A stretch of 52,013 nucleotides of DNA from Nitriliruptoraceae bacterium (GCA_035267125.1 DATFMD010000380.1:1-52013); one strand, 5' to 3'. Positions 1-52,013 are shown, counted from the first letter of the stretch. The notes: generated by a model not told the origin, from the letters alone. Program-made: numbers and translations.

Positions 1-40
1 ATGCTGCCCACCTCCCCGTGGGTCGTCCGCTCGCGCGTCC

Positions 41-46
41 AGTGTA
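41..46 (-). promoter_or_regulatory. Putative -10 box (TACACT) for a minus-strand gene starting at the left window edge
   Basis: Reverse complement of 41-46 is TACACT. Reverse complement of 1-15 reads GGAGGTGGGCAGCAT, i.e. an RBS followed by the AT of a start codon cut by the window edge. Confidence 0.4.
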
Positions 47-63
47 GGAAGCTGCTGCCCACG

Positions 64-109
64 ATCCCCAACGTGGGGGATTGGCGAGGTCCAGGCTGCC
101 GCGTAGGGT
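64..109 (+). promoter_or_regulatory. Sigma70-type promoter TTGGCG-N17-TAGGGT with an adjacent near-palindromic operator
   Basis: TTGGCG at 81-86 and TAGGGT at 104-109, 17-nt spacer. ATCCCCAACGTGGGGGAT (64-81) is a 16/18 palindrome abutting the -35. RBS GGAGG plus ATG follow at 135-147. Confidence 0.5.
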
Positions 110-144
110 TGCCCCACGGACTCGACGACGGGGGGGAGGCACCG

Positions 145-359
145 ATGGAGACGGCGACGCACAGAAACGCGGTTCGCGCGATCACGCGGACAAGATCTCG
201 ACCCCGGCGCAGTTCGAGAGCTTCGCGCGCCAACTCGGAGCGCCGATGGACCATGCTGGCCTGCCCGAACCCGTCGAGATCGATCCGGCCAGGGTGGCCG
301 AGGTGTGTGCGGAGTACCAGATCGAGATCCTCGGCCCGCCTCCGCCCCCACTGGACTGA
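145..359 (+). pseudogene. Probable internally deleted cupin-domain (quercetin dioxygenase-like) gene remnant
   Basis: RBS plus ATG at 145 (METATHRNAVRAITR) is in a different frame from the segment ~192-359 (ISTPAQFESFARQLGAP...DPARVAEVCAEYQIEILGPPPP). That segment resembles the C-terminal tail of actinobacterial cupin proteins, and no cupin barrel is present. Confidence 0.5.
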
Positions 360-405
360 CCACGAGATTGTCGCGCGGGGGAACCGGGCAGGGTGCGGAC
401 AGGCG

Positions 406-449
406 CATCGACGCGAGGTCGCGGGAACTTCCCGCGACCTCGCGCGATG
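406..449. terminator. Strong GC-rich inverted repeat (hairpin)
   Basis: CGCGAGGTCGCGGGAA-C-TTCCCGCGACCTCGCG (412-444) has perfect 16-bp arms, extended by CATCG/CGATG. It is intergenic and has no U-tract. Confidence 0.55.
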
Positions 450-517
450 TCGGGGACCTCGCTGACTACCGTGGACGTCGTCGGCCACCGGGTCGCCGTC
501 GAACCAGGGAGGACTGC

Positions 518-1393
518 GTGAAGCCACCACCGTTTCGGTACGTCGCGCCCACCACGGTCGATGCCGCGGTGTCCGCACTGGCCGAGGCCGGTCCCGGGGC
601 CAAGGTGATGGCCGGTGGCCAGAGCCTGGTGCCACTGCTCAACATGCGCCTGGCCCGACCGTCGACCGTCGTCGACATCAACCGTGTCGAGGGCCTCGAC
701 GAGGTCACGGTGACCGAGGACGCGGTCGTGGTCGGCGCGACGGCGCGGCACGCCGACGTGCTTGCAGATCCTGACGTGGCCTCGGCGCTGCCCGTGCTGG
801 GCCAGGCGATCCGCCACGTCGCCCACCAGGTGATTCGCAATCGCGGCACGGTCGTCGGGTCCATCGTGCACGCCGATCCGGCCGCGGAACTGCCGGCGGT
901 GCTGGCCCTCGTGGACGGCACCGTGCAACTGGTCGGGCCGAATGGTGCGCGTGAGATCGGAGTGGACGACTTCTTCGTCGCGCCGATGGAGTCGGCGATT
1001 CACCACGACGAAGTGGCGGTCAGCGTCACGTTTCCGCGGCTGCCGGCATCGACGCGCACGGCCGTGCACGAACTCGCGCGTCGCCATGGTGACTACGCCA
1101 TGGCGGGCGTCGTTGTCGCCGTGGACGTTGTCGACGACACCGTGGCAGGTGCCCGCTGCGCGTTCATCGGTGTGACCGATGTCCCCGGCGTCGTCGACCT
1201 GGGTCCGGACCTGGGTGGCCAACCGACTGCGGATCTCGACACCGCTGCGGCGATGGCCACCGCCCGAGACGCGATCGATCCCGCCGACGACATCCATGCG
1301 TCCGCCGACTATCGCCGTCACCTCGCCGGTGTGCTGCTGGACCGGGCGCTGCGCGACGCGGTGGGCCTCCCGACCCAGGAGGTGGCGGCATGA
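518..1393 (+). CDS. Molybdenum hydroxylase FAD-binding (medium, CoxM/CutM-like) subunit
   Basis: GTG at 518 after GGAGG. Motifs KPPPFRY, AGGQSLVPLLNMRLARP, IRNRGTVVGSIVHADPAAE, RRHGDYA, DIHASADYRRHL. Confidence 0.93.
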   Translation: MKPPPFRYVAPTTVDAAVSALAEAGPGAKVMAGGQSLVPLLNMRLARPSTVVDINRVEGLDEVTVTEDAVVVGATARHADVLADPDVASALPVLGQAIRHVAHQVIRNRGTVVGSIVHADPAAELPAVLALVDGTVQLVGPNGAREIGVDDFFVAPMESAIHHDEVAVSVTFPRLPASTRTAVHELARRHGDYAMAGVVVAVDVVDDTVAGARCAFIGVTDVPGVVDLGPDLGGQPTADLDTAAAMATARDAIDPADDIHASADYRRHLAGVLLDRALRDAVGLPTQEVAA

Positions 1394-2229
1394 CCACCTC
1401 GGCCACGTCCGGTGCCGGGCTCGACGAGTCCGTCCACACCGTCAGCCTGATGGTCAACGGACGCCTGCGCAGTGCCACCGTGCCGGCCCGCCGATTGCTC
1501 AGCGACTTCCTGCGCCACGACCTCGGCCTGACCGGCACCCATGTCGGCTGCGAGCACGGGGTGTGTGGCTGCTGCACCGTGCTGGTCAACGGCGGCGCCG
1601 TGCGTGCCTGCCTCTTGCTGGCCGTCGGCGTGGACGGGATGGAGGTGACGACCATCGAGGGGTTGGCGGCCGCGGACGGCGGGCTGCACCCGGTCCAACA
1701 GGCCTTCCACGATCATCACGGCCTCCAGTGCGGATTCTGCACCGCGGGCATGGTCATGAGTGCTTGCGATTTCCTGGCGACCAACCCCGACCCGACGCGC
1801 GAGGAGGTGCGGGTCGGCATCAGCGGCAACCTGTGTCGCTGCACCGGCTACCAGAACATCGTCGACGCCGTCGAGGCCGCCGCGGTCGCCGTGCGCGAGT
1901 CGGGCATGGACCCGCGGGCTCGATGCCCACGGTCAGAGGCCGGCGATGCCGGTGTCGGGGCGCGAGCACGTGCCGGACTGGGGGCCACCCCCAACGTGTC
2001 CGGCACCAGTGGACGTGGGCCCCACGGCCAGGGCGGTCCGGCCCACCACGACGGTGCTGCCGGGGAGGACACGGCCGCCGATGTCACGGCCGGGGACGAC
2101 TCGGGCGACGCCGGCACGGCCGACGGTGGCGCAGACGAAGGTGGCGCAGACGACGGTGGCGCAGACGACGGTGGCGCAGACGACGGTGGTCTGGGTGATG
2201 ACGGCGGCGAGGACGGGGCCGGACGATGA
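1390..2229 (+). CDS. Molybdenum hydroxylase [2Fe-2S] (small, CoxS-like) subunit with long acidic C-terminal tail
   Basis: [12 protein letters not shown]...C, QCGFCTAG and GNLCRCTGY motifs. ATGA overlaps with both neighbouring genes. Confidence 0.92.
2122..2190 (+). repeat. 15-bp tandem repeat (GACGGTGGCGCAGAC, ~4.6 copies) encoding (DGGAD)n
   Basis: Units at 2122, 2137 (one mismatch), 2152, 2167 and a partial unit at 2182. Confidence 0.9.
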
Positions 2230-4622
2230 CGACGAAACTGTTCGGTTCCCCGATCAAGCGCAAGGAGGATCGGCGCCTGCTCACCGGTCTGGGTCGCTAC
2301 GTCGACGACCTTTCCCACGACGCCTGGGAGGTCGCGATCGTGCGCAGCCCCCATGCGCACGCGACGATCGTGGACATCGACGTGACCGACGCACTCGATG
2401 TCGAGGACCTCGTCGCGATCTACACCTACGACGACCTGCCTCCGCGCATGCAGCAGGCCATGCCCCTGCTGATCCCGCACCCCGCCCTGACCGCCCCGCG
2501 CACCCAGTTCACGCTCGCCAACGACGAGGTCAACCACGTCGGCGAGGCGATCGCGATGGTGGTTGCCCGCAATCGCTACGCCGCCGAGGATGCCGCCGAG
2601 CGCATCCATGTGGACTACGAGTTCCGCACCCCGGTGGTGGGTGTCGAGAAGGCTGCGGCCGCCGCCGACGCCGTGCACTCCCACATCCCCGACAACGTCG
2701 CAGCCAACCTGGTCCAGGAGATCGGCGACGCCCGCGCGGCCATCGACGCCGCACCCCACACGCTCGAGTTCCGACTGGACATCGAGCGCTCTGCCTCAAC
2801 GCCACTGGAGACGCGCGGGGTCTACGCCCGCTGGGATGCGGACGAGGGCCACATGCGGCTGTACTCGTCGACCCAGGCGCCGACCTCGGTGCGGGCGGCC
2901 GTCGCCACCATCCTCGAGATGGACTTCCAGAAGGTCGAGTGCATCGCCCCGGACGTCGGTGGGGGCTTCGGCGTCAAGATCATGCATCCGTGGCCCGAGG
3001 AGGTCCTGGTGCCGTGGGCGGCCACCCTGCTCGGCCACGACGTCAAGTTCACCGAGGACCGCCGCGAGCACTTCGTCTCGGCCAACCACGAACGCGAGCA
3101 GGTCCACCACCTCGAGGTCGGGTTCGACGACGACGGGCGCATCCTGGGGATCGACTTCACGATCCTGCACGACCACGGCGCCTACATCCCGTACGGCCTG
3201 ATCGTCCCGATCATCACCTCGACCCAGTTCCTGGGTCCCTACGCGATCACCGACTACCGCGTCGAGTTCACGTCGCTGTACACCAACACGGTGCCGGTGA
3301 CGCCCTATCGCGGTGCCGGTCGTCCCCAGGGCGTGTTCGCGATGGAACGCCTGATGGACAAGGTCGCCGCGGCGCTGGGCAAGGACCGCACCGAGGTACG
3401 GGCGGTCAACCTGATCGCTCCCGACCAGATGCCCTACGCCTTCGGGCTGACGTTCCAGGACGGGCGGGACTACACCTACGACTCCGGCGACTTCCCGGCC
3501 TCGCTCGCCAAGCTGTTGGACCTGGTCGGCTGGGACGACTTCCCGGCCCGGCAGGAGGCTGCTCGTGCCGAGGGCCGGCTGCTGGGCATCGGCATGGCCG
3601 CCTACGTCGAGGGCACCGGTGTCGGTCCCTACGAGGGTGGTCACGTGCTGGTGGAACCGACCGGCAAGGTCCAGGTGGCCACGGGGCTGTCCAGCCAGGG
3701 CCAGGGCCACGAGACCGTCTTCGCCCAGATCGTCGGCGACATCCTGGGCGTGCCGATCGAGGACGTCGAGGTCGTGGTCGGCGACTCGTCGCGGATGCAG
3801 TACGCGGTCGGCACGTTCGCCTCTCGCGCCGCGGTCATGTCGGGCAACGCCATCGGGCTGGCGGCCAACAAGGTGCGAGAGAAGGCGCTGTCGCTGGCTG
3901 CCGACGCCCTTGAGGTGGACCCCGCCGACCTCGAACTGGCCGACGGGCAGGTGCGGGTGAAGGGTGCTCCCGAGACGGGACTGGCACTCAAGATGCTGGC
4001 GACGCTGTCGAACCCGTTGCGCTACGCCTTCGACGAGGACGCCACCGCCGCGACCCAGTTCGCCTCGACGCCGGATCCCGACACGCCTCCGGTGCCTGCC
4101 GGGTTCGCGCCGGGACTCGAGGGCACCGACTTCTACTCGCCGGTGCGCTCGACCTTCGCCAACGGCATGCACGCCGTGGTCGTGGAGGTGGACCCCGAAA
4201 CCTCGGCCGTCGAGATCCTCACCTACGCGGTCGTCCACGACTGTGGGAGGTTGATCAACCCGTTGATCGTGGAGGGACAGGTGCACGGCGGGGTCGGCCA
4301 GGGGGTCGGCGGGGCGCTGTACGAACGGATGGCGTACGACGAGCACGGCCAACTGCTCAACGCCTCGTTCATGGACTTCCTGATGCCGTACGCCACCGAG
4401 GTGCCGGCGACCATCGACATCGACCATCTCGAGACGCCGTCACCGCTGAATCCCCTTGGCATCAAGGGTGCGGGGGAGGCGGGCGTGATCCCGTCGGCCG
4501 CGGTGTTCGCGTCGGCCATCGAGGATGCCGTCGGCGTGACGATCGACGCGATGCCCATCTCGCCGTCGCAACTGCACGAGTTGCGACTCGTGCAGGCAGA
4601 CCAATCCCAGGAGTCGCCATGA
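2226..4622 (+). CDS. cutA: Xanthine dehydrogenase-family molybdopterin-binding large subunit (CutA/CoxL-like, not form I CODH)
   Basis: EDRRLLTGLGRYVDD, GGGFGVK, PYRGAGRP, QGQGHET, HDCGRLINP, KGAGE. The form I AYxCSFR loop is absent. Confidence 0.9.
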   Translation: MTTKLFGSPIKRKEDRRLLTGLGRYVDDLSHDAWEVAIVRSPHAHATIVDIDVTDALDVEDLVAIYTYDDLPPRMQQAMPLLIPHPALTAPRTQFTLANDEVNHVGEAIAMVVARNRYAAEDAAERIHVDYEFRTPVVGVEKAAAAADAVHSHIPDNVAANLVQEIGDARAAIDAAPHTLEFRLDIERSASTPLETRGVYARWDADEGHMRLYSSTQAPTSVRAAVATILEMDFQKVECIAPDVGGGFGVKIMHPWPEEVLVPWAATLLGHDVKFTEDRREHFVSANHEREQVHHLEVGFDDDGRILGIDFTILHDHGAYIPYGLIVPIITSTQFLGPYAITDYRVEFTSLYTNTVPVTPYRGAGRPQGVFAMERLMDKVAAALGKDRTEVRAVNLIAPDQMPYAFGLTFQDGRDYTYDSGDFPASLAKLLDLVGWDDFPARQEAARAEGRLLGIGMAAYVEGTGVGPYEGGHVLVEPTGKVQVATGLSSQGQGHETVFAQIVGDILGVPIEDVEVVVGDSSRMQYAVGTFASRAAVMSGNAIGLAANKVREKALSLAADALEVDPADLELADGQVRVKGAPETGLALKMLATLSNPLRYAFDEDATAATQFASTPDPDTPPVPAGFAPGLEGTDFYSPVRSTFANGMHAVVVEVDPETSAVEILTYAVVHDCGRLINPLIVEGQVHGGVGQGVGGALYERMAYDEHGQLLNASFMDFLMPYATEVPATIDIDHLETPSPLNPLGIKGAGEAGVIPSAAVFASAIEDAVGVTIDAMPISPSQLHELRLVQADQSQESP

Positions 4623-5251
4623 AGATCTCCGGTCGCAACACCATCGCCGCTCCGCCGCAGACCGTGTGGGATGCCATCAACGACCCGGCCGTGTTGGCCC
4701 GCACCCTGCCGGGATGTGAGTCGATGGAGGTCGTCGGCGACGGCGCCTACAAGGCCACGGTCACCGCAGGCGTCGCCTCGATCCGGGGGACCTACACCGG
4801 CACGGTCGTGCTGTCCGACCTCCAGGAGCCGGAGTCCCTGACGTTGGCGGCCCAGGGTGCCGGGTCGGCAGGGACGATCGGCGCGGACGTCGACGTGGTC
4901 CTGGAGGAGGAGGGGGACGCGACCGTGGTCGTGTGGGACGCCGAGGCGATCGTCGGCGGCACGATCGGTGGGGTGGGGCAGCGCATGTTGGCGGGTGTCT
5001 CCCAGCGGATGGCCGGCGAGTTCTTCGGCAACCTCGAGGACGACATCCTCAATGGCCCACCGGCGGTCGATGTCGCCCCAGGTGGCGAAGCCGACGCTGG
5101 TGCCGATCCCCGCGCGACCGGGACGGTGTTCGCCGGGTCGGCAGGTGCCGCGCGTGCCGGTGGCGACGACACTGCTCGACTCGTCGGCGCGTTCCTCCTC
5201 GGAGCGGCCGTGGCACTGGTCGGGGTCCTGGTGGGTCGTCGAACCCGTTGA
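4619..5251 (+). CDS. CoxG-like SRPBCC protein with C-terminal membrane anchor
   Basis: VWDAINDPAVLARTLPGCESM and GGTIGGVGQRML motifs, hydrophobic C-terminus LVGAFLLGAAVALVGVLVGRR, ATGA-coupled to the large subunit. Confidence 0.85.
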   Translation: MKISGRNTIAAPPQTVWDAINDPAVLARTLPGCESMEVVGDGAYKATVTAGVASIRGTYTGTVVLSDLQEPESLTLAAQGAGSAGTIGADVDVVLEEEGDATVVVWDAEAIVGGTIGGVGQRMLAGVSQRMAGEFFGNLEDDILNGPPAVDVAPGGEADAGADPRATGTVFAGSAGAARAGGDDTARLVGAFLLGAAVALVGVLVGRRTR

Positions 5252-5349
5252 CGGTCCCGGCGTGGGCACGTCCTGCGCCAGCTCCGTCCTGCGCCACCTA
5301 CCATTGGGTCCTTCGTTGCCCCGCAGCCCGTCTCACGTTGGAGGCCAGG

Positions 5350-5844
5350 GTGTCCAGTACGAGCCACGTCGTGGTGGTCGGCCAAATGGGAGTGGGCAAG
5401 TCGACGTTGGCGCAGGGACTTGCCGATGCGCTGGGCAGGAAGCACCTCGACTCGGACGTGTGGATCGAGGAGGCGACCGGCGTGACGGGCCGCGAGGTGG
5501 CACGGCGAGACGGCGTCGATGCCCTGCACGACCTGGAGGTGGCAACCCTGGTCCGCCAACTTCGCGAGCCCACTCCGGCCGTCGTGTCGGCGGCGGCCGC
5601 GGTCGTTGACGACGAGGCGGGGCGCGATGTCCTCGAGGCACCGGTCGTGGTGTGGCTCGACCTCTCGGTGGAGGCGCTGATGGCGCGACTCGAGCTGGGG
5701 CGCCATCGACGGAGGATTGCGGCGCAAGAGATGCGCGTGCTCGATGCCCGCCGTCGGCCCCTTCTCGAAGCCATTGCCGACCACCGCCTCGATGGCGGCC
5801 TGGCGCCCGACGAACTTCTGGCACGTGCCCTGGCGGTCCTGTAG
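5350..5844 (+). CDS. Shikimate kinase-like P-loop kinase (atypical)
   Basis: GTG at 5350 after GGAGG. Walker A GQMGVGKST, DSDVWIEEATG, VVWLD. Confidence 0.78.
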   Translation: MSSTSHVVVVGQMGVGKSTLAQGLADALGRKHLDSDVWIEEATGVTGREVARRDGVDALHDLEVATLVRQLREPTPAVVSAAAAVVDDEAGRDVLEAPVVVWLDLSVEALMARLELGRHRRRIAAQEMRVLDARRRPLLEAIADHRLDGGLAPDELLARALAVL

Positions 5845-6231
5845 ATGGACGTCTCCTTCGAGTGCGCAGCTCCGGCCGACGTTGCATGGGCGGTGAGCAG
5901 CGACCTGTCGCTGTGGCCGCGCTGGGGTCCCAGCGTGGTCGCGGTCGAACCTGCTGAGGGGACGGTGGTGGCCGGCCTGGAGGGCAGGGTGCGCACGCCG
6001 GTCGGGGTCTGGCTCCCCTTCGTCGTTGACACGATCGAGCCCGGCCGTCGCTGGACCTGGCGAGTGGCAGGGGTGCCCGCGACCGGTCACCGGGTGGATG
6101 CCGCGACGTCGTCGACCAGTCGACTCGTCATCGAGGTCCCCCTGTGGGCGGCTGCCTACGCCGTGGTGTGCCACGTGGGCCTGCGCCGACTGGCCGGACT
6201 GGTCGAGCAACGACACCGGGATGGTTCATGA
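5845..6231 (+). CDS. SRPBCC (polyketide cyclase/dehydrase-like) family protein
   Basis: APADVAWAVSSDLSLWPRWGP...PGRRWTWRV. The start directly abuts the kinase stop (TAG ATG). Confidence 0.75.
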   Translation: MDVSFECAAPADVAWAVSSDLSLWPRWGPSVVAVEPAEGTVVAGLEGRVRTPVGVWLPFVVDTIEPGRRWTWRVAGVPATGHRVDAATSSTSRLVIEVPLWAAAYAVVCHVGLRRLAGLVEQRHRDGS

Positions 6232-6285
6232 CCCGCAGGTCTGGACCTCGTGTCGCGATCGGACGACGCGACACGGTGCGACCAC

Positions 6286-7182
6286 CTACTCCGCCTCCAG
6301 GACCTGCCTGACCGCATCGTCCAGGTCCGTGCGGTCCCTGATGGTGCTCTCGGTGGGGAAACTGGACGTCAGGAAGTGCTGGGCGTAGGGAAAGCAGGCT
6401 GCCTCGAACGGTTCAGGGGCCAGGAACGATGCCCCGAAGGTGTTCTCATCGACGGTGACGTCGTCGAGCGGCAGCTGCAGGGCCTGGCGCATCTCGTCGG
6501 GGTCGAAGACCAGCCCGAACGGCACCGAGCCGGGGTCCATCAGGCGACCGCCGTAGTCGACCGACAGGTTGCCCTCGATCCACAGGCGTTGTTCGAGCGG
6601 CGTCATCGTTGCGGCCTCGAGGCTCGCGACGGTTGCGAGGCGGTTGGTTCCCGAAGCACCGGCCACGTCGATCAGCACCTCGCCCCGGTGGGTGGTCGTG
6701 ATCACCGAGCGGCTCGTCGTCGCCCCGGAGAAGCCCTGGCCGGGGTCGTAGTTGATCGTGTTGGATTCGTAGTCGCAGATGATCCACGACAGCATGCCGC
6801 TTCGCTGGTCCTCCGCGATGACGTACAGCTCCACCCGGCTGCCCCAGAACACCGAGGTGTGGATGTTGAACGCCCCGACGATCCCGCACGGTCGGGCCTC
6901 GGTGGTGTCGAAGATCGCGGCGGGGACGAGTTCGTAGTGCGGCGGCAGCTGTCGTCGTGCCGCCGCGACGTCGGTGAGTTCGTAGGTGAGGAAGAAGCAG
7001 TACGGCTCGACGACGAACCCGATGGACGGATCGTCGCCGCTGGCGCGATCGACGATGACTTTCTGGATGGCGACGGGCAGGCGGGCGAGCATCTCGGCCC
7101 GTTGGTACAGCCGGCCGACGTCACGGGGGCTGACCATCCCCTCCGTGCGTTCCACGAAGCGGTGCAGGTCGCGGGTGTCCAT
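6286..7182 (-). CDS. Hypothetical protein, possibly acetoacetate-decarboxylase-like beta-barrel fold
   Basis: Globular 298-aa ORF (MDTRDLHRF...) with GGAG RBS and typical codon usage. The fold guess rests only on the pattern TYELTDVAAARRQLPPHYEL...RVELYV. Confidence 0.7.
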   Translation of the reverse strand: MDTRDLHRFVERTEGMVSPRDVGRLYQRAEMLARLPVAIQKVIVDRASGDDPSIGFVVEPYCFFLTYELTDVAAARRQLPPHYELVPAAIFDTTEARPCGIVGAFNIHTSVFWGSRVELYVIAEDQRSGMLSWIICDYESNTINYDPGQGFSGATTSRSVITTTHRGEVLIDVAGASGTNRLATVASLEAATMTPLEQRLWIEGNLSVDYGGRLMDPGSVPFGLVFDPDEMRQALQLPLDDVTVDENTFGASFLAPEPFEAACFPYAQHFLTSSFPTESTIRDRTDLDDAVRQVLEAE

Positions 7183-7345
7183 GGGCGCTCCGGCGTCGGC
7201 ATGCGGCAGCCTACAGACGTCGCCACGACACACGCGTCGTGCGGAGGTGCAGTTGGTCCGTGTCGTGGGCACGGTGACGCGAGCGCCGGTGCGACGGTCC
7301 CAGGCGCCGTTCTCGCGCGTCTCGATGCTCGGTCACGCGTGCTGC

Positions 7346-9007
7346 TCAGTCTCCGAGTGCTGCAGCCGCTGCCCGCCCTGCGGCCCGTCCCGAGAACAGG
7401 CAGCCACCCAGGAACGTCCCTTCCAGGGAGCGGTAGCCGTGGTAGCCGCCGCCGCCGAAACCGGCGACCTCGCCGGCCGCGTACAGGCCGTCGAACACCT
7501 CGCCCCCCGGTCGCAGGACCTGGCTGTCGAGATTCGTCTCGAGACCACCCAGTGACTTGCGGGTCAGGATGTTCAGCTTGACGCCGATCAGCGGTCCATG
7601 GGCAGGATCGAGGATGCGATGGGGCGACGCGGTGCGGATCAGGCGATCGCCGCGGTAGTTGCGCGCGGAGCGAATCGCCGCGATCTGCAGGTCCTTGCCG
7701 AAGTCGTTCGCCAGGTCCCGATCGCGCTGCTGGACCTGCCGTCGGACGTGGTCGAAGTCCAGGTGGGGCGCCTCGGTCAGGTCGTTCATCCCCGCCACGA
7801 GTGCTTCGAGGTTGTCACGGACCACGAAGTCGACGCCGTGCTCCTTGAATGCCTCGACCGGGCCGGGAGCGTGGTCGCGGTCCAGCGCGCGTTGGGCGAC
7901 GCCCCGGATGCTCTTGCCGGTCAGGTCGGGGTTCTGTTCCGAGCCCGACAGCGCGAACTCCTTGGTGATGATGGACTGGTTGAGGAGGAACCAGGAGTGG
8001 TCGTGTCCGGTGGTGCGCAGATGTGCCAGCGTGCCCAGGGTGTCGTGGCCCGGGAACAGTGGCACGGGCAACCGGGTCCCGTTGCCGTCCAGCCACAATG
8101 ACGACGGACCCGGCAGGACGCGGATGCCGTGGCCGGGCCAGATCGGGTCGAAGTTCTCGATGCCCTCGACGTAGTGCCACATGCGGTCGCTGTTGACCAG
8201 GCTCGCGCCGGCGTCGTGGGTGATGCCGAGCATGCGCCCGTCGACGTGGTCGGGCACGCCGGTCACCATGCGTTGGGGGGGCGTTCCCAGCCGTGACGGC
8301 CAGGCCTTGCGGACCAGGTCGTGGTTGCCGCCGATGCCACCGGCCGTGACGATGACGACCGGGGCCGACAACTCGAACGCCCCGACTTCGACGCGCGACG
8401 ACTTCGCGCCTCGCTCGACCGCGTCATGTTCCAGCACGGCGCCGGCCACCCCCGCAGCAGCGCCGTCGGTGACCAGCAGTTCGTCGACGCGATGGCGAAA
8501 CCGCACGTCGGCCAGGCCCGCGTCGACGGCCGCCTCGAGTCGCTGCACGAATGGCTCCAGCAGTCCGGGCCCGGTGCCCCAGACGATGTGGAATCGAGGG
8601 ACGGTGTTGCCCGGACCATCGGAACTGCCCCCGCCGCGTTCGGCCCAGCCGACGATGGGGAAGAACGAGATGTCGCGCTCGAGCAACCACGCCCGCTTCT
8701 CGCCGGCGGCCCAGTCGACGTAGGCCGAGGCCCACTTGCGCGGCCAGGCGTCCTCGTCGCGATCGAAGCCGGCGGTGTTCATCCAGTCCGCCATCGCCAG
8801 TTCGTAGCCGTCCTTGATGCCCATGCGACGTTGCTCGGGGGAGTCGACGAGGAAGAGCCCACCGAACGACCAGAACGCCTGGCCGCCCAGGGACTGGGGC
8901 GGTTCCTGGTCGAGCAGGATGACGCGACGCCCGGCGTCGGTCAGTTCCAGTGTTGCCACCAGTCCCGCGAGGCCACCTCCCACCACGATTGCGTCGGCAT
9001 CGGTCAT
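7346..9007 (-). CDS. FAD-binding dehydrogenase (KsdD/fumarate-reductase-like superfamily)
   Basis: Start MTDADAIVVGGGLAGL after AAGGA. LGGQAFWSFGG, PRFHIVWGTGPG, RKSLGGLETN, GLYAAGEVAGFGGGG, LEGTFLGGCLFSGR. Confidence 0.9.
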   Translation of the reverse strand: MTDADAIVVGGGLAGLVATLELTDAGRRVILLDQEPPQSLGGQAFWSFGGLFLVDSPEQRRMGIKDGYELAMADWMNTAGFDRDEDAWPRKWASAYVDWAAGEKRAWLLERDISFFPIVGWAERGGGSSDGPGNTVPRFHIVWGTGPGLLEPFVQRLEAAVDAGLADVRFRHRVDELLVTDGAAAGVAGAVLEHDAVERGAKSSRVEVGAFELSAPVVIVTAGGIGGNHDLVRKAWPSRLGTPPQRMVTGVPDHVDGRMLGITHDAGASLVNSDRMWHYVEGIENFDPIWPGHGIRVLPGPSSLWLDGNGTRLPVPLFPGHDTLGTLAHLRTTGHDHSWFLLNQSIITKEFALSGSEQNPDLTGKSIRGVAQRALDRDHAPGPVEAFKEHGVDFVVRDNLEALVAGMNDLTEAPHLDFDHVRRQVQQRDRDLANDFGKDLQIAAIRSARNYRGDRLIRTASPHRILDPAHGPLIGVKLNILTRKSLGGLETNLDSQVLRPGGEVFDGLYAAGEVAGFGGGGYHGYRSLEGTFLGGCLFSGRAAGRAAAAALGD

Positions 9008-9153
9008 GTCCAGGTCCTTCCGTCTCGATGGGCCGCCCGGGGTCCCAGCATGCCGCGGCGGCACCGGTGCTGCGTGCCGTCTGCGGGGCGGCCGCCATGC
9101 GAGCCCGGGAATGGGGCGGCCGGGCCGGCCCCGAAGTGTCGCTGGTCGTCGGT

Positions 9154-9993
9154 TCAGGCTTGCACGGGGACTGCAGCGCGGATGGCGTCCCGGGTCCGGG
9201 TGGCCTCGGTGCGAGCGGCAGCCGCGAAGTCCACGCCATTCCCGTCGCTGCCGCCATCGTCGGCATAGAGGATCGCTCGGGACGACGAGACCAACAGTCC
9301 CGTGCCTGCCGTGGTCACGCCGTCGCGTACCGACGCCTCGAGGTCACCACCCTGGGCGCCGATCCCCGGCACGAGGATCGGCAGGTCGCCGACGCGGTCA
9401 CGCACCATTCGCAGTTCCTCGGGTGCCGTCGCGCCCACCACGACGGCGCTGTCCCCGATCGCCTGCCAGCGCGTCGCCACCATGTCGGCCACGCGCAGGT
9501 ACAGCGGTGTGCCGTCCACCTCGAGTGACTGCAGTTCGTGGGCGCCCGGGTTGGACGTGCGGCACAGCGCGATGACGCCGCCGCGTTGCAGGAACGGCGT
9601 CGCCGCATCCGTGCCCAGGTAGGGGTTGATCGTGACGGCGTGGGCGTGGTAGCGATCGAAGGCCTCGATCGCGTAGCGTTCCGCCGTCGACCCGATGTCT
9701 CCGCGCTTGGCATCCAGCACCAGCGTCACGTCCGGGTGTGCAGTCCTGATGTGCGTGCACAGCGCGGCCAGTTCCTCCTCCATGCCAAGGGCGGCGAAGT
9801 GGGCGATCTGCGGCTTGAACGCGCACACCAGGTCAGCGGTCGCATCGACGATGGTGGTGAGGAAGGACGCGACGGCGGCAGCCCCCGACCCCAGATCGCT
9901 CGGGATGCGTGCGGGCAGCGGATCCAGTCCGACGCACAGCATCGAGTCGGTGGCCGCCCAGGAGTGGGCGAGGTGGTCGTGGAACTCGCGCAT
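9154..9993 (-). CDS. pyrF: Orotidine-5'-phosphate decarboxylase
   Basis: LCVGLDP, FKPQIAHF, LDAKRGDIGST, CRTSNPG, VVGAT, LVPGIGAQGG, SSSRAILYA. Start at 9993 (alternative 10080). Confidence 0.95.
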   Translation of the reverse strand: MREFHDHLAHSWAATDSMLCVGLDPLPARIPSDLGSGAAAVASFLTTIVDATADLVCAFKPQIAHFAALGMEEELAALCTHIRTAHPDVTLVLDAKRGDIGSTAERYAIEAFDRYHAHAVTINPYLGTDAATPFLQRGGVIALCRTSNPGAHELQSLEVDGTPLYLRVADMVATRWQAIGDSAVVVGATAPEELRMVRDRVGDLPILVPGIGAQGGDLEASVRDGVTTAGTGLLVSSSRAILYADDGGSDGNGVDFAAAARTEATRTRDAIRAAVPVQA

Positions 9994-10248
9994 GTCGTTG
10001 CCGAACGTCTTGGTGGGCCGGACAGTGGTGTCGATGGCCGAGTTGGTGGTGTCTGGTTGGTGTCGGCGGTCCTGCCTCATCGGGGCGTGACCTGTGCCCG
10101 CCGTGACGCTACTGGTCGCCACCGAGGATGCCGAAGATGCACGGCCGCTGCGGACGCACGAGATGCACGATGACGGAGGAATGCGCGCCTAGGCTGCCAG
10201 CCGTCTCGCACAGCCAGCCGGGTTGCGTTCATTTCGAAGGACTTCCCC

Positions 10249-10659
10249 ATGACAGCCGTTGGACAACCGCCAGCATCCCTCAGCACCGTCGTGGTCCTCA
10301 CCTGGATCGCGGCCGCCCTCGACCTGATCGCCGGAGTCGTCCTGGTGTTCTCCGCCAACAGCGAAGCGATGCAGGCCGCCGCGGGGGAGTCGGCCAGCAC
10401 CGTCACGATCGTGGGGTGGACGTACGTCGTCATTGGCTTGGTCGTCGCCCTCGTCGCGGTGAAGTTGCGTGACGGGAGTTCGTTCGCGCGGGCGCTCGTG
10501 ACCGCCCTGATGCTCCTGCGTGTGGCATCCGGCCTGTGGCTGCTGTTCGTCGCCGGCACCCACGGCATGACCGAGGCGCTGGTCACGCTCGTGATCTCGG
10601 GCACGGTGCTGTTCCTGTTGTGGACCGGGCCGACCAGCGACTACTTCGCTCGCAACTAG
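10249..10659 (+). CDS. Small integral membrane protein (~4 TM)
   Basis: AAGGA RBS. Four hydrophobic segments, ARALVT and a C-terminal YF motif typical of actinobacterial small membrane proteins. Confidence 0.8.
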   Translation: MTAVGQPPASLSTVVVLTWIAAALDLIAGVVLVFSANSEAMQAAAGESASTVTIVGWTYVVIGLVVALVAVKLRDGSSFARALVTALMLLRVASGLWLLFVAGTHGMTEALVTLVISGTVLFLLWTGPTSDYFARN

Positions 10660-10703
10660 TTCGGGCCCCGATCGACGCCTGACTCGGTCACACCTGACCG
10701 CGG

Positions 10704-11759
10704 TCAGGTGACCCTGCCGCGCAGGTGCGGGGTCCCGTCTGGTCCCCGCAGCCCGAACTCCCAGCCACCGGGTGTGCGTCGGGTCGCGTACTCGACGGTC
10801 GAGGGCAGCAGGACCGGACGTTGGAAGACCACGTCGATGGTGGCGGGTCGCGCCAGCGTCCCCAGGCCCGCAAGGGCGGCCGCCTTGGTCCACATGCCGT
10901 GGGCGATGGCGCGGGGGAATCCGAACGGTTTCGCGGTCACGGCGCTCAGGTGGATGGGGTTGCGATCTCCCGAGACAGCCCCGTAGCGCCGGCCGATGTC
11001 GGCCGGCACCGACCAGCGTGCCGTGGTCGGAAGGCGATCGAGGTCGACGGCATCCGCACCGGTGGGGGAGGCGGTGCCGGTCGTCGTGGTCGAGGCGCCG
11101 GTCGATGGTGTGGGTCCGCGTCGCAGGTACGTGCTCGTGGACGCCCACACGATGCGGTCATCGCGGCGGACCTGCAGGGCGGCGTCGAACATCGACCCCT
11201 TCGGGTGGCTGCGTTCGTTGACCACGTTCGCGGTCAGGTCGACGCGGGCACCGATCGGGATCGGGTCGCGTGCCACGACCTGGTTGCGCGTGTGGACCAG
11301 GCCGAGCAGGTCGTGGGGAAAGTCGTCCCTCGTCATCAACCACACCGACAGTGGGAACCCCAGCACGTGCGGGAACGTCACTGGCACGTCCGAGGACAAC
11401 CGGAAGCCGCACACGTCGGCATAGTCGGCGACGGCATCCAGCTCGATGGCGACATCGTGCACGACCACCTGTCTGCTCGGCAGGCCAGACCGTCCAGAGG
11501 CGGCCCCGGCATCCCGATCGTCGTGCCGGTCGCCGGCACCTCGACTGCCGTCCTGGTCGCCGGAAGCCCCGGAGTCCCCGGCAGGCGCGGTGCCAGCGGG
11601 GTCATCGTCGGACTCGGAGGTGTCGCCCGTGCCCGTGGCGGCATCGGAGCGGCTCCGCCACGGCAGCGCGTCCAGCGATGGCAGCACGGCCGTCCCGGCG
11701 CGCGCCAGCAGCGGTCCGAGATCGGGCAGTTCGCCCAGTTCGACCACGTCCATCCTCAT
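10704..11759 (-). CDS. MaoC-family (double hotdog) acyl dehydratase, HtdX-like
   Basis: YADVCGF, LGLVHTRN, RRYGAVSGDRNPIHL, GFPRAIAHGMW, FQRPVLLP. ATGA overlap with the upstream reductase. Confidence 0.88.
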   Translation of the reverse strand: MRMDVVELGELPDLGPLLARAGTAVLPSLDALPWRSRSDAATGTGDTSESDDDPAGTAPAGDSGASGDQDGSRGAGDRHDDRDAGAASGRSGLPSRQVVVHDVAIELDAVADYADVCGFRLSSDVPVTFPHVLGFPLSVWLMTRDDFPHDLLGLVHTRNQVVARDPIPIGARVDLTANVVNERSHPKGSMFDAALQVRRDDRIVWASTSTYLRRGPTPSTGASTTTTGTASPTGADAVDLDRLPTTARWSVPADIGRRYGAVSGDRNPIHLSAVTAKPFGFPRAIAHGMWTKAAALAGLGTLARPATIDVVFQRPVLLPSTVEYATRRTPGGWEFGLRGPDGTPHLRGRVT

Positions 11760-13096
11760 GCCCCCAACAGGTTCTGGCCGCACACGCGCAACGTCGTGCC
11801 GTTGATGCCGTCGGCATCCGACCAGCCCAGGAAGCCGATGGTCTCGGCGACGTCGATCGGCAGTCCGCCCTGCGACAGGCTGTTGAGCATGCGGCCGACC
11901 TGGCGCGTGGCAACCGGCATCTGGGCGGTCATCTCGGTCTCGATGAAGCCGGGTGCCACCGCGTTGATCGTGCCGTCGTGGGCGGCCATGTCGTCGGCGA
12001 GCGCGGCGACGTGGCCGATGACGCCGGCCTTCGACGTCGCGTAGTTGGTCTGGCCGCGATTGCCCGCGATGCCACTCATGGACGACACGCACACGATCCG
12101 CGGTGCGGCACCCAGCACGTCGCCGTCCAGCAGCACCGCGTTGATGGACTCGATGGCGGTGAGGTTGATCGCGAGCACCATGTCCCAGCGCTGCTGGTCC
12201 ATGCCTGCCATCGTCTTGTCGCGGGTGACGCCGGCGTTGTGCACGACCAGGTCGGCATGGCCATGGCGTGTCGCGACGTGGTCGACGATCGTGGCGCCGG
12301 CATCCTCGTCGGTGATGTCCAACTGCAGCGCGCTGCCCCCGATGTCGTTGGCGACCCGCGCAAGGTCGTCGCCAGCGGAGGGCAGATCAACGCACACCAC
12401 GGTGGCGCCGTCGCGGGCCAGGGTCCGCGCGATCGCCTCACCGATGCCGCGGGCCGCGCCGGTGACGACTGCCACGGTGTCGGCATGGGGTCGGACCAGG
12501 TCCGGGGTGGCCCCGGTGGACGGCGCGGACACGGTCAGTCGTTGGCCCGCCACGAATGCCGAACGGCCCGACATCAGGAACCGCAGGGGTGCCGCAAGTC
12601 CGGACGCCGCACCGGGCGCCACCTCCACCAGGTTCACGGTGCCGCCGGCGCGCATCTCCTTGCCCAGTGAGCGCGTGAAGCCCTCGAGGCTGCGCTGCGC
12701 AGTCTCGGCAGCGGCGTTCTCGGACGTGGCCGGCGGACGACCCAGCACCACGATCCGACCGGAGGCACCCAGTCGTCGGACCAGCGTGTGGAAGAAGTCG
12801 TGCAGCGCCACCAGGTCGCCCGAGGTCGCGAGGTCGGACGCATCGAAGACCAGGCCGGCGTAGCGGGGGGTGTCCTCGGGATCGGCAGGCTCGTGGTGGA
12901 CGTCGAGGCCGACACCGCCGAGCACATCGCGTGCGACCGACGCCAACTCGCCGGTTCCCCCGACCAGGACGGGGCCGTCGAGCGGCGCCTGGCCCGGCTC
13001 GTGACGGCGCAGGACGGCCGGCTTGGGCAGGCCGACCAGGTCGATGACGCGTTCGCCGAGGTCGTGGGTGGCGATCCGGGTGTACAGGTCGCTCAT
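11756..13096 (-). CDS. fabG: 3-oxoacyl-ACP reductase, high-molecular-weight FabG4-like
   Basis: N-terminal extra domain plus SDR core: TGAARGIG, HNAGVTRDK, SSMSG, NYATSK, VAPGFIET. Confidence 0.9.
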   Translation of the reverse strand: MSDLYTRIATHDLGERVIDLVGLPKPAVLRRHEPGQAPLDGPVLVGGTGELASVARDVLGGVGLDVHHEPADPEDTPRYAGLVFDASDLATSGDLVALHDFFHTLVRRLGASGRIVVLGRPPATSENAAAETAQRSLEGFTRSLGKEMRAGGTVNLVEVAPGAASGLAAPLRFLMSGRSAFVAGQRLTVSAPSTGATPDLVRPHADTVAVVTGAARGIGEAIARTLARDGATVVCVDLPSAGDDLARVANDIGGSALQLDITDEDAGATIVDHVATRHGHADLVVHNAGVTRDKTMAGMDQQRWDMVLAINLTAIESINAVLLDGDVLGAAPRIVCVSSMSGIAGNRGQTNYATSKAGVIGHVAALADDMAAHDGTINAVAPGFIETEMTAQMPVATRQVGRMLNSLSQGGLPIDVAETIGFLGWSDADGINGTTLRVCGQNLLGA

Positions 13097-13170
13097 GGTC
13101 GAGGTCTCCGGTTCGATGTCGGTGTCGATGTCGGTGGCGCGGGGCTCGGGCGCGGGCGCGGGTCGTTGGG

Positions 13171-14460
13171 CTACTTCTCGATGATGGCCACCAGGCCGTT
13201 GCCGCCCGCAGCGCAGACGCTGACCAGGGCGCGACCTCCGTGTTCCCAGTCGTCGCGCTCGGCCAGCAGCGCGGCAGCCGTCGCCACGATGCGCGCACCG
13301 GTGGCGGCGAAGGGATGTCCGGCGGCCAACGACGAGCCGGCCACGTTCAGCCGCTCGCGGTCGATCGCGCCCAGTGGTGCGTCCAGCCCCAGCCGCTCAC
13401 GGCTGAACTCCTCGTCCTCCCATGCCGCCAGCGTGGACAACACGGTGGCGGCGAAGGCCTCGTGGATCTCGTAGAGGTCGAAGTCCTGCAACGTGAGACC
13501 GTGGCGTGCCAGCAGGCGCGGCACGGCGTACACGGGCGCCATCAGCAGGCCCTCGTGGCCGTGCACGTAGTCCACGGCACTGGACTCGGCATCGACGAAC
13601 CTGGCCAGCACCGAAAGGCCGTGGTCGGCCGCCCATTCGGGAGTGGCGAGCAGGACGGCCGCGGCACCGTCGGTCAGCGGCGTGGAGTTGCCGGCCGTCA
13701 TCGTGCCGGTGTCGCGGTCACCGAAGACGGGCTTGAGGCCAGCCAACTTCTCCATCGAGGAGTCGGGGCGCAGGTTGTTGTCCCGCGCCAGGCCCAGGTA
13801 CGGGGTCACGAGGTCGTCGAAGAAGCCGCGTTCCCATGCCGCCGCCATGTGCTGGTGGCTGGCCAGCGCCAGTTCGTCCTGGGCGTCGCGCGGGATGTTC
13901 CACTCCGCAGTGGTGATGGCCTGGTGTTCGCCCATCGACAGCCCGGTGCTGGCCTCTTCGTTGCGGGGGACCTCGGGTGCCAACTGGCTGGGCCGCAGTT
14001 GGCCGAGCAACTTCACGTAGTCGCCGGGGCCCGCTGCTGCCTGGGCCTGCAGCAGGACCTTGCGCAGGTCGTCGTTGACCGCCACGGGGGCGTCGGAGGT
14101 CGTGTCGACTCCGCAGCCGATGCCCGCATCGATCTGGCCCACTCGGATCTTGTTGGCCACCGCGACGGTTGCCTCCAGCGAGGTGTCGCACGCCTTCTGG
14201 ATGTCGAACGCCGGCGTGTCGTCGGCCAGCGCACTGGCCAGGACTGCCTCACGGACGAGGTTGAAGTCACGTGCGTGCTTGAGCACGGCACCTCCGGCAA
14301 CTTCGCCCAGCGTCTCGCCGGCCAGCCCGGTGCGTGCGACCAGGCCGTCCAGCGCCGCGGTCAGCATGTCGAGGTTCGATGCCCGGGCGTAGGCGGTACC
14401 GGAGCGAGCGAAGGGAATGCGGTTGCCGGCCACGATGGCGGCTTCGCGAAGGTCGGTCAC
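13171..14460 (-). CDS. Acetyl-CoA C-acyltransferase (thiolase), FadA2-like
   Basis: GTG start after AGGA. GNRIPFARS, QKACDT (catalytic Cys), NSTPLTDGA, EIHEAFA, GHPFAATG, CAAGG. Confidence 0.92.
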   Translation of the reverse strand: MTDLREAAIVAGNRIPFARSGTAYARASNLDMLTAALDGLVARTGLAGETLGEVAGGAVLKHARDFNLVREAVLASALADDTPAFDIQKACDTSLEATVAVANKIRVGQIDAGIGCGVDTTSDAPVAVNDDLRKVLLQAQAAAGPGDYVKLLGQLRPSQLAPEVPRNEEASTGLSMGEHQAITTAEWNIPRDAQDELALASHQHMAAAWERGFFDDLVTPYLGLARDNNLRPDSSMEKLAGLKPVFGDRDTGTMTAGNSTPLTDGAAAVLLATPEWAADHGLSVLARFVDAESSAVDYVHGHEGLLMAPVYAVPRLLARHGLTLQDFDLYEIHEAFAATVLSTLAAWEDEEFSRERLGLDAPLGAIDRERLNVAGSSLAAGHPFAATGARIVATAAALLAERDDWEHGGRALVSVCAAGGNGLVAIIEK

Positions 14461-14801
14461 GAGCGTTCCTGGGTCGATCTGGACAAGGGGACTGGCCGTG
14501 GCGGACCGTGGCGTCCGATCGCGTCCGGCACCCGGCCGGTCCGCGTGGTGGCAGACCGTGCCGTACCGCCAACTGTACGACCTCGCGCGCATCGCTCGAC
14601 GCGCTGGCGGGCGGGCGCGGCACCGGGGGAGCGGCCGACACGGGCTGGTCGCCGGTCCCGCGTGCCCGGACATGCGCGCTCGACGCGCGGCATCCTCCGA
14701 CTCCGGTAGTTGACTCGGCTAGCGTGCGGTGCACCGATGGCGGGGACACCTGTCCCGGGATGCCGTGAGGCATCCGACGCGCCACCACCCAGGAGGATGA
14801 T

Positions 14802-16571
14802 GTGAAGACCCAGAAGCGACTTGCAGCAGGGCTGCTCGCGCTCGGACTGGTCCTGGCCGGCTGTGCCGGCGACGACGACGGTGACGAGGGTGCCAGCGAG
14901 ACTGCGACCGAGATGTCCAGCGAGACCGAGATGGCCTCCGAGACCGAGATGGGCTCCGAGACCGAGATGGCCTCCGAGACCGAGATGGGCTCCGAGACCG
15001 AGGCGGCGGGCGAGGCGGACAATTCCTTCGTCGGTGTCGACAGCTGTGACGACTACGACGGCAAGATCCAGAGCATCGAGGCGACCGCGCCCAACGAGGT
15101 CGTGTTCTCGCTCTGTTCGCCCGACCCCGCATTCCTCCAGAAGGCGGCCTTCGTGCCGTTCGCGATCCAGTCGGCCGAGCACATCGCCGCCACCGATGGC
15201 TCCCCGTTGGACGACCCCATCGGAACCGGGCCGTTCGCGATGGACAGCTGGAACCGCGGGTCCGAGCTGACGCTCGTGCGCAACGACGACTACTGGGGCG
15301 AGGCCCCTGACTTCTCGACCCTGGTGTTCCGCTGGGGCACCGAGTCGGCGCAGCGCATCACCGAGGTCCAGTCGGGCAACGCCGACTACGCCACGACCCT
15401 GTCTGCCCCCGACTACGAGATCGTCGAGGGTGACGACAACCTCCAACTGCTCGAAGACCCGAACCCCAACGTGTTCTACATGGGCTTCACCAACACCTTC
15501 GAGCCGTTCGACAACGAAGACGTTCGCAAGGCCATCGCCATGGGCATCGACCGCCAGCGCGTGGTCGACACCTACTACCCGACGGGGTCGGTCGTTCCCG
15601 ACTTCTTCACGCCATGCACGATCGAGAACGCCTGCGTGGGAGACGCCTGGTACGACTTCGACGCCACGGCCGCCCAGCAGATGCTGGCCGACGCCGGGTA
15701 CCCGGACGGGTTCGAGACCACCATCTACCTGCGTGACGTGTTCCGCGTCTACCTGCCGGAACCACAGGCAGTCGCACAGGAGCTCCAGACCCAGCTGTCG
15801 GAGAACCTCGGCATCACCGCCGACATCCAGGTGATGGAGTCGGGCGCGTTCATCGACGAGGTCTCCGCCGGTGAACTCGACGGCATCCACCTGTTGGGTT
15901 GGGGCGCGGACTACCCCCACGTCACCAACTTCCTCGACTACCACTTCAACGGCAACGTCCAGTTCGGTGACCCGTACCCCGACATCGTGGACGTGCTGCT
16001 GGAGGGTGCCGCCGAGGTCGACCCGGTCGCCGCCGAGCCGATCTACGAAGAGGCCAACAACCTGATTCGCGAGCACGTCCCGATGGTCCCGATCGCGTCC
16101 GGCGCTGCCGCCGACGTGGCCGTCGTGTCGCTCGAGAACGCGCAGTCGCCGCCGTTCGGTGCGCCGCAGTTCAGGACCATGGTGCCCGAGAGCGACACGT
16201 TGGTGTTCGTCCAGAACGCCGAGCCGATCTCGCTCTACTGCACGGACGAGTCCGACGGCGAGTCGCTGTCCGCGTGTGAGCAGGTCTTCGAGGGCCTGTA
16301 CCGCTACACCCTCGACGGTGGCGTGGAGCCCGCGCTGGCCGAGGAGTGCGTCGCCGACGACGCCGGTGTCGTGTGGACCTGCACCCTGAAGGAGGGTGTG
16401 ACCTTCCACGACGGGTCGGAGTTCGACTCCGAGGACGTCGTCGCGACCTGGGCAGCCGGGATCGACGCGTCGAACCCGTACCACACCGGAAACACCGGTG
16501 GGTTCGAGTACTACACCTACCTGTGGGGCGAGCTCATGAACGCCCCCGAGGAAGAGGCCACCGAGGGCTGA
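14802..16571 (+). CDS. Family 5 (Dpp/Opp-type) ABC substrate-binding lipoprotein, apparently circularly permuted
   Basis: AGGAGG RBS and lipobox LAGC. PIGTGPF, RNDDYWG, VRKAIAMGIDR. The canonical N-terminal block (TLVF..AEP.SL..EGLY..PALAE..WTCTLKEGVTFHDG) lies at the C-terminus. Confidence 0.92.
   Translation: MKTQKRLAAGLLALGLVLAGCAGDDDGDEGASETATEMSSETEMASETEMGSETEMASETEMGSETEAAGEADNSFVGVDSCDDYDGKIQSIEATAPNEVVFSLCSPDPAFLQKAAFVPFAIQSAEHIAATDGSPLDDPIGTGPFAMDSWNRGSELTLVRNDDYWGEAPDFSTLVFRWGTESAQRITEVQSGNADYATTLSAPDYEIVEGDDNLQLLEDPNPNVFYMGFTNTFEPFDNEDVRKAIAMGIDRQRVVDTYYPTGSVVPDFFTPCTIENACVGDAWYDFDATAAQQMLADAGYPDGFETTIYLRDVFRVYLPEPQAVAQELQTQLSENLGITADIQVMESGAFIDEVSAGELDGIHLLGWGADYPHVTNFLDYHFNGNVQFGDPYPDIVDVLLEGAAEVDPVAAEPIYEEANNLIREHVPMVPIASGAAADVAVVSLENAQSPPFGAPQFRTMVPESDTLVFVQNAEPISLYCTDESDGESLSACEQVFEGLYRYTLDGGVEPALAEECVADDAGVVWTCTLKEGVTFHDGSEFDSEDVVATWAAGIDASNPYHTGNTGGFEYYTYLWGELMNAPEEEATEG
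14919..15008 (+). repeat. 18-bp tandem repeat (~5 copies) encoding SETEM(A/G)
   Basis: TCCGAGACCGAGATGG(C/G)C units at 14919, 14937, 14955, 14973 and 14991. Confidence 0.9.
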
Positions 16572-16588
16572 CCCTCCAGGTGCACCAA

Positions 16589-16619
16589 GGCGGGCCGGTC
16601 CATCATGGACCGGCCCGCC
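16589..16619 (+). terminator. Intra-operon hairpin downstream of the binding-protein gene
   Basis: GGCGGGCCGGTCCAT-C-ATGGACCGGCCCGCC has perfect 15-bp arms and is followed by GGCTTGTT. This is the usual position for an SBP mRNA-stabilising or attenuating stem-loop. Confidence 0.75.
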
Positions 16620-16777
16620 GGCTTGTTCCCCCACGGTGACCACGGGACGGTCGTGCACTAGGGTGGGCCGCGCCCGCCCGAGCTCTTCGCGGGTTCGACG
16701 CAGGCACCCGATGCGGGTCCGGTACCGGGCCCGGGCGGCACCGCTGGACTGTTGACACGACTGGACGAGGAGAGCAC

Positions 16778-17857
16778 GTGGGCGCGTACGTGGCCAAGCG
16801 CGTGCTCACCGCCATCCCCGTGCTCTTCGGCGTGCTGGTCGCCGTGTTCCTGCTGCCACGAGTCGTGTTCGGCGATCCGTGTCGCGCTGTGCTCGGGCCG
16901 CGCGCCACGGAGGCGTCGTGCGAACAGTTCCGCGAGGCGAACGGTCTCAACGACACCATCTGGGAGCAGTTCGTCACCTACATGGGTGGCGTGGTCCAAC
17001 TGGACTTCGGGGAGTCCATCAAGTTCTCGCGCCCGGTGACCGAGGTCCTGCTGGAGCGGCTGCCGCTGACGATCGAACTTGCGGTGCTGGCGCTGACGCT
17101 GGCCATCCTGGTCGGTGTCCCCCTGGGCATGGCCGCGGCGCGTTGGCACAACTCTCCCGTCGACGTCGCGACCATGGGATTCGCCAACGTCGGCGTCTCG
17201 ATGCCGATCTTCTGGCTTGGCCTGATGCTGTCCTACCTGTTCTCCGTGGTGCTCGCCGACACCATGTTCGCGTTGCCGCCATCGGGCAGTTTCTCTCCGG
17301 GCGCCACGCCCGAACCGTTCTACGAGGTCTGGGGGTGGGACGTCACCAACGCCACGTTCGGTGATGGGTTCCTTGAATTCGTGGCTGGGTTCGGCCTGTT
17401 CAACGCGCTCATCTCCTTCCAGTGGGCGGGGCTGTGGGACGGCATCCAGCACCTGATCCTGCCGACGATCGCCCTGGCGACGATCCCGATGGCCGTCATC
17501 GCGCGCATGACCCGTTCCTCGCTTCTGGACGTGCTGTCGCAGGACTACGTGCGGACGGCGCGGGCCAAGGGCGCGCGCGAGCCTCGCGTGGTTCGGCGCC
17601 ATGCCATGCGCAACGCGATGCTGCCGGTGGTCACGATCATCGGCCTGCAACTGGGGGCGCTGCTGGGTGGCGCAGTGCTGACCGAGACGATCTTCGGGCT
17701 GGCAGGCATCGGGTCGGCCCTGTTCGACGCCATCGACACGCGCGACTTCCCGATCGTGCAGGGCTTCACGGTCGTGATCGCCTCGACGTACGTGATCGTG
17801 AACCTGCTGGTGGACATCTCCTACGGGTACCTCGACCCGCGTGTGAGGTTGAAGTGA
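16778..17857 (+). CDS. Peptide/nickel ABC transporter permease (DppB/OppB-like)
   Basis: LERLPLTIEL, SMPIFWLGL, HLILP, ARMTRSS...DYVRTARAKG, HAMRNAMLP, YGYLDPR. Confidence 0.95.
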   Translation: MGAYVAKRVLTAIPVLFGVLVAVFLLPRVVFGDPCRAVLGPRATEASCEQFREANGLNDTIWEQFVTYMGGVVQLDFGESIKFSRPVTEVLLERLPLTIELAVLALTLAILVGVPLGMAAARWHNSPVDVATMGFANVGVSMPIFWLGLMLSYLFSVVLADTMFALPPSGSFSPGATPEPFYEVWGWDVTNATFGDGFLEFVAGFGLFNALISFQWAGLWDGIQHLILPTIALATIPMAVIARMTRSSLLDVLSQDYVRTARAKGAREPRVVRRHAMRNAMLPVVTIIGLQLGALLGGAVLTETIFGLAGIGSALFDAIDTRDFPIVQGFTVVIASTYVIVNLLVDISYGYLDPRVRLK

Positions 17858-18867
17858 GCGAACCCATCTACGGACCGGGCGACGTCGGCGCGTCCGAGAC
17901 GCTTGCCGGTGAGGCGAGCCGCGAGGCGCGGCGTGAACAGGAGGACGCCCGCCGCAATGCCGGGTTCGACGGCGTCGACCTGGTCGACACGCCGGACGAG
18001 TTGTTGGCCGAGCCCGCCTCGACGTGGCGGTTGGCCGCGCGCCGGTTCCGCCGTCGCAAGTTGGGCATGCTGGGACTGTTCATCGTCGTGACGCTCACGC
18101 TGCTGGCGATCTTCGCCCCAGTCATCGCACCCTACGACCCGCTCGAGCAACTGGACCGCACCGAGGACGTGCAGCGGCGGGATCCGCCCTCGCGCGAGCA
18201 CATCATGGGGCTCGACTCCAACGCGCGCGATCTGTTCTCGCGCATCGTGTACGGGGCGCGACTCAGCCTGCCGCTGGGCGTGTCCATCGTCCTGGTCGCG
18301 ATCATCATCGGGGCCAGCATCGGCGCCATCGCGGGGTACGCGGGGGGGTGGTTGGACAACGCCCTCATGAGAGTCATGGACGTCATCCTTGGGTTCCCGG
18401 CGCTGCTGTTGGCCATCGCCATCGCCTACGTGTTGGGCAACGCCATCCAGTACGTCCTGATCGCCGTCGCGGTGGTGACACTGCCGCAGTACGCGCGGGT
18501 GATGCGTGCCAGCGTGCTGTCGATCAAGGAGGTCGACTACGTGGCGGCTTCGGAGGCGCTGGGGGCGTCACGACGACGGATGTTGACGACCAGGATCCTG
18601 CCCAACGCCCTCACGCCGCTGGTCGTGCTGGGGACCCTGGGGATCGCCGGTGCGATCCTCGAGGCGGCCGCGCTGGGCTTCCTGGGCCTGGGTGCCCAGC
18701 CACCGACCCCGGAATGGGGCCAGATGCTGGCCCAGGAGTACACACTGCTGCGGACGTCGCCGCACCTGGTCATCTTCCCCGGTCTCGCGATCATGATCAC
18801 CGTGCTGGGGTTCAACCTGCTCGGCGACGGGCTGCGCGATGCCCTCGACCCCAGCCTCAACGACTGA
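17854..18867 (+). CDS. Peptide/nickel ABC transporter permease (DppC/OppC-like)
   Basis: GTGA overlap with the previous gene. HIMGLDSNARDLFSRIVYGARLSL, ILPNAL, LGFLGLGAQPPTPEWG, FNLLGDGLRDALDP. Confidence 0.95.
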   Translation: MSEPIYGPGDVGASETLAGEASREARREQEDARRNAGFDGVDLVDTPDELLAEPASTWRLAARRFRRRKLGMLGLFIVVTLTLLAIFAPVIAPYDPLEQLDRTEDVQRRDPPSREHIMGLDSNARDLFSRIVYGARLSLPLGVSIVLVAIIIGASIGAIAGYAGGWLDNALMRVMDVILGFPALLLAIAIAYVLGNAIQYVLIAVAVVTLPQYARVMRASVLSIKEVDYVAASEALGASRRRMLTTRILPNALTPLVVLGTLGIAGAILEAAALGFLGLGAQPPTPEWGQMLAQEYTLLRTSPHLVIFPGLAIMITVLGFNLLGDGLRDALDPSLND

Positions 18868-18873
18868 GACGCC

Positions 18874-20190
18874 ATGGCCGACCCGACGAACCGACCCGAC
18901 CAGCCCGGTGGGATCACCATGACGGTCGGGGATCCTCCCGGCGATGGCTCCGTGTTGGACGAGCCGATCGTCGACCTGCCGGGTGCCGACGTCTCCGAGG
19001 CGGTCCCGCCGCGTCGTCGCGATCCCGATGAGACGCCGTTGCTCGACGTCGTGGGCCTGCGGACCTACTTCCACACCCGCAACGGCACGGTGCAGGCCGT
19101 CGACGGCGTCGACCTGTCGGTGTGTCGCGGGGAGGTGCTGGGCGTGGTCGGCGAGTCCGGTTGTGGCAAGTCGGTGACGTCGCTGTCGGTGCTGGGGCTG
19201 GTGCCCTACCCCGGCGAGATCACGGAGGGGACGGTCACCTTCGACGGCCAGGAACTGACCGCGATGGGCCAGAAGCAACTGGCGAAGTTGCGTGGCGATC
19301 GCATCTCGATGATCTTCCAGCAACCCACCTCCGCCCTCAATCCGGTGTTCCGCGCGGGCAAGCAGATCGAGGAGGTCTACCAACTCCACCGCGACTACCC
19401 GGAGGACGAACGCGCCACGCGTGCCGTCGAGATGCTGCGACGGGTGGGCATCCCCGACCCCGCACGGCGCGCAGAGGCCTACCCCCACGAACTGTCCGGT
19501 GGCATGGCGCAACGCGTGATGATCGCCATGGCGCTGGCGTGCGAGCCCGACCTGTTGATCGCCGACGAACCGACCACGGCGCTGGACGTGACCATCCAGG
19601 CCCAGATCCTCGACCTGGTCCGCGACCTCGTGGCCGAGTCCGACACTGCCGTGATCATGATCACCCACGACCTGGGTGTCATCGCCGAGATGGCCGACCG
19701 CGTGGCGGTGATGTACGCCGGGCAGGTCGTCGAGGAGGCCGACGTCATCACCCTGTTCGAGGATCCACGCCACCCCTACACGCAGGGGTTGATCGGCTCG
19801 ATGCCCGTGCTGGGCGACATTCGTGACGATCTCGACACGATTCCGGGTGTCGTGCCGACGCTGGTCGATCCCGGCGTTGGCTGCCGCTTCGCTGCCCGCT
19901 GCCGGTCCCGGATCGAGTACGGCCTCGAAGAGTGCACCCGGGTCGACCCCGAGCTGTTGCCCGTTGCCGGTGGGAGCGTGGACCAGGTGGTGCGGTGCTT
20001 CCTGCACCACGACGTGGACGGGAACCCACGCGAGTTGTCACCCCTCGAACCCGGCACCGTCGATGCGCCGACGTCCGCCGACGCGGGCGCGCGCGGTGGC
20101 GACGACGAGGCCGTCGGGCGTGGCGACGCGATCGGACGCGGTGACGCTGTCGGGCGTGACGATCCGACCCGGGATGGGGGCCTGTCGTGA
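18874..20190 (+). CDS. Peptide ABC transporter ATP-binding protein (DppD/OppD-like)
   Basis: [33 protein letters not shown], Cys-rich C-terminal CRFAARC...C...C. Start position uncertain. Confidence 0.95.
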
Positions 20191-21242
20191 CGGACCAACC
20201 GGCCACGAGTGCACACGGGAGTGCAGCAACCGCCGCGAACTCCGCGGCAGCGCCGCTCGTCGAGTTGCAGGGCCTCACCAAGGTGTTCCCCGTCACCGGT
20301 GGCTGGCTGCAGCGCCAGGTCGGCGAGGTCCGTGCCGTCGACGGCGTCGACCTGACGATTCGCAGGGGCGAGGCCATGGGCCTGGTCGGTGAGTCGGGGT
20401 GCGGCAAGACCACGTTGGGCCGGATGCTCGTCAGGTTGCTCGAACCGACGTCGGGGACGATCACCTTCGACGGCCGAGACGTCACGCACGACCAGCCCAA
20501 GGATCTCGGACAGTTCCGCCAGGACGTCCAGTTCATCTTCCAGGATCCGTTCGCGAGTCTCGATCCGCGGTCGCAGATCGGCCACTCGATCGGGGAGGGG
20601 TTGCGCATCCACGGGATCGGCGACCGGGCAGAACGTCGGCAGCGGGTGCGTGACATCCTGGAACTCGTCGGGCTGAAGCCCGAGCACGCCGATCGCTACC
20701 CGCACGAATTCTCCGGCGGCCAACGCCAACGTGTCGGGATCGCCCGAGCGCTGATCCTGAAGCCACGCCTGGTGATCGCCGACGAACCGGTGTCGGCGCT
20801 GGACGTCTCGGTGCAGGCCCAGGTGCTGAACCTGCTCAAGGAACTGCAGTCCGAACTCGACCTGACCCTGTTGTTCATCGCCCACAACCTTGCGGTCGTC
20901 GAGCACGTGTCGAACCGGGTGGCCGTGATGTACCTGGGGCGCGTCGTCGAGGTCACGGATCGTGAATCGCTCTATCGCAACCCGACGCACCCCTACACGC
21001 AAGCCCTGTTGTCGGCGATCCCGATTCCCGATCCGCGCCGGCGCCGGCCCCGCGTCCTGCTCGAGGGCGAGATCCCGTCACCGCTCAACCCGCCGAGCGG
21101 GTGCCGCTTCCACCCGCGGTGTCCGATTGCCGAACCGGGGCTGTGCGACACCGATGACCCCCCGCTGATGGGCGTGCCGGGTGATCGGGACCACGAGGCT
21201 GCCTGCTGGGTGCGTGCCGGCGATCGGGCCGCGCGCACGTGA
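20187..21242 (+). CDS. Peptide ABC transporter ATP-binding protein (DppF/OppF-like)
   Basis: [42 protein letters not shown]. Confidence 0.95.
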
Positions 21243-21405
21243 ACGGTGGCCCGGCGACCGGAGACCCGATCGCGAACCCCGTGAGCCGTGTCGGGGACGA
21301 ACGGGGGTGATGCCCCAGCTCCCGTGCCCATGGCGTAGGCCACCATGGCGGGTGAGGGTTGGCCAGTCTCGGCCGCCACGTCCGATTTCGACGAAGGTGC
21401 ACCAC

Positions 21406-21594
21406 ATGGCCGCCACACCACTTGTCCGTACGCGCGATGACCGCCTGATCGCCGGGGTCTGTGCCGGCCTGGGCAACCGTTTCGGCATCTCGCCCTGGTT
21501 GGCGAGGTTCCTGTTCCTGTTCGTCCCCGGTCCGAACGTGATCATCTACATCGTGCTCTGGGTCATCATGCCGGAGGAGGGCGTGGTCGAGTAG
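21406..21594 (+). CDS. PspC domain-containing protein
   Basis: LVRTRDDRLIAGVCAGLGNRFG...YIVLWVIMP. AAGG RBS before ATG 21406. Confidence 0.88.
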   Translation: MAATPLVRTRDDRLIAGVCAGLGNRFGISPWLARFLFLFVPGPNVIIYIVLWVIMPEEGVVE

Positions 21595-21628
21595 GACGAC
21601 CATGGCAGGGACGCTCGGCAAGGGACGT

Positions 21629-22240
21629 TCAGCCGAGCAGGGGCCCGCGTGGACGCGGCAGTTCGCGCTCGATCACCGCAGCGAGGTTGTCCAGTGTGGC
21701 CAGCGTCAGGCCCCACACGGTGCGGTGTTGGTGGCGGATGCCGGCGAAGGGTCCGACGAGCCGATGGAAGTGCCGCACGGAGTTGGTCCGGTCGAACAGG
21801 TGGGTCAGCGGGATCCAGACCACGGCGGCGACTTCGGCGGGCTCCGGGGTGGTGGCCGGACGTCCATCGACGACGTGGACGAACGTGGCGACACGACCGG
21901 GACGCCGGGGTGAGCGCAGGTCGTCGAGTCTTCCGACGGCCGTCGGCAGGTCCACCCCGACCTCCTCGAGGGTCTCGCGTCGGGCCGTGGCCGCCAGGTC
22001 GACGTCCTCGGGATCGCGCTTGCCGCCCGGCAGGGCCATCTGTCCGGACCAGCGGTCGCCGGCCCGACGAACGCGCTCGATGAACAGCACGTCGGCCTGC
22101 CCGTTGCCGGCCGTGGCCAGCACGAGGGCCGTCGCAGCCGTCCAGGCCTGGTCGAGTGGGTCGACGTCGGGTTCGTGGGCGGCCACGGCAGCCACGACGT
22201 CGTCGACGGTGAGGTGGTCAGCAGCGGAGGCGTCGGTCAT
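21629..22240 (-). CDS. NUDIX hydrolase (CoA pyrophosphatase-like)
   Basis: WSGQMALPGGKRDPED...ARRETLEEVG Nudix box and VWGLT. Confidence 0.88.
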   Translation of the reverse strand: MTDASAADHLTVDDVVAAVAAHEPDVDPLDQAWTAATALVLATAGNGQADVLFIERVRRAGDRWSGQMALPGGKRDPEDVDLAATARRETLEEVGVDLPTAVGRLDDLRSPRRPGRVATFVHVVDGRPATTPEPAEVAAVVWIPLTHLFDRTNSVRHFHRLVGPFAGIRHQHRTVWGLTLATLDNLAAVIERELPRPRGPLLG

Positions 22241-22246
22241 GGGGCA

Positions 22247-22252
22247 ATCGTA
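22247..22252 (-). promoter_or_regulatory. -10 box TACGAT 6 nt upstream of the NUDIX ATG (likely leaderless transcript)
   Basis: Minus strand reads TACGAT-TGCCCC-ATG with no RBS. Confidence 0.45.
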
Positions 22253-22277
22253 GAACCCTGACGACACCGGCCTCGGG

Positions 22278-22574
22278 TCAGTCCACGTCGGTCGGGGAGC
22301 CCTGGCGCTGCGCGTCGGCCAGTTCCGCCACCCGAGCCAGGTTGATGGCCCAGCCGACGCCGAACGTCCGACCTGTGAGCAGGCGGGGGTCGTCCGGCGC
22401 CCACCACGACGCCTTGAGACCGGCCATCGTCGGGGGACGGAAGTCGTAGGGAACGATTCCCCCCAATTCGCCGTGCCAGTCGCGCTCGTCCGCCGGCTTG
22501 CCCAGTTCGCTGGCCACGGCTGCGACGACCAGTCCCAATCCGATCCAGGTCAGCAGTCTTCGCAAGGTCTTCAT
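22278..22574 (-). CDS. Small membrane-anchored protein (DUF5808-like C-terminus)
   Basis: GGAGG RBS, N-terminal TM, WHG..GIVPYDFRPPT, WWAPDDPRLL...FGVGWAINL. Confidence 0.8.
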   Translation of the reverse strand: MKTLRRLLTWIGLGLVVAAVASELGKPADERDWHGELGGIVPYDFRPPTMAGLKASWWAPDDPRLLTGRTFGVGWAINLARVAELADAQRQGSPTDVD

Positions 22575-22671
22575 GTTCATCCCTCCAGTGGTCGTGGGCG
22601 CGGATGCAACCACACCACCTTTGCGCGGGCAACGGTCGCGCCGCGCCGAGGGACCCGCCTGGCACGGCGGG

Positions 22672-24921
22672 TCAGAAGCACGCCGACCCCGTCGAGACAG
22701 TGCCGTCCGGGCAGGTCGCACCGGTCCAGGTGAAGACCCGGGCGGTGTAGGCGCCCGTCGCATCGGCCCCCAACATGTTGGCGCGGTACAGGATGGCGCC
22801 GTTGTCCCAATCGTCGTACGTGATGAAGTCGGCATTGCGCAGGTCGGCGTTGCGCAGGTCGGCAGCGGTGAGGTCGGCCCCGGAGAGGTTCGCCCCCGCG
22901 AAGATGACACCCTCCATGCGTGCGTTCGCGGCGACTGCGTTCAGGAGTTTGGCGCCACTCAGGTCAGTCCTGCGGGCATACGCGCTCGACAGGTCTGCGT
23001 TCGACAGGTCAGCCCCGATCATGCTGGCACCATCGAGGCTGGTTCGGACCATCGTTGCATCGACGAAGTCTGCGCCGTAGGCGTTGGCCTCCAGGAGGTA
23101 GGCGTCTGTGAGGTCAGCCCGCGACAAGTTGCTTCGCGACAGGTCGGTCAGCGCGAAGCTGGTCCCCACCAGGGTGGTGTCGGTGAGGTCGGCGAAGCGC
23201 AACACGGCGTTGACCACGTAGGCGCCGCTGAGGTCGCTGCCCCCAAGGTCTGCGGACTCCATCCGGACCCGTTCCATGTCAGCACCGACCAGCGTCGTGT
23301 CTGAGAAGGTGGTGGATGCCAGGTTGATGTACGAGATGTCGGCGTTGGTCAGGTTGGCACCGACCAGGCTGGCGCCACCGAGATTCGAGCCGACGAGATG
23401 CCCCCCGAGGATGGCGTTGGTCAGGTCAGCGCCGCCGAGGTTCGTCCGGGCGAAGTTGGACTTCGTCGCGACAACGCCGACCAGGCTCGCGCTTGCGAGA
23501 GTCGCATCGGCCAACGTGGCCCCGGTCAACGTGGCGCCGTCGAGCGTCGCGATGACCAGGATCGCACGCGACAGGTTCGCCCGAGCCAGGTTGGCGCCGC
23601 TGAGGTCGACCCCGGCAAGGTTGCGGTCGGCGAGCTGGCACCCTTCGAGGTCGGCACCCGGTGCGATCAGCGGGTTGCCGGTGCGGCAGTCAACGCCGTT
23701 GTACAGGTCGGGTCGCTGTCCTCGCGTCACCTCCAGATCGTTGCCGATCGTGTCGCCGTCAATGTCAGGGTCGCACGCGTCGCCGACTCGATCCCGGTCC
23801 AGGTCGTCCTGGGCGGGGTTGGGGACGAGGGGGCAGTTGTCCCGGTCGTCGGTCAGACCGTCGTTGTCGTCATCGTCGTCCGTGATGTCAGCTTCGCCGT
23901 CACCGTCGGTGTCGGTCAGGCAGTCATCGGGCGAGGTTGATCCGGTGCCCAGGGTGAAGGTGCCGGCGGGGCAGTCGGTGGGGCCGGTTGCGCCGGTGGT
24001 GTCGACGTAGGTGCCCGGTGGGGCGGCGGTGCATTCGGTGGCGCCGGGGAGGTCCGAGAACGTGCCCACGGCACAGTCGGTGGCCGTGGTGGCCCCGGTG
24101 GTGGCGACATGGGTGCCCGCTGGTGCCGGCGTGCAGGCCACGCTCGCTGGCTGGTCCGCGAAGGTGCCGGCGGGGCAGTCGGTGGGGCCGGTTGCGCCGG
24201 TGGTGTCGACGTAGGTGCCGACGGGGGCGGCGGTGCATTCGGTGGCACGTTCGGTGTTGGACCAGGTGCCGATGGGGCAGTCGGTGGGGCCGGTTGCGCC
24301 GGTGGTGTCGACGTAGGTGCCCGGTGGGGCGGCGGTGCATTCGGTGGCGCCGGGGAGGTCCGAGAACGTGCCGATCGGGCACTCTGCCTGAGTGGTCGAA
24401 TCGGCAATCGGCACGAAATGGCCCGGTTGGGCAGGGCTGCAGGTGAACGTCCCGAACGAGCCAGCCGGGCATGACACGGCACGGGTCGGGTCGAGCGGGT
24501 GGGCATCGTCGTCGTCGGCAACCCCGTCGTCGTCGTCGTCGTCATCGCAGGCGTTGCCCGCGCTGTCGCCGTCGGTGTCGACCTGGTCGGGGTTCGGAAC
24601 TGCTGGGCAGTTGTCCGTGATGTCCACGATGCCGTCGAGATCGAGGTCGACCAGGACCGGCGTGCAATCCTCCCCGAACTCGTGGCCGGGCATGCCCGGG
24701 ACTGGCGTGCCGACCTCGCCATCCAGTTCGTGGCGGCCGTGTCCTCGCTCGGCCCCTCGAGCATTCATCGCTTCCATGACCCAGCCGCCACCGCCACCGT
24801 CGAAGTGGCACCATTGCAGGAGATCAGGTGGCGACGCCCCCGCTGTGGCGGCCTGGGCCACGACCAGCATCACGACGCTGATGGCGGCCACCATCGTCCG
24901 AACGAATCCTCGGGTGCTCAT
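22672..24921 (-). CDS. Secreted multidomain protein: TSP type-3 repeats, Cys-rich ephrin-receptor-like (GCC2/GCC3) repeats, pentapeptide repeats
   Basis: AGGAGG plus ATG 24921. Signal peptide MSTRGFVRTMVAAISVVMLVVAQAATAGA, DNCPAVPNPDQVDTDGD..GNACD (two blocks), CP.GT(F/Y)/CTAAPPGTY repeats, ~300 aa of A(D/N)LxG pentapeptides. Confidence 0.9.
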   Translation of the reverse strand: MSTRGFVRTMVAAISVVMLVVAQAATAGASPPDLLQWCHFDGGGGGWVMEAMNARGAERGHGRHELDGEVGTPVPGMPGHEFGEDCTPVLVDLDLDGIVDITDNCPAVPNPDQVDTDGDSAGNACDDDDDDDGVADDDDAHPLDPTRAVSCPAGSFGTFTCSPAQPGHFVPIADSTTQAECPIGTFSDLPGATECTAAPPGTYVDTTGATGPTDCPIGTWSNTERATECTAAPVGTYVDTTGATGPTDCPAGTFADQPASVACTPAPAGTHVATTGATTATDCAVGTFSDLPGATECTAAPPGTYVDTTGATGPTDCPAGTFTLGTGSTSPDDCLTDTDGDGEADITDDDDDNDGLTDDRDNCPLVPNPAQDDLDRDRVGDACDPDIDGDTIGNDLEVTRGQRPDLYNGVDCRTGNPLIAPGADLEGCQLADRNLAGVDLSGANLARANLSRAILVIATLDGATLTGATLADATLASASLVGVVATKSNFARTNLGGADLTNAILGGHLVGSNLGGASLVGANLTNADISYINLASTTFSDTTLVGADMERVRMESADLGGSDLSGAYVVNAVLRFADLTDTTLVGTSFALTDLSRSNLSRADLTDAYLLEANAYGADFVDATMVRTSLDGASMIGADLSNADLSSAYARRTDLSGAKLLNAVAANARMEGVIFAGANLSGADLTAADLRNADLRNADFITYDDWDNGAILYRANMLGADATGAYTARVFTWTGATCPDGTVSTGSACF
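23968..24372 (-). repeat. 102-bp-period intragenic tandem repeat (34-aa Cys-rich units)
   Basis: 23968-24066 is identical to 24274-24372 (offset 306). A near-identical copy starts at 24172. Confidence 0.88.
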
Positions 24922-25014
24922 CGGTGTCCTCCTGGACCCATCTTCCGAGGTCCGTCTGGTGACACGACCTCGCGCGGCGGGAGCGTAGAGACCATACGCC
25001 AGTCCTGAAGCCTG

Positions 25015-25038
25015 GATGTACGTCATTTGGCGTACATC
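25015..25038. promoter_or_regulatory. Near-palindromic operator-like site 1
   Basis: GATGTACGTCA-TT-TGGCGTACATC has 11-bp arms with one mismatch and lies in the divergent intergenic region. Confidence 0.65.
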
Positions 25039-25102
25039 GCGACGCGCACCGAGGTGCACGCTCGGACCTTCAGTTCGCGGGCTGCGACGACCGCCAGTGC
25101 CG

Positions 25103-25122
25103 TGTACGTCATTTGACGGATG
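25103..25122. promoter_or_regulatory. Operator-like site 2 (direct repeat of site 1)
   Basis: TGTACGTCATTTGACGGATG shares TGTACGTCATTTG(G/A)CG with site 1, 86 bp apart. Confidence 0.65.
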
Positions 25123-25180
25123 CCCGTGTCGAAGGGGGCGGGCATCCTCATGGCAACGCTCGGGAGAAGGAACGAATGGC

Positions 25181-28100
25181 GTGAGTGCAGGGGTGTCGAC
25201 ACTGGTGGGACGGGCAGCGCGATGGTCGTTGGCCGTGCTTGCCGTGTGCCTGCTCCTGCCGCTGTTGCCCCCGGCAGTGCAGCAGGCCGCGACGGCTTCA
25301 TCCTGGACGACGGCAGGGCCGCCAGCCCCTGACGTGACTGCCCCGACTCCCGCCGAGCTTGCCTCGATCAGCCGCAGTGCACGAGCGTTCTGGAGCACTG
25401 CCCTGCCCAGGCTCGCATCCAACGACCAGCGCCTCGTCGCTGCGTCGACCACGGCTGCAACCGCCGAAGTCGAGCCACTGGATGATGCCACCCTGGCCGG
25501 GGCCCTGGACGAGGCCGTCGCCGCTTGGTCGTCGGCCGGCCACGACGTGCCAGCCGTGTCCGCACGGGTTGGCGACCTGCCCGGCAATGACCTGGGACGC
25601 ACCGATGGCACGACCATCACCATCGACCCCACGGCAGCCGGCCACGGCTGGGGTGGGGACGGCATGGATCTTGCCACCGTCGTGCGCCACGAACTGGGCC
25701 ACGTGCTCGGCTACGACCACGGCGCGGGGGTCATGGCGACGACTCTGGCGCCGGGAGCCAGCCACCACGACCTCCCTGCGGCCGAACACGCCAGTGCGGG
25801 TGGCGCCGGGGGCACCGCCGGCGACCTTGACGAGTCCCATGACCATGACGAGACTGAAGCTCCCGTCGAGGTTGAGGGTGATGGTGACGGCCATGGGGCC
25901 GCCGAAGGCACCGAGGAACCCGCCACGGGACAGGAGGCGGTCGCCGTGCCAGCCGTGGATGGCGACGACGAGCCGATCGATGGCGAGACACCCGATGACG
26001 ATGGTGCGGCGCCTGCCGATCCGTCGACCGATGGCGACGCGGGGACGGATGGCGATCCGTCGACCGATGGCGACGCGGGGACGGATGGGGGCGCGTCTGC
26101 CGATGGTGCGCAGGACGTTCCGCTCCCAGACGGGGCGGAAGTGGACGTCGAGCCGGCCGAGCTCGGTGATGGGGCACCGGCCGCTGGAGATGACGAGGTC
26201 GGCCAGGCAACTCGTCCGACGGCGTGGGCCATGGAGGACGGCGTCGCCGTGGCACGATTGGGATCCGGGGGTGCCCTGGACCATGTCCTGCGGATCGAGG
26301 GGACGCGCCTGGCACTGGTCAGCGGGGATGGGACCATGGACCTCGCCCCCGAGTCGGTGTCCCACCGCGTCGTCGGTGGCGACGGAGACGACGTGGTGCG
26401 CGTCGACGCGTCCGTGGTCGCGGCCGGAATCGTGGTCCAGGTCGACGGTGGCCTGGGGCACGACCGACTTGTGGGTCCGACGGGTGACGTGGACTGGACG
26501 ATCTCCGGGTCGGGCGCCGGACGGTTCGCCACGGTCGGCTTCGACGGGTTCGAGGACCTGTCCGGGGCAGCCGACAACCGTGACACGTTCTTCTTCGAAG
26601 CTGGCGGGACGCTGGCCGGAGTCGTCGACGGGGGCGTCGACGGCCACGACACCCTGGTGGTGGCCAGTGGCAGCTTCGGCCGAGTCGTCTACGCCGTCAC
26701 CGGGCCGACCAGCGGGACCGTGCGTCGCGACGACGACCTGGTCACCTACACCGGCCTCGAACCGACGGTCGACACCACCGGTGGCCCCAAGGAGTTCGAC
26801 GGCACCGGGATCAGCGAGACCATCACCATCCGTACCCAGGGCACCAGCCTGTACGTGGACATCGGCATCGGCGAAGACCTCGAACTGACGAACCCGGCAG
26901 CCGTGACCAGCCTGACGGTTCGTGCCGGCCTCGGCAACAACACGATCCGGATCGAACTTCTCCCAGCCACGTTTGCCGGGGCGCTGACGATCGATGGCGG
27001 CATCGGCGACGACACCGTCGTGTTCGCCTCCAACCTCGCCCTGGCTGGCTCGGCCGTGACCGTGGACGCCGAAGCGATCGTCGTCGAGTCAGGCGTGACC
27101 ATCGACACCCGTTCGCGCGACGCCACCGGCGCCACGGTCGGCGACTCCGGTGCCATCACCCTGCGCGGCGAGCACGTCACCCTCACCGGTGCATCCATCC
27201 AGGCAGGAGCCGACCCTGCATCCGGCCACGCGGCAGGGGACGTCACCATCGCGGCTGCTCGCACGGCCGTGCTGGAGGTGACCGGCTTCCTGCCGATCGA
27301 CCCCAGCGTCAACACCGCCAGTGTCGACATCGCGAACTCCACCGTCAACGGTGGCACGGTCAGCATCACGGCCGCTGCCGAGGACGGGACCTTCTGGGGC
27401 ACTGTCGGCGACGTCGGCGACACCTGGTTGGCAAGCCTGGAGGACCTCATCGGGCAGGTTCCCGGGCTCAGCCTGAGCGCGCTGACCGGCATCGGCGGCC
27501 AGATCTCGGTTCGCTACGCCACGGCCACGGTCAACCTCACCGATGCCACGATCACGGCCGCCGGTGACGCCGAAGTGGGAGCCACGGCCTCCACCGATGC
27601 CTCCATCCACACCGTGTCGTTCAACGGGGTGGCGGCCAGTGGCGCGTTCGCGATCTCGATCGCCTACGGGCAGGCCTGGTCCACGGCCACGACCACCATC
27701 GAACGCTCGTCGATCATCGCAGTCGGAACGGTCACGGTGTACTCGTCCGCAGCGACGAACGCGTTCGTGAAGGCGCGGACGGCAGCCAACTCCGGCCCGA
27801 CCTCGTCGGGGGACGCCCGAGCCATCGCCATCGCCATCGCCCACACCAAGGAAGTCGCCCACACCATCGTGTCGGCCGGGTCCGAGGTGAGGTCACTCGA
27901 ACACAGCGTTGCGATCACGGCCGACGGCGAGGTGACCAACTTCGCGTGGGCGCAACCAAACGTCTCCGACAGCGGGACCCTGGCGATCGCCTTCGCGTTC
28001 GACTTCGACATCGCCGACGTCAAGACCGTCGTCGACGGCCGGGTCGATGCCGCCGGCGGGATGGACGGCACCTTCAGCGCCAACAGCGATGTCGACTACA

Positions 28101-31100
28101 CCGCGAACACGATCCGCATCCTCGGCCACGGGTTCGCGGACGGCGAGGCGGTCGGCTACTCACCCGGCTCGGTGGCAGTGGCGTTGGGGGACGTGGAGGC
28201 CCCGCCGATCAGTGGTCTCGACGAGCCCGAGATCACCTGGTACGTCCAGTACGTCGATGCCGACACCGTCCGCCTGGCGAGGGCCCCGACGATCGCCCTC
28301 GACTACGTGCCGCCAACGGGACCGACGTCGACGCACCGGTTGTCCACGCTGGCGTCCCTGGCGATCGGTTCGGTCACGACCGCGAACGACACGCTCGCCT
28401 TCGCCAGCCCGCACGGATTCTCCACCGGTGATGTCGTCACCTACATCGGCTCGGCCGCCAATGCGGGCGGCACCCTCGGGCCCGCGATCGGCGGCATGAC
28501 GACGGGCACCGTGTACGTCGTCGAGGTGGTGGGTGCGACGACGATCCGCTTGCGGGAGGTCGGGGGTGGGCTGGTGGACCTCACGACGGGAACGGGTGGC
28601 TGGACGCATGAGTTGGTCCGCGAGGTGGCACCGCTGACGTTCGATCCGGGCACCGCCGTCGACGCGCTGCGCAACAGCCTCGACTTCGCCACGCCCCACG
28701 GGCTCTCCAACGGCACGGCGGTCGTCTACCGAACCGACGCCGCCCGATCGACCACCGTGCCCCTGGGTCCGGTGCGGTTCACGACGGGCCTCATGGTCGT
28801 CAACGACACCACGCTGACCGTGGCAGGCGATCACGTCGCATCGATCCAGGTCGGCAAGGCCGTCACGTTGGCCGTGACCGGCGGGACGGTCATGGCACAG
28901 GTCGTGTCGGCCACCCACGACGCCGCCACCGGACTGACCACGGTGGTGGTGGACCTGCCGATCCTGGCCGGAGTTGCCTCGATCGCCGAGGCGCGCTTCG
29001 ACAACGACTTCATGGTCGTGGTTCCCGACGCCCCGATCGGTGACCTCGAGGACGGCGGGTTGTACTTCGTCGTCGTGGTGGATGTCGACACCATCCGCCT
29101 CGTGGCAAGCCAGGCCGCCGTGGCGTTGGCCGCGCCGGTGGACCTTGCCATGGCCGACGACCTGGACGGGACCGGACTGGGTGACGATCACGCCCTGTCG
29201 ACGTCGGGGTGCACGGCCGGCGTCTGCATCCTTGCCACGTTGTCCGCGACCAACGCCATCAACGCGGCGTCGGAGATCAGTGACCCCTCCAGTCCGGCCG
29301 CCAGCATCGCCGGCGGGTTGACCGGGGGATTCGGCAATGTCGACGAGATGATCGGCGCCATCGCGGCCATCGGCCAGCTTGCCACCAAGAAGTCGGCCAC
29401 CGTGCCGACCGGCAGCAGCCAGACCTTCCAACTCGCCGGTGCCGTTGGCATCAACTACCTGGTCCACACCGTCGACGTGATCGTTGGGTGCGACCATCTC
29501 GTGACTCCCGGCTGCACGAGCCACGCCCAGATCACCTCGGCGAGTGGCATCGAGATCGCCGCCAGCATCGAGCAGGCCGCCCAGGTCGCCGTCACCAGCG
29601 GGGCCACCAGGTGCGACACCGGGACCAACGGGTCCTGCACCGCTCCTGCCGGTTCCGGCAGTGGCACCACGATCGGCGTCGCGATCGCGGTCGGTCTCGG
29701 ACTGTTCACCAACACGGCACGGGTGACGGTCAAGGACGGCGCGAGCCTGGACGCCCACGACGGGATCGTCATCGACAGCGCCGTCGCCTACGGGTTCCTG
29801 CTGGCCAACCCCCTCAGCGCAATCAACCCGCTGGACTACCTGCGCAACACTGGCCCGGACGGCTGGGCCTACTTCAACGACGGCACGCTCGGGTTCTCCT
29901 CCAACCTGTTCAACACCTGGGTGATGACCTCGGCCAGCGAGTCCGACGTCTCGGGCGGCGTGTCGTTCGCACTCAATTCCTACACCAACACGGCCACGGC
30001 CACGATCGCAAGCGGCGCCCGGATCAACCAGTCCACACTGCCGACCTACACCAGCGGTGACCAGGGCGTGGATGTCTCGGCAGGCATCACGATGAACTTG
30101 ATCGGCATCGTGGGGGTCGGGGGCCTCAGCCTGAGCATCAGTGGCGGCATCGGGTCCTACGAGAGCGTGCGGGACGCGGCCAAGCAGGGGGCCGGCCGCG
30201 GCGGGCAGGCCCTCGAGGGCATCAAGTCGCTGGTCAATCCCTTCGGGGCCGAGGGCGGCAAGGCCGGCATCGGCGCATCCATCCTGGTCGAGGTGTTCAG
30301 CAACACCGCGCGGGCGGCAATCGAGTCCGGGGCCGCGATCCGTGCCGGACCCGGCGGCCTCGCCGTCACCTCCACCACCGACATCTTCACCTTCGCCCTG
30401 GCCCAGGCGGGCGGCAAGGGCAGCACTCTCGGCCTCAGCGGTGCCGTCACGGTTGCCGACCTGACCAACACCACCACCGCCATCATCGGCTCCGGCGCCC
30501 GGGTCACCAGCGGCGGCACCCTGAGTGTCGACGCCCACGACACGCTCGACCGGATCGCCATTGCCGGGGCCGTGTCCGCCGCAAAGCAGATCGGCGCCGG
30601 AGTCTCGATCGGCATCAACCTGGTCGACCGCTCGACCGTCGCCGCCATCGGCGGGTGGGACCCCGTCACGGCGACAAGGATCGACCCGTCGCTGCCAGCC
30701 CCTGCCAGCCCCGTCGTGATCACCGTCGCCGACGACGTCACCATCGCGGCCACGTCGGACGGCAGCATCGTCGCCGTGGTGCTGGGCGGGGCGATCGCCG
30801 GCGTCAACGCCGGGGACACGAACCCCCAATCCACCAGTTCCCAGCCCAGGGGCTTCGACCTGTCGGCCGCCGTGACGGTCTCGGTCGGCGTCAACATCGT
30901 CGAGCAGAACTCCGTCCTGGCCTACGTGGACGACGTCGACGTCACGACTGGCGGGGCCATCGCCGTCGGCGCCACCACGATGCCCGAACTGCTGGCCATC
31001 GTGGTTGCCCTCGCGGTCAAGATCGACAAGCCCTCGGGCAGCACCGCCAGGTCCGGAGGATTCAGCGTCGACTTGTCGATCGCCGGGGCTGTGGCCGTGA

Positions 31101-34100
31101 ACGAGGTCGATGACGACGTCCGAGCGTTCGCCTCCGACACGACCCTGCGCGGCGCCGATGTGAGCGTCGCTGCCATCCACACCAGTTCCGTCGACGCCGA
31201 TGCCGGTGGCGTGGCCATCATGGCCTTCATCGGCAGCAAGCCCGGCACGCTCTCGGCGGCCGTCGGCGTCTCGGTCGCCATCAACACCATCGTGGCCCAC
31301 GTGACCGCCACCCTGGACGGGGCCGCCGTCCATGCCACCGGTGCCGTCGCGGTGACCGCCTCGGCCGCACCCACGATCCAGGCACTGACGATCGCGGGGG
31401 CGATCAACGTGGTGGTCGGTGGGGGCTCGGGCTCGGCAAGTTCGGGTGCGACACTGGCGCTGACGGGCGGTGGCGCCGGTTCGGGCAACGTCGTCGTCTC
31501 GACGGTGAAGGCGCGAGTCCAGGACGCGACGGTCAACGCCGGCGGCGACGTCACCGTCACGGCCGACGACACCTCGACCATCACGGCCGATGCCGGCGGG
31601 GTCGCGATCGCGGTCACCGTGGTGCCGGGTTCGGGCGGGTCGGGGGCGGACTTCCTGGTCGGGATCGGCGTGGCCGTCAACCGCATCGGTCGCGGTGACA
31701 CCGACACCGGCAACCAGGTGTCGGCCATCGTGCGTGGATCGACCGTCGACGCGGGTGGTCGGGTCCGCGTGGCCGCCACCTCCTCCGCCACGATCGATGC
31801 ACTGACCTTCGGGATCACCGTCGACATCGACGTGTCCAGCAGCAGCGGACTGGGTGTCGACGGCAGCCTCGGCGGATCGTTCAACACCATCCACGAGAGC
31901 CGCACACTGGCGACGATCGACCAGTCCAGCACGGTCACGGCCGACCAGCACGTCGAGGTCCACGCGACGGACACGTCCACGATCGAGGCCGACGCCGGTG
32001 GCTTCTCCTTGGCCCTCGCCATCGGTGACGGCAGCGGCCTCGATGCCTCGGTCGGTGTCGGTGTGGCCATCAACTTCATCGGTGGGACCGGCGACGGCGA
32101 CCGCGGTGCCGTCACCGCGCTGATCGATGCCTCGACGGTCACCGGCGGCACGGGCGTGTCCGTCGTGGCCACCTCGACCCAGGTCATCGACGCGCTCACG
32201 CTGGGAGGGGCGTTGAACGGCCAGATCGGCGGTGGCAGCGGGGTCGAGCTCGCCGGTGGCGGTGCCGGGGCGAAGAACACCATCAGGGTGGACGTACTGG
32301 CAACGATCCGGGGCTCCAGCACTGCAGGTGGCCCACGCGCCGTCGTCACGGCCACGACCGGGTCGGTGCGGGTCGAGGCCAGCGATGCCGCGCGCATCAC
32401 TGCGGACGCTGGCGGGTTCGCGATCGTGCTCAAGATCGGGGATGGCAATGGTGTGAACGCCGCCGTGGGTGTCGCCGTCGCGATCAACGACATCGCCAAC
32501 ACCGTGCGCGCGGTCGTGTCACGCGCAACCGTGACTGCGGACAGCGTCGTGGTGCGTGCGCACGTTCCCGTCACGGCGACTGTCGACTCGCTCGTCCTGG
32601 GTGGTGCCGGTGGCCTCCACGTCGGGACGGGCAACTCCAACTCGCTGGACTTGTCGGCCGGCGTCGCGGTGGCAATCAACACCATCGCCAACGTCGTTGC
32701 CGCCATCGTGGAGCAGGGTGCCTCGGTGACCGCCCGGACGGGAGCGGTCGCCGTCACGGCCGCGGACAGGGCAATGATCGTCGCCGATGCGGGCGGGTTC
32801 GCGCTGACCATCGCCGTCAAGCCCGCTGGCGGCAACGGGGCCGCGGTGTCGGCAGGTGTCTCGGTTGCCAACAACACGATCACGACTGACGTGCTGGCCA
32901 CAGTGCGTTCCGGGTCCGTGACGACGGGCACGGGGTCCTCGACGGGCACCGACGTCTTCGTGCGGGCCACCTCGACAGCGTCGGTCGCCGCCTTGTCGGT
33001 GTCCGTGGGCGGGTCGGTGAGCGTGACCGTCGGCAGCGGTGTCGGTGGCGCGGTCGGCGTGGCCTACGCAGGTGCCACCAACCGACTGGCCGGGACTGTT
33101 CGCGCCGAGATCACGTCTCTGGCCGGCGGAGCTCGGTCCAGCGTGACTGCGGACGGCGACATCGAGGTCGAGGCCACCGACACGGCCACGATCACGGCGA
33201 CGTACATCGTGATCTCGGCAGCGGTGTCGATCGGGGTGGGCAAGGGCGGAAGCGGAGCCGGTGCCGTGTCGATCACGGTGGCGGGCAACACGATCGATCG
33301 AACCGTCGAAGGGCTGGTCGGATCGGCCACGCTCGATGCCGGCGGTGCCGTGGCGATCAGGGCCACGACGTCGCGGTCCGTCACGGTCGTGTCCACCTCG
33401 GTCGGTGTCACGGTCGCCCTGCAGATCAGCAAGGCTCCGATCTCGCTGGGCATCACCGTGCTCTCGGTCGAGACGATCAACCGGGTGGGTGGTGCAACTC
33501 GCGCACGCATCGCAGCGACCGCGATCGTCACGTCGCGCGGAACCGGGATCATCGTCGCGGCGCGCGACACCACGACCATGGATGCGTCGGTTGACGCGGT
33601 CGGAGTCTCACTGGCGTTGCTCGCTGCCACCGCGGTGCTGGTCACGGCGACGAACACCGCCGACGGGGAACTGGCCAGCACTGTCGCGGGCACCCTGACC
33701 GCCACGACCGGCGCGGTCGACGTGTCCGCGACCTCGATGATCGACATCGTGCGCACACGCGCGTTGTCGGTCGCCGTCGCAATCGGCATCGCGGGCGCGG
33801 GCACCGGCCCCAAGATCACGGCGACGATCGGTGGGTCGACGATCGCACGGATCGACGGCGGTGCCAGCGTCACCGCCCACGGTGCGGTCACGGTCGCTGC
33901 GAACCAAACCGCCATGCTCGAGGTCATCGCGAACGGGGGGTCTGGCTCCCTGATCGCCGCGGACATCCTGGAAGCCACCGGCACCGTCGAGCGGGACGTG
34001 CGCGCGATCATCGCACGAGGTGGCAGTGTCAGCGCGGCCTCGCTCGCGGTCACTGCCGTTGCCGATGACCTCGATGCCAAGGTCTCCAGTGAACTCGGCA

Positions 34101-37100
34101 ACGTCGGTGTGGCCGGTTCCGGCATCGCACTCACCGTGACCGCCACCGTCAGCAGCGACGTCGAGGCCCGAGTTGGTGACGAGACCGGGGCGACCGGGGC
34201 GGGGGCGAGCGTCATCGACGTCACCGGCGCTTTCCTGATCGCGGCGACGTCGAAGGCCGCCACCGCGACGGCCGACGTCCGCGGCGGCTCCGGCTCTGTG
34301 CTGATCGCGGTCACCCTCATGAGCGCGACGGCCGAGGTCACCGGCACCACGACCGCCCGGCTGGGTTCGCTGGGTGCGGGGAGTTTCGATGTCGGTTCGT
34401 TGCAGGTGGTGGCGGACGAGCAGGACCGCCTCGCCGACGCCGACCTGCTGATTGTCTCGGTCGGCCTGCTGGGATCCGGCCTGGGCGGAGAGGATGGCAA
34501 CCTGCCGGTCAAGGCGAGGGTCGACGGCGACATCACCGCGGAGGTTGCTCCCGGTGTCGCAGTCACTGTCGACGGCGCGGTGATCGTGGACGCGACCGGA
34601 CGGGCAGACGCGGACGCTCGGGCCGATGGTGGGGCCGGGTGCCTGGGGTTCTGCGTGGCCATCATCGACGTCGAGGCGTCCAACGACCTGGATGTCCGGG
34701 CCGGCATCGCCGCGAATGCGCACCTGTCGGCCGGGAGCCTGTCGATCACCGCCGCAACAGCGTTGCAGATCGACGGCGCCGTCATCGTGGGCCAGGGAGC
34801 GATCATCGGTGGTGGTGGCCGTGCCCAGGCCGACGCCACGGCCAGTGGCGCGGTCACGGCCGTGGTCGGGGACCAGGCGGATCTCACCCTGGCCGGCGGA
34901 CCCGTGCTCGTCGAGGCGAAGTCGGACGTGCGTGGCTTCGCCGATGTCCTGATCGCCACGGGCAACCTGTTGGTCGGTGGTCGCGAGGCCAAGGCCACGA
35001 CCGACCTGACCCACACCACCGAGGCCCGGATCGGCGAGCGTGCAACGGTCGTCGTCCGCGGTGGCCCCGACGACGATGCTGCCGACGTCACGATCCGTGC
35101 CACGTCGACGGTCGAGGGGGACGCCAAGGCACAGTCCTACGGCGGTGCGATCCTGGGCGACGGTGGTGCCGCTCGCGCAACCACCACGGTGACCCCGGTG
35201 GTGCTGGCGACCATCGGTGCGTCGAGCCGTCTGGACGTGGATGGCGACGTCACGCTCGAGGCCGTGTTCGCGAACACCGGTTCGGCGCCCAGTGCAGAGG
35301 TGGTGGCCATCGACCCGGATGCCGAGACGGTCACCGTCGACACCGGGTTGCGACTGCGTGACGGCGACATCGTCACGTTCGGGAACGGCACCCTGCCCAC
35401 GTCGCTCGTGAGCGGTCGGCAGTACCAGGTGCTCGTGGTCGCGCCCGGCGTGGTCCAGTTGGGGTCGATGCTCGACGGGAGCAGCATTGATGCCACCCGC
35501 GACACCATCACCTTCGGCGGTGAGCACATGTTCGCGACCGGAGACCGCGTCCGGGTCGTGGCCCGGACACTGGGCGGGTTCGACCCGGCGACCAACGTGG
35601 ATGATGCCGCCGACAGCATTCGACTGGACGTCCGTACGGCACTGCGAACGGGAGATGCGGTCGTCTACCGCAATGCCGATGGTGTCGCCGTTGGGGGGCT
35701 GGTGGACGGGACCACGTACTGGGTGGTGGTCGACCCGACTGATTCGCAGCGGATCAGGCTGGCGGCGTCACGCGCCGACGCCATGGCTGCCGTCCCAGTC
35801 GTGATCGACCTGACGGCGACCACCGAGTCCGGCCAGCGTGACACCTTCATCGGGGTCCTGGACGGCATCGATCCTGCGACCACGTACGTCGTCTCCGTGG
35901 TCGATGACCGCACCATCAAGCTCCTTACCGGGAGCGAGGCGCCGTCACTGGCCTTCACCGGTGCCGACGTTGCCGCGGACACGATCACGATCGTGGGCCA
36001 TGGGTTCCTCGATGGCCAGCACGTCACGTACACGGGGCCGGGTGGCGCGATCGAGTTCAGCTGGGACCTGGTCGACGCGGTCACGACCGTCCAGACCATC
36101 GAAGGCCGGTCCGTGCCCATCCCGAAGGTGTCGAGCACCGGCGACGTCGCGGTGGACGTCGACCTCGACACCATCTACGTGGGGCCCGATCACGGGCTGA
36201 CCACCGGCACGGTGGTCCGCTACCACGCGCCGACTGGTGGACCGGCCATTGTCGGCCTGGTCAACGGGCAGGACTACCGGGTGATCGTCGTGACCCGACC
36301 CGGGGCCACCGTGTCCGCGGAGGTGCAGCTCGCTGCCGCCGGCTCCGTCACCGCCGTGCGCTTCTCGTCGGACTTCTTCAACGGGGCGGCCTGGGACGGC
36401 GACACGATCCGGCGGGTGGACGGCCAGTCGTGGGCCGCGTTCGGCTTCGCGACCGGCCAGGTCATCACCATCGCCGGTTCCCTCGGAAACGACGGTGACT
36501 GGACCATCAGCTCGGTGAGCGGTGCCACCCTGGTGCTCACCACGCAGAACGTGATCCTGGACACTGTCTTCGCCGACGACGTGATCGAGGTCACGAGTGG
36601 CGTGATCGCGATCGATCGGTTGCGCACGAGCGTGACCTGGACCAGTGACGCCTCGAACGGGCTCGCATACGACAACGACATCGTGCGTCGCGCGGACGGG
36701 CAGAACTGGTCGGCGTTCGGGTTCGCCGCCGGCCAGCGCGTGTTCGTCGTCGGCTCGGGGGCCAACAGCGACACCTACGTCATCCGCCGGCTCGATGGCG
36801 ACGTGATGGTGCTGGACATGAAGAACCGGGTGGTGGACACGGTCGTCAGCGAGCAGGTCACGATCAGCGAGATCGGGACGTACAGCATCACGCGGCTGCC
36901 ACGCCTGGACATCGGGGGGTTGGTCGACGGCGTGACCTACTACGTCCGGCGACTCGACGACGACGAGTTCCAGTTGGCGGCGACACCGGGTGGCGCCCCG
37001 CTGGCACTGGACGGCAGCGGCCGGACGCTCACGCACTTCATTGGCACGACCGGGATCGACCTCGGTCCGGGATCGGGCCGCCACGCCGTCGTGCTCGATC

Positions 37101-40100
37101 TGGACACGAGCACCGGGACCTTCGACGTGCTCGGACCGGAAGGCGAGGACCTCGCCGAAATCCTCGGCACCGGTGGCGACGGTCAGTCCACTGCCATCGC
37201 GCTCGGCGGGTCCGGTGCGCTTGGCGTGTCGGCATCGGAACCTCGCACCACGATCACCGTGTCCCCCTGGGTGGTTGCCTGTGTGGGTGACCAGGAGGCA
37301 ACCACCGAAGCCTGTGATGGCTCCGCCACGGGTGCTGCACGCACCACCGTCGTCGCGGCCGGCGCGATCACGGTTGCCGCCGAATCGACCGCGGATGTCT
37401 ACACCAACGTCGACGTCCGTTCCGGAGGCATCGTCCAGGTCGGCGTGGCCCGCTCGAAGGGCGTCCTCGAGCCGGTCACGCTGGCGATCGTCGGGACCCG
37501 CAGCCGACTCGAGGGCGCCAACGTCAGTGTCGTCGCCACGATGACGGCCACCCTGAAGGTCACCACCACGGCGGCCGGCGGCGGCGTGGTGGCCGTGTCG
37601 GATGCCGACGCCTCGGGGACCATCGACTTCCTCACCCTGGCAGCGTTCGACAGCGACACCGACGTGACGGCACGTGACGGCATCGTGGGTCATGCCACCA
37701 CCACGGTCTCCGGCACGGTCGAGGCGACCTCGTTCGCCGCTGGTGGTGCCTTCTGGGCCAGCGCCGACGCCAACTTCGACAACATCTCCGAGTTCACGCC
37801 GGCGGGTCTGAAGGTGGTCGGCCAATCGCTCGTGCTGGTGGCCTCGGGTGCCCGTTTGTCTGCCGAGACCGTGTCGCTGGTGGCACGAGTCCCGCACCTC
37901 AGCGCGGCTTCCCGGGCCGGGGCGGAGTCATTCGCCGTCGTCGTCTTCCTGGCGGTCACGAAGGCCTATGCCGTTGCCAACACCTTCGTCGACGTTGGCG
38001 CCCACGTGGTGGTGGAGAGCGGCGTGACCCGCCAGACCCTCGTCGAGGGCCGCCGCGGTGTCGACCTTCGTGCCCTTGCCGACAGCGTGTCGATCGTGCG
38101 CAGAGCGGGGCGGCTCGCCGTCGGCCTCATCCCGCCGCAGGGAGCCTTTGCCGGACCGTGCGACTCCACCGGCGACTGCAAGCGCGCGTTGATCTTCTAC
38201 ACGCGAGGGACGATCTGGGTCGGCACTGGCGTCGACGTCGGCGCCAACGTGCACATCGTTGCCGGTGCCCGCGACGCGGCCGCATCCGCGCTCGCCCACC
38301 CGCAGACGGGTGGTGCCGCCTACCCCGCGCTTGCGCTGTTCGTGGAGTCGCATGTCGGGACGACCACGGACAAGCCCGAATCCTGGAAGGTGTGGACCCA
38401 GGAGGGCTACTTCGACGACCATCTGTCGAGCCTGCGGACCACGTCCGATGCGATCCTCGACGGAGACGTGACGATCCTCGGTGGCCGCCGGGGTGCCCCG
38501 ACCCTGGTGGTGGACGAGGCCGGGATCATCCGTGCCGCCAACGGGGTACAGATCCGCTGTGACCAGGCCATCGCCGGGGTCTGTGCGGCCGGACAGTTGC
38601 GCGACGCCACGGTCGGCACCCTCGTCGATCCGGACGACAACGGCAGCTACCGAGTGGTCGTGGTGAACGAGGGCGGCGCCAATGTCCTCGTCGCGGCCGA
38701 CAGCCTGATCGCCAACGGTGGGCGCGCCACGCTGCCGTGGCCCCTGTGGACCTTCGCCGACACGCTGGCCGGCGTGACCATCGTCGACCATTCCGACGTT
38801 CGCCTCGTGATCGAGGGCATCGACGTCGTCGCACCTGCCACTGCCCGGCCCACGGTGTGGTTGGTCACCGAGCGCGACAATGCGGACCCGGTCGAACCGA
38901 CCACGCCCTACAGGCTCCAGTTCGACCTGCGGCGCACGGCAGGGGAGCCGTTCGTCGACGTCCAGAAGTGGGGCAACGCGATCCTCGAGGTGGCCGGCAC
39001 CATCACCAACCCGACGGGCTGGACCCACCTGCTGGCCGTCCTGTCCGACATCGAGGGCGGCACCGGCTGGGTCGTCACCAACGTGGCCCACATCGAGGCC
39101 GTTGCCGGTGCGATCGGCACGGTGACCCGCCTGCAGGTCAAGCTCGTGCAGAGCATCGACCGCGGCCGCGACGTTGCTGCCACCGGCGACGACGTCCTGC
39201 GCACCACCCAACTGCATGCCCGCGCAGCCGGAGACGTCGTGCTGCGCCTGTGGGCTGCCGACCGCGTGCCGATGTCCCACCCGCTCAACGGGCCGTTCGT
39301 CGTCTGGATCGACCGGGTCGAGTCGCGCGCGGGCGACGTCGACCTCGACCTGCTCGACAGCGTTCGCGAGCACGGCAGTGCCACCCCGGGCGCCGTGCGG
39401 GTGATCGTGTTCGACAGTCAGGCCGGCATCCCCGGCACCTCCGGCGCCCCCGTCCTGGACCACGTCTACACCGACCACTTCCTGCCGGACGCCGGTGGGG
39501 CCGTCGGACTCGACCCCGGGGCCTACGCGACATCGGGAACCTGCACCGCCACCGACACCACCGACTGCATCCCGAGCATCTACCGCTTCCAGCAGCGTGG
39601 CACGTTCCCGTCGCGCACGACCGCGACCTGGTCCGGGACCGGGCTGGCCTGGGACGCCTACGACCCGGGCGTGCGGGTGAGTCGAGACGCCACCGTCCCG
39701 GGCGGGACCCCCGTGGCAGGCCTGGTCGCGGCCGGCCATCTCGACGTCGTCCACGCCGGACCTGACAGCCCACTGCTGGTCATTGTCGGTTGGGTCGACC
39801 TGGCCGATGCGGGATCGGGGTTCGTGACGGTCGACACCGACGGCCAGGTCCACATCACCGAGACGTCGGGTGACCTGCGCGTGGGACGGATCAGGTCGCG
39901 GCTCGCGCGGGTCGTCCTGGCGGCCCGGACCGGCGGCATCCTCGATGCCGACCCGAGCGACGCCGCCGACGCCACGGACCCGTCCGACGTCATCGGCGTG
40001 GGCATCACCCTCCATGCCCTGGCCGGGTCGATCGGCACCGAGGCCGACTTCCTCGAGATCGACCTGATCGGTGACGCGCCGCTGAGCCGACTGAACGCCG

Positions 40101-43100
40101 ACGCCACCGGGCAGGTGCTGGTCACCGAGACCGCGGGCGACCTGCGGGTCGGGCTGGTCGTCTCGACCCAGGCCTCCGGTGCCGGCACCACTGACGTGGC
40201 GCTGTCCGCGCGGGCCGGTTCGATCCTGGACGGCCTCGGGGACGACAGGGCCGATGTCGTCGCGATCCGCATCGACCTGGGGGCCTTCGGGGGCGGCATC
40301 GGGTCCTCCGCGTTCGACCTTGGTGTCAACTCCTCGAGCACGGCAACGGGCAGCCTGTACCTCTACGCGACCGGACCCATCCGCGTGACCGAGACCGCCG
40401 GCGCGATGCGCCTGCTGGCAGCGATCTCCACACAGGGACTGGTCAGGCTCACCATCCCGGACACCAACCAGACGCGCGCACCCCCCACGGCGGCCGGCGA
40501 CAACTCCACGCCCGAGGACCTCCTCCTGCTCACCCAGGGCAGCGCGATCATCTTCCAGGGCGACGTCCGCACGATCGCGACCGACCCGGGCACGACACCG
40601 GCCCCGACCCCGAACCGCAGCGGGATCTGGGCAGCCCTCGACATCTCCCTGTGGATCGGTGACGACCTGCTCGCCCCGGCCGGCAGCTGGATCGTCGCCG
40701 GTGGGACGATCTTCATCCATGGTGACGTCGATCGCGAGACCGCGAGCCCCACCGCCATCGATCCCGACCCCCATGGCACGCCCGCCGGCACCAACCTCGA
40801 CCCCGGGGGCACCGTGATGGTGTTCGCCGGCACCCTGGGTGGCGTGTTCGACGCCTGCTGGACGGGCATCGCCTGCGGCGGTGCGAACCCCACGGACCTG
40901 GTACGCATCTTCGGCAACACCGAGACCGACTGGGTCACCTTCGACGCGACCCTGTTGGGCGCGGTCACTCGGGTCTACGGCAGTGACGACCTGTCCGCCA
41001 CCAACGAACCGGCCGGTGACGGCGACGACGTGGTCCTGGTCGACCGGCTGCGCTCCACCCCCCACCGCCTGACGATCGACGGACAGCAGGGCTCGGACTT
41101 CACCGAGGTGCGCACCACTGGCAGCCAGGGTGATCGCCGCTCCTACGTCGTCAACGTGCTGGACACGGGGGCGGCCGACGACGGGATCGACCGCCTGCTG
41201 GTGCGTGGCACCGACCTGTCCGACGACGTGTTCCTGCTGCGTGGGGCCAGCGCGATTGCCGGTGAGGTGTCGGACCGCCCGGCCTTCGTGGCGCTGCTGC
41301 ACGACGACGTGGCGGACGCTCGCTGCGGCGTCGACGCCGATCCGGCCTGCACGCGACCCGGTGAGGTCCAGCGCATCAACTACGACGCCGGTCTCGACGA
41401 CCTCACGGGTGGCGTGGAGGTTCGGGGCCTGGCCGGCGACGACACCTTCGCCAGCGACGACACCAGCGCCCCGGTTCGGCTGGACGGTGGCGTCGGCGAC
41501 GACACGTTCCAGGTCGGTCAGTTGTACGGCAGCCGACGGGACCTCGCCGCGGTGGTGGCCGTCGATCGATTCCCGACCACCGCCACCACCCGAGGCTGGC
41601 TGAGCCGGGGCAACAGCCGCGCCATGCTGGCAGCCGGCGGCGCCGGTGACGACGTGTTCCAGGTCTACGCGAACCAGGCACCGCTGCGACTCGAGGGCGA
41701 CGCCGGCAACGACCTGTTCACGGTGCGAGCCTTCGCGCTCGCCGAGACCACTGGTGACTGCGACGATCTCGCCAGCACGACGTGTGCTGTGGTGTGGCGC
41801 GACGAGGCCGGCCGGGTCGCCATGCCCGTGCTGGTCGGGGCCCAGGTGCAGTACGTGGTGAACGAGGTCGTCGAGATCGACGGGGGAGCGGGCTTCGACA
41901 AGACCGTCGCGATCGCGACCGAGTTCGGTGACCACCTGGTCGTCGACGAGACTGGCGTGTACGGGGCCGGCCTGACCGTGTCCGTCACGACGATCGAGGC
42001 GCTCGAGGTCGACGCGATGGAGGGCGACGACCGCATCGACGTGGTTGGCACGGCTGCCGGTCTGGGCACCCGGGTCATCGGTGGACTGGGCAGCGACATC
42101 GTCGGGGTCGCCGGCGACGTCGTCGACGACGTGGTCTCCCAGAAGTCGTTCCCCAAGCGTGCCCATGTCTTGACCGTGCTGCGGGGTCCCCTGGCCGTCG
42201 AGGGTGGCGAGACCGGCGCCGACCGCAGCCTCTGGATCGCGCTGCTGTTGCCGGGCGAGCGCAACGGGCCGTTGTTCGCGATCGCCGCCCAACCGACCGA
42301 GCGCGAACAGGTCGACCTGCTGGGCGTGTACGACGACGGCCGGCCGGTGGGTGCCAGCGGGGAGTTGGGCGCGACCACCGTCACCGGCTTCGGGATGGCC
42401 GGTCCGCTGACCTTCGCGTCGACGGCGTTCGGCGAGTCGACCACGTTGCCGGGGGGCATCTCGTTCGCCGCAACGCTGGTCGCGGGCGGCGTCGTGACCA
42501 CGGACCCGGCCAGGACGACGCTCGAAGTCGTCAGCCTGCTGCTGGGCCCCGGCGCCGACGCGCTGCTCGTCACGGGCTCCGTTGCCCCGGCGGTCGACCT
42601 GTCCACCGGGGTCGTCGCAGCCCATGGGGGACTCACCGTGGTCCACGCTGGCGGTGGCGGCGACCTCGTCACGGTCACGGGCGGCGGGGGCCCGGCTTCC
42701 CCGTTGGTGCTGTACGGCGACACCTCACAAGATGGCCGCTGGTACGGCGGCAGCAGCGCAGCCCTGTCGTTCGTCGACCTGGGCAGCAAGCCGTTCGTCG
42801 GCGTCGTCGGCAGTGCGCCCACGTTCGTCGTCGGCCAGGCGGTCGCGTTCACCGCGCCGGGCAACGACACGATCGACGCAGCGGCCACCGGCACGCCCGG
42901 CGCGGCCATCGGGGTGATCGCCTTCGGCGGGCCGGGCGACGACACCCTGGTCGGGTCGGTGGCCGCCGACGTCCTGGCTGGCGGGTCCGGCGACGACCGC
43001 ATCGAGGGACGTGCCGGCGACGACCACGTCCACGGCGACTCCGGCATCGACGTCGACGTGCGCTCCCGACTGCTCACCGTGCCCACCGTCAACAGCAGCG

Positions 43101-46100
43101 CCCAGCCCAACGCTGATCCCCTCGTGGCAGGGCGTGACCACCTGCTCGGTGGCGCCGGCCACGACCTGGTGTTCGGCGACCATGGCAGCGTTTCGCAGGA
43201 CGTCGAGGAGGCGACGGTCGGCCCCGACGGCTGGCGTCGGGGGTTGGTGCTGCCCCAGCGGATCGAGACGACGCGTCGGGTCGTGTCACTGGCCACCGTG
43301 CAGCCGCTCAACGGCGCCGCCGACCGGATCGAGGGCGGGGCCGGCAACGACGTCGTGCTGGCTGGGGGAGCCGGGGACACGGTGTCGGGCGGCTCGGGCA
43401 ACGACCTGGTGTTCGGCGACTTCGGGCGCGTCGACCGGACCACGGCGTTCGTCGACGAGGCGCTGCCGCTGTTGCCGCTGAACCTGCCCGTGGCCATGCA
43501 CCCGATCACGTGGACTTCGATCGACACCGGCAGCGACCGCAATGGCGCCGATGACCTGTTGCGGGCAGACGGTGGCGACGACGTCGTCATCGGTGGCCAG
43601 GGCGGGGACCGGATCACCGGCGGGGACGGTGACGACGACATCGTCGGTGGCCACAACGTCGCGGGTGGCCAGGACGGCGACGACGTCGTCGATGCGGGCG
43701 CCGGCAACGACGTGGTTGCCGGGGACAACGCGAACCTGCTGCGCACGGGGACGACGGTGGGGCCCCGCATGCGGGTGCTGGTCGGAAGCGCGATCTTTGC
43801 GGTCGAGACCGGCGAGCCGCTGGTGACAGGTGAGTTCCAGGCAGACCCGCGCGGTGCGAGCGTGCGTCACGTGACGCTGTTCGACCACGTGCTCGGCGCC
43901 GACCCAGCCACCTTCGGCGACGACGTGCTCGCCGGCGGGGCCGACGACGATGTGCTGTTCGGTCAACTCGGCGACGACTGGCTCCAGGGCGACGGTGCGA
44001 CGATCGACGATGACGGGATCGTTGTCCTGGACGTGGTCCGAACCGGCGTCTCGGTGGAGGACTGGGCAGGGCCAGGCCGCGACGGCGACGACTGGATCGA
44101 GGGCAATGGCGGCAACGACACGATCTTCGGCAACCTCGGCCAGGACGATCTGGTCGGCGACAACTCGTCACTGTTCAGCCTGGTCACGCGTGCCCAGCGC
44201 GAACCGGTCGGCCACGACACGATCTTCGGTGGAGGGGGGACACGCCTGGTGCGCAACGACAGTGCCGGCTGCGGTTGCGACACCGTCAAGCACGCCACCG
44301 ATGCGGACGTGATCCTGGGTGACAACGGCGACATCTTCCGGCTGGTCGGCACCTTCGGTACCGCCTCCGGGGACTTCCTGCGCTTCAACCACGACCTGTC
44401 GGGCCCCGACCGGTGGATCATCCCGCGGGCCCATCGCCTGTTGGACTACACCCAGGGTGGTGCTGCCACCGACCTGGGCCGGTCCGACCTGCTGCACGGC
44501 GAGCGGGGCGACGACACGCTCCACGGCATGACCGGCGACGACGTCGTGTTCGGCGAGGCCGGTGACGACGACCTGTATGGCGGGACCGGCAATGACCGGC
44601 TCTACGGTGGCAGCGGCGTCGACGGGATCCTCGGTGACGACGGCAAGATCCTGACGAGCCGCAATGGCCGCAACGAGCCCCTGCACCGGCTGGCGACGCC
44701 CAATGCCGAAGTGTTGCTCAGCGTCCCCGGGCCGTTCATCGGCACGATCGAGTACCGCACGGGTGCCTTGACCAAGGCGGTCGACCTGGCCGCCTGGGAG
44801 TCAGGCGGTGCCGACGTCATCTACGGCGGGATCGGTGACGACTTCCTGCACGGCGGAGCCGGCGATGACGCCATCTCGGGCGCAGAGGCCACCCGCGACT
44901 TCTACACCGACGTCGCCCAGGACGCCGCGCTGCTGGGCTACGACCCGGCCGACCCGCTCGGCCACGACCCGGTCACGCGCATGCTGGCTGCCTACGACCC
45001 CGACGACCCTCGAACGAGGATCGACGGGTTCCTGCTCGCGTTCGACCCGTGGATCGTCGACGAGGCGACCGGTCTGCCGATCGTCACGGTGTCGGGCTGG
45101 GTGCCGCGCGACGACGGACGGGATCGGATCTTCGGCGACAACGGTCACGACTGGCTGGTCGGCGGCACCAACTACGACCGTCTGTTCGGTGGCCTGGGTG
45201 ACGATCTGCTCGACGCCGACGACAACCACGACACCAACGGTGGCCGCAACGACGGCCCCGAGACCGACGCCACCCCGGACACCAGCAGTTGGTTCGCGCA
45301 GGGGGACTTCGCCTTCGGTGGCGGCGGGTTGGACGTGCTGATCGCCAACACGGCAGCCGACCGCCTGTTCGACTGGACCGGCGAGTTCAACAGCTTCATC
45401 GTGCCGTTCAGCCCCTTCGGATCCCCGACGGTCAACCGGCGCTTCAGTCCCGCCACGCGCGACTTCCTCCGGGATCTGGGCGCCACCAGCGGCGCTGACA
45501 CCGCGACCCTGGCCGAGCCGTACGACGAGGTCGCCGTCGTCGAACCCGGCGATGACCTGTGGGGCGACCAGCACGGCGGCCCGCGTGATCCGCAGCCCGG
45601 CAACCTCCCCGGGGTCATGCGCGACGACGTCGGTGGTCCCGAATTGTCGTTGCTGATCGATCCCTGCGACATCACGTTGCTGCTGGTCGACAAGGCGATC
45701 AACGCCCTCCAGCCACTGGTGCCGACCGGTGCAGAGGATGCGGACACCGCCCCGGGTCGTCGGCTCGCGGAGGGCGACGTCGTCGTGTGGACCTACCTGG
45801 TGTCCCACCAGGGGACCGGCGCCGTGCAGGTCACCGGGATCGTCGACGACAACGGCACCCCCGACGACCCGTCCGACGACTTCGTCCCGGTGCTCGTGTC
45901 CGGCGACACCGACGGCGACGGCCTGCTCGATCCCGGCGAGACGTGGCTCTACACGTCGGCGGGGGTCGTCACGTACCGAGCGGTGCCGGGCGAGTACGCC
46001 AACTGGGTTCGCGTCACCGGCGTCGACACCGCCACGGGCCACGCCCTGGACGCCAGCGATCCCAACCACCACTTCGTCCCCGACGATCCGCCCCCAGCCA

Positions 46101-48118
46101 TCGACGTCCAGAAGGCCATCAACGCCGCAGATCCGTTGGCGCCCACCTCCACCGAGGACGCCGACGCAGTGGCGGTGGTCCTGCCGACGGGGACACAGGT
46201 CGTGTGGACCTACCTCGTGCGCAACGACGCGGACGTGGCGTTGGACTCGATCGTGCTGATCGACGATGCCGGGACACCGTCGGATCCGACGGACGACTTT
46301 GTACCCAGGCCGGTCGTGGACGTGTCCGGCTTCAACGTGGGCGACCTGGATCGGGACGGTCGCCTGGACCCGGGCGAGACCTGGCTGTTCACGTCCGAGG
46401 GCGTGTGGATGCACACCGCCAGCGGCGCGTACTGCAACCGGGTCATGGTGACGGCACGGGATGGCACCGCCGTGCTGACGGGCTCCGATCCCAACTGCCA
46501 CGACGTGCCGCCGCCCCCGCCGCCGCCCGTGGTGGATGTCGAGAAGGCGGTCAACGCGGTGGATCCGCTGGCGCCGACGGTGCTCGAGGATGCTGACTCG
46601 GCGACCGCCGCCCCCGTGCTGGTCGTGGGGGACGTGGTGACCTTCACCTACGTGGTGACCAACCCCGGGACAGTGGCTGTTGCCGTGTCGCTGGTCGACG
46701 ACAACGCCACCCCGGATCCCGCCGACGACTTCATGCCCGTCCTGGTGTCGGGCGACACCGACGGTGACGGGTTGCTGGATCCCGGGGAGGTGTGGCTGTT
46801 CGTCGCCACGGCGACGGTGCAGGAGGGGCTGCACACCAACCTGGCCACGGTCACCGCGATGGACCCCACGACCGGGGCCGAGGCCGACGACCGCGACCCC
46901 GCGAACTACGTGGGTCAGGTCCCGCCGCCTCCCACCTCCATCACCATCGACAAGCGCCTGGTGGTCGTGGCCAGCGGAGCGGAGTTCGATGCCGCAGGCC
47001 CGGGGCTGCGTCTCCCGGTCGGCACGGTGGTGCGCTGGACCTACGCGGTCAGCCTGACCGAGGGTGGCCCGGTGTCCGAGGTGACGGTGGTGGACGACAA
47101 CGGGACGCCGGACGACCTGACCGACGACTTCCTGGCGGTGTACGTGTCCGGCGACACCGACGGTGACGGCCTGCTGGACCCGGGTGAGGTGTGGGTGTTC
47201 CGCAGCGGCGAACACGTCGTCACTCGGGGCGTCTATCGCAACGTGGCCGAGGTGTCGGCGTCCGTCGACGGCTGGCGGGTCACCGCGCGTGACGCCGCGC
47301 AGCACGAAGGCACCGTCGCCGGCATTGACGTCGAAAAGGCGTTGGACCCCGCCGACTGGCGCAACCCCACCGAGGCCGAGGACGCCGACACCGGCCCCGG
47401 ACCGGCCCTGCTGCCCGGCACCGCCATCACCTGGAGTTACCTGGTCACGAACACGGGCACGGTGGAGTTGGTGATCATCGACATCATCGACGACAACGGC
47501 ACTCCCGACGACCCCACCGATGACCGTCGTCCGGTGTACGTCTCGGGAGACACCGACGGCGACGGCCGACTCGACCCGGGGGAAACGTGGCGCTTCACGC
47601 TGGACGGCGTGGTCGGGATTGGCGACTACGTGAACGAGGTCACGGTGATCGCGGTCGAGGCAGTGCCGGGCCCCGTCGCCCACGACCCCGTCACCGACAG
47701 CGACCGCAACCACCACCGCGGGGTCGACGAGGGCGAGACCGGCCAGCAGGGGCTGACCCCGGGGTTCTGGAAGAACAATGCCCGACACCACGATGCCAAC
47801 CAGTGGACATTCCTGGCGCCCGAGCAGGCCCTGGACACACTGTTCGTCGTTCCCGCGAGTCTCGGACTCGGCTCGGTCACCCTGGTCGATTCGCTCGACC
47901 TGGACGGTGGTGTGGCGGCCGCCCTGCTGCGCCACGCGGTGGCCGCCGTCCTCAACGCCCTGCATCCGGACATCGCCTATCCGATGACGGTCAGCGAGAT
48001 CGTCGCTGAAGTGAACGCCGCGCTCGCCTCGGGCGATCGTGGGCAGATCACCGCGCTCAAGGATCGCCTCGACGGGTTCAACAACCTCGGCGCACCGGTC
48101 AGCCAACAGCCTGGATGA
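25181..48118 (+). CDS. Giant (~7,645 aa) secreted repetitive adhesin-like protein with N-terminal metzincin motif, beta-solenoid region, RTX repeats and DUF11-like repeats
   Basis: Uninterrupted 23-kb ORF with normal codon bias. GTG 25181 after AAGGA begins a Sec-type signal (GRAARWSLAVLAVCLLLPLLPPAVQQAATA). HELGHVLGYDH, many GGxGxD nonapeptides at ~41.4-45.3 kb, five C-terminal repeats, GLTPGFWKN domain. Start could also be 25193. Confidence 0.92.
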   Translation: MSAGVSTLVGRAARWSLAVLAVCLLLPLLPPAVQQAATASSWTTAGPPAPDVTAPTPAELASISRSARAFWSTALPRLASNDQRLVAASTTAATAEVEPLDDATLAGALDEAVAAWSSAGHDVPAVSARVGDLPGNDLGRTDGTTITIDPTAAGHGWGGDGMDLATVVRHELGHVLGYDHGAGVMATTLAPGASHHDLPAAEHASAGGAGGTAGDLDESHDHDETEAPVEVEGDGDGHGAAEGTEEPATGQEAVAVPAVDGDDEPIDGETPDDDGAAPADPSTDGDAGTDGDPSTDGDAGTDGGASADGAQDVPLPDGAEVDVEPAELGDGAPAAGDDEVGQATRPTAWAMEDGVAVARLGSGGALDHVLRIEGTRLALVSGDGTMDLAPESVSHRVVGGDGDDVVRVDASVVAAGIVVQVDGGLGHDRLVGPTGDVDWTISGSGAGRFATVGFDGFEDLSGAADNRDTFFFEAGGTLAGVVDGGVDGHDTLVVASGSFGRVVYAVTGPTSGTVRRDDDLVTYTGLEPTVDTTGGPKEFDGTGISETITIRTQGTSLYVDIGIGEDLELTNPAAVTSLTVRAGLGNNTIRIELLPATFAGALTIDGGIGDDTVVFASNLALAGSAVTVDAEAIVVESGVTIDTRSRDATGATVGDSGAITLRGEHVTLTGASIQAGADPASGHAAGDVTIAAARTAVLEVTGFLPIDPSVNTASVDIANSTVNGGTVSITAAAEDGTFWGTVGDVGDTWLASLEDLIGQVPGLSLSALTGIGGQISVRYATATVNLTDATITAAGDAEVGATASTDASIHTVSFNGVAASGAFAISIAYGQAWSTATTTIERSSIIAVGTVTVYSSAATNAFVKARTAANSGPTSSGDARAIAIAIAHTKEVAHTIVSAGSEVRSLEHSVAITADGEVTNFAWAQPNVSDSGTLAIAFAFDFDIADVKTVVDGRVDAAGGMDGTFSANSDVDYTANTIRILGHGFADGEAVGYSPGSVAVALGDVEAPPISGLDEPEITWYVQYVDADTVRLARAPTIALDYVPPTGPTSTHRLSTLASLAIGSVTTANDTLAFASPHGFSTGDVVTYIGSAANAGGTLGPAIGGMTTGTVYVVEVVGATTIRLREVGGGLVDLTTGTGGWTHELVREVAPLTFDPGTAVDALRNSLDFATPHGLSNGTAVVYRTDAARSTTVPLGPVRFTTGLMVVNDTTLTVAGDHVASIQVGKAVTLAVTGGTVMAQVVSATHDAATGLTTVVVDLPILAGVASIAEARFDNDFMVVVPDAPIGDLEDGGLYFVVVVDVDTIRLVASQAAVALAAPVDLAMADDLDGTGLGDDHALSTSGCTAGVCILATLSATNAINAASEISDPSSPAASIAGGLTGGFGNVDEMIGAIAAIGQLATKKSATVPTGSSQTFQLAGAVGINYLVHTVDVIVGCDHLVTPGCTSHAQITSASGIEIAASIEQAAQVAVTSGATRCDTGTNGSCTAPAGSGSGTTIGVAIAVGLGLFTNTARVTVKDGASLDAHDGIVIDSAVAYGFLLANPLSAINPLDYLRNTGPDGWAYFNDGTLGFSSNLFNTWVMTSASESDVSGGVSFALNSYTNTATATIASGARINQSTLPTYTSGDQGVDVSAGITMNLIGIVGVGGLSLSISGGIGSYESVRDAAKQGAGRGGQALEGIKSLVNPFGAEGGKAGIGASILVEVFSNTARAAIESGAAIRAGPGGLAVTSTTDIFTFALAQAGGKGSTLGLSGAVTVADLTNTTTAIIGSGARVTSGGTLSVDAHDTLDRIAIAGAVSAAKQIGAGVSIGINLVDRSTVAAIGGWDPVTATRIDPSLPAPASPVVITVADDVTIAATSDGSIVAVVLGGAIAGVNAGDTNPQSTSSQPRGFDLSAAVTVSVGVNIVEQNSVLAYVDDVDVTTGGAIAVGATTMPELLAIVVALAVKIDKPSGSTARSGGFSVDLSIAGAVAVNEVDDDVRAFASDTTLRGADVSVAAIHTSSVDADAGGVAIMAFIGSKPGTLSAAVGVSVAINTIVAHVTATLDGAAVHATGAVAVTASAAPTIQALTIAGAINVVVGGGSGSASSGATLALTGGGAGSGNVVVSTVKARVQDATVNAGGDVTVTADDTSTITADAGGVAIAVTVVPGSGGSGADFLVGIGVAVNRIGRGDTDTGNQVSAIVRGSTVDAGGRVRVAATSSATIDALTFGITVDIDVSSSSGLGVDGSLGGSFNTIHESRTLATIDQSSTVTADQHVEVHATDTSTIEADAGGFSLALAIGDGSGLDASVGVGVAINFIGGTGDGDRGAVTALIDASTVTGGTGVSVVATSTQVIDALTLGGALNGQIGGGSGVELAGGGAGAKNTIRVDVLATIRGSSTAGGPRAVVTATTGSVRVEASDAARITADAGGFAIVLKIGDGNGVNAAVGVAVAINDIANTVRAVVSRATVTADSVVVRAHVPVTATVDSLVLGGAGGLHVGTGNSNSLDLSAGVAVAINTIANVVAAIVEQGASVTARTGAVAVTAADRAMIVADAGGFALTIAVKPAGGNGAAVSAGVSVANNTITTDVLATVRSGSVTTGTGSSTGTDVFVRATSTASVAALSVSVGGSVSVTVGSGVGGAVGVAYAGATNRLAGTVRAEITSLAGGARSSVTADGDIEVEATDTATITATYIVISAAVSIGVGKGGSGAGAVSITVAGNTIDRTVEGLVGSATLDAGGAVAIRATTSRSVTVVSTSVGVTVALQISKAPISLGITVLSVETINRVGGATRARIAATAIVTSRGTGIIVAARDTTTMDASVDAVGVSLALLAATAVLVTATNTADGELASTVAGTLTATTGAVDVSATSMIDIVRTRALSVAVAIGIAGAGTGPKITATIGGSTIARIDGGASVTAHGAVTVAANQTAMLEVIANGGSGSLIAADILEATGTVERDVRAIIARGGSVSAASLAVTAVADDLDAKVSSELGNVGVAGSGIALTVTATVSSDVEARVGDETGATGAGASVIDVTGAFLIAATSKAATATADVRGGSGSVLIAVTLMSATAEVTGTTTARLGSLGAGSFDVGSLQVVADEQDRLADADLLIVSVGLLGSGLGGEDGNLPVKARVDGDITAEVAPGVAVTVDGAVIVDATGRADADARADGGAGCLGFCVAIIDVEASNDLDVRAGIAANAHLSAGSLSITAATALQIDGAVIVGQGAIIGGGGRAQADATASGAVTAVVGDQADLTLAGGPVLVEAKSDVRGFADVLIATGNLLVGGREAKATTDLTHTTEARIGERATVVVRGGPDDDAADVTIRATSTVEGDAKAQSYGGAILGDGGAARATTTVTPVVLATIGASSRLDVDGDVTLEAVFANTGSAPSAEVVAIDPDAETVTVDTGLRLRDGDIVTFGNGTLPTSLVSGRQYQVLVVAPGVVQLGSMLDGSSIDATRDTITFGGEHMFATGDRVRVVARTLGGFDPATNVDDAADSIRLDVRTALRTGDAVVYRNADGVAVGGLVDGTTYWVVVDPTDSQRIRLAASRADAMAAVPVVIDLTATTESGQRDTFIGVLDGIDPATTYVVSVVDDRTIKLLTGSEAPSLAFTGADVAADTITIVGHGFLDGQHVTYTGPGGAIEFSWDLVDAVTTVQTIEGRSVPIPKVSSTGDVAVDVDLDTIYVGPDHGLTTGTVVRYHAPTGGPAIVGLVNGQDYRVIVVTRPGATVSAEVQLAAAGSVTAVRFSSDFFNGAAWDGDTIRRVDGQSWAAFGFATGQVITIAGSLGNDGDWTISSVSGATLVLTTQNVILDTVFADDVIEVTSGVIAIDRLRTSVTWTSDASNGLAYDNDIVRRADGQNWSAFGFAAGQRVFVVGSGANSDTYVIRRLDGDVMVLDMKNRVVDTVVSEQVTISEIGTYSITRLPRLDIGGLVDGVTYYVRRLDDDEFQLAATPGGAPLALDGSGRTLTHFIGTTGIDLGPGSGRHAVVLDLDTSTGTFDVLGPEGEDLAEILGTGGDGQSTAIALGGSGALGVSASEPRTTITVSPWVVACVGDQEATTEACDGSATGAARTTVVAAGAITVAAESTADVYTNVDVRSGGIVQVGVARSKGVLEPVTLAIVGTRSRLEGANVSVVATMTATLKVTTTAAGGGVVAVSDADASGTIDFLTLAAFDSDTDVTARDGIVGHATTTVSGTVEATSFAAGGAFWASADANFDNISEFTPAGLKVVGQSLVLVASGARLSAETVSLVARVPHLSAASRAGAESFAVVVFLAVTKAYAVANTFVDVGAHVVVESGVTRQTLVEGRRGVDLRALADSVSIVRRAGRLAVGLIPPQGAFAGPCDSTGDCKRALIFYTRGTIWVGTGVDVGANVHIVAGARDAAASALAHPQTGGAAYPALALFVESHVGTTTDKPESWKVWTQEGYFDDHLSSLRTTSDAILDGDVTILGGRRGAPTLVVDEAGIIRAANGVQIRCDQAIAGVCAAGQLRDATVGTLVDPDDNGSYRVVVVNEGGANVLVAADSLIANGGRATLPWPLWTFADTLAGVTIVDHSDVRLVIEGIDVVAPATARPTVWLVTERDNADPVEPTTPYRLQFDLRRTAGEPFVDVQKWGNAILEVAGTITNPTGWTHLLAVLSDIEGGTGWVVTNVAHIEAVAGAIGTVTRLQVKLVQSIDRGRDVAATGDDVLRTTQLHARAAGDVVLRLWAADRVPMSHPLNGPFVVWIDRVESRAGDVDLDLLDSVREHGSATPGAVRVIVFDSQAGIPGTSGAPVLDHVYTDHFLPDAGGAVGLDPGAYATSGTCTATDTTDCIPSIYRFQQRGTFPSRTTATWSGTGLAWDAYDPGVRVSRDATVPGGTPVAGLVAAGHLDVVHAGPDSPLLVIVGWVDLADAGSGFVTVDTDGQVHITETSGDLRVGRIRSRLARVVLAARTGGILDADPSDAADATDPSDVIGVGITLHALAGSIGTEADFLEIDLIGDAPLSRLNADATGQVLVTETAGDLRVGLVVSTQASGAGTTDVALSARAGSILDGLGDDRADVVAIRIDLGAFGGGIGSSAFDLGVNSSSTATGSLYLYATGPIRVTETAGAMRLLAAISTQGLVRLTIPDTNQTRAPPTAAGDNSTPEDLLLLTQGSAIIFQGDVRTIATDPGTTPAPTPNRSGIWAALDISLWIGDDLLAPAGSWIVAGGTIFIHGDVDRETASPTAIDPDPHGTPAGTNLDPGGTVMVFAGTLGGVFDACWTGIACGGANPTDLVRIFGNTETDWVTFDATLLGAVTRVYGSDDLSATNEPAGDGDDVVLVDRLRSTPHRLTIDGQQGSDFTEVRTTGSQGDRRSYVVNVLDTGAADDGIDRLLVRGTDLSDDVFLLRGASAIAGEVSDRPAFVALLHDDVADARCGVDADPACTRPGEVQRINYDAGLDDLTGGVEVRGLAGDDTFASDDTSAPVRLDGGVGDDTFQVGQLYGSRRDLAAVVAVDRFPTTATTRGWLSRGNSRAMLAAGGAGDDVFQVYANQAPLRLEGDAGNDLFTVRAFALAETTGDCDDLASTTCAVVWRDEAGRVAMPVLVGAQVQYVVNEVVEIDGGAGFDKTVAIATEFGDHLVVDETGVYGAGLTVSVTTIEALEVDAMEGDDRIDVVGTAAGLGTRVIGGLGSDIVGVAGDVVDDVVSQKSFPKRAHVLTVLRGPLAVEGGETGADRSLWIALLLPGERNGPLFAIAAQPTEREQVDLLGVYDDGRPVGASGELGATTVTGFGMAGPLTFASTAFGESTTLPGGISFAATLVAGGVVTTDPARTTLEVVSLLLGPGADALLVTGSVAPAVDLSTGVVAAHGGLTVVHAGGGGDLVTVTGGGGPASPLVLYGDTSQDGRWYGGSSAALSFVDLGSKPFVGVVGSAPTFVVGQAVAFTAPGNDTIDAAATGTPGAAIGVIAFGGPGDDTLVGSVAADVLAGGSGDDRIEGRAGDDHVHGDSGIDVDVRSRLLTVPTVNSSAQPNADPLVAGRDHLLGGAGHDLVFGDHGSVSQDVEEATVGPDGWRRGLVLPQRIETTRRVVSLATVQPLNGAADRIEGGAGNDVVLAGGAGDTVSGGSGNDLVFGDFGRVDRTTAFVDEALPLLPLNLPVAMHPITWTSIDTGSDRNGADDLLRADGGDDVVIGGQGGDRITGGDGDDDIVGGHNVAGGQDGDDVVDAGAGNDVVAGDNANLLRTGTTVGPRMRVLVGSAIFAVETGEPLVTGEFQADPRGASVRHVTLFDHVLGADPATFGDDVLAGGADDDVLFGQLGDDWLQGDGATIDDDGIVVLDVVRTGVSVEDWAGPGRDGDDWIEGNGGNDTIFGNLGQDDLVGDNSSLFSLVTRAQREPVGHDTIFGGGGTRLVRNDSAGCGCDTVKHATDADVILGDNGDIFRLVGTFGTASGDFLRFNHDLSGPDRWIIPRAHRLLDYTQGGAATDLGRSDLLHGERGDDTLHGMTGDDVVFGEAGDDDLYGGTGNDRLYGGSGVDGILGDDGKILTSRNGRNEPLHRLATPNAEVLLSVPGPFIGTIEYRTGALTKAVDLAAWESGGADVIYGGIGDDFLHGGAGDDAISGAEATRDFYTDVAQDAALLGYDPADPLGHDPVTRMLAAYDPDDPRTRIDGFLLAFDPWIVDEATGLPIVTVSGWVPRDDGRDRIFGDNGHDWLVGGTNYDRLFGGLGDDLLDADDNHDTNGGRNDGPETDATPDTSSWFAQGDFAFGGGGLDVLIANTAADRLFDWTGEFNSFIVPFSPFGSPTVNRRFSPATRDFLRDLGATSGADTATLAEPYDEVAVVEPGDDLWGDQHGGPRDPQPGNLPGVMRDDVGGPELSLLIDPCDITLLLVDKAINALQPLVPTGAEDADTAPGRRLAEGDVVVWTYLVSHQGTGAVQVTGIVDDNGTPDDPSDDFVPVLVSGDTDGDGLLDPGETWLYTSAGVVTYRAVPGEYANWVRVTGVDTATGHALDASDPNHHFVPDDPPPAIDVQKAINAADPLAPTSTEDADAVAVVLPTGTQVVWTYLVRNDADVALDSIVLIDDAGTPSDPTDDFVPRPVVDVSGFNVGDLDRDGRLDPGETWLFTSEGVWMHTASGAYCNRVMVTARDGTAVLTGSDPNCHDVPPPPPPPVVDVEKAVNAVDPLAPTVLEDADSATAAPVLVVGDVVTFTYVVTNPGTVAVAVSLVDDNATPDPADDFMPVLVSGDTDGDGLLDPGEVWLFVATATVQEGLHTNLATVTAMDPTTGAEADDRDPANYVGQVPPPPTSITIDKRLVVVASGAEFDAAGPGLRLPVGTVVRWTYAVSLTEGGPVSEVTVVDDNGTPDDLTDDFLAVYVSGDTDGDGLLDPGEVWVFRSGEHVVTRGVYRNVAEVSASVDGWRVTARDAAQHEGTVAGIDVEKALDPADWRNPTEAEDADTGPGPALLPGTAITWSYLVTNTGTVELVIIDIIDDNGTPDDPTDDRRPVYVSGDTDGDGRLDPGETWRFTLDGVVGIGDYVNEVTVIAVEAVPGPVAHDPVTDSDRNHHRGVDEGETGQQGLTPGFWKNNARHHDANQWTFLAPEQALDTLFVVPASLGLGSVTLVDSLDLDGGVAAALLRHAVAAVLNALHPDIAYPMTVSEIVAEVNAALASGDRGQITALKDRLDGFNNLGAPVSQQPG
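26018..26089 (+). repeat. 36-bp tandem duplication (DPSTDGDAGTDG x2) in acidic linker
   Basis: GATCCGTCGACCGATGGCGACGCGGGGACGGATGG occurs at 26018 and 26054. Confidence 0.88.
45686..47720 (+). repeat. Five ~130-145-aa DUF11/DUF7507-like repeats in the giant protein
   Basis: Each unit reads K(A/R)..., (W/F)(T/S)YxV, DDxxTP..D, GDxDxDGxLDPGExW, then (Y/H)xN near the end. Units start near 45686, 46100, 46532, 46940 and 47324. Confidence 0.85.
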
Positions 48119-48235
48119 TCCTGATCGTCGTGACCCCGGCACGTCGATTTCGCCAAGTCGTGGAGCTGCCACTAGCGTGCGTCCTCGTCGGGCCGGTCAG
48201 CCCGCGATGAACCGCTCCCGAGGAGGCCTGCCAGC

Positions 48236-51127
48236 GTGCGTGCGCATGCCCCACGGGATCGCGGGTCGGACACGTCACCTTTCGTGGGCCGCGACGACGC
48301 AACGGACCAACTTGCGCGTGCCCTGGATCGGGCGCATGCCGGTCGGTTCTCGTCCGTGTTCGTCTCCGGTCCGGGCGGGATGGGCAAGTCGCGCCTGGTC
48401 GGGCACTTCCTCGACGGCCGGGACCGACGCATCGGCACGCTTGTCTCGGGCGCATGCCTGGACGAAGGTGGGGACCTCACGCCGTTCGGCGCGGTCGAGC
48501 AGGTCGTGCGCCAACTCGAGGACCAGGCCCTGTCCCTGCCCGATGCCGACGTGCCCGCCGAGCACCGCATCCGCGCCATCGTCGAGGCGATCCGGCTGGC
48601 GGCGCGGTCGAAGCCGGTCGTCGTCATCGTGCTCGAGGACCTGCACTGGGCCGGCGACACGACCCTCGAGTTCATTCGGTTCGCAGCCCATTCGCTGGCC
48701 CGCGAGCCGGTGTTGTTCGTCGGGACCCATCGAGATGGTCGCCACCTGCACCCGCCGTTGCGCCGGGTCCTGACCTCGTTGGCCAGGGACCCGGGCTGCA
48801 CCCGACTCGACCTCGGTCCGTTGGACACCAGCGCGCAACGGCAACTGGTGGCTGCCCGGGCCGGCGGCCGCGTGGACGACGAGATCGTGGACGGACTGGT
48901 CGAACGGTGCGGCGGGATCACCCTGTTCGTCGAGGAGTTGGCGCAGGCCATTGGTTCTGGCGGCAGGCCGGCCATTCCACAACGCCTGCGCGACGTCTTC
49001 GTCGATCGCCTCGGCGAACTCGGCATGGGCGCCCGTGAACTGCTCGACTGGGCGGCGGTCTGTGGACAGCAGTTCCCCCACGAACTGCTCGCGCTGGTCG
49101 CGGAGCTTCCGGTGCCGACACTGGAGAAGCGGATCGACGAGTTGCTGGATGTCGGCATCCTCGTCGTGTCCGACCACGGTCGCGGGTACCGGTTCCGCCA
49201 TGCGCTCCTGCACGAGACCGTTCGGGACGAGCTTCGTCCGATGACGCTGCGCCGCCTCCATGGCGGGTGCGCACGCGTGTTGCAACGTCGACCCGACCTG
49301 ACGCCGGGAGATGCGCTGCCCAGCGCCGACCTCGCGCGTCGCTGGAGCGTCGCTCGGCAGGCGGGGCCGGCGCTGCGTGCCTATGTGCTGGCCACGTCCG
49401 AGGCAACTGATCGTGGTGCCCACGGTGAGGCCGCACGGCTGGCAGCCATCGCCTGCGAGTGGTTCCGGCGGCTGCCGGCCCACGAGCCCGGTGAAGGCGA
49501 CTTCGATGAAGTCGACGTGCTGCTGCGTGCGGCGGACTGCGCCGACCGTGCCGGCGACCACCACGAGGCCATCCGGCGTGGCCGCCAGGCGCTCGCCGTC
49601 GCCGCGTCCGACGACGACTCCCGGGCGGAGTCGTGGATCCTGGTGATCCGGTCGTCGTACCTCGCAGGCGACATCGAGGGCGCGATCGAGGCCGCCGGGG
49701 GTGCCGTTGCGGACCTCCCCGCCGATGGGTCGCCAGGCCTTCGCGCACGGCTGCTGGCGGTCTCGGCAGCATTCCTGCCGACCGAACCGAGCGAGGCCGG
49801 CCCACACCTGACCGACGAGGCGGTGCGCCTCGCTCGCCGGTCGGGCGACCCGAGCGCCCTGTGTGACGCCCTGTGTTCCCATGGTCTCGCACTGGCCCGA
49901 TTCGGTCGTCCACGCGAGGCGCGTACGGCCCTGGCCGAAGCAGAGCGTCATGCGACCGGGCTTTCGGACCCACGTGCGATCCTGCGCCCCACCGTCTTCC
50001 GGATGCTGGTCATGCACGGGAGCGGAGCCACCCACGCCGTGTGTGACATTGGCGGCGACGGGTTTCGCCGGGCGGACGACCTGGGCGTGGCCCGCGGGGT
50101 CGGCCGGGAGATCCGCACGATCCTCGCGGACTGCCTGGTGGCGGTCGGTCGATGGGACGAAGCCGAGCAGGTCGTGTCGGATGGACTTGCCTGGGGCGAC
50201 GACGGTCTTGCCGGCACACTCCTGCAGCTGACCCGTGCCGACCTCGCCACCCTCTCAGGTCGATTCAGCCAGGCGGAACGTGACCTCGCAGCGGTGAGCG
50301 AGCGCGTGCCGCGCGGCCACTTCCGTCTTTCCCTGGCCGCGTCGGAGTTGGCCTGGTGGCGTGGTGATCCCATGGCCAGCCGCGACCATGCGGCCGACGG
50401 ACTCGCACGGGCCGGCCTCCTGGCCGATCCGGACGAACTCGGACGATTGACCCTGTCGTTGGTTCGGGCGTCTCGGTCCGTCGCTCCCGTCGACGTGGGG
50501 ATCCCGCCCCCGGAGGACGTGATGGACACCCTGTCCCGCCGGGCGGGGCATCCGGTCGTCGACGCGTGGTTGGCGACGGCCGCTGCGACCCTGGCCGCCG
50601 ACGGGACGGACGCAGTCGACGCCTGGGAGGGCGCGCGTACGGCGTGGCGGGGCCTGGACCGACCACCGATGGTCGCGCTGGCGACCTGGCACGCGGGGAT
50701 GGCTCACCTGGGTGTCGGTGATCGTGGCACCGCCGGCATCCGGCTCAGCGAGGCGCAGGCGATGGCGGAGGAGATGGGGGCTGTGCCGCTCGCCGTCGAG
50801 GCGCGCGCAGCCCGGTCCACGGCCGGCCTGGGTCCAGCACCGGACTCTTCACCGCCGAACCCACGCAAGCCACCGGAGCCCAGCGTCGCCGGTCTGTGGC
50901 CGGACGCCGCGGACACCGTTCCCGACCATTTCGACCTCACCGACCGAGAAGGGGAGGTCCTGGCGCTGGTGGCCCGCGGCTGGACCAACAAGCGGATCGG
51001 TGAGGAGCTCGTGATCAGCCCGCGCACCGTCAGTACGCACGTTTCACGCATTCTCGACAAGTTGGGGGTCGCGACTCGCGGTGAGGCGGTCGCGCTCCGC
51101 CACGGCTCGACCGTCGGCACCGACTGA
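48236..51127 (+). CDS. Large ATP-binding LuxR-family (LAL-type, AAA ATPase + TPR-like + LuxR HTH) transcriptional regulator
   Basis: AGGAGG RBS. PFVGRD, Walker A GPGGMGKS, Walker B VLEDLHWA, FRHALL, C-terminal LTDREGEVLALVARGWTNKRIGEELVISPRTVSTHVSRILDKLGV. Confidence 0.92.
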   Translation: MRAHAPRDRGSDTSPFVGRDDATDQLARALDRAHAGRFSSVFVSGPGGMGKSRLVGHFLDGRDRRIGTLVSGACLDEGGDLTPFGAVEQVVRQLEDQALSLPDADVPAEHRIRAIVEAIRLAARSKPVVVIVLEDLHWAGDTTLEFIRFAAHSLAREPVLFVGTHRDGRHLHPPLRRVLTSLARDPGCTRLDLGPLDTSAQRQLVAARAGGRVDDEIVDGLVERCGGITLFVEELAQAIGSGGRPAIPQRLRDVFVDRLGELGMGARELLDWAAVCGQQFPHELLALVAELPVPTLEKRIDELLDVGILVVSDHGRGYRFRHALLHETVRDELRPMTLRRLHGGCARVLQRRPDLTPGDALPSADLARRWSVARQAGPALRAYVLATSEATDRGAHGEAARLAAIACEWFRRLPAHEPGEGDFDEVDVLLRAADCADRAGDHHEAIRRGRQALAVAASDDDSRAESWILVIRSSYLAGDIEGAIEAAGGAVADLPADGSPGLRARLLAVSAAFLPTEPSEAGPHLTDEAVRLARRSGDPSALCDALCSHGLALARFGRPREARTALAEAERHATGLSDPRAILRPTVFRMLVMHGSGATHAVCDIGGDGFRRADDLGVARGVGREIRTILADCLVAVGRWDEAEQVVSDGLAWGDDGLAGTLLQLTRADLATLSGRFSQAERDLAAVSERVPRGHFRLSLAASELAWWRGDPMASRDHAADGLARAGLLADPDELGRLTLSLVRASRSVAPVDVGIPPPEDVMDTLSRRAGHPVVDAWLATAAATLAADGTDAVDAWEGARTAWRGLDRPPMVALATWHAGMAHLGVGDRGTAGIRLSEAQAMAEEMGAVPLAVEARAARSTAGLGPAPDSSPPNPRKPPEPSVAGLWPDAADTVPDHFDLTDREGEVLALVARGWTNKRIGEELVISPRTVSTHVSRILDKLGVATRGEAVALRHGSTVGTD

Positions 51128-51296
51128 CGACTGCTGCCCGTGTGGCAGCCGGCCGACCCGGCCGCGGCGGTCGCACGGTGGGCACGGGCCTTCGTTGCAG
51201 TCGGCGTGGACGCGCCACATGAGCGAGTCCGCAACTGTGGCCGCGGTGGCAAGTATCGTCGCTCGCATCAGTCCGTCGACGCTGCCAGGAGTCCCG

Positions 51297-52013
51297 ATGC
51301 CCCGGCGCATCCGTATCGGCATCGACACCGGTGGGACCTTCACCGACGTCGTGGCCTTCGACCAGGACACCGGTGCCCTGGCCACCACCAAGACCCCTTC
51401 CACGCCGCTGGACCCGGCCGCCGGGTTCATGGAGGGGGTGGACAAGATCCTCCGCCAAATCAGTGCCGAGGGCACCGACGTGTCGGCCGTGAGTCATGGC
51501 ACCACGGTGGCGACGAACGACCTGCTGGAGGACAAGGTCGCCCACATGGGACTGATCACGTCCGAGGGATACCGCCACATCCTGGAGATCGCGCGCCAGA
51601 GCGTGCCGGACGGCTACGGCAACTCCTACTTCTGGGTCAAACCGGACAGGATCGTGCCCGTCGACCGGGTCAGGGAGGTCACGGGTCGCCTGGACGTGAC
51701 GGGCGTCGAGGTGCGCCCGTTGGACGATGAGCAGGTCCGCACCGTGGCCCGGTGGTTCCGGGAGCAGGGCATCGACACGCTCGGTGTCTGCCTGCTGCAT
51801 TCGTATGCCAATGCCGCCCACGAGGAGGCCGTGCGGGCGATCCTCGCCCAGGAACATCCCGACGCGACCGTGTCGCTGTCCTCGGAGGTCCTGCGCGAGT
51901 ACCGCGAGTACGAGCGCACGGTCACCACGCTGGTCGACGCGTCGGTCAAGCCGAAGGTCGCCGCCTACATCGGCGCCATCTCGCAGCGTCTGGACGCCTA
52001 CACGACAGTCGAG
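51297..52013 (+). CDS. Hydantoinase/oxoprolinase family protein, A subunit (partial, runs off the window)
   Basis: AGGAG RBS. MPRRIRIGIDTGGTFTDVV, KTPSTP, HGTTVATN, CLLHSYANAAHE, EYREYERTVTT. Open to the edge, so absent from the ORF track. Confidence 0.93.
   Translation, partial: MPRRIRIGIDTGGTFTDVVAFDQDTGALATTKTPSTPLDPAAGFMEGVDKILRQISAEGTDVSAVSHGTTVATNDLLEDKVAHMGLITSEGYRHILEIARQSVPDGYGNSYFWVKPDRIVPVDRVREVTGRLDVTGVEVRPLDDEQVRTVARWFREQGIDTLGVCLLHSYANAAHEEAVRAILAQEHPDATVSLSSEVLREYREYERTVTTLVDASVKPKVAAYIGAISQRLDAYTTVE

What the first reader, a model, noticed from the sequence alone, without database searches (positions are those of the whole stretch)
22672..51127. Candidate undescribed system: divergent secreted repeat protein + 23-kb giant protein + dedicated ATP-dependent LuxR regulator
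Three genes fill 28.5 kb. Two Sec-signal, Ca-motif-rich and Cys-rich extracellular proteins share a 259-bp divergent region containing a duplicated palindromic motif, and a LAL-type regulator follows the giant gene directly. No T1SS, sortase or glycosyltransferase gene is adjacent. The inference is a signal-inducible surface or matrix module (adhesion, biofilm or host interaction) switched by the regulator. LAL regulators are mostly known from secondary-metabolite and catabolic clusters.
Basis: partly seen in the sequence, partly recalled or inferred. Interest (0 to 1): 0.82.

Follow-up and report, generated by a model that had tools for sequence, protein, structure and literature searches.

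The report
LuxR-ATPase switch beside giant secreted protein
A salt-marsh-type actinobacterium carries an inserted 30-kb block in which a large ATP-binding regulator likely switches on two secreted repeat proteins through a shared DNA palindrome; the larger one (7,645 residues) belongs to a giant filament-like family that Gram-negative bacteria appear to export through dedicated machinery but that here has an ordinary signal peptide, and in relatives the regulator and palindrome recur while these three genes are not kept together.

Summary
The three genes and the twin palindrome are real; only the small protein is Cys-rich (giant 0.4% Cys). The trio is not a conserved system. It sits in a lineage-specific insertion (pspC and hydantoinase lie 0.1-6.4 kb apart in 5 of 5 congeners, 29.7 kb here). 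In G001 homologues of all three genes lie on three contigs, and no other giant locus examined has the regulator or box. What is conserved is regulator plus box. A 7-2-7 palindrome (TACGTCA-N2-TGACGTA) was found 8 times in 4 genomes that carry this narrow LAL clade; 7 of 8 have a -10-like hexamer 22-23 nt downstream, as for Actinoplanes MalT, and 6 of 8 precede signal-peptide proteins. The giant is a LktA-repeat/beta-helix/RTX protein. Its alphaproteobacterial relatives are LEPR-XLL giants with their own HlyD/M50/SapC/SecA-like export genes. Those genes were not found here; 10 of 10 readable actinobacterial N-termini have a signal peptide and 9 of 10 a metzincin domain moved to the front. Verdict: a LAL regulon with interchangeable secreted cargo, one cargo being a likely Sec-rerouted giant adhesin. 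Binding, expression, export and function are untested.

The parts
21595..51284 (.). Lineage-specific insertion (about 29.7 kb) between pspC and a hydantoinase gene; also holds a NUDIX gene and a DUF5808 gene
   Evidence: pspC-to-hydantoinase gap about 0.10, 0.15, 0.20, 1.5 and 6.4 kb in G003, G004, G002, G005, G001; NUDIX, DUF5808
22672..24921 (-). 749-aa secreted repeat protein: signal-like N-terminus, TSP_3 x3, Ephrin_rec_like Cys repeats x4, pentapeptide repeats; no anchor
   Evidence: 67% orthologue in G001 with the box at the same distance
24991..24996 (-). -10-like hexamer TATGGT, 22 nt from box 1 (predicted promoter of the small gene)
25019..25034 (.). Box 1, TACGTCA-TT-TGGCGTA (7-2-7 palindrome); a second -10-like hexamer lies 22 nt away on the other side (25057-25062)
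25105..25120 (.). Box 2, TACGTCA-TT-TGACGGA; resembles the promoter in front of the G001 LAL orthologue's gene run
25143..25148 (+). -10-like hexamer CATCCT, 22 nt from box 2 (predicted promoter of the giant gene)
25181..48118 (+). Giant gene, 7,645 aa
25181..25297 (+). Predicted Sec signal peptide (basic n-region, most hydrophobic segment of the protein, AxA-like end); no LEPR-XLL motif, no twin Arg
   Evidence: sequence
25343..25789 (+). Metzincin-like domain, HELGHVLGYDH (residues 170-180) plus Met-turn-like GVM; preceding helices may be a propeptide
28361..28561 (+). Repeat shared with a giant phage baseplate-wedge family (phrog_2885); second block at 35597-36052
31460..31612 (+). Best of 10 LktA_tand_53 repeat stretches in residues 1-2500 (155 bits, cut-off 50); two more stretches in 2501-5000 score below cut-off
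39824..41440 (+). Family-conserved core, predicted beta-helix (mean pLDDT 68.9; best match EtpA adhesin Z 14.1, rmsd 5.4, 344 aligned)
41486..45343 (+). RTX region, 16 GGxGxD nonapeptides (residues 5436-6721)
45668..47710 (+). Five DUF7507-type repeats, each with a DxDxDGxLDPGE loop
47738..48115 (+). Unnamed C-terminal domain shared with P0002 and P0007; no LPXTG or membrane anchor seen
48236..51127 (+). LAL regulator: AAA_16 with Walker A GPGGMGKS and Walker B VLEDLHW, TPR-like middle, GerE HTH with helix SPRTVSTH (50936-51091)

Best explanation
The block is an inserted unit in which the LAL protein likely binds the two 7-2-7 boxes and activates the two divergent promoters, and the genes it controls are interchangeable secreted proteins rather than fixed partners. 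Shown: boxes, spacing, domain content, insertion, re-assortment in relatives. Inferred steps: (1) an unknown ligand sensed by the TPR region lets the ATPase oligomerise, as in MalT (recalled); (2) the GerE heads bind each box centred near -43, in place of a -35 element, and recruit RNA polymerase; (3) box 2 would also drive the LAL gene by read-through, giving positive feedback; (4) both products leave by Sec; (5) the giant folds outside, with Ca2+ in its RTX and DxDxDG loops, into a long beta-helical filament acting in attachment or matrix; (6) its N-terminal metzincin would cleave itself or nearby proteins. The giant belongs to the family called LEPR-XLL giants in Gram-negative bacteria and is re-routed here by a front module of signal peptide plus metzincin.
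For: A matrix trained only on the two window boxes scores 20.4 and 17.6 bits within 1.5 kb of LAL-clade genes in G001 and G119 (2 of 4 other clade genes; flanks of the G003 gene are split over contigs). Background: 0 sites at 18 or more and 2 at 16 or more in 3.5 Mb of G000; best 13.6 in 34 other class LAL loci; best 16.0 in 80 distant LAL loci. G001 has the same order, box > cargo > LAL, with different cargo and a look-alike promoter. 8 boxes in 4 genomes, all carrying the clade; listed candidates in G002 and G004, which lack it, reach 14.8 and 5.6. A YAnnnT hexamer lies 22 nt downstream in 6 of 8 and 23 nt in 1 of 8; background 1.07% per position. This fits the Actinoplanes MalT motif, 34.4 nt from the start site (PMC7567727). 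NarL, a related HTH, binds 7-2-7 sites such as TACCCCTAAAGGGGTA (PMC4549865). Only this protein has SPRTV among 16 LuxR-like HTH hits in G000, and 4 of 24 exact GTDB box hits lie near response regulators with SPRT[VI]NKH. No terminator-like site between giant and LAL. For the giant. Export operon beside 3 of 3 alphaproteobacterial plasmid relatives viewed but not found in G000. 10 of 10 actinobacterial N-termini signal-like, 9 of 10 with HExxHxxGxxH..M there, whereas 25 of 38 database homologues carry that domain at the C-terminus.
Against: No binding, transcript or secretion data. 2 of 4 other clade genes (G001 C2:212961; G003) have no box nearby. One G119 box faces a different LuxR-type ATPase (helix APGTVRTH), and the G001 HYR box lies near a BTAD-nSTAND1 regulator and has no -10 hexamer. 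G078 has a 1-mismatch box without a clade match. The G001 and G119 LAL genes next to boxes are frameshifted in the assemblies. 2 of 8 boxes precede proteins without a signal-like start. The pattern was designed after seeing two of the sites, and related genomes are not independent. The giant has no visible wall anchor, its Pfam M10 score is below cut-off (19.2 vs 24), and Foldseek gave no match at E 0.001 or better for either model. G000 is 89.6% complete. Signal peptides rest on hydropathy only.
Confidence: 0.62

Rival explanations
1. The box is a real activator site but is read by another LuxR-family protein; the LAL is a passenger of the same insertion.
For: G000 has 15 other LuxR-like HTH hits. 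One G119 box faces another LuxR-type ATPase. Two clade genes lack a nearby box. Proteobacterial response regulators lie near the same palindrome, so several protein types may read it.
Against: Boxes sit within 1.5 kb of clade genes in two other genomes against a near-zero background. In G000 the only strong boxes are in the same insertion as the LAL.
Confidence: 0.18
2. One reading: a dedicated three-part machine in which the two secreted proteins work together under their own regulator.
For: Tight packing, one box per gene, and all three present in related strains from other runs.
Against: Homologues are on three contigs in G001. The small-gene orthologue was found in only 2 of 143 class genomes (two further weak repeat hits) and the giant family in 6 of 143. 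Other giants have different neighbours, such as a beta-helix lipoprotein.
Confidence: 0.08
3. Regulation is as proposed, but the giant acts on other cells or polymers (contact with partner or prey, capsule or matrix digestion) rather than as a plain adhesin.
For: Intact metzincin motif in 9 of 9 N-terminal copies. Beta-helix matches include glycan lyases and tailspikes at Z 10-12.7. Chlorobium Cag_665, with LEPRxLL and LktA-like repeats, is reported to be transferred to a partner cell (10.64898/2026.03.19.712371).
Against: No toxin or glycan-enzyme family hit in the giant. The top fold match is an adhesin. No delivery machinery was found in G000. I did not compare Cag_665 by sequence.
Confidence: 0.15

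Closest known systems
MalT (ACSP50_3915) and the maltose-regulated large genomic region of Actinoplanes sp. SE50/110 (PMC7567727; passages read)
   Same: MalT-like LuxR regulator inside the region it activates; palindrome over the -35 position, 3' end 34.4 nt from the start site; targets poorly annotated and re-ordered between relatives.
   Different: Motif is TCATCC-N5-GGATGA there and TACGTCA-N2-TGACGTA here; 17 promoters there, 1-3 boxes per genome here; targets here are mostly secreted repeat proteins; ligand unknown.
LEPR-XLL / LktA-repeat giant proteins of Gram-negative bacteria, e.g. Chlorobium chlorochromatii Cag_665 (10.64898/2026.03.19.712371; abstract and passages) and WP_114295156.1, WP_205793450.1
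   Same: LktA-like repeats and long beta-helix; 36-41% identity in the core to the two alphaproteobacterial proteins, which share the RTX region.
   Different: No LEPR-XLL motif; signal peptide instead; metzincin at the N-terminus; HlyD/M50/SapC/SecA-like operon not found; monoderm host.
RTX adhesins exported by type I secretion (review PMC3034196; passages)
   Same: Gly/Asp nonapeptide Ca-binding repeats, very large size.
   Different: No TolC or HlyD found; beta-helix stalk rather than Ig repeats (Ig stalks per abstract listing). The review noted RTX proteins in six actinobacterial genomes lacking T1SS parts; a signal peptide offers a route.
Snapalysin / MMP-type metzincins (4hx3, 1eak, karilysin)
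   Same: HExxHxxGxxH, Met-turn-like residue, fold Z 9.9 (rmsd 2.9, 96 aligned) and Z 9.3.
   Different: About 105-residue minimal domain fused to a 7,600-residue protein; activity untested.

Membership tests
LAL (large ATP-binding LuxR) regulators | N-terminal Walker A/B ATPase | tested here: met
   AAA_16 83.8 bits, cut-off 32.6; motifs
LAL (large ATP-binding LuxR) regulators | C-terminal LuxR/GerE HTH on a protein of about 900 aa or more | tested here: met
   GerE 59.3 bits at 901-952 of 963 aa
LAL (large ATP-binding LuxR) regulators | ATP- and ligand-dependent DNA binding and activation | not testable with these tools
   needs EMSA and transcription assays
Actinoplanes MalT/MRLGR regulon | Palindrome overlapping the -35 position | tested here: met
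   -10-like hexamer at 22-23 nt in 7 of 8 boxes; start sites inferred, not mapped
Actinoplanes MalT/MRLGR regulon | Motif TCATCC-N5-GGATGA | tested here: not met
   different palindrome
T1SS-exported RTX adhesins | RTX nonapeptide repeats in the C-terminal part | tested here: met
   PF00353 103.5 bits, 8 stretches; 16 GGxGxD
T1SS-exported RTX adhesins | T1SS in the genome and no cleavable N-terminal signal | tested here: not met
   no OEP in 5 of 5 genomes, no TIGR01843 in G000 (G000 89.6% complete); signal-like N-terminus
LEPR-XLL giant proteins | N-terminal LEPR-XLL motif | tested here: not met
   no NCBIfam hit; no motif in 10 actinobacterial N-termini; present in Ruegeria homologue P0008
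LEPR-XLL giant proteins | LktA_tand_53 repeats and homologous beta-helix/RTX body | tested here: met
LEPR-XLL giant proteins | Linked HlyD/M50/SapC/SecA-like export genes | tested here: not met
   present; in G000 only the SecA-like query hit, at unlinked loci
Metzincin proteases (M10-like) | HExxHxxGxxH plus Met-turn and metzincin fold | tested here: met
Metzincin proteases (M10-like) | Pfam Peptidase_M10 above cut-off | tested here: not met
   19.2 vs 24 bits
Metzincin proteases (M10-like) | Zinc-dependent proteolysis | not testable with these tools
   needs assay
Sortase-anchored Gram-positive adhesins | C-terminal LPXTG, membrane segment, basic tail | tested here: not met
   none in either protein, although G000 has three sortases elsewhere

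The most novel reading that the evidence does not exclude
Actinomycetota have captured a Gram-negative giant-protein family of 7,000-13,000 residues and converted it from dedicated envelope-spanning export to Sec export, using a shared front cassette of signal peptide plus self-processing metzincin. A narrow LAL clade acts as a mobile on-switch for whichever secreted surface protein is placed behind its box, making a costly 23-kb filament inducible.
Probability: 0.3. Interest if true: 0.72.

Novelty: new variant of a known kind. Interest (0 to 1): 0.52.

Why it matters
It supplies a specific, testable operator and promoter geometry for an uncharacterised LAL clade whose predicted outputs are secreted proteins rather than metabolite pathways. 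It also offers an answer to a puzzle noted in the RTX review (PMC3034196): how actinobacteria without T1SS could export RTX-repeat proteins. If proteins of 7,600-13,000 residues really pass through Sec, that tests the size limit of that pathway. The specific three-gene trio matters little, because it is a local arrangement.

Tried and rejected
Three-gene conservation: rejected. General LAL motif: the box is not enriched near 80 distant LAL loci (3 weak hits at 11 or more vs 1 in the reversed control; generic TAC..GTA palindromes in 4 loci vs 6), so it is clade-specific. Most of the 24 exact GTDB hits showed no link to a LuxR protein (18 of 24 had neither an SPRT helix nor identity to the G001 sites). 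The sigma-70 consensus scan found no promoter in the gap, as expected if the box replaces -35. Direction of transfer: the tree is a quick, unfinished search with 2 rows left out for low coverage; actinobacterial and Gram-negative rows are mixed (at least 2 changes each forced by starred branches), the window protein pairs with P0002 rather than with its own-genome paralogues, and no clade test was run, so no donor is claimed. Expression: no RNA holder listed; this is no evidence either way. Foldseek gave nothing at E 0.001 or better for either model. The profile search of protein representatives and the protein atlas gave no result, so deep homologues of the LAL clade and unnamed domains were not surveyed that way. 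Gene neighbourhoods of P0002 and P0044, the closest outside homologues, could not be seen. No complex prediction was run, since nothing but adjacency suggests binding. Literature: no paper held any of five exact spellings of the box; LEPR-XLL gave 2 listings; searches listed no paper on signal-peptide-bearing members in Actinomycetota; the library lacks most subscription papers, and no supplements were read (those of the Chlorobium preprint may list further homologues). Earlier-finding look-ups by place, sequence and one word set were blank. Quinolone-resistance and effector HMM hits of the small protein are far below cut-off and reflect pentapeptide repeats only.

Full report
Host and layout. 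The window is a whole 52,013-nt contig of a 3.5-Mb, 69% GC genome, 89.6% complete. The nearest named homologue of a flanking ABC permease is from Salsipaludibacter albus, 79% identical, class Nitriliruptoria, Actinomycetota. The genome has three sortases and no TolC or HlyD match. The three genes are at 22672-24921 (-), 25181-48118 (+) and 48236-51127 (+). Contigs of four public DNA runs from three studies cover the block (29-30 of 30 bins each) and some bridge the gene junctions; X1 may be the source sample. Database proteins 99.7% identical to the giant and the LAL exist and may come from the same sample.

Observation. The palindrome is real and unique in the genome. The small protein has TSP_3, Ephrin_rec_like and pentapeptide repeats. 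The giant is not Cys-rich (0.4%).

The trio is not conserved. pspC and the hydantoinase gene lie 0.1-6.4 kb apart in 5 of 5 congeners but 29.7 kb apart here, so the block is an insertion at a variable site. The giant family was found in 6 of 143 class genomes and 5 of 401 phylum genomes, counts including G000. The small-gene orthologue was found only in G000 and G001; two other genomes gave weak repeat hits. In G001 the small orthologue (67%) faces a glycoside-hydrolase-like gene (by eye), the LAL orthologue (57%) is on another contig, and a giant homologue is on a third. Giants of G003 (three on one contig, frames of 7,448, 11,695 and 13,159 aa), G026 (two) and G433 (two, each with one flank) show no clade LAL, small-gene homologue or box in the fetched flanks. 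G000 has further giant paralogues on at least six contigs. Class tallies include G040, G044 and G045, which are marked unpublished.

Regulator and box travel together. The LAL belongs to a narrow clade: only three database proteins exceed 40% identity over most of their length. Its helix reads SPRTV in G000, both G001 copies, G119, P0044 and P0046, and GHRTV in G003, whereas distant LALs mostly read KTAS. Box 1 is conserved 97-98 nt before the small gene in G001. In G001 a variant box stands before two small genes followed by the LAL orthologue, the same order as here with other cargo, and resembles box 2 and its flank. In G119, another genus, a box overlaps the stop of the clade LAL. A matrix built from the two window sites alone scores these 20.4 and 17.6 bits. 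Background is 0 sites at 18 or more and 2 at 16 or more in 3.5 Mb, 13.6 at best in 34 other class LAL loci (two from unpublished G044 and G045) and 16.0 in 80 metagenome LAL loci. Two of four other clade genes have no nearby box. A further pattern search of five genomes that I chose gave two more strong sites, in G003 and G119, both before proteins with signal-like starts; a 16.7-bit G003 site lacks the hexamer; G002 and G004, without the clade, reached 14.8 and 5.6. In all, 8 boxes in 4 genomes; 6 have YAnnnT 22 nt downstream, 1 at 23 nt, 1 none (background 1.07%). It places the inferred start about 34-35 nt from the box, as measured for Actinoplanes MalT (34.4 nt; PMC7567727, passages). The 7-2-7 shape with TAC..GTA ends matches NarL sites (PMC4549865, passages). 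Of 24 exact GTDB hits, 2 are the G001 sites and 4 lie near response regulators with SPRT[VI]NKH, one confirmed as receiver plus GerE beside a hybrid kinase. Against: one G119 box faces another LuxR-type ATPase, one G001 box lies near a BTAD-nSTAND1 protein, and G078 has a 1-mismatch site without a clade match. LAL features and known roles were read in passages of PMC9628970.

The giant. Order: signal-like peptide; metzincin-like domain; acidic linker; LktA_tand_53 repeats (155 bits) interleaved with repeats shared with phage baseplate family phrog_2885; a conserved core; 16 RTX nonapeptides; five DUF7507 repeats with DxDxDG loops; an unnamed end domain; no anchor. The front domain folds (pLDDT 77.6, 11 sequences) like snapalysin (Z 9.9, rmsd 2.9, 96 aligned) and MMPs. 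The core folds (pLDDT 68.9, 9 sequences) as a beta-helix, best match EtpA Z 14.1, rmsd 5.4, 344 aligned, tied with other beta-helices, so fold alone shows no function. Homologues (38, 30-60% identity) come from Proteobacteria, Desulfofustis, Limnocylindrales and Actinomycetota. On plasmids, 8 records match; two are annotated LEPR-XLL proteins. In 3 of 3 alphaproteobacterial loci viewed the gene is followed by a HlyD/RND-type adaptor, an M50/site-2-protease or PqqD-annotated gene and, in two, a SecA-like or DEAD-box gene, with SapC beside two; the Rhodococcus plasmid locus has none listed. SapC and OEP were not found in 5 of 5 giant-bearing actinobacterial genomes, and of five operon queries only the SecA-like one hit G000, at unlinked loci. 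All 10 readable actinobacterial N-termini have a basic then hydrophobic segment and no LEPR motif; 9 carry HExxHxxGxxH..M 134-231 residues behind it. In 25 of 38 database homologues that domain is C-terminal, though most of those records lack their N-terminus. The RTX review noted actinobacterial RTX proteins without T1SS (PMC3034196, passages). Chlorobium Cag_665, with LEPRxLL and LktA-like repeats, is the nearest studied type (10.64898/2026.03.19.712371, abstract and passages; not compared by sequence). A giant-gene survey mentions actinobacterial giants of other architecture (10.1101/2023.11.21.568195, passages). The quick tree mixes the two groups and gives no direction.

Verdict. A LAL activator with a predicted clade-specific operator and swappable secreted targets; one target is a giant LktA/RTX protein likely re-routed to Sec. 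It works like the Actinoplanes MalT regulon but has another motif. The giant is kin to LEPR-XLL and RTX proteins but fails their export criteria. Function (adhesion or matrix most likely), ligand and expression remain inferred.

Noticed in passing
G003:C45:45424-47103 (L018:5424-7103), G000:C240 about 1915-3429, G026:C2 about 51246-52751: A lipoprotein-like gene with a right-handed beta-helix domain lies just behind other giant genes (36% identity G000 vs G003; weak in G026); it may be a truer partner of the giants than the genes in this window.
   Followed up: partly
L080, L081, L087, L099, L085: The same palindrome occurs in Proteobacteria near a hybrid sensor kinase plus LuxR response regulator (helix SPRT[VI]NKH) and formamidase genes; possibly the operator of an amide/urea-use two-component system.
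   Followed up: partly
G003:C45:22878-121952: Three giant genes (7,448, 11,695, 13,159-aa frames) fill about 99 kb on one strand; the last ends in a membrane segment with a basic tail.
   Followed up: partly
G000:C453 (L240:2322-3821): Paralogue of the small protein's TSP_3 plus Ephrin_rec_like part with other ends and no box.
   Followed up: partly
L071:17480-17824 and 17027-17302 (G001): Two small genes (115 and 92 aa) without Pfam match sit between the box and the LAL orthologue.
   Followed up: partly
L210:7660-8151 (G119) and G001:C2:1051196-1051648: Small genes that look universal-stress-like by eye lie downstream of two clade LAL genes; no Pfam match for the G119 one.
   Followed up: no
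window 21595-51284 and the same site in G001, G003, G005: The region around pspC is an insertion hot spot: G001 holds about 6.4 kb of other genes there, G005 1.5 kb.
   Followed up: partly
window 28361-28561 and 35597-36052: Repeats shared with a 4,179-position phage baseplate-wedge family (phrog_2885) inside a bacterial surface protein.
   Followed up: no
L259 (NZ_CP123586.1) and L256 (NZ_CP110618.1): The DUF7507 array and end domain of the window giant are 40-46% identical to those of an alphaproteobacterial and a Rhodococcus plasmid protein, suggesting module exchange across phyla.
   Followed up: partly
window 305-5250 and 14802-21242: Ordinary molybdopterin dehydrogenase (xanthine/CO dehydrogenase-like) cluster and peptide ABC transporter operon.
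   Followed up: no
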